From the NCBI GenBank assembly GCA_001724265.1, contig MEDY01000267.1, positions 1 to 42,369 on the forward strand: DNA of 42,369 bases, in the 5' to 3' direction. Source of the stretch: Rhizaria sp. SCN 62-66. Lineage: Eukaryota. Shown one piece after another: positions 1 to 42,369 of this stretch. Numbering within the stretch: the first letter of the stretch is position 1; each line of letters begins with the position of its first letter. The translations under genes were made by a program, and so were the position numbers. The notes under the pieces are model-generated. The model was given only the letters and a program-made list of their open reading frames with translations. It made no database searches and was not told the origin of the DNA.

Positions 1-334
1 GGTCGACCGCTCTGCTGCTTACGCTGCCCGCTGGGTCGCTAAGTCCCTCGTCGCTGCCAAGCTCTGCCGCCGCGTCCTCGTCCAGCTCTCGTACGCCATC
101 GGTGTCGCCGAGCCCATCTCCGTCCACGTCGACACCTACGGCTCCGTCGTTAAGGGCAAGACCGATGCCGACCTCCTCGCCATCGTCAACAAGAACTTCA
201 ACCTCCGCCCCGGCCGCATCATCAAGGACCTCCAGCTCCTCCGCCCCATCTACTCCAAGACTGCGTGCTACTCCCACTTCGGCCGCGCTGATGCCGACTT
301 CACCTGGGAGACTCCCAAGACCCTCGAGCTCTAA
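1..334 (+). CDS. MAT: S-adenosylmethionine synthetase (methionine adenosyltransferase), 3' part; gene starts upstream of the window
   Basis: The frame starting at base 2 reads [48 protein letters not shown]...[30 protein letters not shown]...[11 protein letters not shown], the MAT C-terminal domain. Stop TAA 332-334. Strong C-ending codon bias. The ORF track misses it because no start codon is in the window. Confidence 0.97.
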
Positions 335-1327
335 GTGCTATGCAGCAGTTGTCCACGCTGTGAATACACAGCAACAGCAGCCGCAGTGCATGAGTGCGTG
401 AGCGAGCAAATGTGCGAGTTAACTCTGATTGAATGAGTTGCTTACTCGTCTTGCTTGCATGCCTGTGAGAGTGAAAGTAAATTGTCTGGAGGTGATTTTA
501 TGACTCGACTCTTTGTGGCTTCGACTCTTTTCACAAAGGGAAAGTTATGGTAGAATTAGTGTTAACGGAGAATGCTTCGCGATCCTTTATTATAATATCT
601 CGTGCTTGTTTTCTTGCTATTAAGTTAAGTTGAGCTTATTTAAGGACTGATGTCTTCTCTGTTGGATTTTTATAATGTTATACACATGGTATGTTGACGA
701 ATCGAACAATGTCGCAATCCGTGTTAATACGACATGAATGTGTATGACTGTATGTGTAGTTCGTATTCTTTATTTTCTTGCTTCGTGATCTTGCTCTCGG
801 TGGCAAATGCACTCCACTCGTGTCTCAGTTGGTTGGATGGTTCCTGTCCACAGATGTGAAATAGATGTCATTGTCGGTGCATGGTGCGTTTATCAATAGA
901 ATCATGTTGTTACCATTGTTGTGAGACTCGTTGTTTAAGTGTTTTATTCTGACGGAGGATGAAAATATCCGCAAGCGACCGTGAGCACCGCATGCAAAAA
1001 TCTTCAAGTCGTCAAGCAGGAGTGAAGGAAACTGTTTTCGGAGATCTCATCTTGAATATCACAAGACATACAAGATATTATTTAACAAATGAAATTGATA
1101 TGTCCTTATTGAGTTTTACGTTTATTTTCATTGTGATACAACGGACTTAATTGTGTGTACAACCGGAGATTGTTCATCGCACACGCTTCCACTTGTACAA
1201 ACCTCGTTGCTCTGCCTCCCTCTTCAGCGCTGTATCATCGTCGCTCTGGCTCTAGCACTTCACGATTATCCTGCATCAACTTTGCGTGTCTCGTTTTCTG
1301 CATGAAGTGTGTCAAGACGGGCTCGTA

Positions 1328-4300
1328 ATGCGCTCTCGTGCCGTCGCCAAACCCGCCGCGGCGCCGCCTCCGCCGCCGCAGCACGGAAGAAACATATCTG
1401 CGGCGCCGTTCTCTGCTAGTGATGCTGCAGCGGAGTCTGCCACAACTGCTAGCGGTGCCTTGCTAAGCCGCGGCTCTGCATTTCGCCGCAGCTTGCGACT
1501 TGCATCAGTCGCTGCTGCCTCTGGCTCAGATGTCGCCGATCCGACCGATGCGATGAGTGTCGGTGAGACTTGCTATGTTGAGCCCGCCGCTGCTCGCGAT
1601 GCACCTGACGTTCTTGAAGATAAATCTGTCTTTGCTAGCACGCACACATTGTCTACCGCTGTCACCGCTGCATCAAGCGCAGGCGGAGCAAGTGGCGCTG
1701 CGTTATCCCCGTCCGAGTCCACGAAGATCTCGGTCCATCGCAATATCGACAACAACAACAGCGAGAACACCTCGAGCACGGGTGTTCATAGCGCAAACGC
1801 AGCTGCTACTGAAGGCAACAGCAGTGACAACATTGATGCTGACTCGTGCGTGGGGACGAACTCCAGCTCAGCCGAACAGCCGCAACAGCAGCAGCAGCAG
1901 CAGCAGCGGCCGTTGAGGCTGCAGCAGCATCTCAAACTACAACAGCAAGGTGAAATCGCTACTGACACCGCTACCGCTAGTTTTAGCTGCGAGAGCAAGA
2001 CACGCAGCGACCACGAGATGCGGTTGAGTGAGTTGCGCCAACAACGCGTTAACCATGGTGCTGCTGCGGAATTGCTTGTTCCTGTCACAGCCACAATCAC
2101 TGCGGTAAACGCTGTCGATTCAACTCTAAACAACACGGCTGGTAGTCATTCAGTTGGCGTTGATAACACAGGCGACGACGATTTCAATGACGGAGACTGT
2201 GAAGACAATGACGGCAACGACACAGGCAACGTCTATAGCGATGATGATGACTATGACTTTAGCAGCGTGTACGTGCCCGTGATTGCGCCAAATCAGCTGC
2301 CCATGGCGACACATGCGGAGCTTGTAAACCAAACACGTACACTCAGTGGCAGCGCGTCATCAGTTAGCAACATCAAGAATCGCAATGTTAGCGGCGAAGT
2401 CATTGTGTCGAAGAACACTGACAATAACCGTAGCCGCACAGCCGTAAGCACAACGCCCTAGTGCAAAGCGCACGCTGATGTCACGGTAACTCCACAGCAA
2501 CATGCGACTGTAAGCACAACTCCCAAAGAGACGACTATAAGTGTGACGCCACAGCGCGTCCGTGCAAGCCATCAACAGCAGCTGCAGCAGCACCAGCAGC
2601 CGGAGCACGCCGTGGTGAGCACAGTCACAGTGCGCACCCCGCCGCGCATGGGCATTGAAGCGTCTCCCAGGCCAGGCCATTCGCTGTGTCTGCGTTTCAC
2701 CGCTGCAGGACACTGCGTGTCGTCATCAACCTACACTATTCCTGCCGCTGCTGTGGGGCCGAGCGCAACCGTTGCAACAGCACCTGGATCTTCACAGGCG
2801 GCACCACCAGCGGCAGTCCCAACAAGTGCAGTCGCGCCAGCAGTGGACACCGCGTCTCGGCGCGCAACTGCCGGGTGCGTGCCCAGCTACACTAGCCGCG
2901 CCCCTTGTCCTGTTCCTGCACTTAGTCCAGTTGCTACCGCGAGAGCTGGGTTTAGTTTACATTCGCACGTGCGCAGTCACTTGACAACTGTCTCGGAGTC
3001 GGAGGTTCCATATGGCAGAGCAGATAACGTTAATGTTACAAGCACGGCCGTTGGGTTTAAGACCGGCACCGTTGCTACAAACGCTGTGCTGGCGTCAGGC
3101 GCGGTGAATAATGTAGCCGCATTAACAGCACCGCCAACGGCAGCAATGACAGCGACTAATGCGCATGTGTCTGTGCACGAAGCCGCGGCAACTACCATGA
3201 TCAAGTTGCCAACCGGTGTCGGTGGAAACATATTGCGCCAACCCCCGCAGCAGCAACAACAGCAACGCGAACAGTTTGTGTTGCTACGACAGCAGCATCG
3301 CCAACGGCAATGGCAACGGCTACAATAGCAGCAGCTGCTGCAGGAGGAGCAGCAACGACAGGAATGGTTGCTGGCTCAACAGCAGAGTTCGCACTCTCAG
3401 AGCGTTATGCGAGATTGCTCTTGTCAGGACAGATGTAACTGCGATGCTCCAGTCCAAACCAGTGATGCTCGCAACGCAAGTCAACCTGTGCGTGTCACTG
3501 ACTTTACTGAAGCGCACGAGCGCAAGGCTAGTGATGTAATTGCAATGAGCGATTTGTGCGATGATGGTCGAAATGGCACGACGTTGCGCTTGCATCTTGA
3601 TTGCGCTTATAAGGGCGCGCATATGCGTCTTCGTGCAAACAGCCGCGCTGGCTATGACGACCGCATGGATTATAGAGCTGCAAACGACAGTGAGTGGGTG
3701 GGGACCGATCATTGGGGGTTTCGACCCTTACCATCGTTGCTGCCTGTGCCGCCGGAGGTACCTGCAGTGACTTACGCACGCGCTTCCGATTTATCACGGC
3801 AAGACGCTGTTGTTGCAACGCTGCGCGCAAACGTAGATCACGACCATGCCGACGAGACGAAACGGTCTGGCAGCTCTGGCTATGACCGCAGTAACAACAG
3901 TCATACCATTGCGGAGTTTGCTCGTGAGTATGCTCGAGTTGTGACTGCAACACCAAATAACACACCGGCTGTGACTGTGCGCGGACTGTTGCTTTCTGGT
4001 TCTCACAACACTGAGACAACGCTGCAAAGTTGTGATGCACATGTTCTTCCTTCAAGCAACGCAAACACTCTGGAGGCTGCAACTGCAAAGTCGTGGAACA
4101 ACGCTGTAGGGCAGCGTGGGTAGCACTCTGAGCAGCAACCGTTGCGAGATTCCAAGCGTGAGCGAGAGCAAAATGAGTGGCTTGATCGCAGGCAGCGCCG
4201 CTGGTCGCAGCTTGTACACACTCAAGCAAGGATGCAGACTCATTCGCGGCCACAAGAACAAGTAAATTGCAATAGCGACAGTTTTGGCGTCGGTCAACGT

Positions 4301-6763
4301 CAAGACAGCTTAGAACGCAAACAATGTGACGCAGAAATCGTTCACACAACTCTTAGTAGCAGTCGAAACATTACTGACACAGAGCTGGCGCCAGCAACTA
4401 ATCAGCGTCAATCGCGTTATCAGGCGCAATCACAGCTAACAGCTGCGCTTCGTGCTGTCTCGCTCACTCCAACTCTTGCGCAACAGTCAATTTCGCCTAA
4501 CAATCGACGTGTTTTGCTGGCTGCAGCAAGCGCCCGTGGCCGCAGTGCAAGTACGCAACCCGCGCACGTAAACGCAGACTTTGTCACAAACATCTCACGT
4601 ATGCATCAACAGCAACGGCGGCAGCAGCAGCGACAATCACACGTACAATCATAGCCTCTTAAACAGACACGAGCTCAGGCACAAGCGCAGTTGCAGTCAC
4701 AACCTCGAGGGCGAGAACAGCGTCAGTCAGGACATCAACGCTTGTCTCAACTGCAACAGCTACAGCAACAACGGTTTGCGCCATTCGAGCTAGCGCCAAC
4801 CCCTGGTCTTTTGGCTTATCTCAACACACCAAGTAGCCGCGTGCCTTACATTGGGTCTCTGTTGACTGGCACGCGTAGCATTGCAGACAATAACCCCGGC
4901 GTTATGTTCACGCCGACTTTGACCGTACAGCCACAGTCATCGGCTCTTGCAACAGCTGCGGAGACGCCCACGGTCGCGAGTGCGCTTGGCTCACCAAGAG
5001 CGGAGTTTCGCACTCAGCAAAGTCCGTATTTGGGAGCTCAGTCGCAACCTCGTGTTCAAGCCTCTTTGCTCGCATCGCTCCCGTCCCCATCTCCTCCCCC
5101 CGCACTTGACCCGCAGCACCCTTCAGTGTCGCGCTCATTTGGCGCCACGCTTGCGGCCGGCCCCGCGCTTTGCGGCCGGCTGCATCTGCTGCCGGCACCG
5201 CCGCCAGGCATGCCCCCCGCGCGGGCACTGACACCGGCACCGCAAACTGGGTCTGTTGTTGCATTGATGCATTCACTGGCTCAGGCGCGCGCGCAGGCAA
5301 TGGCGCAGAGTTACACGGATGTCGCGCTGTGTGATATAGATGATGACGACGGGAATGATATATATGATGACCATTGCTATGAGCAAAGTCTTCATTCACA
5401 TAACAACTATGGCTGTGACAGCAATGAAAACAATGGTGATAACGAGTACGACGATGATGACAACACTCCTTCGACCGACAACAATGATTGTGAGTTCGCC
5501 ACCCAGAGCCACAGCGAAAGCGGTGATACCAACGCCTGCTATCAACATCAACCTGAGCAGCAGTACCGCAGAAGTCGTAGAGTTCAGTCACACGCATATT
5601 TGCAGTCGCAGTTGCAGGTACAGCAACCGCACTCACAGCGAAACTCTAATGCGAGCACAAACCCGTTTTCTTTTGCCTTTACGTCAAGTCATAGCGTCAG
5701 CAATAGCGTGCATGTAAGCAACAGCGAACAGACTGGCTATATTGGGGTAAACTACAGTCGTTACAGCTCCGTGCGTGATCGTGGCGACCGGGACCGTGGA
5801 CACCGTCTCTTCAGCACAAACCGCGAACAGAGCATTGTGCCTGCAACTGACCGCGAGCTCGGTGTACGTGAACGTGTCAGCAACTATGCGAGCGAGCGAT
5901 CTCAAAATGAGCGCGTTGCGGCTGACCGCGACCGATCATTTGCGTGCTCATGGCCAGGTTGTGACAAGCGCTTCAGTGAGCGCGCTAATCTAAAGCGCCA
6001 TTTGAAACAAATCCATCTTGGTGTTCGTGAGTTCTTGTGTCCTGTCAACGACTGTGGGCAGCGGTTCGGTCGCAAGTCGCACTTAGTGCATCACTTGTCC
6101 GGCAGCAGGCACGCGGCTGTGGTAGATATAGCCACGATCGTTGGTGAGCGCATGTGGAAAGCTGTGATCGAGCACTCGCGGCGGCGCGGGATGCGCGCGA
6201 ATAAACGCACAAACGCGAGCAGCAGTAGTGCCAGCGGTGTCGCGAGCGGCGGAGCAGGTGTGGGTGCAGTGAAACGCGGCCGTGGTCGCAGGACTGCAGG
6301 TGCTGTTGCTGGAGTTGCAGTGAACTCAACTGGCTCAAGTTCGTATAATAGTTTAAGTGCGAGCGCAAGTGTGGGTGTTGGCGTTGCGCAGCGGCAGGAG
6401 CAAGGCCAGCTGCTTGACTCAGAGTTTGAGTGTGAACAAGAGAACGACGACGCGGATACGAGTGACAACGACAGCGACTCTGGCAGCGACGGTGATGACG
6501 GCAACGCAAACGCGACACACAACGACGACGACGATTATGATGACGGCAATAGCGGCAGCGGCAGTGATGGTGATGGTGATGAGTCGCCGCTGCAACGGCG
6601 ACAGCGTCTGCAAGATCAGGATGAAGAGGAAGAAGAAGATGAGGAGGAAGAAGACGGTCGCAGCAGCGCCGCTGTGCCTACGTCTCGACAGCGGGTGATG
6701 GAGGCAAAAAGAAGCGTGGGCAGTAGGCCTAACAGAAGCAACAACAAGTGGATGCGTAAGTGA
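1328..6763 (+). CDS. Large intronless low-complexity (Q/S/A/D-rich) protein with two C-terminal C2H2 zinc fingers, probable transcription factor; 1811 aa if four in-frame TAG codons are read as Gln
   Basis: Track ORFs 1286-2461, 2543-3328, 3368-4123, 4142-4654 and 4691-6763 are all in one frame. They are separated only by single TAG codons (2459-2461, 3326-3328, 4121-4123, 4652-4654) with no other stops in the gaps. First ATG 1328, terminal TGA 6761-6763. Fingers at about 5939-6112: FACSWPGCDKRFSERANLKRHLKQIH-LGVRE-FLCPVNDCGQRFGRKSHLVHHLSGSRH. Basic NLS-like patches and an acidic tail follow. Confidence 0.8.
2459..2461 (+). other. In-frame TAG, predicted Gln
   Basis: Context STTP-TAG. The downstream repeat units read VTPQ, STTPK and VTPQ. 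Confidence 0.7.
3326..3328 (+). other. In-frame TAG, predicted Gln
   Basis: Context CGG CTA CAA TAG CAG CAG CTG CTG CAG (RLQ*QQLLQ) in a Gln-rich helix. Confidence 0.75.
4121..4123 (+). other. In-frame TAG, predicted Gln
   Basis: Context GQRG*HSEQQP; the frame continues without a break. Confidence 0.65.
4652..4654 (+). other. In-frame TAG, predicted Gln
   Basis: CAA TCA TAG CCT (QS*P) parallels CAG TCA CAA CCT (QSQP, 4694-4705) and CAG TCG CAA CCT (QSQP, from 5039). Confidence 0.75.
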
Positions 6764-7166
6764 TGTAGTTTAGATCACAGCAATGTTGTGATTTTGTGTT
6801 TTCCTGGCAGCTTTAAGACTTTTATGCACTTGAAATCCTATGAATTGCGTTACTGTAGATTACTTTAATCATATAGGAACCAGTACTACCACAAATAAAG
6901 ACTAATATTGACTTATGAATACGGAATAACCTTAATCGACTTAGAAACACCTTCACAACGCATAGCCAAGGTGTAAGATGTACAATTGCAGTGTATTTAT
7001 TCTGTGAATCATGAGCAAATTAAAAGTACACGGCATGTTCACGCGTCTGTATACGTGCAACAAGCATGAATATGTGCACTGAAATGAAGTTTGGCCATAT
7101 CATAAGCTTTTATGCCACCCTTTTTCCCACTCGCATTCCTGGCGACAACAGCAACAGCAATAGCAC

Positions 7167-8679
7167 TCAGAGCTCATCCTTGTACTTGGGCGCAGCGGCC
7201 GCGGCGTCAACACGGGTCTTGAGCGCCGCGTCCTCGCCGGCCAGCGCGGTGCGCTCCTCGAGCATCTCCGCCATCGCGGCGGCCTGTAGAGAATTGATTG
7301 AATACGTTTGCAATGAGTGAAAGGTATCGTTGAATAGATAGATGAGAGATTGCTTCGTATGAGCAATGCAGACATCAACCGGTACACAGGTCATGTTATA
7401 CAAGCTATGATTGAAGGTAGAGTGAAGTATATAGAGATAAAGATGCGATTTAGAGATTGACGCACCTGGAACATGTCGAGACTGGCCTGCTCCTGCTCGG
7501 GGTTGAGTCCGCTAACAACGGTGCCGGCGCCCGCGGCAGTGCCCTCAGTCTGGTCCTCAACCGTAGTGAGGTACGTCACCAGGTACGCGCGGAGGTCGGT
7601 CCACACGCCCGCAGTGTCCTGCAGCAAGCGAGGCAAGGCAACAGCAAAAGATATTGTAAAACAAAGGGTTGATAAGTGAAGATGATCATAGCATATCATG
7701 ACGTCGGATGATCAACGAAAGACAACAAATATAAAGTATAACTGTGAGGGGTCTACATGAAAATTCGCTTAAACCAGAAACTATTGAGGTATTGATCGCT
7801 TGACGGATGACCGCTTGACGTACGATAGCGGTGGCGGTGCCAACTTCCTCAAGGCCGTCGACATAGCGCGAGAGAGCGTGGTCAGTCTTGTGAACAAACT
7901 CAAGCAAGGGAATGTGACTATATACAGCACGTGGATACAAAACAATCCGCAATATCAACAAAAATGTTTGTGCGCGGCCGTGTAAAACCAAGAATGTGAG
8001 TCAACGATTCAAGTTGAGATAGTACATTAAACCTCCAAAATCACAAAAACAATAAAATGACAAAAATGCATATTGATATATCTATATCGACGCAGATGCT
8101 TCACGTAGATGCAATATATGCCGTCATATCTTCGGAAACGTACGGGCGGCACGAGTACTCGTTAAGAGCGTGCGAAACGGAGTAACCAAGCAGCTGCGCA
8201 CCCTTGACAAGGGTCTCATCCTTGTCCACAACAAGCGCGCGGAACGGCAGCGCGTCAATCATCTGGCCCATAACCTTGACCAGCCCAGGGCACGCTTCGG
8301 ACGCACGCAGCTTGCCGCTCGCGGCGTTATCGCTCGCGCTGGCGTCGAACTCCTCGTCGTGCTCGACGAGCCCCAGCAGCGAGGAGACCTCCTCCGCAGC
8401 CGCGTAGAGCTTCTCGCCCAGCGCGCGCGTCTTGGCTGCGGCCTCCTCGGCCAGAGTAGCTGGGTACGGGGCCGCGGCGCGCGCGGCAGCGGGGAGCGCC
8501 TCGTATTGCACAAGCAGCTTAGTCAGCTCGTTCTTGGCGCGAGGAATGCTCTTGCTGGACGCCTTAGCCAGGGCTTGCAGCTTCGTGTCAAAGGCGGGGT
8601 TGGCAGCAGACGCAGCGGACACAAACGCCGCAGCAAAAACAGCGGCGATCAGAAGCAGGAACGCGGGAGCGAAACGCAT
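7167..8679 (-). CDS. Uncharacterised ER-luminal protein (N-terminal signal peptide, C-terminal KDEL), about 299 aa, 4 exons
   Basis: Exons 8679-8144, 7917-7824, 7618-7466 and 7283-7167 join in frame (donors GTACGT, GTACGT, GTGCGT; acceptors TAG, CAG, CAG). Starts MRFAPAFLLLIAAVFAAAFVSAASA and ends ...PKYKDEL-TGA. Confidence 0.85.
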
Positions 8680-9803
8680 CGTGAACGAGGGAAATGCTGC
8701 TTTTAGACAGTGAGTCGTGGTCAAGGACAGGAGCAAAATATGGACGTTAGCGGTGATTTTCGCCACTAATAAAAGATAAGCTTGTAGACACTCACTCGTG
8801 ACAGTAAATTTTAGCAAAATATCCTGGATTAGCGTTAGAAATGTCATTAAAATCTAGTTGCAAGAAAGGCGTCAGCAATCGGGGCGAGCTCACCACAAAA
8901 CCGGCCGACTGGCGAATCTTGCCGTTCGCAAAAAGTCGTAACTCGTGTGTGATTTTCTGTCCGCCGAGCGACCCCAAGATGACCCCCGCAGACTTTGATG
9001 GCATTTGCCAAGATAGAGCTGGCAGTCAACACTCCGATACGCATCATATAATTTCCACATGCAATAGATATGTGTCCAATTTGTCGCCTTGAGAGAGTTC
9101 GCACGATGTGTCACTCACGTGGCCTCAGTCCGAATGGGACCAACGAGTCCCTGTCTTTGCACAATCCGAGTCATGTTGTCAGTGTTGACGAGTTAGTCTC
9201 GTAATATCAAAACAATACGACAACTTCAAAACAATTCGCTCACTTTTGCGTCGCCGATCATGAAGCTTGCGAAGGCGCTTAAGTACGACTCGCGTAAGCG
9301 GCGCGCTGTTAACTGATGATGCGTTGCAATTGTGGCAATGTTTCTATGACGGAGTTCTAAAGCTTAGTTCAATAAGGCGGCAATGAGCTCATGTTGCGGT
9401 AAGTACTGTACTACAGACGGTGACGTTTGATGTGCATCACCTAAGTTATTTCTCATGCACATCATTCCACGAGGCATACGTATTAAGTCACGATGAACGA
9501 AAGTAAACAACTTGAAAGAATTGAGATGTCTTGGTGTATGCGCAACAAAGAAAGTCGGGCCACTTGACCCGCTGTGTCATTTCAATCTTGTGTTTGAATC
9601 AATCACTCAATACACAATGGTTGTACAGGCACAACAAAAGACAAAAACATCACCAAAATAAAAAACAAAGCTAGTATAGCAAACTGGTCCATTCTAAAAT
9701 AGTTATGGCCCGACCTCGGCCCGATATTACACCACAACCACGGACGTACGTACGTCTAACTGAGTCATGTCGTGTTGCGGCATGTTTTTCTGTGTCGGTG
9801 TGT

Positions 9804-11809
9804 TCAAATGCGCGAGTTCCAGTCCGTGGCCTTACGTCCGTGCCCGGTCTCGGTGGCGGCGACCACGCGCGAGGCCCCCGCAAGCCTGGCGCGGCCCTGC
9901 TCGAGACGCACGAACTCGCGGTACTGGGCCTCGGCCACGGCCGCGGCCTCTTCCTCCTGCTTGATGCGCGACTGCTCCATCGCGCGCACGTTCGCGCGCT
10001 GCCGCATCTGCGTCTCCAGGTCCAGCCGTGCCTGCAGCGCCACGGCGGCGCGCGCGGCGTCCTCTGCGCGCTCCAGCTCCTTCTCGCGCTGCGCCGCGAG
10101 GTTCATCGCCGCGCGCGTCTCCGTGTCGCCCTGGTGCGCGTCGCGGCGCGCCTGCTCGTTGGCCGCGATGCGCGCGCGCTGCGCCGCGGTCGCGTCGTCC
10201 TGCAGCGCCTGGCGGGCGGCCGCATCGCGCGCCCATTCGCTGTCCTGGCGCGCGTTCGTCTGATCCTAAGATGGTGATAGGGATGATGTGAGAATGCAAC
10301 AAAAGAAGGGCATTGTGAGCATGTACGAAGTCTAGAAACAAAACAAAAAACACATCAAACCACCCAAATAACACAAAAAAAGATATTTCCAACATAATTT
10401 GCGCAAATAAGTGCGAATATATCGAGAAATGGCGTTCCAACACACCTGGTAGTCGCGTGTGACGCGGTCGAGCTCCTCCTCCTGCCTGCGCTCCTCTGCC
10501 TTGCGCAGGGTGAGATACTCGCGGTACGCAGCCATCTCGCGCTGCATGGCCACCTGGTCCATGCGCTTGCGCTGCAGCTCGGCGTGGTAGTCGGCCAAGT
10601 GGCGCTCGAGCTCCTCCTTGTCGGCCTCCTGCTGACGGCGCTTGGCCTCACGCTTCTGGGCTAGCCACTGCTCATTCCACTCCGACACGGCGCGGCCCTG
10701 CGCCTGCTTGCGCTGCTGCAGCTCGCGCTTCGCCTGCTCCGCGGCCGCCGTCTCGGCCTGCACGCGAGCGAGCCAGTCAGCGCGCTCGGCCGCCTTGTCG
10801 TCCAACACAGCCTAAAGAGCATAAAGAAAGAAATACCGTCGTTATAGTGGAGACAAATAATAAGATATATGAGTCAATTTAAGACGACATGTGTAAAAAT
10901 ATGAGTTTTACATTATATTTGAGTCTTAATGTCCATGAGCAAGACGAGCGAGTTGTAGAAGCATTATTGTGAAAGTAATGAAGCAAAGTGCTAGAGATAC
11001 GGACCTGGCGCTGGTCTGCGCGCTCCTGCATCTGCTTCGCAATGGCGTCGCGCATCTCGACCGCGGCCACCGCGCGGCGCGAAGCGTCCTCCTGCTCGCG
11101 CTGCAGCTTGCGGCGCTTGTCCTCCTCCCACACATCGAGCCAGCGGGCCTCCTCGGCGCGCTCCTCCTGGGAGAGCACACTGCGCTGCTGGCGCTGCTTG
11201 TCCTGCTCGGCCTTGGTGAAGCGCGCGTACGCCTCCGAGTCAAGCGTGCGCAGGTCGTCGCAGCCGGCGCGCCACATGCGCATGTACTGCTCCTGCGCGA
11301 ACTGGCGGCGGCGGTCGTCGCGGTCGGCCTTGTTCTGGCGCGCCAGCGCGAGTGTGCGCTGCAGGCGGTCCACGGTGGTGTCTTGCGATGAGGAGATCTC
11401 GCGGCTATAGAGGTGCACACAACGCATGATCAAACAAAGACGTAAAAGAGATTATGGAAGTGTTGTTTGATGCAATGGTCAAGTTATGCGTCAGTATGGT
11501 AAGGAATAGTGAAGAAATGCCGCTGTAATTGGGTAGGCTGGGCACGTACCGGTACTGCTCCTCCTCGAGGAGCAAGAGCTCAGCAAGCTTCTGCCTGCGG
11601 GCGTCGAGCTGCTTCTGCGCGTCCTGCTCGAGGTTTTTTGCAATGTTGGCGATCTGCACCTGCTCCATCTTGATCGTTGACTTGGCCTGCCAGTCGGAAA
11701 TGTAGCTGCGGCGGAAGTCGCTCTGCTGGGTGGCGTTCATGGCCATCTGCGTCGCGTCGGCCTGCCGGCGCCGCTCAATCGCGGGGTTCTCACCGCCACG
11801 GCGCGGCAT
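9804..11809 (-). CDS. CFAP53: Cilia- and flagella-associated protein 53 (CCDC11, trichoplein-like coiled coil), about 495 aa, 4 exons
   Basis: Exons 11809-11550, 11404-11005, 10811-10446 and 10265-9804 join in frame. Motifs LDARRQKLAELLLLEEEQY, RRQFAQEQYMRMWRAGCDDLRTLDS, WEEDKRRKLQRE and YREYLTLRKAEERRQEEELDR plus the C-terminal GHGRKATDW resemble CFAP53. Stop TGA. Confidence 0.82.
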
Positions 11810-12362
11810 CGTGTCTACGTAGAGGGGTGAGCAGAAAGGAAAGAGTCGGAAACAACAATGAGGAAGGCGCATGGAGGACGGGGAAAGTTAGCCAGAGTAA
11901 GGCAGTTTGGTCATGTTTGAGTGAAGGGAAAGGCAACCTGATACCAGGGCTGGTGAGGTATATCTGAGCTACAGTATGAAGAACAAATAGGAAATAGACG
12001 TGATATATAGCACATTGAGTGCTAAGTCCATATGATGGTCTTTATGGGAGATACGAAGCGTTGAGTTTCAGTGTAACGGTTTCTGCAACTGACGCCCAAA
12101 CGATTTTTTCGGTCCCCAGTCAAGCCCACTCTCTATTCTATATAATCTCAAAGAAAACATTATTTATGAGCCCACTGAATCTAATATTTGGTACAAACAA
12201 ATATAGTATATGTATTTGTGTTGTGAATCACTTTTAATGGCACAATAGGCCATATTGGCATATATAATTGCGCTTCTAGACTGTTACTCGTATCATCACG
12301 AGCACTGATTTGCACATTGCATCTTGGATTCCGCGAATACTTCGCAGCACGTCAACACGTAC

Positions 12363-15162
12363 TCACTGTGGCAGAGACGGGTACTCAGCGGCCAGCACGG
12401 CCCAGAGACAGAAGACGTTCTCGGGATACTTGTGGAGCTTCACGCGGAACGCAAAGCGCGCGTCAGGGTGTCGCACGCGCAACAAATCAACCACGGCCTG
12501 CTTTTTCAGCAAAGCCGCCACAATGCGGCGTGCGTCGGCAAACGTAAACTGGAACGGAATAGCAACAAACGTGCACTCAGGAGACGTCATGTTCTCAATT
12601 GCCTGTGAAGTATAAGAGATTAAGGTTGAGGTGTTCGAGTGAGCAACTTGAAAACATCCGTGGATGCTCTGCGAGTATAACAAAACATTTGGAATATTGC
12701 AATAGCACAATATATCAACAGATAAACGTCTCGCAAAACTTGACTTCGACGGGAGGAATGTTAGTCAAACAAAATGACAATAAAGAGCAATTCATAATAA
12801 CCGTTGCTTGATTCAAATCCTCGTGCAAAAGCGTACCTGCTTCGTGAGCTCCTGCCCCAGGTCTGCGCGGCCGCCCGAGCCCAACAGCGGCTCCATCTCG
12901 TAGGCCCACAGCAGCGGCTGCAGCACGCGGCCCAGCGCTGGGCAGAAGCGCGTCGTCAGCCCGTCGACGTGCGCCGCGCGGACCGCGCTCAGCATGTCCT
13001 TGACCTGCGCCTCCACGTGGTGTGCCTCCGTCGACGCGGAGATAGAGCTGAATAGACGGCGCAAATACGGTAGCGCACATAAAAACGAATCAAAGATGAA
13101 GATATAAGGAGACAACATGTGAAAATGAAAAAGTGAGCGAATGGGGACTTAAAGCAATGTTAAACACACAATCAAGAGCTTCAGTAATATAAAATAGTCA
13201 ACAAAACACATTGAGGGTAAAAATCAAAAAATACGTCTGTTTTTAATTACGCATATCCTTTGTTTGCGAGGGTATCTGAACATACCTCTTCTGCAAGTGA
13301 AGCGGAAGCACCGGTCCCGTGGCGTTGATCGCCTCCTTGGGGAATGCCAGCCAGCCGCCGTCGGCGCCGCACACCAACCCCGCGTCGCCCGGCGTCGCCG
13401 CCGCCGCCGCCGCACCGGCGCCGTCGTCACCCTGCTGCTGCTGTGCATTTAAGTTAGGCCGCGTTGCAAAGTCAAACGAGAGCTCGTGCGGCAGCTTGTT
13501 CGGGAACAAACACGCGTAGTACGCGTCGTGGCGGAACAGCGCCGACACTGCGGTGAAGGGCAGTGGCAGCGGGGAGCCGCGGCGGCAGGGGTACGTGCGG
13601 CCGGTGACGGCGTCCCAGAAGGTCGCCGCGCCGCCCCCCGGGGTGACAGTGACCACCCACGCGTAGCTACCGGGCACCCCCGCCCCCGCCTCCCTACTAT
13701 GCGCCGCGTCGCCGCCCGCGCCGCCGCCGTTGGCGGGCGCAAGCGTGGCGGTGCCCGTAGCAACGTACGCGTCGAGCCCGAAGCCCAGCAGCAGCGAGCA
13801 GAGCAGCAACGCGTGCTCCACCGCGGCCCCGGCCCCCGCGGCCAGCAGCGCCGGCACGGACCGCCAGCCGCGCGCGCGCTCGCCGGCGGGCCCGGCGCCC
13901 GGCTCGGCGAACGGCAGCAGCCGCACAAAGCGCGCGGCGTGCAGCGCCGTCTCGAGCCCGCCCGCGGCGGCCCCGGCACCCGCGTCTGCGGAGTAGGCGG
14001 GGCGCACGAAGGAGCACGCGAGCCGCAGCGTGCCGTGCTCGTCGCGCGCGTACAGCTGCGGCGCGGGCGCGCGCGGCGGCGGCGGCAGGCGGCGCTCGAG
14101 GCGCAGCCACCATGCGCGCGCGAAGACCTGTTGCTGCGTGTGGCGGTCCGCCTCGGCGCGCTGGTCGCTCGCGATGCGCCGCGCGACCACCGCCGGCGAC
14201 ACGAACACCGGCGGAACGGCAGCCGCTGGGTTCCCCCCGGCATTGTTGTTGCTGTTCTGTGCTGTGGCGTCGAGTGAGAGCGGCGCGAGGGCGAGGCGCA
14301 GCGGCACGAGCCCGAGGATGAGGTCAGAGGCGTCGGCGGTCAGAACGAGGTCATGGTCGAGGCGGCCGTGGACGAGTGCGGGCCGCCAGTCGCAGCGGGC
14401 CGAGGCCAGCAGAGTGGCCGGGCCGCCGTCGGGCGGGTGGCGCAGGAGCAAAAACTGTAGGGGCTCGGTCACGGCCAGGTAGGACTCGAGCTTGGAGCTG
14501 GACCCGCTGGACCCGCTATACCTGCTAGAACCACTAGAACCACTGCTACTGGCCGCGGTTGCGTCTTTGTGGGGCAGGGGCGTGTAGACCGCGCTCATGT
14601 CGGGCAGCGGAAACGTGGTCTGCGCTGCGAACGCGGGCTCGGCCGTGAAGACCACGCGCGGCGTCGCAAAGCGGCGCGAGAGGAAGCACACGACGAGCGA
14701 GAGCAGGGGAGGCGTGGCGGACGCGCACTCGCTGTCTAAGAGCGCGTCGGCAAACGAGCGACCGGGACCAATGGTGACGGTAAGGTAGAGGGACTTGGGG
14801 TCCATCAGCAGGGGGCGCGCGCTGGGGACAGGGAAACGGGCGCTGGGCAGCGGCTGCGGTTGAGGCTGAGGCTGCTGCTGCTGCTGCTGCTTTTGCTGTT
14901 GCAGCTGCGACGACTGCCTTGCGCTGGAGCTGGTTTGGGTCTGCTGTTGTTGCTGCATCAGTTGCTGGGGCTCAAGGGGAAATGATTCTGTCACGGGGCC
15001 GAGCGCGGAAGACGAAGAGAGGACTGCAGAGGCGGAGAGGTCCTGGAGGAAGTGGGAATTGTTCTGCTGCGTCTGCTGCTGTTGCTGCTGTTGATCCTGA
15101 TGCTGCTGATCGCCGTAGCCGCCGCCGACTGTTTGAGTGCGGGGGGAGTGAGGCGAGTACAT
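12363..15162 (-). CDS. CEP76: Centrosomal protein CEP76-like (C2 domain plus transglutaminase-like domain), about 775 aa, 3 exons
   Basis: Exons 15162-13286, 13047-12837 and 12602-12363. Motifs LACSFVRP, HAARFVRLLPF, EHALLLCSLLLGFGLDAYVATG, AWVVT...FWDAVTGRTY and the C-terminal FAFRVKLHKYPENVFCLWAVLA match CEP76. Gln-rich N-terminal extension. Stop TGA. Confidence 0.9.
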
Positions 15163-15674
15163 GTTAAAGACTTTTCAAACGACGCACTTCGAAAACAGAA
15201 CAGATGTAGAGCTCGAGCTGCGAAAGAATGGAGGAAAGGAAAAGACGAGGGTTGGGGACGAAGGCGTTGTGTTGTCATGATAGTAGAAAGGATAGATGAG
15301 TGAGTTGAGATAGTTGAAAATGTAATAACAAAGAAAACAGCGCATACTCTCTGTTGGTCTCACGTTATATCAGTAGCACGATGGATTTATACCGAAATTC
15401 AAATCCCCTTAATCGAGCCGTTAGCTCACTTTACTACGAGCAAAGTATTAGAACAACGGCTATGTCAATACAATGCACACTAAATCGTGATAACAGTGAT
15501 GTATAAAGATATTGGCCTGTATTTAATATGAATGGCCTTCTGATGATCCTGAATATTTACCTTATAAGTACGCTGAAAAACAAAACGAAGCCTAAAATCT
15601 GCCAACAACGGCGGTGCACTTCAAGTGAACATCAACGCTACTTGTTTGCTTGTTGTTCATTCATGATTGCTGCT

Positions 15675-16642
15675 TCACTTGCTCTTGGTGCTGCTCTTCT
15701 TAGCGCCATTCCCGGCGAGGCCGCTCTTGATCATCCGGCTCGCCGCGCCCTTGTCGACGATCGGCTGCCCTTTCTCCTTCTTGGAGCCCTTGGTATTGCC
15801 CTTCGTCTTCTTGCCACTGCTGCTCTTGGCCTCAGTCTCCCCGTCGTCGTCATCGTCGTAGTCGTCGGCAACAGCGTCAGCCTCGGCCTCCGCAATGTCG
15901 TCGTCAGTCATCTTAACCGCACCGCCCTTCGCAGACTTGCTGCCCTTGGTTGCGCCGGCAGCGGCGGTGGCGGTGGGCAGAGGCTCGGAGACCTCGAGCG
16001 GTGGCAAGCCCTTCTTCTTGCGCTCCGCATTGACGCGCGCGCGCTCGGCCGCTTCGGCGCGCTCGTCCACGGTCTTGGCGGCCGCGTTGACGCCGTCGAT
16101 GCTCTTGCGCACGCGGGCGATCTCGCCCATCACGGCGTGTTCGCTGGGGTTCGCGCCCTGAGTGCGCAGGTAGGCGAAGTACAGTGTCTCGAGCGCGTAT
16201 ACAGTGCCCGCGTGCAGCTTCGCCGAGTCGATGTCGGACGACAGCGCGGGCACCGAGGGGTAGTGCAGCGAGAGGGCGGGCGCGAGCGCGGCGGACAGCG
16301 ACTGGACAGCAGCTGTACGGCGCCGGCGGCAGAGGCGGTGTCGTGCGAAGGCAAAACGTATTTGAGACCAGTAGGTTGCAACATAGCAGGATCAAGGTTG
16401 TTGAACAATATAAACAAGTGATATAGTGTGAGCGGCAATAATTATGATGTAAGGGCAAAGTATTGTTCGTATAGAGAGCGGTTTTGCGAAACTATCATGG
16501 GTTGAATGAAGTCAAATTGCGCAAGGTAGCTGTTGGTGGCGGATGCGCATGGGAGCAGTGCGAGAGATGATGTGAAGAGATATCACGTACATGATATGTT
16601 GTCCAGCTTGGCCTCGGCGGAGGCAACCTCGTCGGCGCTCAT
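15675..16642 (-). CDS. C1D: C1D/Rrp47 (Sas10/Utp3/C1D family) nuclear exosome cofactor, about 229 aa, 2 exons
   Basis: Exon 1 16642-16591 (MSADEVASAEAKLDNIS, donor GTACGT) and exon 2 16312-15675. Core: DSAKLHAGTVYALETLYFAYLRTQGANPSEHAVMGEIARVRKSI. The later VDKGAASRMIKSGL and a Lys-rich tail are typical of Rrp47/C1D. Stop TGA. Confidence 0.85.
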
Positions 16643-17132
16643 AGCGGCAAAGCGAGGACGCTGCGGACGCGCGCGAGTGCAGGCAGTTGAGGGAAAGCGA
16701 AGCGGAGCGAATGAGGTGAGCGGAAGTGGTCACGGAGAGACGTGGCAGAGATACCAAATAGAGACTGTCCAGGTTATAATTAAACATAAGGTTAGAAATA
16801 CGCTGTTTCAACGCCAGGGTAAATTTTCATAATAACCACACGTTCAGAAGAACCCTTTCGTGATCCTCTTAGACAGGGGCCGTACGGCGTTCGCTGAGCT
16901 GCGACCGAGCGGCTGCCAAGCGGACACGGGAGGAGGAGATACGTCGGCCTGATTTCGTTGCCAACTCCTGCGCTGTGCGTCCGACCAGTAGCAAAACGCC
17001 CTTGGTTTCTGGAACACCTGTCACTTTTGTGTAAATTTCCTTTTTTACACTTCTAACACAGTCCGTCCTCGACTCCCCCCGTCAGCCTTTCCCGCTGCCC
17101 TTCGCGTTGTCAGTCGCCCGCTTGCTGAAGCC

Positions 17133-17987
17133 ATGAGCAGCGCGTTCCTCTCCACCCCGATGGGGTTCCACTCCTCGCTGGAGCTCCTCAACGGCTACCC
17201 CGCCGACGTCATCACCTCCATGACTTACGACATCGCGGCGGGCTCCCCCGCGGCCGCGCTCGGAGTCAAGTACGCCAAGCGCCTCGCCGCCGCCGCCGCC
17301 GCCGCCGCCTCCGCCTCGAGCAGCGCCGCCGACACGCCCGTGGTGACGCCCGCCCAGGTCGCCGGCGCGCTGCATGCGATCGCCTTTGTGCTCCGCAGCG
17401 CGAAGCATGACAAGCTGGCCTCGCCCGACGCGCTAATCCCCGCGTTGCTGCAGCACACGTCGCTCACGCCCAACACGGCGGGAGTGCTGGCCGCCGCCGT
17501 GCTCTCGCCCGCCACGCCCATCGCCGCCGCTAGCGCCGCTGCGGCAGGGTTCTCGCTCGGCCAGGTCGTCGGGTTTGACTGGAAGGTCGGCGTCGGGCTA
17601 GCTTCCTCCGAGTGCGCCAACCTCAAGGCGCCCTTCATCTCTGTTGTCTGGAAGATCGGTCCGTCAATCAACCACACCAAATCCTGGATATATGAATGCA
17701 ATCTGCTGCAGCAGCGATGATTTTATTAAAATCGAGTGAAATTATATTATTTATAGTCTGTGTCCTGCTTTTTGATGACTCTTCAATCATTTAGCTCACG
17801 TATATCCTCTTGTCTTCTCCTTATTATCTACTCGTATGTGTGCGCTCTTGGTCATGTATGCTGCTGCCTGTCCTGCTCAGCCGACGCCAGCGGCACTCGC
17901 AGCTACCCCATGGAGCTCTCGGTGGCGCAGTTCCAGGATCTCCTCGCCTCCTTCACCGACCTCGCTTCCCAACTCGACGCGGCTTAA
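17133..17987 (+). CDS. COMMD6: COMM-domain protein (COMMD6-like), about 210 aa, 2 exons
   Basis: Exons 17133-17658 and 17881-17987 (donor GTCCGT, acceptor CAG). COMM domain LGQVVGFDWKVGVGLASSECANLKAPFISVVWKIADASGTRSYPMELSVAQFQDLLASF. Stop TAA. The paralog assignment is less certain than the family. Confidence 0.8.
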
Positions 17988-18509
17988 TTTTGCTCTAGCA
18001 GCCTATGGCGCAGTTTGAACAAGAAAGTAAAGGATCGCCGCGCCGGCCTATATTGCTTTCTTTGCGATGTGGAGTGGAATAGAAAGGCTAGATTGTCACT
18101 GTATAACAAAAAAGAATCTGAATGCATGAATCACTAAATATCATCAAAGATAATATCATATCTCTTCACACTAACTATCATATTTGGAACAACACCCATC
18201 TGCATTCACATACCACAATAAATTGAGACTTTTTTCCTCATCTTGTTTACTGATTGTATTGCTTGTTCGAACGCATGTCACAGCCTATGCTAAATGTCGG
18301 TTGTAACAACGCATGACAAGTACGTATTACGAAAATACTCCATGCCGACAGAATACCACAAATGGCCCGATCAACTATAAAAGAAGGCATTCATACTCGT
18401 CGAATAATAATAAATTAATTTAGTTCCACACACTCAGTTAGTCTCTCTGTCTGCTCGCAGTCATACTGCAAACGCCTGGTCACTCACTCACCGAGCACCG
18501 GCCACTAAC

Positions 18510-19976
18510 TCACTCGCTGCTGTTGTTGAGGCTGTTGTTGAGGCTCAGCTTCTCGTCGATCCAGGCCGCGACGCGCTCATTCTCGGCGTCAGCGTACAGC
18601 GGCGGCAGGTGGCCCGTGCCCTCAACCGGCATCACGGTGACCTTGCGCCCACCTCGGCCCTGGCCCTTGGACTCGGCGGCTGCAGCCTCGGCGGCAGCGG
18701 CGGCCTCGTCGTCGGCCTCGACCTCGGCCACGAGCGCGGTCGGCAGCAGCGCCGAGTCCATGCCCCAGATCAGCAGCACCGCGGGCGCAGTCGCGCGCGC
18801 GCCGCGCCAGAGCGGCCAGAAGTCCGTCACGCCCCGCACGGCCTCCGGAACCTGTGACTCAGGGGTAACCTGTGAGGAGGTGGGGCCCAGGCCTGCGACA
18901 ATACCTGCGCGATCATAGTCGAACTCAAACCCCGCAGCAGCAGCAGCACCAGCACCAGCAGCACTCGCAGCCTCAGTCCCAGTCTTACAATCACCCGCAG
19001 TCTCATTGGCAGTGGCGGCGGCGGTGGCGGTGGCATTGAACACGCTCGCAGTCGTGGCGGCCGCGGCGGTGGCGGGATCCACCCCGTGGCGGCCCACGGT
19101 CAACCCAGCGGGCACCAGCGCCTGGCTGGTGATGAAGCGGAAGTAGCGCTCGTCCGCTGTGGGGCCAAACGCGGCCTTGTAGTTTTTCTGCACGCGCTCG
19201 TAGGCGTCGGCAAAGCTTGGGAAGGTTTCCTCGAGAACGACGTAGCTCTTGATGAACGCGACGGTGGAGGCCGGCAGCGAGGGGCCGACGTCGTTGCAGA
19301 CGAACGCGTCTAAGGGGGTGCTTAGTCCGTGGGACGCGAGGGATGAGAAGAGGTGGAAGCCGATGAGCCCGCCCATCGAGTTACCCACGTAGACGCGTTT
19401 CGGCTTCACATCACCACCCGCAGTCTTGGCGTCGCTGCGTTCGCTGCCATCGCTGTGGTCACTGCTCCCGTTGCCCATTGCGGCCGCGTCGCCAGCGCCG
19501 TAGCCGTGCAGGTGGTCCCGCGAGTACTGCTCGATGACTGCGGCGACGTCGCGCGTGTACTGGGCGTAGCTGTACTCAGCGGCGTCGGCGAGCCACGCGC
19601 TGCGGCCGCGGCCGATGACATCGAGCGCAACCACGCGCCAGCCGCGCGTGCGCACCAGGTATTCGGCGAAGAAAGTGAAGTTCGTCGAGTTGCCCGTCAG
19701 CCCGTGCACGCAGAAGGCCACGGCGGCGGGCGCGGGCAGGTGCGCGCCCCAGACGCGGTAGGCCACCTTGTGGGGCGCGCCCGTGCGCAGCGACGTGCTG
19801 CTATAGTAAGAGACCGGGGGGATCAGCGGCAGTGCGGTGCCGGGCGGGAAGGCGGCGGCCGCGGCCGCGGTCGCAATGGGGTCGGACGAGAGCACGACGG
19901 TGGCGGGGGTGCTCATGATGGGGGCTGTAGTCAAGTCAGTGACAGGGCGGACGTGCACGAGGGTATTGTTTGTCAT
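18510..19976 (-). CDS. Intronless alpha/beta-fold hydrolase (bacterial-type, Abhydrolase_1/6-like), 488 aa
   Basis: CVHGLTGN oxyanion motif, VALDVIGRGRSAWL, nucleophile elbow GNSMGG, NDVGP, LLIWGMDSALL and catalytic His in GTGHLP. Ala-rich insertions. Stop TGA. The start could be a downstream Met. Confidence 0.9.
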   Translation of the reverse strand: MTNNTLVHVRPVTDLTTAPIMSTPATVVLSSDPIATAAAAAAFPPGTALPLIPPVSYYSSTSLRTGAPHKVAYRVWGAHLPAPAAVAFCVHGLTGNSTNFTFFAEYLVRTRGWRVVALDVIGRGRSAWLADAAEYSYAQYTRDVAAVIEQYSRDHLHGYGAGDAAAMGNGSSDHSDGSERSDAKTAGGDVKPKRVYVGNSMGGLIGFHLFSSLASHGLSTPLDAFVCNDVGPSLPASTVAFIKSYVVLEETFPSFADAYERVQKNYKAAFGPTADERYFRFITSQALVPAGLTVGRHGVDPATAAAATTASVFNATATAAATANETAGDCKTGTEAASAAGAGAAAAAGFEFDYDRAGIVAGLGPTSSQVTPESQVPEAVRGVTDFWPLWRGARATAPAVLLIWGMDSALLPTALVAEVEADDEAAAAAEAAAAESKGQGRGGRKVTVMPVEGTGHLPPLYADAENERVAAWIDEKLSLNNSLNNSSE

Positions 19977-21267
19977 TCAGTTTTTGGAGAGTGGACGGAG
20001 GAGGGGTTTGGAGGAGTTTTTGTCAGGCAAGCGGACAATGGGAAGTATATTGGGGTATTAACGTGAGATTAGATATAAGAAAGTGACGTTTTCAAGAAAA
20101 TAAGACTTTTTGATTGTGGTTGAAGGGAAATGATGAGACCGGGGACAGAGTCGACGTCGAAGGGAGCGTCGCTAGGCGGTCCGGAGAGATACGAAGATCG
20201 TAACATGTCGTGGTTCCAAAATTAAAATAGTAATAAAGATAATGCTGCTTTAAAAATGTAGCTGCATGCAAAAACTCCACATTGACGATGAAAATAAAGA
20301 CATATGCTTAAAGCTCTGCAATGCACCAGTCGGCCCTTCACGACCGGAGGCGAGTTGTCGTTCGTGGCATGAACCCAAAATGCAAGGATATCTTGAGTCA
20401 AATAAAATCAAATAGCACCCAGAGTATGTGCCTGGTTTAGAAACGTCTCGTTAGCCCTGAATAATCTTGTTTATGTACTGTTCACAAAGAGTAAGTCAAT
20501 CTGACACAGGCTTAAAGTGAATCTGCCAGGTAACGACTTCATGCTCACTCTATCATAACATAGGCTAGATAGCTCGCAAGATCAACGTATTAACATATGC
20601 CACTGTGCTTAATAGAAACAAATAGTACTGCTATTCGTGATTCTACCGCTTAAACCTCATCAAATCTCGATTTAAACGGCGATATCCCGGCACTCGAACT
20701 AGTCATTATGTCTCCTTTCGAAGTCACACAAAAGCATCATCAACGCATACACACATGACATCAAGCTTATAAGACAGAATAGACTCGTGTTTCTGAGACT
20801 AAACATGGCGTCATATAAGCACATATGCATAACAAAGACATTGGAAGACAGGAAGACTGTACAAAGACTGACTGAGCGTATGGAGGGCGCGTGCATGTGA
20901 ACGAGTCCCAGCCACAGCAGTCAGGCCTCGAGCTAGGCACTGGAGGCAGTCCACGCGCATGCACAAAGCTCACAGGCGCAAATAATTCTCATAGAAAACA
21001 GATTAGTGCACAACAAAGCGAAAATATTGTCTTGATCTGCGCTAGAAAACATGTGTAATGTGTTGTGGAGGTATTCGTGCACTTTCGTCGGGCCTCCAGC
21101 AAGTTCTCAAAAATGCTGGGCTGGGCGGTCCGACCGAAAAATCGTCGACCCACGGTCGCTCACGGTCGGCGGTCAGTCGCCCCCTTACTCGACTCTGTTT
21201 GGCTTCAGCTCAGGTGGAGGCGATGACGAACTCTTCTTTGTCTTTTTCTCCTTGCACAGCGTCTAAT

Positions 21268-23010
21268 ATGGGTTGTGTTTCGAGGTACGTCAACACTCGC
21301 TATATTTCTATTTCCGGCTTCTATCTTGTGCTTGTTGTCGGATTCTGGGACGAGAATCTGTCGTCGCCAATTGTCGGGGTTGCTCCCCATCCCATCGATG
21401 GAAGGGTTTCTTTGGTGCATTATTGGGTGGCAATCCGGGCACGGCTGAGCTCCTGCATAGGTTTATTATATCATTTCACTCTGTTGCTACACTGTATGCG
21501 CGCAGTATCCTGCTCCTGCTCGACCGCGCCCCACGGCAATCGCCCGCCGATGCTGGAGGCGCCACACGCCTCCCCCACTGCCTCGTGACGCTTGACTGGC
21601 ATTTGGGCTACCCCGCTCCTCCCCTCCGCTCACCCCGCCTCGCCCTTTGTCTTCGCCCCTTTGTCCCCCACGCCCCGCGCCGTGCCGCACGCCCCCACAG
21701 TCAACAGCTGACGCCGGAACAGCGCCGCAAGCTCGAGGAAGAGCGCGCCCGCTCCAAGGCCGTCGAGGCCCGCATGAAGAAGGACCACGAGACGGACCGT
21801 CAGATCCACAAGCTCCTCCTGCTCGGCGCCGGTGGTACGTCAAACAGACACGAAACATTATGCAGCGCTACACAACCACTTTATCTCTCTATATCTGCAA
21901 TTACTCTCCCGCCGCTTGCCGCTTTTCCGCCGCTATATTCCCTCTCATTTCCTTGCCTCCTCTTCCCTTGTTGCTCTTTGCTTTACCGCCCCTGTCTGTC
22001 TATCGCGCCGCTCCTAACGCCACCTGCCCGCCTCACCTGTTATTCGACACAATGACGCCATGTAACTACCCCACGATGCAGAGTCCGGCAAGTCGACCCT
22101 GTTCAAGCAGATGATCACGATTTACGGCAAGGGTTTCCCCGAAGAGGAGCGCAAGAACTACACTTCGATCGTCTACAACAACATCATCTCGTCGATGAAG
22201 ACGCTTGCGCAGCAGGTCACCCGCTACGGCGTCGTGCACCCCGAGAACGCGGAAGTGCTCAACTACATCGTGCATCAGGTCAAGGACGACGTGATCGACG
22301 TCCCCACAGGCTCGGCCATCATGCAGCTCTGGAACGACCCCGCCATCCGCGCCGCCTACGACCATCGCGCCGACTTCCAGCTCAACGACTCGGCCGAGTA
22401 CTTTTTCAACCGCGTGCACTTCGTGATGCAGAGCGGGTACATCCCCGACGAGCAGGACGTGCTGCGCTCGCGCGTGCGCACCACGGGCATCGTCGACAAC
22501 ACCTTCGTCATCGACCGCAGCAAGTTTCAGATGTTCGACGTCGGCGGTCAACGTAACGAGCGCAAGAAGTGGATCCACTGCTTCGAGGGCGTCACGGCCG
22601 TCATCTTCGTCGCCGCCATCAGCGAGTACGACCAGAAGCTGTACGAGGACGAGAACACCAACCGTCTCGTCGAGGCGCTCAACCTGTTCGAGGAGATCTG
22701 CAACAGCGACTACTTCCAGAAGACCACCATGATCCTTTTCCTCAACAAGCGCGACATCTTCAACAACAAGATCATGAAGGTGAACCTGAGCAACTACTTC
22801 CCTGAGTATCCGGGTCCCGACCGCGACCCGATCACGGCGCAGGAGTGGATCCGCGAGCAGTTCGTCAACCGCAACGTGCTGCGCAACAAGATCATCTACC
22901 CGCACATCACTTGCGCAACCGACACCAACAACGTTGCCGCCGTGTTCAACGCCGTCAAGGAGACGATCATTCGCAACGCGCTCCAGGACGCCGGCCTCCT
23001 CATGTCCTAA
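21268..23010 (+). CDS. Heterotrimeric G-protein alpha subunit, about 359 aa, 3 exons
   Basis: Exons 21268-21284 (MGCVS, myristoylation/palmitoylation motif), 21701-21834 and 22082-23010, both donors GTACGT. G-boxes intact: KLLLLGAGESGKST, RVRTTG, DVGGQRNERKKWIHCF, FLNKRD, TCAT. Stop TAA. Confidence 0.97.
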
Positions 23011-23276
23011 GCGAAGCTCGCTGTCTAGCCCTACAGAAAGCTTCCGGAAAGCTGCTAAAACTATAAACCACTGCTCCGTAAGCCTTAGAAGCTTATATAG
23101 AGTCTTATAGTGTCTAAGCCTTACGGGTTAAGTAAGGTGTTAAGTACTTTCTCTCTCTTTTTCTCTCTGTGTGTCTTGTCTTCAATCTTAACAAAACAAC
23201 AACAGCATTTACAGCAACAGCAAACTGCAACAACAACAAAAGAGGGTCGGTCGGTCGGTGATGCGATGGCGTGTAT

Positions 23277-23292
23277 GTGTGTGTGTGTGTGT
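23277..23292. repeat. (GT)n microsatellite in the G-alpha 3' region
   Basis: A run of alternating G and T is visible at about 23277-23292. Confidence 0.7.
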
Positions 23293-24980
23293 CTAAGGGG
23301 TGCTTAGACGGTCTAAGTACGCCTGTCGACATGCGCTTGGGTCTCGACAGCGAAGGGTTCACTCAGTCGGTCACATATGTGACGTGGTGTGATGTGTTAG
23401 GTTATGGCTATGCATTGCTGCGTGTTGGCATGGGAGTCTCCGTGTGAGTACGAGGATATTTAAGTACTTCACGTCGCGACTTTACAACAGCATCGCAGCA
23501 GAAGCGGTAACAGCATTGCTTCGATCAGACAGCAAGTCAGGCGATCAATCACTGATAACGCTGTTGGGTGGGGTCACGACTCTTCGCTTGGGGACCACAA
23601 ACAAGCAAACAAACTAATCAAACAAGTAACAACGACGACAAAAACTTTTGACAACTTCAAACTACATCTATCAAACAAACAAACGTATTTATAGTTTTAA
23701 GTAAGTTTCCCTTCTTCCTTCTCTCAGCGGACTCCGGTTTCTATCTCTCGTTCACTCACTCAATCACGCTCACTCTCAACTTCGACTGCGACATCACAAT
23801 TCGACTCACCTCGGTATCAAACGTTCCAATCGTTATTCGTGACCTCTCTCAGAACTCAGAGCTCAACTGCGGTTGCGTTTGCCTCTCATGCTTGTTGTCT
23901 GGCGCACCCGCGCGCTCTTACTGTCCCTGCTGCTCGTTTGCGCAGAACGGTGGACGCCTGTGCGTGCTTGTGTGCCTTCTTGATTGCATTGGTGTTTGAT
24001 GTTGATGTTGTTGAAGCCAAAGGCAGCTTAGCGGAGTCACAGCGAGTAGTTAGAGTGGAGTATAGTTAGTCGTCGTTGCCATTGTGGATTCACTGCTTTT
24101 GTTTTCGTTCGTTTCAACATGTTTCTTCTTCTTCTTTTTTTTGTTCAATGTATTTTTTTATACGTAAATGCCTTCGCTTATCTTTTTCGTTTTCTGTTTT
24201 AAGTCCCTCCATAACCGCACGTTGAAAACGCTCTCCGAACGACCACACACACACAGGCTCAACCACAGCCGCAGTCTCAGTCTCAGTCTCCCGCGCGCTC
24301 GCGCGCACGCTCGCCCTTAACCGTCTCGCTTGCTGGCAGTCCTTCTCCCGTGCGCTCACGCCCTGCGTGAGTCGCACGCACGCATGTCAGTGAGGAGGCG
24401 AGCAGGGCGGTCATCGCTGTCGCTGATGTTGTCGCTGTTGCTGTTGCTGTGGAGTCTCGCGAGTCTTAAGGGGACCAGTAAGTATGACATCGTGGCTCGA
24501 GGGGTAGAGTTGGGCAAGCGTAGCACTAGCGTACGTCTTTGCGTCTTGTCTGTCAATTGTCAGTGTTCTCATGTGTGTCGCACGCGTCGGTCGCGGCAGA
24601 GCGCGCGCGGGGTCCCGTCGTGGGTGCGGGGCGCGCGCGCTTCTGCGTGAATGTATGTAGTAGGTATCAGCTCCTTTTTCGTTTTTTTGTCGTGTCTGTT
24701 TTTTCATTTTATGCGTTTTGCGTAACCTTTTTCGTTTTCTTTTTCATCGCCCAATTTGTTTTGGTTTACTATCAAGTAGTAATTATACAGATTTCACTAG
24801 TTTACAAAAGAAAATTCATCAACACGTCATGAATGAGCTTATCTGTATTCAATATGGCCATTAAGGCCATGCATCATCATCGATGTACACGTTTTAGATG
24901 AGCATTGGCCAAAGTATGATGTTGTTCTTAAATACTACTATTGGGCGATGAGTCGAGTGAGTGAAAGAGCTTGCTCACCT

Positions 24981-26190
24981 TCACTTCGCAGCCCCTTGTT
25001 GCTTTGAGACCCCGCCGGTGAGCGCAGCGCGCGCCTCGCCGGCCAGCTCCCGCCGCAGGTCGTCGAGCCCCGTGGCGATGACCTTGACGCGGGCTGCCGC
25101 GCGGCCCGCAGCCTCAGCGGCCTGTGCGCGCTTTAAGTTAAGCCGCTCTGTCTGGGCCGCGCAGTGGGCAATGCCCTCGGGGACGGTGAACTGGGCCCAG
25201 AAGCCCAGGCCGATCTCGATCGTGATCTGTGCAGGGGCAGCGATGAGCACACAATTAGTCGCAAACGAGCGACAGCGTACAAGATAGCGAAAATCAAGAC
25301 AATGAGAGAACAAATGGAGTGAGACACTAATATCTATCTTTAAATTAACGTTGAAAACGCATATATCTCAATATGTGTTGCTAAGTCGTCGTCGGAAACT
25401 CGTGGCATATGATTATAGCAACATAAGATAAGAGCAGCTGACGTACGAGACGGGGGTCGGGGACGACCGCGTCGACGAAGAAGCCGTTACCGAGGTCAAC
25501 CATAGTCTCCAGCGGACGCGGCAACGCTGGAACACCCTCAGCACCCGCACGCGCAGACTGGGAGGCGGTGTGAGCCCCGCTGTTGGCGCTATGAGTGTTG
25601 GTGTGGTCTGGGTTAGTGAGCGCGAGGGTGGAGAGTGTGCGGAGCAGCTCCTCCCAGTGACCCAGCTCGGCCGTCACGGCCGCCAGCGCGGCGGAAGTGG
25701 CCGCCACGGCGGGCTGCAGTGAGCGCGAAAGCAGCTCTTCCAGGCGAGATAGCTGCTGCGCGCGCTGAGCCAGAGAAGCAGTCGCAGAAGCAGCAGTCGA
25801 AGCAGCGGTCGCAGGCGTCGCAGACTTCGTTGTCGCTGTCGTATTCACAGCCGCAGTAGCAGGTTTAGCAGCGATAGCAGCCGCGGCAGTAGTAGCGCTC
25901 GCATGGCGAGGAGTCGGGACAACAGGGGTTGAGGCAGACGCAGCGGAGGCAGACGCGGGGTTTGCTTTAGTAGGGGTCTGCGGCTTCGAAGGAGATGCAG
26001 TCGTCATGGCAGGCTTTACACTGGAAGCGGGAGTCTTGCTCGAGTCAGTCTGGCGAGGGGCATTAACCGCGGTAGCAGCAGAAGTTGGGGAGCGCTGTGG
26101 TGGCCGCTGGGGACCCTGGTAGCGCGCAGGCTTGATGCCCGCGGAGGCTGCGGCGTCGTCGAGACTGGACGAGGCGGATGTGAAGTCCAT
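24981..26190 (-). CDS. UXT: UXT-like alpha-type prefoldin subunit with a long Ala/Thr/Ser/Pro-rich N-terminal extension, about 329 aa, 2 exons
   Basis: Exons 26190-25447 and 25226-24981 (donor GTACGT). The joined core LETMVDLGNGFFVDAVVPDPRL/ITIEIGLGFWAQFTVPEGIAH...VKVIATGLDDLR matches the UXT beta-hairpin signature. Stop TGA. Confidence 0.85.
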
Positions 26191-27934
26191 CGAGATTAAA
26201 GCGATAGAACGCAACTGCAAGAGATACTAAAAGCAGAACGAAAAGGATGCTTACGATTCTTTTTGTTCGTTGACTTATAGAGCGCTTGTCGATGCTTGTG
26301 CCGAGATTTCACTCTTTTCCGAAAGCATCATGTCGACTTCTCCGCAAGAGACTCTACAAACTGGCCATCCGCTGCCAGTGGTTGTGGTGCGCTGTGACGG
26401 TTACAGCGAGGTAACAACTTGAATATGATGATGGAGGTTATACATATGAATTTTGTGATATATTGTATTAATGGACTGTTGTGGTTTATAACTGTACAGT
26501 TAAACTTAAACAAGCCGAACCTGCTGTTATATCTCTTGTGTTAGAAAACTGACTGTCACTTAAAAGTTGCATGAATCAACTCTACTAAAAACATCTGGCA
26601 ACTATAGCAAGCAGGGGAAAAAGCAGTGGGATAGGCATAAGCTGACATGTTCTGAACAAATCAAATCGCATTTGTATGAAATACATCGAAATTATTCAAG
26701 TAACGTTTTCGAAAATGGGGTTTCCTTGTGACTACTGTCACTAAAGCACAACCTAGAGCGTACGCATGCCCAGCTAGAGCCCGTGGCTACTTAACTTCGA
26801 ACACCAGAGAGGGTCACTGGTTCTTTCGCCACGGAGACTAATGGTTTGAAAAAAGTTCTCACTTTTGTTATCAATGCAATGCAATATTCAGAACAAATTG
26901 TACCAGTACTGTACGTTGGGTCGTGAACTGTGATGCTTCTTGGTTAATTCTTGTTTCGTTGTTGTCACGGTGACAATTTTTATTAACGGGAGTACTATTA
27001 AACTATCAATATGCCACACACATGCATAATTATACAACTTTCATCCTCTTTGTTATGTTGCGTTGTTTTGTTGCGAGTAATCACTCTAAGTGCGATACAA
27101 AGCAGTAACGCAAAATGCATGATAACCCAACATTAGAAACCGTATTCACTTAAAACAAAGTGTACTCTAATCACTAGTGCACTTCAATAAAGAAAACTCC
27201 CAGTCCGAGACATAAAAAAAAGGAAGAAGGGTAGAAATTTAACGTAAAGCTGGCGCAAAGAATAGCAGCAATTGGGACGTCGGCGAAGATGATGATGATG
27301 AAAATGACATGATGTGAAATGTTGACGACAAAAAGGAACGGGGCAACGAATATGTTGACAAAGTTGACAAAATATTAGGCCGAATCAGAACAAGCAGCAA
27401 TCAAATGACAAAAAAGCAACATGAAAAGAAAATCACATGAAGACAACAAAAAAGGGCGATGTGGTCATGGTATGATGCGATGCGCGTGCATACAGTGGGA
27501 CAGAGATGCTGTCCCAGTAACTGACAAAGTGGGCGCTGGTGATCATCGTATTAGTAAACTACAGCACGAGTGAGTGCACTGCAAAACAAAGAGTATGAAG
27601 GCTGAGTATTTGTTCAGTCAACAATCGCGTTTAAATTATACCGTTTGATTAAAAACAAAACAAACCGCAAGCAATCAAAAATGGAACACGAGCAACGCAC
27701 ATCAGATATAATAAAAACAATACCACACTGCCCAACAGGTAAGTAAAAACACAAACAACAGCAACACGACTCGCTGACGCGACACAAGCAAGACCTCCAC
27801 AGTCATCTTACAAAGGTCATCCTTAGTGGTTTACGGAACTTCCAATGTCACACGACGCACTCGCGCTTCTCAAGCCGGTGCAGCGGCAAACGAGCCGCGT
27901 GACCATAGTGCATTGCCTTAGCGCGCATGTGCGC

Positions 27935-29202
27935 TTAGTCACAACAGCCGAAGAAGCCCTTGAGCACCGCGCGTTCCTCGACGGGCTTCGGGACCGTCTT
28001 GAACACGGCGACGATGTCCTCGCGCTCAGCCTCCTCCGCGATCTCCATCGGGCTCTCCCCGGCGTCGTTGCGTGCGTAGGGGTTCGCGCCGGCCTTGACG
28101 AGGAGCTGGCAGCACTCGAGGCTGCCCGCGCGCGCGGCCGAGTGCAGCGGTGTGGCGCGCGAGGGCGGCCGCTCCGTGGCCGCGACGTCGGCGCCGTGCG
28201 CGATGAGCAGCGAGAGCACGTCCGGTACAGAATACGAGGCCGCCTTGTGCAGCGCCGTCCCGCCGCTGTACCGCTCGGTCTGGTTCGGCTGCGAAGCGGC
28301 GAGGGCGGCGTCAAGACGGACAAAAAAAAACAGTTTGTCATTATGAATGAGATGAGCATGGCAAATGTGGAAATACTATATATCGCTGTGTTAGAGCACA
28401 AAGCATCGAGTCGTATAATGAACACAACAAGATATAGTACATCCAAGTTTTGCTTTCAAATGCTAGCACTAAAACGAGATACACGCAATGTTCGACGATT
28501 CCGCGCGAGGTAGCGAGGCAACGTACGTTGGCTTTGTTCTTGAGGAGGTACTCCACAACGGGGGTGCGGCCACGGTAGGTGGCGCCAATAAGGGGCGTGT
28601 GTGAGTTGACGTCGAGACAGTTGATTGAGATGCCGAGGGCAAGTAGTTCCTTCACCTACAGGAATATAAATAAACACAAGTTGACAGAGCGACAAGAGCA
28701 GAAGAGCCGTTAGAGACAGCAAGTGAGTGGATATCGGCAGGATTGAGACTTGATAGCGCAATACAAAAGGAGCTAGTGTAGCAGCAGTGTAATAGTACTA
28801 TATCTCGGAATTAAGCTTAACATGCCCAATATTAAGAGATATGCATGTCTGGGGCGTAGCAGAAAGATGTGTGAAACGTGTGTACGTACACGCTCGAGCT
28901 CGCCCGCCTTGCAGGCGTTAACAAGAGCCGTCTCGCGCGTAAAACCGTCGATGTATGTCTCCTCGTTAAACCTGCACGTGCGAATACAGCATCGGGTGTG
29001 GCCACACGGAGAAATAGAGCAATGTGAGGAGTGAGACGGGACAGCTAAGGAGAATGACAGAGAAACGAAATTAGGGAGTCTGAAAGCGATCAAGGATATA
29101 ACCATGCGGAAAACAACAAGCGCGTAATACGGACCTGTCCTTAGAGCCGGTAGTCTCCTTAGTGACAATAGCGGGCCGAGCCGCGTCGACAGAGGTGGCC
29201 AT
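27935..29202 (-). CDS. Small ankyrin-repeat protein with C-terminal di-cysteine motif, about 210 aa, 4 exons
   Basis: Exons 29202-29135, 28971-28890, 28655-28527 and 28288-27935 join in frame. Ankyrin units TALVNACKAG, TPLIGATYRG...LLKNKANP, TALHKAA...LLIAHGADV and TPLHSAARAG...LLVKAGANP. Ends GFFGCCD-TAA. Confidence 0.88.
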
Positions 29203-29972
29203 GCTGTGGGGTCGAGCTGTGGAGGGTGGTGATGAGTGGGGGGCTTGGAAAGAGAGTGTAACGGGGCAAGACGTCTGCCTGTGTGGCGCTATAAAGTACG
29301 AGTGCAAATTTAGAAATAAGAAAATGTAAGCAAAAAAACGTCAAATTCACACGCAGCACTGCGTTAGGCGGACAATATAACGCGCGCTTGGTGTCACAAG
29401 AACTTCGACTTCCCCTGTCCGATTTAGTCGGAGTCTCCACCCGGCACCACTTCGGCTTGGCAAGGCTTTTTAAGTGAAGTTGTATGCTACAATTTCATCG
29501 TCGGTGACTATGGCTGACTTCTATAATGCCTAATGCGTGTGATTTTAGTTAGCTATTATATATTTCATCTTAGAAATGCGAACACCACGGAAATTCGTTG
29601 TCTCCTTCATCCTCCTTCCGCACTGACTCACACAATCTCTCACATGCGACTCTCTCGACCTCATTTTCGTTTGCTGATAAGGCGTCGAAAATGAAAGACT
29701 TGTTGTGTATCTGATAGCGAGATAAATTCTGAATTTGCCGCCAAAACCTGCATTGTGACACCCGCTCGTCGCTGCTAATCACAGTTTGAATCCCTGAAGA
29801 TATCGTGCGTGGGTCGATGGTTACTTGAAGTTGTTTTGTATTCGTGTTATTTCCGTCCATGTATGTATTAAATTATGTATTCGTCATTAGTCATGTGACA
29901 CTCCGGTCACAAACAATTATCCCACAATAAACAAAGTGGACTCTGCAAAGCTCAGGATACTGGTATACTTAA

Positions 29973-32900
29973 TCACTGGTGCGGCCCCCGCGGCAGCTGC
30001 TGCTGCTGTTGTTGATAGTGTTGCTGCTGCTGGTACTGCTGCTGCGGCCTGTTGCCACCGCCCCCGAACTGCTGCGGGCCCTGGCCCTGAGGGTAGTTGT
30101 ATCCATGTTGCTGATGTTGGTGCTGGTTCTGCTGAGACCCTTGGTGCGCGTAGCCGTGCTGCTGGTACCCGCGCTGCTGCCCCACAAACTGCTGATACTG
30201 CTGATGTTGCTACTGGTACTGCTGCTGCGGGTACTGCTGCTGCTGCTGCTGCTGTTGCTGCTGTTGCGAGCCGGGCACCGCCTGCATGGCGCGGCCCTTG
30301 CGCGCGCCCTTGAGCTGCTCCGCCGTCGGCGCGGGCAGCCCCAGCAGCTCGTGGTGCGTCTTGAGAGGGCCCAGCTCGCCCGACTGCGACAGCTGCTCGA
30401 TGGCGCTCTTAAGCGCGGGCATAAACAACTGAGGGGGGAAATAGGTTCAAAGCAAGAGATCAAAGGAAAAAAGATCGCACAGTGTTAGCGATAAAAGCTC
30501 ATTGAAAATAAAAGATTGGTAGGTTCATACAAAACAATGAGAGACAATATTATGATGAAATCACATGTGAAAGAAAGTGAACGCGAAATATGACATGACA
30601 GCAAACGTACCGAAGCGTGGACCCTGGCGACGGCGGCCAGCTGCGCCTTGTTCATGCGCAGCATGACGTCCACGGCCGCGGCCGCCGTCGCCGCCGCGGC
30701 CGCAGCGCCCGCGGGCGTGTCGGCGGCGGAGCTGGTGCTGGGGGACTTGACGAGCGCGAGCAGCAGGTCGGAGAGGTACTGCACCTGGCACGCCTCGGCC
30801 AGCGCGCCGCGCCGGGACAGCGCCTGCGACACCACGCTCAGCGCCAGCCCCGCCGTCACGCCGCCGTTCGCGGCGCTGAGCGAGAGGCTCGTCGCGTTCG
30901 GCAGCGCGCTGGCGCCGCCCGCCGCCGCGGCCGCAGCGGACGCGTCGGCAGCCGCGCGAGCGGCGTTGTTGTCGGGCGCGTTGAGCGCGAGGTTCGTGAG
31001 CAGGAACAGCGCCGGCGGGGCGGGCTGCGCGCGCGCCATCGCGAGCAGCACGGCGGGCAGCCCGGTGACGGCGACGCGGCCGCTGCTGACGACGAGCGTG
31101 CGCAGCTTGTCGGCCACGAGCGCGGGCGCGGCAGCGGCGACGGGCAGCGCCGCGAGCAGCTCCGTCACCTCGAGCGCCGACACGCGCGGCGGTGTGATTG
31201 TGTCGAGCACGCGCGCGAGGGCCAGCTCCCACACGCGGCCCGCGAGCGCCAGCAGCGCGGGGAGCTGCTCCGCGAGCTCCTGCTTGGAGAATGTCGGCAG
31301 CAGCGGCAGCAGGTAGCGCACCTCAGTGCCGCCCGAGCGCGCCAGCAGCGCGCGCGCCGTGCGCTGGAAGGGCGCCGACTGCAGCGTGGCCAACACAGCC
31401 TCGCGCGCCTTGGCCAGCGCCGCCGTCTGCGCCTGCAGCCCGGCCTCGGGCGTCGCGGCGGCCGCGTTGGCGGCCTCGGCAGCGGCAATGTCCTGCGCAG
31501 ACACCTGCGTGAGCTGGTCCAGCAGCTGCAGCACGGCCGGCTGCGCCGCGGGCGGGCTCTGCTCCAGCGCCAGCAGCAGGTCCGCGCTCGCCGCCACGGG
31601 CTCCACGCGCAGCATGGTGTGGATCGCGTCGCGCACCCACTGGTGCGGCGTCACGGCGTACGCGCGCAGCAGCAGCGCCACAGCCGCGGGCGCCGCGCGT
31701 GCCGCCGCGAAGCCCAGCCGCAGCACGCGCGCCGCCTCGGACTCGCGCGCGCGCCGCAGCGCGTCGACCGAGTCCAGGAACGCCTCGGCGCGGCGTGCAA
31801 GCCGCAGCTGCGCGCCCAGGTCGCCGGCGGCGAGCAGGGCCGCGTCGGCCTTGTCCTCCTCGTCCTCGGGCTCGTCGCCGTCCTTCGCCTCGGCATCCGG
31901 CGCGCTCGCATGCACGCTAGATGTGGTCAGGTCGAGGGCGGCGACGATGTCGGCCACGGAGCGCGAGCCGCCGGAACTGCTGCTGCCGCTGCTCGACGAG
32001 CCGTCGTTCAGGAGCACGGTGCCCGAGGCAGCATCGCCCGCGGTCGAGGCCAAGCTGACGCCGAGAACACCTGTCTGGCCGCCCTGCTGCCTGCGCAGCG
32101 AGGCCACGCGCGAGCGCAGCTCGCCCGCAACGGCGCGCGAGGGCCGCGGCAGCGCGCCGCAGCCGCGAGGGAAGAGCGGGTCCGCAAGCGCGGCGAGGCG
32201 CGCGGCGACGAAGGCCAGCGCGCGCGGGCGCACTGCGCGCAGGGCCAGGACGTCGCGCAGCAGCGCAAGCGCGCGCTGGGCCTGGTCGTGTTGGCGGGAG
32301 AGGCACTGCGCGAGCACGAGCAGCAGCGCGGGAGCGCGGGCTGCGGGGCGACGCGCGATGAGCGTGTGCAGCGCGACGAAGCCGACCTCGCAAGCGGGCG
32401 AAGGCGAGGCCCACAGAGCGGCGAGGTACGCCATGACGCTGTGCGTGATCACGGGCGCGCCAGTGAGCACCGCACGCAGGGCGGGCTGGTCGAAGCCTGC
32501 GGACGGGAGCCCGCCGGCTCTGACCGCTGAGGCGGAAGTCAGGTTGGCGTCGCCAGTGGAAGTTAAGCCGCGGATGAGGGTGAGCAAGTGAGAGTCGTAC
32601 ATCGGCAGCAGAGACGAACAAGACGTCACAGCATTCGCACTCGAGCTCGGACTCGTCGCACTGTCCGTCATCGCGTTCAAATCACGCGCGTCACTGGCGT
32701 TACTGGCGTTGATGTGGTGGCAGAGCGAGAGCGCGCGCCAGTGCGCCTCGACAACGTTCACGGGGGGCGCGGCCACGCGCGCGGGCGCGGCTGCCGCGGC
32801 GTCAGCTTCGGTCATGATCGCGGCCGACGCCGCCGCGCCCGCGGCCGCAGCGGCGTCGGCGGTCGCGCCCTGCTTGAGCGCGACAGCGCTGGCGCCGGAC

Positions 32901-35900
32901 GCAGCGGCCTCGGCCTTGGCCACCGCGGTCGCGTACAGCGCCGCCGCGGCCTCGGCCGTCGCCACAGCGTCCGCGCGGGCCTGCAGGTACGCGCGCGTGG
33001 CCGCGGCGGCGGCGGCCACGGCGGCCCCGCGCGCGCTCTCCGCCGCTGGCGACCGAGCGAGCGAGGGCCAGGGCGCGCGCTCGCCGGGCAGCAGCACGGT
33101 GGCGGCCTCGGCGGCGCCCTCCAGACCGAGGGCGTAGAGCATCGAAGGGACGTCCACGGTCGACGCCGCAACCGCGCTAACCGCCGAAGCACTGCGACGG
33201 CTCGATGCAACAAGACTATTATCACTGCTCGTCTCAGCATCGGTGCTATTGTTGTTGAGGGCAGCGAGGGCGATGGCAGAGAGCTGCTGCTCGTCGGTCA
33301 ACGGCGCGGGGGCGGCGGCAGCCGCGTTTTCGGCAGCAGCAGCACCGGTGGCGTCAGTCAGCGCGTCCGGCTCCGAGACAGAGCCAGGGGCGCAGCGCTC
33401 GTGACGGTACAGAGTCTGTTGTTTGCAAGGCAAAACCGAAAAAGGAAATAAACAATGAGCCATTGCGATGTGAGACATTGGTCGACCATCAAAAAGATTG
33501 ATTAAATCGATGATATAAAGAAATTACGCATTCTGTTATCGTGAACACTCTCATAAACTGTGACGTACGTGCAGCCACAGGAGCGCGAAGGAGGCGCACT
33601 CGCCGGGGCTGAGCACCGCGGCCGGGCTGCCGTACGCGGCCGCCGTGAAGGCGTCGAGGATGCCGCGCAGCAGCGCGTCGGGGCGGATGAGCCGCGCCTG
33701 GCCCCACGCCAGCGGTCGCAGCCGCGCCAGCCACTTCGGCCCCGCGTCCGCGAGCCCGCCGCTGCTCTGGGCGAGAAGCGTCGCGCGGTCAACGCCCGCA
33801 GCCGCAGTGCCGCTCTCGGTCAGCGCCGTCGTCGTCGGCGCAGGCGCGGTCGCGGTCGCAGCAGGGCGCGAGCGCTTGGTAGCGCTATTCTCGCTCGCGC
33901 CGCCACGACGCTTGCGAGTCGACGCGCTGCTGTCGTCACCGGTGTCGGTGCTGTCATTGGCGTCGTCGTGGCAGAGAGTGATCGTGGCGGGTGCGGGGCG
34001 CGGGGCGTCAGCGAAGCCGTCCTGCCGGACGCCGAGCGGGAGCCAGTGCGCCGCGAGCTTGGTCACCAGATGCAGCCGGAACGCGGTGGCGCCGGACCGC
34101 GCCGCCAGCGCCTCAGTGCGCGCGGCGAGCACGCGCGTCAGTGCGGCACGCGCGAGAGCCAGCGCGCGCCGCGGCGGCAGCGCGGCCGACAGCGGCAGCG
34201 CGGGCACCGTGTCGAAGGCCACGACGGCGACCGCGGCGGCCGTCGCGGCGCGGCGGCGGCGGTCCTCTGCGGCGGGGCTGGGCAGCTCCGCGAGCAGCCG
34301 CAGCAGCAGCGGACTGACGCGCGCGGCGCCCGCGCCCGGGGTGTCTGGCGGCAGCGCGTGCGCCGGCAGCGGCTCCGTGCGCGCGGCCGCCGAGGCGCGG
34401 ACAAGGCGCGCGAGCGGGCGCTGCAGCAGGCGCAGCGCCAGGTCACCAGCGTCGGCGCGCCGCAGCAGCTGCGCCTGGAACTGCGCCAGATTCGGGTCCA
34501 GAATGTCGCGGATATGGCGCAGTGTGTGGATCGCGCGCGTGCGGCGGCCGCGGTCGTCCTCGCCCGGCAGGTACGCTTCGGAGACCGGCAGCACGCCCGC
34601 GGCGGGCAGGCGCGGGGCCAGCTTCAGCGCGCCGAGCGCGGCGTGCAACGCCTTGCTCACGCGTGCAGCCTTAAATAGTGTCGAGAGCAAACAAGATAGA
34701 AGAAACACGCCAGATTGTGAGAGAAGTGCATTAAATAATCAAAAACGGCCCATATTAATAATACATTAGTAGTTCTGGGAGAAACATCTCACAGATTCAT
34801 GGAATCAGTTCACAAGATGAGGTTTTGTGTACATCTTCTTGTGTGACGCACCTGGAAGACCGAGAGACGAGCAGGAGAGGAGCGCGCGAGCAGCAGCAGC
34901 GCGGGCAGCAGCAGCTCGCAGTACCGCGGGCGCGCCATCATCACGCGCGCCGCGGCCGCAAGTGCAGCACCGTAGGTCTCGGCCGTAGCGGGCGCGACGG
35001 GGCTTCCGGCCAGAGCGGCCGCGCGGACCGCGGCGGCGGCGGGCGGCAGCGGCGCGTCGAGCGTAGCGCCGATGGCTGCGGCGGCGAGCGTGGCCAGCCA
35101 CGCGCCCTCGGCCGCGTTGGCGGGGCCCTCGGGGCTCGCCCACAGGTCGCGCAAAGAGAATGTCGACGCGGACGGCAGCGCGCCCTAGACCGACAAGAGT
35201 GGAAAACAGTTAAGGCGAGAGCAGTATCAAAGAACGAGATGTGAGACATCGTGTGAATGATGTTGATAGTTGCACAAAAAAGCACATAAATATTCAACAA
35301 ATAAATAAAATACAAAAATACAACAAATGTGCATCTTGGCGAAAGATGTCAAATGTCACGTACCTGTGCAGCAAGCTGCAAGTATTGCGCGCCCACGTCG
35401 CGGCCCGCGGCAGCGGCGTCTGCGTCGTACTTCTCCGGGTCGTCCAGCTCGCCCTCCGCGGGCACGTCCGCGCCCTGCAGCGTGCCCACGCCGCCGTCGT
35501 CGTACGCGGCCAAGCCGGTCGCGCCAGAGGCTGAGCCGGCGCCGTCGCCGTCGCCGTCGCCGCCGCTGTGCGTCTCATCGAGCCCCGTGGCCGTCCAGCG
35601 CTGCCATGCGCCCCACGCGAGCGCACCCGCGGCGACGGAGCGCGCCTGCGTGGGCTTGCGCCACATCGCCACGTCCTCCGGCTTGTTGGCCGTGCCAAGA
35701 CGGTGCTCCGCCAGGGCCGCGTGCAGCAGAGCGCTGTCGCCGGCGCGCGCGTCGCCCAGAGCGAGCACGGCCATTTCGAGCAGCTTGAGCGCGGCGGCGC
35801 GCGCGGCCTCGCCGCCGGGCGCCGCGGCGACGCGAACGGCCGCCATGATCAGCGAGGAAACGCCGGTCCACAGCGCGGGGCCGGGGCCGTGGAGCCACTG

Positions 35901-36785
35901 TGGCGACGCGGCGGCCGCGGCGGCCGCGGCGGCTTCCGCGCGCGCGCGGACGCGGGCCTCGGGGGGGAACTCGCCGTCGAACTCGTGGGTGACGCTGTCG
36001 TCCGCCTCGCGGCTGTTATCGTCCGTCATCGCAGCAGAGCCCGTGGTGGGAGAGAATCCCTGCCCGCGGTCGCTGCGGTCGGAGCGCGAGGCGAAGAAGA
36101 GCCTGCGCGCGCGGCGCGCGCGGCGGAGCCTCGCGGCGGCGGCGGCGGAGCCGGAAAGCTGCGCGACGGCGCACAGCGCGGGCCGCAACAGGTGCACCGC
36201 GGTGCGGAGCACGCGCCGCACGAGCAGCGAGTCGCCCGCGTCCGAGACTAGGAAGGCCGCCAGCGCGGGGAACACCACGGGCAGCAGGCGCGCGCCGTGC
36301 CGCGGGTCCACGGCGGCGCGCTCGAAGAAGAGCACCAGCGCCGTCCGGACGAGGCTGTCGCCGGCTGCGAATAATGTGCCTGCGGCGCCAGCGGCTCCAG
36401 CGGCGAAGTCTGCGCCCGCGGACTTGTCCTGCGCAACGGGGTTAAAGAGCGGCGAGGTGGTCGGCGAGGCGAGGTAGGCGAGCGCGTCGACGGCGTCAGG
36501 CGCGGTGGGCAACAGCACGTACATCTGCTGGATTGCCACGAGCTGGTGCGCCTGCGTCGGCGCCGCCAACAGCGTCTCGATGAGGCCAGAAAGCGTCGAT
36601 GGAACCATAGCGGCCGCAGACGATGACGCGGAGGCAGCGTCTGCGCCGCCCGCGGCGGCGGAGGCGGCGCCAGAGGCGGCCGCGCGACGGGGATCCACGC
36701 TAACACCACTGGCGCCAGGAGCTGAGGCGCCGGCGGCCGCGGCAGCGCGCGCGCGGGGATCCGCGGGGTTGCGGCGCGGGTCCAT
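29973..36785 (-). CDS. SYMPK: Symplekin/Pta1-like 3'-end processing scaffold, expanded with Ala-rich insertions and a Q/Y/G-rich tail; about 2038 aa, 5 exons, one in-frame TAG
   Basis: Exons 36785-35364, 35184-34852, 34669-33569, 33415-30611 and 30428-29973 join in phase 0. Symplekin-like motifs: ALKLLEMAVLAL, ALLWLHTLY, GFVALHTLIARRP, EVRYLLPLLPTFSKQELAEQLPALLAL, MLRMNKAQLAAV. The last exon has TAG at 30212-30210 inside a poly-Q tract and ends TGA at 29975-29973. Confidence 0.75.
30210..30212 (-). other. In-frame TAG in the symplekin tail, predicted Gln
   Basis: The minus-strand 18-mer CCGCAGCAGCAGTACCAG occurs twice (30230-30213 and 30047-30030). TAG follows the first copy and CAG follows the second. 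Confidence 0.78.
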
Positions 36786-37672
36786 GGCGAGTGTGTCCTT
36801 GACTGGTGTGGAGACAACGCCTGGAGGGCGTGTTCTCAGTGAAGAACGGGTGAACGGAAGAAGAACAACGTCAAGCGAGGGACGGCGAGTGTGTCTTCAG
36901 TCTGGAGTCGGTTGTCGATCTACACGTGGAACAAGCGCAAACGTTCGTTAAACAAAAATAAAATATAAATAATAGATATTAAACTCACTATTCTATATCA
37001 GGCACAAGATCGCATTTAAAAACAATGAGCATCCATCGCAATCCACCAGTTCAAAGTTGACTTACTTCCCCTGGCAGGATTGACTCGTTGGCCGCTGGAC
37101 CGGCTTCTCTAGCTGCGGTGGGTCAACGTTACGATGTTCAGGAATGACTTTGCTGATGCAGTGTAGCATCGCGATAAAGTCATGTGAGGGTAGCATTAAG
37201 ATGAAAAGAAGTTATGTTTACAACGAACTACATATTTATTTTGTCATCATTCATAACTAACAACAAAAATGCCCTCTAGTAATTGTCTCTGCGCAAATGT
37301 AGATAGACTGACCACCAGGAGCAAGAAAGACAACACAATTATGATTTCTTTTCTTTTCGACTAAAAAAATAGAACTACTACTATGATACTGTTACTGCTA
37401 TAGTACCCCAACACCACAACACAACGCAACTCAACGCAACGCTCTTGCCTTCAACACAAACACTCATGTGAAGCCACAGTGTGGCTCACTGAGAAAAGCA
37501 GCAGTGTACTACCGATAGTAGCATCGACACAACACGCCCGTCACAGTCTGGCTTTAGACTGCGAGCGGAAACACACCGTTACTGAACTTGATGTCCTTGT
37601 TGTTGCTCTTGTTTGTTACTGTTATCGTCGTTGTTGTTGTTGTGGTTGTTGCGATCCGCAATAGCTCACCTC

Positions 37673-39945
37673 TTACTTCTTCTTGCCGCCCGCAGCCGCC
37701 TTGCCGCCGGCCGCGGCCTTGGCGCCGCCAGCAGCAGCGCCGCCCTTGGCACCGCCCTTAGCGCCGCCCTTGGCGGAGCTCGTGGCGGCCGCGGCAGCGG
37801 CGGCGTCGGCCTTGTCGAGCGCATCCTTGTCGCCCTCGGTGTCGATGAAGAAGTAGTTGCCCGCGCGCTTCTGCTCGGTGTCCTTCTGCGAGTTGAGCTT
37901 GTTGATACGCGGGCGGAAGTTGACGGGGTCGCGGCGGAACGTGATGTTGAGGTCCTTGAGGAACTGGTTCATGCCCGACACAAGGCCCTGGGGCGCGTTG
38001 GCCTTGGCCTTAACACCAGGCTCACCCTCGTACACGATGACGCGGTCGGCGAGGTAGGTCGACATGATGAAGTCGTGCTCGACGATGAAGGCCGTCTTGC
38101 GCGCGTGCATGATGAAGCGCTTGATGACACGCGCGGCAACGATACGCTGCTCCGAGTCGAGGTACGCCGACGGCTCGTCGATGAGGTAGATGTCGGCGGG
38201 CAGGCCGAGCGAGAGCACGAGGGCCACGCGCTGGAGCTCACCACCGGAGAGCGTCTTGACCTTCTGGTCGATGATAGCGTCGATCTTCATGGGCTTGAGC
38301 ACGTCCGAGATAAACTGCGAAGCCATCATGGCAACCGAGATCTTGGCATGGAGCAGCTGGCGCACGGTGCCCTCGAACTGCGGCGCGATCTTCTGCGGCT
38401 TGTACGAGACGTTCATCTGGGGGATGTGCACGTCCTCGTCGTCGGGGGGCAACAGGCCAGCGAGCATGCGGATGAAGGTCGTCTTGCCAGTGCCGTTCTG
38501 GCCCAGCAGCACGACAATCTCGGAGGTGTTGAACTCGCCCGCAGCGACGTCGAGCTGGAAGCCCTTGAGCGTCTTGGTCATGGCGGGGTACGGCACGCCG
38601 TGGTTGCGCACGCTCTTGCCGTCATCCGCCTGGAACGACTCGGCGACGCGGAAGGTCAGCTCGACGTCGCGGAAACGCATGTTCTCGGTCGGGATGAAGC
38701 CGGCGAGAAAGACGTTGATGCCTTCGCGAACCGAGTAGGGCATGGTGACGACGCCGTAGGCAGCCGCGAGGCCGTAGAGGCAGCAGACGAAGTCGGAGAG
38801 GTAGTCAAGCACCGAGAGGTCGTGCTCGACGACGATGACGTAGGTCGACTCAGAGCACATGTCACGGATCGACGCGGCCGCCTGCAGACGCTGCTTGACG
38901 TCCAGGTACGACGAGGGCTCGTCGAACATGTAGATGTCTGCGTTCTGCACGCACGTCATGGCGATGGCAAAGCGCTGGAGCTCACCACCGGAGAGCACGG
39001 CGATCGACGAGTCGAACTTGTGCTTGAGCTCCATGGCGGTGAGCACGGCCTCGAGCACATTGCGGTCGTCCTTCTTGGTGAGGAGGTCGCCGACGGTGCC
39101 CTCGACGGCCTTGGGCAGCACGTCGACGTACTGCGGCTTGATGATCGCGCGCAGGTTGTCCTCGAGCAGCTTCGTCAGGAAGTTCTGGATCTCGGAGCCG
39201 CGGTAGTGCGTCAAGATCTCCTCCCAGTCGGGCGGCGAGTCGAAGCGGCCGAGGTTGGGCTTGAGCTTGTTGGCCAGGATCTTGAGCGCGGTGGACTTGC
39301 CGATGCCGTTGGTACCGACGAGGCCGAGCACCTGGCCGCGGCGCGGCGTCGGCAGGCGGTGAAGCTTGAACGAGTTGGGGCCGTAGCGGTGGGTCGTCTG
39401 GGAGTCGAGGTTCTGTGGTGGCGGGAGTACAGCGCATCAGTATCGGGTGCGGCGAGAGAGAGTTGTTGTGGGAGAGCGGGAAAGAAGGAGTGCGCGTGAT
39501 GAAGGGTGGAAAGAGAAGGAGTTGGAGCGGAAACAGGGGGGATTTAAGAATGAAAAGGTGAGATAAAAGTAGATGTGTTGCTGATGTAAGATTATAACTC
39601 AGTTTCAGAGCAAAATGACGATGATGAGGAACGTTAGAGAGCATTTTGCGGAGCGAAGGTCAAGGTGGGCGATGGAGCACGAACCTTGGGGAGATTGATA
39701 ATGGAGATGGCCTCGAAGGGGCACTTCTTGGTGCAGATACCGCAACCAATGCAGAGGGACTCGGAGATGAAGGCGAGCTTGTCGGTGGGCTTGACCTCAA
39801 TGCACTGCTTGCCCATCTTGACGACGGGGCAGTTCCTCTTGCACTCCTGCGCACACTTCTTCGGCTTGCACTTGCCGTCATCGACGATGGCAATACGCGT
39901 CTGCGCGTCGCCGTCGCCCTTGGAGGCGGAAGCCTTCTTACTCAT
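37673..39945 (-). CDS. ABCE1: ABCE1/RLI1 ribosome-recycling Fe-S ATPase, about 666 aa, 2 exons
   Basis: Exon 1 39945-39685 carries the Fe-S motifs [15 protein letters not shown] and [12 protein letters not shown] (donor GTTCGT). Exon 2 39412-37673 has two NBDs ([42 protein letters not shown]) and the hinge [16 protein letters not shown]. Stop TAA. Confidence 0.98.
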
Positions 39946-40471
39946 TATTAACGGTAAAGGCAGATTCTGACAGACACCCGGATCCGCCGTTAATCACTCG
40001 TGAAAACGCAAAACCTTGCGCCCCAGTTTGCCGCGCACTACTCCCGCGACCACAGCCCAGCGGTTCGCAAAAATTGATCGACTCCATCGTCAGTCACTCC
40101 ATAGGACTTTCGAAACTCTCGCTGAACTGGCGTCTTCTGATCGTCTGTATCAAAAATATTGTGTTAACCGTAAAACATACTTCTGTTTAGTACTGATTTT
40201 ACAATAACGTGTCTTGCGATTGAAATATTCCTTTCGAACGCGACCCCCTCCGTCACCACACTGTCCAGGTCAACTTTGTTGCTGCTGTCACACTCGCCCT
40301 CCTGCTCGCCTCGCACCTTCTCTGAATTCAAGCGACGTCATCACACAACCTCATTGAATATTTCTGTATTTACTCTTGCGCTTTGTGACTGTAGTTTCTT
40401 TCAACTTCAACAAAAGCTCGCAAAACACTCGCGTGCTCATCCACTCGTTGCGTCAACAACACTTCGCAGCC

Positions 40472-42034
40472 ATGTTCAAGCAACTTGAGCAGCGCTTTAT
40501 TCGCGCCATGGGTACGCCGCTCTGACACGCCACACCACCAGCTCTTTGCGTATACTTGTTTTTAACAGTGACTCCGAGACACGTCTCCTTCCTGACGTCA
40601 CGCCCCGCGCACCGCTCGCGCGTCGCAACTTGTGTTCACTTCTCACTACCCACGTCTTTATATCTCACCCTCTCGCCATCTTGTCTAACTCTCTCCGATG
40701 GTTATCCCTTCTGTGCGACTCCACCGACAGGCCCGAACGCGATTGCGGACTTGAGACGCTCGCTGGTGCCTGGTGTGCGCATCCTCACAATCGGCGGCGA
40801 CCAGCTCACCGGCAAGTCCACGCTCGCCAAGGACCTCGCCGCGCGGCTCCGCGCCCCGCACGTCTCCGCGGGCTCCTTTTTCCGCGCCGTGGCCCGCGAG
40901 CGCGGGCTCAACGTGGCCGAGCTGTCGAAGCTGGCTGCGCTGGAGCAGGACGGCGACGACAACATCGACGTGCGCATCGAGTACGAGACCTGCAAGACCA
41001 TCATGTCCGGACTCGTCAACGGCGCAGTGCCCCCCGTCCCGTCCTCCGCCTGCGCAGACAGCACCGGCACCGCTGAGTCATGTGTTCCCGACGCTCCGCG
41101 GACGGTGATCATCGAGGGCCGCAACCCGGCGGTGATGGCGGCTTACTGCCGCACCCTGGGCAAGACCGAAGTCCTCAGTCTGTACCTCTCGTGCTCGCCG
41201 CGTGTGCAGGCGCGCCGCTTCGTCGGCCGCGAGATCGACCGCGCGCTCTCCTTCGCCATCGACGCGCTTCTGCCCCCGCCCCCCGCCCATAGTAGCGCCG
41301 TCAAGCCGCACGGTGCCCACGGTCTCTCTGCCCACGGTCACTCCGCTGCTGCGACCCACGGTCACCGCGCGGCGACGGGTCCCTGCGCCCCCGGCCACAG
41401 CGTGCACACGACCCCACGCACGCACAGCCACCCCGCGGGCGCCCCCGGTCACCTCGCCCACGCGGCGGCCACCGAGGCCGGTGTGGAGAGCGGGGGCGAG
41501 TACGCGTCGATCGAGGAGGTGGCGGCCGCGCTGGAGTCCTTGGCGGCGCAGCAGTCGCCCGCCGTCGAGGCCGCGCTCGCCGCCGCGCGCGCCAAGAACG
41601 CCAGCGCGGCGCACAGCAGCAACAGCAACAGCAGCAGTGCGAGTGCGAGTGTCAGTAAGGATGGCGAGTGGAGCTGCAAGCGCATCGGCGAGGTCGCGCG
41701 CGAGCTGGCGATGACGCAGAGCCGCGACAACGATGACCGCGCGCGCTTCCTCGCGCTTTACGGGCTGCCGCAGTCGCTCGACTACCGGTCTCCCGCGCTG
41801 TACTCATGTGTGGTCGACACCTCGCACCACGTGCCCAGCGAGACGCTCGAGGTCATCGAGCGCTTCCTCGCCGCGCAGGGCATCGGCCGCGAGATGCTGC
41901 GCGACGGCGACGCGGGCGCCGCGGCGCGCGCGGCCGAGGCAGAGGCCAAGGACAAGCAGGCGCAGGCGCAGGTGCAGGCGCAGACTGGAGCCACAGCTGG
42001 GGCCAGCGGCGACAAGATGGATGCGAAGCTTTGA
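40472..42034 (+). CDS. Archaeal-type (type 2) cytidylate-kinase-like P-loop kinase with a His-rich insertion and C-terminal PTS1 (AKL), about 447 aa, 2 exons
   Basis: Exon 1 40472-40511 (donor GTACGC) and exon 2 40731-42034. Motifs ILTIGGDQLTGKSTLAKDLA, VSAGSFFRAVARERGL, IDVRIE, VIIEGR, LYLSCSPRVQARRFVGRE and RDNDDRARFLALYG...YSCVVDTS follow the archaeal Cmk pattern. Stop TGA. Confidence 0.72.
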
Positions 42035-42060
42035 GTTATATGAGTGAGTTATATGAGTGA
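42032..42060 (+). repeat. Tandem duplication of a 13-bp unit TGAGTTATATGAG overlapping the kinase stop codon
   Basis: 42032-42044 and 42045-42057 are identical and are followed by a partial TGA. Confidence 0.8.
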
Positions 42061-42369
42061 AATATTTGTGTTGTTTGCAAGCTGGTCATGAGCTACCTGT
42101 TAATTTAAGTTAGAATACAATTAAATGTGTTATTATATGATATTTCAATGTGATTTTTTCTTCTTAAGCTTGTGTCTAAAGCTGTGTTGTCCGAGTATCA
42201 TCCTATCAGTACACTTGTTTGTTTTGTTGTGATAATATTACTACGTGTTTATTGGGGGGGTAATAAGAAGACTAATAACCCCTATGTAGCGTCAACTAAA
42301 AAACGCCAAAAACGCAGTTTTCGGCAGGTAACTTCCACAATAGAAATCTCTGTGAAATAATCGTCAAAG

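Follow-up and report, generated by a model that had tools for sequence, protein, structure and literature searches.

UAG as a likely sense codon, with glutamine the favored meaning, in a probable relative of Guttulinopsis from wastewater

Introduction

What does UAG mean in a genome where a gene of more than 5 kb is broken by TAG and by no other stop codon? The question is raised by a stretch of DNA of 42,369 nt (hereafter, the window), for which a reading made from the sequence alone had proposed that UAG encodes Gln and that UAA and UGA remain stops. The parts of this proposal concerning a sense UAG and termination at UAA and UGA were borne out by the present analysis, whereas the identity of the amino acid as Gln is addressed by evidence from codon context. 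It is very probable that UAG is a sense codon in this organism, and, given that it is, its context makes Gln the probable amino acid. Since both steps must hold, the joint statement (UAG as a rare sense codon for Gln, with UAA and UGA as terminators) is put forward with moderate confidence. Evidence for a sense UAG spans two genes, with the sites in both lying outside conserved columns, and all the strong evidence comes from one of them, a zinc-finger gene. The features discussed are collected in Table 1.

Table 1. Genes, in-frame TAG codons and termination codons of the window.
Feature	Position	Strand	Description
MAT (S-adenosylmethionine synthetase), TAA	332..334	+	5' part of gene beyond window
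Zinc-finger CDS	1328..6763	+	Intronless; 1,812 codons, 1,811 residues, low-complexity; four TAG; TGA end
TAG 1	2459..2461	+	Codon 378; AVSTTP(TAG)CKAH; directly after end of public ORF call P0284
TAG 2	3326..3328	+	Codon 667; QWQRLQ(TAG)QQLLQ; directly after end of P0286
TAG 3	4121..4123	+	Codon 932; AVGQRG(TAG)HSEQQ; directly after end of P0285
TAG 4	4652..4654	+	Codon 1109; HVQS(TAG)PLKQ; QSQP 16 codons downstream; directly after end of P0287
Two C2H2 zinc fingers	5939..6070	+	Near C-terminus, 3' of all four TAGs; C..C..H..H spacing visible
Zinc-finger gene, TGA	6761-6763	+	
CEP76, TGA	12363..12365	-	Exons 13243-15174, about 12816-13040, 12363 to about 12600
COMM-domain (COMMD) gene, TAA	17985..17987	+	Last exon from about 17880
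G-alpha, TAA	23008..23010	+	Exons 21699-21833, about 22078-23010
Ankyrin-repeat gene, TAA	27935..27937	-	
Symplekin-like gene, last exon	29973..30428	-	Q/Y/G-rich tail; one TAG; TGA end 29973-29975
TAG 5	30210..30212	-	Symplekin-like last exon; PQQQYQ(TAG)QH
Intron before symplekin-like last exon	30429-30610	-	182 nt, GTACGT..TCAG
ABCE1, TAA	37673..37675	-	Exons about 39643-39945, 37673-39418
P-loop kinase-like gene, TGA	42032..42034	+	
Further TGA stops	8101-8103, 9804-9806, 15675-15677, 18510-18512, 24981-24983	-	

Results

Five in-frame TAG codons in two genes

All five TAG codons picked out by the sequence-only reading were found in frame, and none of them falls within a Pfam-matched stretch, in agreement with their described location outside conserved domain columns. 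The zinc-finger gene lies in a frame of 1,870 codons (1151-6763) broken by TAG alone. Within the CDS, which runs over 5.4 kb without a frameshift, TAA was found 0 times, TGA once (the terminator) and TAG four times, while the remaining five frames of the same stretch contain 8-25 TAA, 9-29 TAG and 22-81 TGA. An extra TAG at 1253 shares the frame of the gene and lies 5' of its first ATG (1328). Setting TAG alone to sense fuses five ORFs (401, 288, 264, 176, and 702 codons), and no comparable fusion was obtained in controls in which TAA or TGA was set to sense.

The sole recognizable domain of this gene is a zf-C2H2 match (E=0.003, 18.4 bits) under the Pfam cut-off of 25.2. When residues 101-1300 were searched against protein representatives, no foreign homologue was found, all five matches being the gene's own fragments; nor did that search return a homologue over any TAG site, and hence no conserved column was found. 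Codon usage is atypical, with a GC3 of 0.53 compared with about 0.8-0.9 in other genes, and codon-usage log-odds trained on those other genes ranked the reading frame clearly best of the six in only three of the five inter-TAG segments, tying in a fourth and losing in the remaining one.

Metagenome contigs of runs X2 (1919-5729) and X4 (1919-5558) showed 0 differences across all four zinc-finger TAGs. A contig of run X5 (3748-5057) left the TAGs at 4121 and 4652 intact, its sole difference being at 4671; at 2459 and 3326, each X5 contig carries one difference at an unlisted position, and X5 therefore confirms only the other two sites. Run X5 bears an RNA-Seq label and showed DNA-like behavior. 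The assemblies sharing the four TAGs come from different studies, with a strain divergence of ~5 SNPs over the gene. Assembly error, which had been named as a possible source of these codons, is ruled out by the identity of X2 and X4 and, for two sites, by X5. The poly-A RNA run X7 yielded only short contigs in this gene (2627-2885, 5064-5499), none spanning a TAG, and these were not counted as expression because the library may contain DNA. The RNA joints listed proved to be artefacts of low complexity (side 20-24 nt), and no intron was confirmed by RNA.

The fifth TAG is located in the tail of a symplekin-like gene, whose upstream exon gave a weak Symplekin_C match (E=0.0027, 18.1 bits, cut-off 25). 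As all three frames are open around this TAG, openness proves nothing at this site. Between this TAG and the TGA, GC by codon position stays at 0.82/0.28/0.77 for 234 nt, and it is 0.42/0.40/0.40 past the TGA, where the composition resembles that of the T-rich 3' flanks of nine other genes. Moreover, the 18 nt that precede this TAG (CCG CAG CAG CAG TAC CAG) are repeated 61 codons on, there followed by CAG.

UAA and UGA still terminate translation

The terminal codons described for 14 reconstructed genes were reproduced (five TAA, nine TGA, no TAG), several of these models being built solely from ORFs, composition, and splice motifs. Continued termination at UAA and UGA is supported by TAA at the C-termini that homology indicates for G-alpha, ABCE1, and MAT, as well as by TGA directly after the CEP76_C domain. 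The C-terminus of G-alpha (...AGLLMS) is the same as in a relative (P0261, 80% identical), the K-rich tail of ABCE1 (...GGKKK) has the same kind of ending as in P0122, P0004, and Guttulinopsis P0023, the S-AdoMet_synt_C profile (39-137 of 138) ends seven residues ahead of the TAA of MAT, and the CEP76_C profile extends to 139 of 140, five residues ahead of the TGA.

No TAG was found in the coding part of the TGA-ending terminal ORFs (42032, 6761, 8101, 9804, 15675, 18510, 24981). Altogether, about 7,000 codons were counted, with five in-frame TAG and 0 in-frame TAA or TGA, and the conserved genes among them, including ABCE1 (587 codons), G-alpha (314), CEP76 (639), the abhydrolase, the kinase, and others, lack TAG. 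Nearly all transcripts of Guttulinopsis vulgaris are reported to terminate at UAA (PMC5304391); UAG stops may thus be rare in this clade, which, with a sample this small, makes the lack of TAG among 14 terminators a weak argument.

Codon context favors glutamine

The poly-Q and repeat contexts previously described for the TAG codons proved correct, except that the closest internal repeat of VSTTP(TAG) is VSTTPK (AAA) rather than TPQ. The numbers of Gln residues among the ±5 neighbors of TAGs 1-5 are 0, 5, 3, 2, and 7. A neighbor-composition test over all genes with a flat prior gave a posterior of 0.94 for Gln, 0.004 for Leu, and 0.0003 for Ser; the same test restricted to the zinc-finger gene gave only 0.13-0.43 for Gln and 0.06-0.15 for Leu.

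Reading UAG as Gln would involve a Gln-charged tRNA with anticodon CUA and an eRF1 that has lost recognition of UAG, and the codon may be tolerated chiefly in disordered proteins of weak bias and low expression. The window itself contains no tRNA gene according to ARAGORN, with introns allowed or not, and no Rfam match; an eRF1 gene is likewise absent from it.

The host is probably a cercozoan of the Guttulinopsis group

The window represents nuclear DNA from an uncultured protist of wastewater or bioreactors, which is probably a cercozoan belonging to the Guttulinopsis (Sainouroidea) group. The sequence-only reading had left the host to be placed by ABCE1 phylogeny, and in the two trees built (LG+G4, 23 rows; LG+C20 PMSF quick search, 44 rows) the window grouped with P0004, P0003/P0122, and Guttulinopsis (plus P0016/P0017) in a clade with 100% SH-aLRT in both, of which Guttulinopsis vulgaris (Sainouroidea, Cercozoa) is the sole named member. 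This placement comes from one protein, in trees whose named Rhizaria are Guttulinopsis and Mataza only. The window also shares a K-rich C-terminal extension of ABCE1 with P0122, P0004, and Guttulinopsis P0023.

The organism is recurrent, being present in runs of eight studies of wastewater or bioreactor samples, and a relative is known via two proteins (P0124, CEP76, 64%; P0142, G-alpha, 80%), both on one 9,742-bp contig. Searches with ABCE1 found no DNA of the organism or of its close kin: among genome contigs, all 14 loci came from prokaryotic MAGs at ≤46% identity (12 of them archaeal by title or 41-46% identical), and among metagenome contigs identity stayed at or below 71% throughout the best 80 of the 562 confirmed loci. 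An affinity to ochrophyte stramenopiles, to which the best named CEP76 matches belong, was rejected, since identities were only 27-36% and the choice of candidates by shared words favors Ala/Gly-rich proteins of GC-rich genomes. A ciliate host was rejected on the ABCE1 placement and the genome style. As to the latter, the window carries multiple genes on 42 kb of DNA at 50-71% GC, and its introns measure 180-240 nt.

Discussion

Alternative explanations of the TAG codons

If the standard code applied, the zinc-finger locus would be a recently inactivated, fast-evolving orphan, and the TAG of the symplekin-like gene would be its true stop, with a CAG-rich 3' UTR behind it. We consider this improbable, although the gene is indeed an orphan with weak codon bias and mostly non-synonymous polymorphism (four of five strain SNPs), the sequence behind the symplekin TAG is open in all three frames, and CAG is the commonest Gln codon of the zinc-finger gene (84 CAG, 59 CAA), which makes TAG the likeliest nonsense product (0.46-0.49). 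Were the gene decaying, however, the chance that four out of four nonsense changes are TAG would be 0.04-0.055, its 5.4 kb of repeat-rich sequence would hardly be expected to lack frameshifts, TAA, and TGA, and the four TAGs are fixed across studies whose strains differ by so few SNPs; furthermore, the composition of the symplekin-like tail changes at the TGA rather than at the TAG, and TAG ends none of the 14 genes. This last point also bears against an ambiguous UAG, a stop in some contexts and efficiently read through in others by a near-cognate or suppressor tRNA, as UAG acts as a stop in none of the window genes. Its rarity and its restriction to disordered, Q-rich proteins would fit a reassignment that is leaky or young, but four successive read-throughs in one mRNA would require near-complete efficiency, and we deem such ambiguity marginally less probable even than inactivation under the standard code. 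Finally, the TAGs might be absent from translated mRNA, through splicing of unconventional in-frame introns or U to C editing. In this organism, 3' splice sites commonly read TAG, and a gene with a TPH domain has two in-frame introns ending in TAG; nevertheless, the 200 nt around each TAG contain 15-20% T, against 30-47% in introns, no in-frame intron with the consensus of the window (GT[AG][CT]GT..YAG) spans 4652, and the candidates elsewhere would remove 198-597 nt of ordinary ORF, so that this explanation appears very improbable.

A sense UAG could also stand for another residue, such as Leu, as in the rhizarian exLh, or Tyr, Lys, or Glu; in that case, the Q-rich surroundings would reflect CAG-rich, substitution-tolerant tracts that readily mutate to TAG. 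This is the less likely course, yet it carries some weight. The host groups in the ABCE1 trees with Guttulinopsis, and exLh, the sister of G. vulgaris, is reported to use UAG as Leu (PMC5304391); the neighbor test inside the zinc-finger gene scarcely tells Gln from Leu, Trp, or Arg; the best repeat match of TAG 1 is Lys; and TAG 2 lies amid Leu residues (RLQ(TAG)QQLLQ). On the other hand, the conserved genes show no TAG in about 7,000 codons (630 of them Leu), in contrast with the UAG-heavy genes reported for exLh (PMC5304391), the TAG of the symplekin-like tail has Gln at seven of ten neighboring positions and an 18-nt repeat pairing it with CAG, and Leu is strongly disfavored by the all-gene neighbor test. 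Gln therefore remains the favored residue.

Comparison with known codes and implications

If UAG is a sense codon here, the organism would be one more lineage among the few eukaryotes that split the meanings of UAG and UAA. Uncoupled nuclear codes described in the cited accounts comprise those of exLh, Iotanema, Scotinosphaera, Protocruzia, some phyllopharyngeans, and PL0344. The rhizarian exLh, sister to G. vulgaris within Sainouroidea, reads UAG as Leu and keeps UAA and UGA as stops (PMC5304391). The window shares with it the reassignment of UAG alone and, probably, the cercozoan group of the host. By contrast, exLh uses UAG abundantly, with 384 UAGs spread over 71 genes and placed at columns where Leu is conserved (PMC5304391), a pattern that was not seen in the conserved genes counted here; in the window, UAG is rare, absent from conserved genes, and found in Q-rich contexts. 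They also differ in habitat, since exLh was associated with an insect and the present organism is free-living in wastewater or bioreactors. The code proposed here (UAG as Gln, UAA and UGA as stops, the semantics of table 15) is that reported for the fornicate Iotanema spirale (PMC5304391), which, however, belongs to Metamonada and in which the meaning was set at conserved columns, together with a change in the GTS motif of eRF1, rather than by context alone.

Among ciliates, UAG is reported as Gln in Protocruzia tuzeti and two phyllopharyngean lineages and as Leu in other phyllopharyngeans (PMC11687900). These UAG-only ciliates resemble the window in the uncoupling of UAG from UAA, and their repeated reassignments, which led to different residues, fall within one clade, but the ABCE1 of the window falls apart from Euplotes, the sole ciliate included. 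In the green alga Scotinosphaera, UAG is Ser and UAA a stop (PMC11687900), another UAG-only change outside ciliates, with a different residue and lineage. Codes in which both UAA and UAG encode Gln are reported from many ciliates, Ulvophyceae, hexamitin diplomonads, Streblomastix, and Amoeboaphelidium (PMC11687900), and have in common with the present case the change from stop to Gln and the occurrence of TAG in Q-rich tracts; in the window, unlike in those codes, TAA terminates G-alpha, ABCE1, and MAT and is never in frame.

For Rhizaria, literature searches turned up UAG reassignment in exLh only, and no report was found for Rosculus or Guttulinopsis genomes, the term "stop codon" occurring 0 times in the R. 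vilicus genome paper (PMC10770858). The suggestion of an independent and previously undescribed origin is weakened by the grouping of the host with Guttulinopsis, that is, with the group of the UAG=Leu exLh. The sequence-only reading had cited exLh as an example of an uncoupled code, with no mention of a possible kinship to the host. A second, independent capture of UAG within Sainouroidea, as Gln here and as Leu in exLh, is a tentative possibility that we do not consider the likelier course. If true, Sainouroidea, a small cercozoan clade from dung and sewage, would be a non-ciliate hotspot of UAG reassignment, parallel to the repeated reassignments of phyllopharyngean ciliates and perhaps predisposed to it by near-exclusive UAA terminators such as those reported for G. 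vulgaris (PMC5304391). New cases of this kind test ideas on stop-codon capture, namely prior loss of UAG stops, mutational origin of a tRNA(CUA), and relaxed recognition by eRF1, and a free-living, recurrent relative of exLh could show whether UAG was reassigned twice within a single clade, each time to another residue. In public gene calls, the zinc-finger gene is split into five proteins (P0284-P0288), which implies that standard-code metagenome annotation of this organism is systematically truncated.

Gene content and occurrence of the window

The window is eukaryotic nuclear DNA, with a GC content of 44-71% over its 42,369 bp, 14 genes recognisable from open reading frames (ORFs) and profile matches (see table), and canonical, pyrimidine-rich introns (GT[AG][CT]GT..YAG) of ~180-240 nt. 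This DNA was present, at least partly, in 15 of the 17 listed sequencing runs, from eight studies, with at least half of its sampled words found in six runs; the source samples were wastewater, bioreactor and activated sludge. Composition varies strongly by region: positions 1-10000 have 50-55% GC (GC3 ~0.53 in the zinc-finger gene) and positions 30000-36000 ~71% GC (GC3 0.84-0.86 in the symplekin-like region). The G-alpha protein of the window (P0141) also occurs on contigs of up to 172,059 bp. The low-GC3 zinc-finger gene carries every in-frame TAG except one. Convincing ORFs and Rfam matches were both absent from two AT-richer segments.

Features of the window, with the stop codon of each of the 14 genes
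Feature	Position (nt)	Strand	Stop codon	Remark
S-adenosylmethionine synthetase (MAT)			TAA	3' end within window
Long zinc-finger protein	1328-6763	+	TGA	CDS; in-frame TAG at 2459, 3326, 4121, 4652
Small secreted protein			TGA	
TPH-domain protein			TGA	
Introns of TPH-domain gene	10266-10444; ~11240-11405	-		TAG acceptors
CEP76			TGA	two further downstream exons
Sas10/Utp3/C1D protein			TGA	
COMM-domain protein (COMMD)			TAA	
Alpha/beta hydrolase			TGA	
G-alpha			TAA	
Gene without family assignment			TGA	
Ankyrin-repeat protein			TAA	
Symplekin-like protein	29973-30428	-	TGA	last exon; in-frame TAG at 30212-30210
ORFs upstream of symplekin-like ORF	33551-34738; 35349-36896	-		395 and 515 codons
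ABCE1			TAA	
C-terminal extension of ABCE1	37673-37830	-		K-rich
P-loop kinase-like protein			TGA	
AT-richer segments	23100-24900; 26300-27800			~44-53% GC
CEP76-to-G-alpha neighbourhood	13243-23010			

A reading frame through four TAG codons

The sequence-only reading had proposed that UAG encodes Gln while UAA and UGA remain stops, citing five in-frame TAG codons whose positions were all borne out when the sequence was re-checked. Four of them lie in the zinc-finger CDS, whose 1,812 codons include no TAA and a single TGA, the terminator; the remaining five frames of the same stretch contain 8-25 TAA, 9-29 TAG and 22-81 TGA codons. Under the standard code the locus breaks up into five consecutive ORFs that share a frame (401, 288, 264, 176 and 702 codons), and public gene calls list it as five separate proteins, P0284-P0288, divided at the TAG codons. 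Among them, P0288 is a strain variant (99% identical). When each of the three stop codons was treated as sense, one at a time, such a fusion of ORFs was obtained with TAG only; TAA or TGA as sense joined only off-frame ORFs of GC-rich genes.

Assembly error is ruled out as the source of these TAGs: contigs of two runs from other studies, X2 (1919-5729) and X4 (1919-5558), show no differences from the window. A contig of another run, X5 (3748-5057), confirms the TAGs at 4121 and 4652; those at 2459 and 3326 lack confirmation in X5 because of one unlisted difference per contig. The X5 strain differs from the window within the gene at 1452, 1738, 1811, 1857 and 4671, by one synonymous and four amino acid changes (S>T, E>K, T>M, R>Q), with no stop gained or lost. 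Nor do the TAGs look intronic, the T content of the 200 nt around each being 15-20%, versus 30-47% in three defined introns; a search for an in-frame GTRNGT..YAG intron across TAG 4652 found none.

The fifth TAG and stop codon usage

The fifth TAG lies within the last exon of the symplekin-like gene, a family assignment that is a sub-threshold profile match (18.1 bits, cut-off 25). All three frames are open in this region, so openness is uninformative there. Over the 234 nt from TAG to TGA, GC by codon position remains 0.82/0.28/0.77, as against 0.42/0.40/0.40 directly past the TGA, where T also rises from 10% to 27%, a pattern shared by the 3' flanks of nine further genes. The two high-GC3 ORFs upstream gave no Pfam match and are either exons of one very long symplekin-like gene or a separate gene.

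The previously tabulated stop codons were reproduced, with five genes ending in TAA, nine in TGA and none of the 14 in TAG. Three of the TAA stops have a homology anchor: the G-alpha end (...AGLLMS) exactly matches that of an 80%-identical relative, ABCE1 ends in a K-rich tail common to its nearest relatives followed by TAA, and the TAA of MAT lies 7 residues beyond the Pfam domain end. In CEP76, TGA follows the two downstream exons, five residues past CEP76_C. The remaining in-frame-looking TAGs in the window all fall within introns or 5' leaders, some being 3' splice sites. The two TPH-domain gene introns are of this kind: if TAG is sense, the exon's frame stays open through them, and in a naive ORF scan their acceptors resemble in-frame TAG codons. 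Since almost all stops reported for Guttulinopsis vulgaris are UAA, the lack of TAG stops in 14 genes is a weaker argument than it appears (PMC5304391).

Sense codon or dead gene

The main rival explanation is that the zinc-finger locus is a recently dead gene. It is an orphan, all five of its matches among 1.84 billion representatives being its own pieces; its GC3 is 0.53, versus ~0.8-0.9 in neighbouring genes; four of its five SNPs are non-synonymous; and when its codons were scored against the usage of the other genes, the reading frame came out clearly best in only three of five segments. Against this, four nonsense changes would imply, by our own estimate, roughly a hundred substitutions, and 5.4 kb of repeat-rich sequence contains no frameshift, no TAA and no internal TGA. 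Moreover, the probability that all four nonsense changes would be TAG, given the codon content of the gene, is 0.04-0.055, and the TAGs do not vary between assemblies that are about five SNPs apart elsewhere. UAG is thus very probably a sense codon in the host, a case that, given the four opposing points, rests on frame maintenance, the symplekin-like tail and the stop-codon table, and not on conservation.

Identity of the UAG residue

None of the five TAGs stands at a conserved column in the profile matches or the protein-representative search. Three observations speak for Gln. In the symplekin-like tail an 18-nt sequence (CCG CAG CAG CAG TAC CAG) occurs twice, the next codon being TAG at one occurrence and CAG at the second. 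In the zinc-finger gene, the stretch with TAG between QS and P is echoed twice as QSQP. Among the ten neighbours of each TAG, 0, 5, 3, 2 and 7 are Q; with distributions drawn from the ~7,000 codons of all genes, a neighbour test gave posteriors of 0.94 for Q, 0.03 for Y and 0.004 for L. However, the same test on the zinc-finger gene alone was nearly flat (Q 0.13-0.43, L 0.06-0.15, varying with window size), and the closest repeat of its VSTTP-TAG is VSTTPK. Weighing these observations together, Gln is the probable residue, provided that UAG is sense.

Host placement and relation to known UAG-only codes

ABCE1 lacks close relatives in the searched collections, its best match being 75-76% identical. 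Maximum-likelihood trees (23 rows, LG+G4; 44 rows, LG+C20 PMSF, quick search) placed the window in a clade with G. vulgaris and the proteins P0004, P0003/P0122 and P0016/P0017 (SH-aLRT 100% in both); Mataza, the other named rhizarian, was placed elsewhere. The host would thus provisionally belong to the Guttulinopsis clade, a placement from a single gene. Guttulinopsis is a member of Sainouroidea. Among the members inspected, the C-terminal extension (...DKADAAAA...GGKKK) is common to P0023 (G. vulgaris), P0004, P0122 and the window; it could be a synapomorphy of the clade.

The rhizarian exLh, in which UAG encodes Leu, is the sister of G. vulgaris within Sainouroidea according to Panek et al. 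(2017; PMC5304391). The eRF1 position that is Leu69 in human is Ala in exLh. That article reports 384 in-frame UAGs in 71 exLh genes, with 56 UAA and 15 UGA stops, UAA at the end of every available G. vulgaris transcript except one, and one Rosculus gene with a UAG stop. By contrast, the window has five UAGs in ~7,000 codons, and its conserved genes lack the codon altogether. This usage is very unlike that of exLh and points to a separate or much more recent event, or to another meaning. The independent, undescribed origin suggested from sequence is nevertheless less certain than proposed, as the host may be a relative of exLh. In the literature searched, no rhizarian UAG reassignment besides exLh was reported. 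Known UAG-only reassignments listed in PMC11687900 include exLh (Leu), Iotanema (Gln), Scotinosphaera (Ser), Protocruzia and two phyllopharyngean lineages (Gln) and further phyllopharyngeans (Leu); in PL0344, UAA encodes Lys and UAG Glu. The putative UAG-only reassignment of the window would therefore join an already known class of codes, and would be of more interest if it proved to be another UAG capture within Sainouroidea, distinct from that of exLh.

Sainouroids including Rosculus and Guttulinopsis are known from wastewater plants (PMC8827150). In a relative seen through its proteins only, a single 9,742-bp metagenome contig encodes both G-alpha (P0142, 80% identical) and CEP76 (P0124, 64%), so that the CEP76-to-G-alpha neighbourhood seems to be conserved.

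Follow-up and report, generated by a model that had tools for sequence, protein, structure and literature searches.

The region analysed here (the window) is a stretch of 42,369 nucleotides, contig MEDY01000267.1, assigned to Rhizaria sp. SCN 62-66. The host is an uncultured eukaryote, encountered in several data sets from wastewater and bioreactors. The window has a GC content of 57%, and contains spliceosomal introns and a G-alpha gene; no tRNA or rRNA genes could be identified within it, nor does it include the eRF1 gene.

A single gene with four in-frame TAG codons

Five open reading frames (ORFs, table 11) on the forward strand, at positions 1286–2461, 2543–3328, 3368–4123, 4142–4654 and 4691–6763, share one frame. 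Taken from stop to stop they abut, with one TAG between each pair, and the frame ends with a TGA (6761–6763, forward strand), after which the GC content decreases from 0.54 to 0.33 over the next 150 nucleotides. If TAG is read through, the coding sequence extends from 1328 to 6763 on the forward strand (1,811 codons plus the TGA), and its frame contains four TAGs and no TAA, its only TGA being the one that ends it. Over the same interval, the remaining five frames contain 8–25 TAA, 9–29 TAG and 22–81 TGA. Measured against the lowest off-frame density of TAA and TGA on the forward strand (40 per 1,811 codons), which served as the chance benchmark, an open frame of this length did not arise by chance. 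All five segments show a strong three-base periodicity in their composition (chi-square 29–97, p 5e-5 to 1e-18), and among six intergenic controls five gave p>0.39 and one p=0.017. An upstream ORF of eight codons (1302–1328, forward strand) ends in a TAA that overlaps the main ATG (TAATG).

The five ORFs belong to one gene. This confirms the initial annotation, which had described them as one frame split by TAG alone and had pointed out that CAA and CGA are common in it, yet have given rise to no in-frame TAA or TGA, and that frameshifts are lacking; the codon counts are CAA 59, CGA 20 and CAG 84. The four interruptions, all on the forward strand and numbered here in order, are TAG 1 at 2459–2461 (codon 378, context CCC TAG TGC), TAG 2 at 3326–3328 (codon 667, context CAA TAG CAG CAG, within a run of CAR codons), TAG 3 at 4121–4123 (codon 932, context GGG TAG CAC) and TAG 4 at 4652–4654 (codon 1109, context TCA TAG CCT).

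The read-through protein, of about 1,811 residues, is of low complexity and rich in Ala, Ser, Arg and Gln. The two C2H2 zinc fingers that had been noticed near 5940–6110 are indeed present, at 5945–6016 and 6038–6112 on the forward strand (residues 1540–1563 and 1571–1595), with complete sets of ligands. The Pfam profile zf-C2H2 (PF00096) scores 32.9 bits on a 702-residue piece of the protein (cut-off 25.2), and 18.4 bits, under the cut-off, on the whole 1,811-residue protein, in which the Pfam scan found no domain besides C2H2. Structural matches of the fingers in the PDB (E 7e-16 to 4e-14) are to ZNF410, TFIIIA, WT1, GLI and YY1, which likewise carry tandem fingers of the type C-X4-C-X12-H-X4/5-H; unlike these, the present protein has just two fingers, preceded by about 1,500 low-complexity residues. 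As it is predicted to be mostly disordered, with a C-terminal pair of C2H2 fingers, it presumably is a DNA-binding regulator. A search of 5.8 billion proteins returned no orthologue, only the gene itself and a weak zinc-finger match, and the sole match in a further search was an identical contig.

The TAG codons were recovered in other sequence data. In runs from three other studies (X2, X4 and X5), contigs of X2 (1919–5729) and X4 (1919–5558) show no differences from the window, and the X5 contigs carry single-nucleotide polymorphisms (SNPs) at 1452, 1738, 1811, 1857 and 4671, none of them on a TAG; in addition, a separate JGI contig (L001) matches 1441–5530 identically. The four TAGs are real and not assembly errors, and with identical sequence from such separate sources an artefact of assembly or sequencing is exceedingly improbable. 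The X5 SNPs fall on codon positions 2, 3, 1, 2 and 2, and thus show nothing that would point to purifying selection.

X5 derives from a cDNA library and bears the automatic label 'RNA? (probably DNA)'; its cover is patchy, gene-shaped and RNA-like, and its depth is 0 in the flanking bins 7338–8004 and 8672–9338. Four X5 contigs (1229–2791, 2762–3601, 3748–5057 and 5065–6797), in which all four TAGs are present, suggest an mRNA on the forward strand of likely extent 1229–6797. The expectation that RNA would cover 1328–6763 with the TAGs retained thereby appears to be borne out, by unspliced contigs of RNA-like character. A polyA RNA run (X7) gave contigs at 2627–2885 and 5064–5499.

Gene ends, codon bias and a second TAG-containing gene

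A small sample of 16 gene ends in the window was modelled, provisionally, from ORFs and GC content at third codon positions (GC3). Five of these ends are TAA, eleven TGA and none TAG. Over the 150 nucleotides that follow, the GC content is lower by at least 0.12 at all 16 ends, and after the five in-frame TAGs (the four above and a fifth described below) it changes by +0.07 to -0.10. The next base is C at four of the five TAGs versus one of the 16 true stops (Fisher p=0.004). In these models, GTACGT comes immediately after the TGA at 12363, and two of the ORFs may represent exons of a single gene.

All five TAGs lie within low-complexity sequence, away from conserved positions, and no TAG was found in the 4,993 codons of the 11 conserved or confident genes of the window. 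The zinc-finger gene has a GC3 of about 0.5 versus 0.83–0.92 in the strongly biased conserved genes, and its TTG/CTG counts are 32/27 versus 29/226 in the 11 biased genes. If its TAG/CAG ratio of 4/84 is scaled in the same way as TTG/CTG, about one TAG is predicted in those 11 genes, so that a count of zero is to be expected. GC3 is also low in the low-complexity part (25381–26226) of an otherwise normal gene.

The fifth in-frame TAG (30210–30212, reverse strand) is located in a neighbouring gene of 1,013 codons, in the last exon (29973–30428, reverse strand), which encodes a Gln/Tyr-rich tail and follows an intron at 30429–30610 (GTACGT...CAG). This TAG is followed by 78 codons of the same Gln/Tyr-rich composition up to a TGA at 29973–29975. 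GC3 is 0.91 upstream and 0.78 downstream of the TAG, and the GC content drops, from 0.64 to 0.35, only past the TGA. In the CAG-rich tail, additional frames are also open. Taken alone, the TAG of this second gene lends weak support to a sense meaning. Under the standard code, the second gene would be the single TAG-terminated gene of the 16.

TAG as a probable sense codon and the alternatives

We propose that TAG is probably a rare sense codon in this organism, encoding Gln or Leu. In this model TAG would not, or not efficiently, act as a terminator; ribosomes would decode TAG as an amino acid and terminate at TAA or TGA. As a rare, non-preferred codon, TAG would have built up only under weak codon bias, i.e. 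in low-complexity regions with a GC3 near 0.5, and would be missing from conserved genes with strong bias. The fifth TAG in a second gene, the lack of TAG among the 16 gene ends and the position of the ABCE1 protein beside that of Guttulinopsis (see below) add support to the sense reading. The initial annotation had preferred efficient sense decoding as the parsimonious explanation. This explanation is supported in part: the single gene, the real TAGs and their retention in unspliced-looking RNA stand as observations; from the sequence data we infer translation of the TAGs, perhaps throughout the genome, and decoding may be efficient. As to the amino acid, Gln would fit the context, since two of the five TAGs (TAG 2 and the fifth) lie inside CAG/CAA runs, and Leu would fit precedent, since UAG encodes Leu in the rhizarian exLh, of the same group.

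Two explanations that retain the standard code were weighed, each of which appears improbable. One is leaky or programmed readthrough, in which weak TAG contexts and near-cognate tRNAs would yield little full-length protein in addition to truncated forms. In eukaryotes, termination is leakiest where a stop codon is followed by C, and the excess of C after the TAGs as well as the conserved genes without TAG fit this view; however, C starts 28% of the codons of the zinc-finger gene anyway, and the readthrough motif CAR-YYA does not occur, the contexts being CAG CAG and CAA CAT. Hardly any full-length product could emerge from four leaky stops in series; the downstream fingers are nonetheless intact, the three middle segments are still periodic and without TAA or TGA, and none of the modelled gene ends in the window is a TAG. 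Nor does the arrangement, four serial stops ahead of the sole recognisable domain, resemble programmed readthrough with its single stop and extension. The other explanation invokes young nonsense alleles: the zinc-finger gene would be a pseudogene that died recently, or its function would reside in the first 377 residues alone, and the second gene would have lost a dispensable Gln-rich tail by a CAG-to-TAG change. In line with this, CAG is the most frequent one-step stop precursor in the gene, TAG 2 lies opposite CAG when repeat family D1 is aligned, the codon position implies a non-synonymous change at four of the five strain SNPs, GC3 is far off the norm of the genome, and orthologues are lacking in the searched collections. 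Neutral decay nevertheless fits poorly, because by the precursor counts of the gene itself the chance that all four stops are TAG is 0.04–0.055 (about 0.02–0.03 for five of five), and because there is no frameshift. As stop-creating changes make up 548 of the 16,299 possible single changes, four stops imply some 120 substitutions, among which some frameshifting indels would be expected; none are present, and periodicity is intact. Moreover, a strain with SNPs elsewhere in the gene carries the same TAGs, the whole gene lies under RNA-like contigs, and low GC3 recurs in part of the otherwise normal gene at 25381–26226.

Removal of the TAGs at the RNA level, by short in-frame introns or editing, or a separate zinc-finger transcript starting after 4654, is very improbable. 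Introns of this genome do have donors that read GTACGT or GTGTGT, and acceptors that read YAG; TAG itself is an acceptor-like triplet, and minor isoforms could escape the contigs. Against this, no genuine splice joint was found within the gene in four runs, just spurious joins with sides of 20–26 nucleotides; the true introns of the window are AT-rich, non-periodic and about 180–250 nucleotides long, whereas the surroundings of the TAGs are coding-like; and the TAGs are unaltered in the X5 contigs. The earlier statement that the gaps hold no intron-like sequence with GTNCGT donors is upheld in part: TAG 1, 2 and 4 are not spanned by any GTRNGT..YAG interval of 40–400 nucleotides whose length is a multiple of three, but GTNCGT is present 10 times within the gene, and across TAG 3 there are intron candidates, only weak ones, with GTGAGT/GTGGGT donors. 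A separate transcript would, in addition, leave the open middle segments unexplained.

Phylogenetic placement and known UAG reassignments

The ABCE1 tree, comprising the window and 28 of 120 listed matches (29 rows), groups the window protein with that of Guttulinopsis vulgaris and with two further proteins, P0004 and P0005, in a clade with 100/100 support. This clade has nine derived columns in common, compared to 0–1 in four chosen control quartets and none in 20 of 20 random quartets. For the G-alpha protein no named close relative was obtained. On the basis of the one protein, ABCE1, the organism is a likely relative of exLh and may belong to the Sainouroidea (Cercozoa, Rhizaria).

The nuclear code of exLh, a member of the Sainouroidea, has UAG for Leu with UAA and UGA as stops, according to Panek et al. 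2017 (PMC5304391), who list 384 in-frame UAGs in 71 genes, ends with UAA (56) and UGA (15) only, and a scarcity of UAG in highly expressed genes. The present organism resembles exLh, as described there, in its frames broken by TAG only, its ends with TAA or TGA and a TAG that is rarer under strong bias, and the ABCE1 tree, by grouping it with Guttulinopsis, assigns it to the part of Rhizaria to which exLh belongs. It differs from that description in several respects: exLh has about five UAGs per conserved gene, as opposed to none here in conserved genes totalling 4,993 codons, and five in two low-complexity regions; its habitat is an insect, as opposed to wastewater and bioreactors; and two of the present contexts resemble Gln and not Leu. 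For Guttulinopsis vulgaris, also in Sainouroidea, the same paper reports that nearly all transcripts end with UAA and that the standard code is most likely kept (PMC5304391), so the scarcity of TAG stops may be ancestral in the Guttulinopsis/sainouroid group, judging by this comparison.

Other cases of UAG acting apart from UAA are on record. Iotanema spirale (Fornicata) uses UAG for Gln with UAA and UGA as stops, in the account of PMC5304391. As there, UAG alone would be reassigned here, and Gln would suit TAG 2 and the fifth TAG; Iotanema, however, is of an unrelated lineage, and many of its genes have UAG where Gln is conserved (PMC5304391). Among ciliates, UAG-only reassignments occur in phyllopharyngeans (PMC11687900), and one oligohymenophorean has UAA for Lys and UAG for Glu (PMC10553269). 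These share with the present organism a meaning of UAG uncoupled from that of UAA; the window itself, however, gives no hint of a ciliate: its ABCE1 stands apart from the one ciliate of the tree, and it belongs to a long contig and has 57% GC, spliceosomal introns of about 180–250 nucleotides and a G-alpha gene.

Nuclear reassignments of UAG alone are few; the documented cases identified here are exLh, Iotanema and some ciliates (PMC5304391, PMC11687900, PMC10553269). How far the UAG change extends in the Sainouroidea was asked by Panek et al., whose data were too few to answer it (PMC5304391). If confirmed, the sense reading would add a free-living, GC-rich sainouroid relative with rare TAG, and would bear on how stop codons are captured. 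A more specific version, which we regard as rather unlikely, is a second UAG reassignment in Sainouroidea, independent or at an earlier stage, in which TAG was lost as a terminator and is read as Gln, surviving only in weakly biased low-complexity genes. If true, a stop reassignment would be seen near its start, and one small clade would hold two meanings of UAG. Standard gene callers split such TAG-bearing genes into pieces, and a protein collection lists the last piece of the zinc-finger gene as a separate protein of 640 residues.

A single reading frame interrupted by TAG

The zinc-finger gene at 1328–6763 (+) is a single frame of 1,811 codons that contains four in-frame TAGs (at 2459, 3326, 4121 and 4652), no TAA and no internal TGA, and that ends in TGA. 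The other five frames over the same interval hold 8–25 TAA and 22–81 TGA. Three-base periodicity is strong in all five segments and in one register (chi-square 29–97); among six intergenic controls, five gave p>0.39 and one p=0.017. The initial annotation had taken the locus for one gene hidden as five ORFs, and the single periodic frame, interrupted by the four TAGs only, bears this out. The C2H2 fingers that it had expected near 5940–6110 were found as two complete fingers at 5945–6112 (+), 3' of all four TAGs. They are the sole recognisable domain; outside them the product is of low complexity and rich in A, S, R and Q. An upstream ORF of eight codons starts with an ATG at 1302, and its TAA overlaps the main ATG (TAATG, 1302–1330), reminiscent of a termination-reinitiation layout.

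A search of 5.8 billion proteins (lengths 386–1,229 residues) with the 702-residue C-terminal piece found no orthologue, the matches being the protein that the window itself encodes and part of a ZXDC zinc-finger protein from an animal (42% identical). A metagenome scan with the gene likewise found no orthologue, yielding one identical contig, L001, and an unrelated multi-finger protein (L002). No inverted repeats were found flanking the gene, so that nothing points to a mobile insertion. The genes on either side, at 2–334 (+) and 7167–7511 (-), share an identical local end (GAGCTC-stop-GTGCTAT), and no longer inverted repeat connects them. The former encodes a protein C-terminus which we take to be that of an S-adenosylmethionine synthetase, from its resemblance; the product of the latter, on the downstream flank, has a C-terminal KDEL.

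Contigs from the sequencing runs X2 (1919–5729) and X4 (1919–5558) show no differences from the window, and the JGI contig L001 is identical over 1441–5530. A further run, X5, is registered as an RNA-Seq/cDNA library, and the automatic guess for it was 'probably DNA'. Its four contigs have a combined span of 1229–6797, with SNPs at 1452, 1738, 1811, 1857 and 4671 and none at the TAGs. Its depth is 8–24 over the zinc-finger gene, 47 where the upstream synthetase gene ends, and zero in the bins 7338–8004, 8672–9338, 12007–12673 and 14008–14674; in contrast, X2 and X4 cover all bins. Because this cover is gene-shaped, we read X5 as RNA despite the automatic guess, and on that reading the anticipated RNA cover with the TAGs retained is present. 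The polyA RNA run X7 gave contigs at 2627–2885 and 5064–5499. Missing X5 and X7 cover elsewhere in the window is not taken as silence. The five strain SNPs lie at codon positions 2, 3, 1, 2 and 2, and show no sign of purifying selection.

As proposed earlier, no intron appears to remove the TAGs: no credible splice joints were found within the gene, those listed having sides of 20–26 nt in repeats, and none of the TAGs at 2459, 3326 and 4652 lies within a GTRNGT..YAG interval whose length is divisible by three. This result rests on contigs, and is compatible with minor isoforms or low-level editing.

TAG as a probable sense codon

Judged from the sequence, TAG is probably a sense codon in this organism. 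Neutral decay of the gene fits badly. Single changes from its codons would give TAG in 250 cases, TAA in 174 and TGA in 124, and the probability that four of four are TAG is 0.043, or 0.055 with a fourfold transition bias; moreover, four nonsense changes imply about 120 substitutions, among which indels would be expected, whereas frame and periodicity are intact. The gene keeps 59 CAA codons and yet has no TAA, which upholds the earlier argument against a decaying pseudogene; RIP-like C-to-T hypermutation was rejected on the same count. Young nonsense alleles are an unlikely explanation, and we give no greater weight to leaky readthrough at the TAGs, since in series, as the initial annotation had argued, it would leave hardly any protein with the fingers. 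Splicing, editing, artefact and all other remaining readings are jointly quite improbable, splicing, editing and artefact being contradicted by the matching contigs, L001 and the intron-interval scan.

A fifth TAG, at 30210–30212, lies in the last exon of a minus-strand gene of 1,013 codons with an intron at 30429–30610. This exon reads ...QQQYPQQQYQ-TAG-QHQQYQQFVGQQRGY...PRGPHQ-TGA, the TGA being at 29973–29975; GC3 is 0.91 upstream of the TAG and 0.78 downstream, and AT-rich sequence starts directly 3' of the TGA. The case is weaker than it appears, because the CAG-rich stretch is also open in other frames. Both this TAG and that at 3326 sit within CAG/CAA runs, and the latter is aligned to CAG within a repeat family. 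Such a context would fit glutamine as the meaning of TAG, or simply an origin of these TAGs from CAG; by analogy with a known relative that uses it, leucine may be the meaning instead.

No TAG occurs in the 4,993 codons of 11 confident genes or exons of the window. GC3 is 0.83–0.92 in the seven of these that were measured, and 0.43–0.68 per 100 codons in the zinc-finger gene. Low GC3 is not peculiar to the latter, since it falls to 0.40–0.57 in the low-complexity N-terminal part of a prefoldin-like gene at 25381–26226 (-). Codon bias in the window follows protein constraint, not region: low-complexity coding stretches have a GC3 of about 0.4–0.6, against 0.83–0.92 in structured genes. The zinc-finger gene has a TTG/CTG ratio of 32/27, and the biased genes have one of 29/226; if TAG is treated as a T-initial synonym of CAG (4/84) and scaled by this shift, about one TAG is expected in the biased genes. 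The lack of TAGs in the confident genes is thus attributable to codon bias, and we rejected it as an argument against genome-wide reassignment.

Sixteen gene ends, from our own tentative models based on ORFs and GC3, comprise five TAA, 11 TGA and no TAG; in these models the TGA at 12363 is directly followed by GTACGT, and two of the ORFs may share one gene. GC drops by at least 0.12 within 150 nt after all 16 ends, and changes by +0.07 to -0.10 after the five TAGs. The base following the modelled stops is G in nine, A in four, T in two and C in one, and that following the TAGs is T, C, C, C and C (Fisher p=0.004 for C).

Placement of the organism and known sainouroid codes

The window is eukaryotic, with genes for a G-alpha subunit, CEP76, ABCE1 and an alpha/beta hydrolase, introns with GTACGT or GTGTGT donors and YAG acceptors, and a GC content of 57%; no tRNA genes or Rfam matches were found in it. 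A 6 kb stretch (30000–36000) reaches up to 70% GC, against 44–64% in the remaining window; its genes are alanine-rich, with several open frames on both strands.

The best listed ABCE1 matches are 67–75% identical and spread across eukaryotes. In a 29-row tree (the window and 28 of 120 listed matches, i.e. 19 named and nine top matches), the window groups with Guttulinopsis vulgaris, a member of the Sainouroidea, and the protein matches P0004 and P0005 in a clade with 100/100 support. In a 27-row alignment, from which P0008 and P0011 were left out, this quartet shares nine columns in which the remaining rows are invariant bar one; such columns number 0–1 in four chosen control quartets and zero in 20 of 20 random ones. 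This placement with Guttulinopsis rests on one gene. For G-alpha, a named close relative was not found, and GTDB genome contigs scanned with G-alpha and with a 50-nt exact ABCE1 stretch gave no match. Relatives lie on a 9.7 kb JGI contig (G-alpha P0127, 80% identical), a 132 kb NCBI contig (G-alpha P0131, 66%) and a 36.5 kb NCBI contig (ABCE1 P0005, 73%), and their DNA could reveal the reach of the TAG pattern.

The code of the sainouroid exLh, with UAG as leucine, is the sole non-canonical nuclear code reported for Rhizaria (PMC5304391). The study gives 384 in-frame UAGs across 71 exLh genes, all at Leu-like positions, UAG being rare in ribosomal-protein genes, and as stops 56 UAA, 15 UGA and no others (PMC5304391). 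According to the same study, G. vulgaris most likely kept the standard code, and nearly all its transcripts end in UAA (PMC5304391), so that the missing TAG stops of the window are weak evidence by themselves. Our literature search turned up no more recent primary work on the codes of sainouroids. If TAG is indeed sense here, this would be a nuclear reassignment of UAG alone, within or close to the clade of the first rhizarian case, distinctive in that TAG would be very rare and limited to weakly biased genes.

Contigs carrying the window's DNA come from runs on bioreactors, wastewater and activated sludge, produced by several studies; sainouroids (Rosculus, Guttulinopsis) have been recorded at wastewater plants (PMC8827150). 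Rosculus vilicus, the source of the single sainouroid genome described, has 37.7% GC (PMC10770858), so the window is not from that species. An X2 contig at 10609–11115 has 16 differences from the window. The ten differences listed for X2 within 10584–10689 lie at intervals divisible by three, which places them at third codon positions of a coiled-coil gene; the pattern suggests a diverged strain or paralogue that is under purifying selection.
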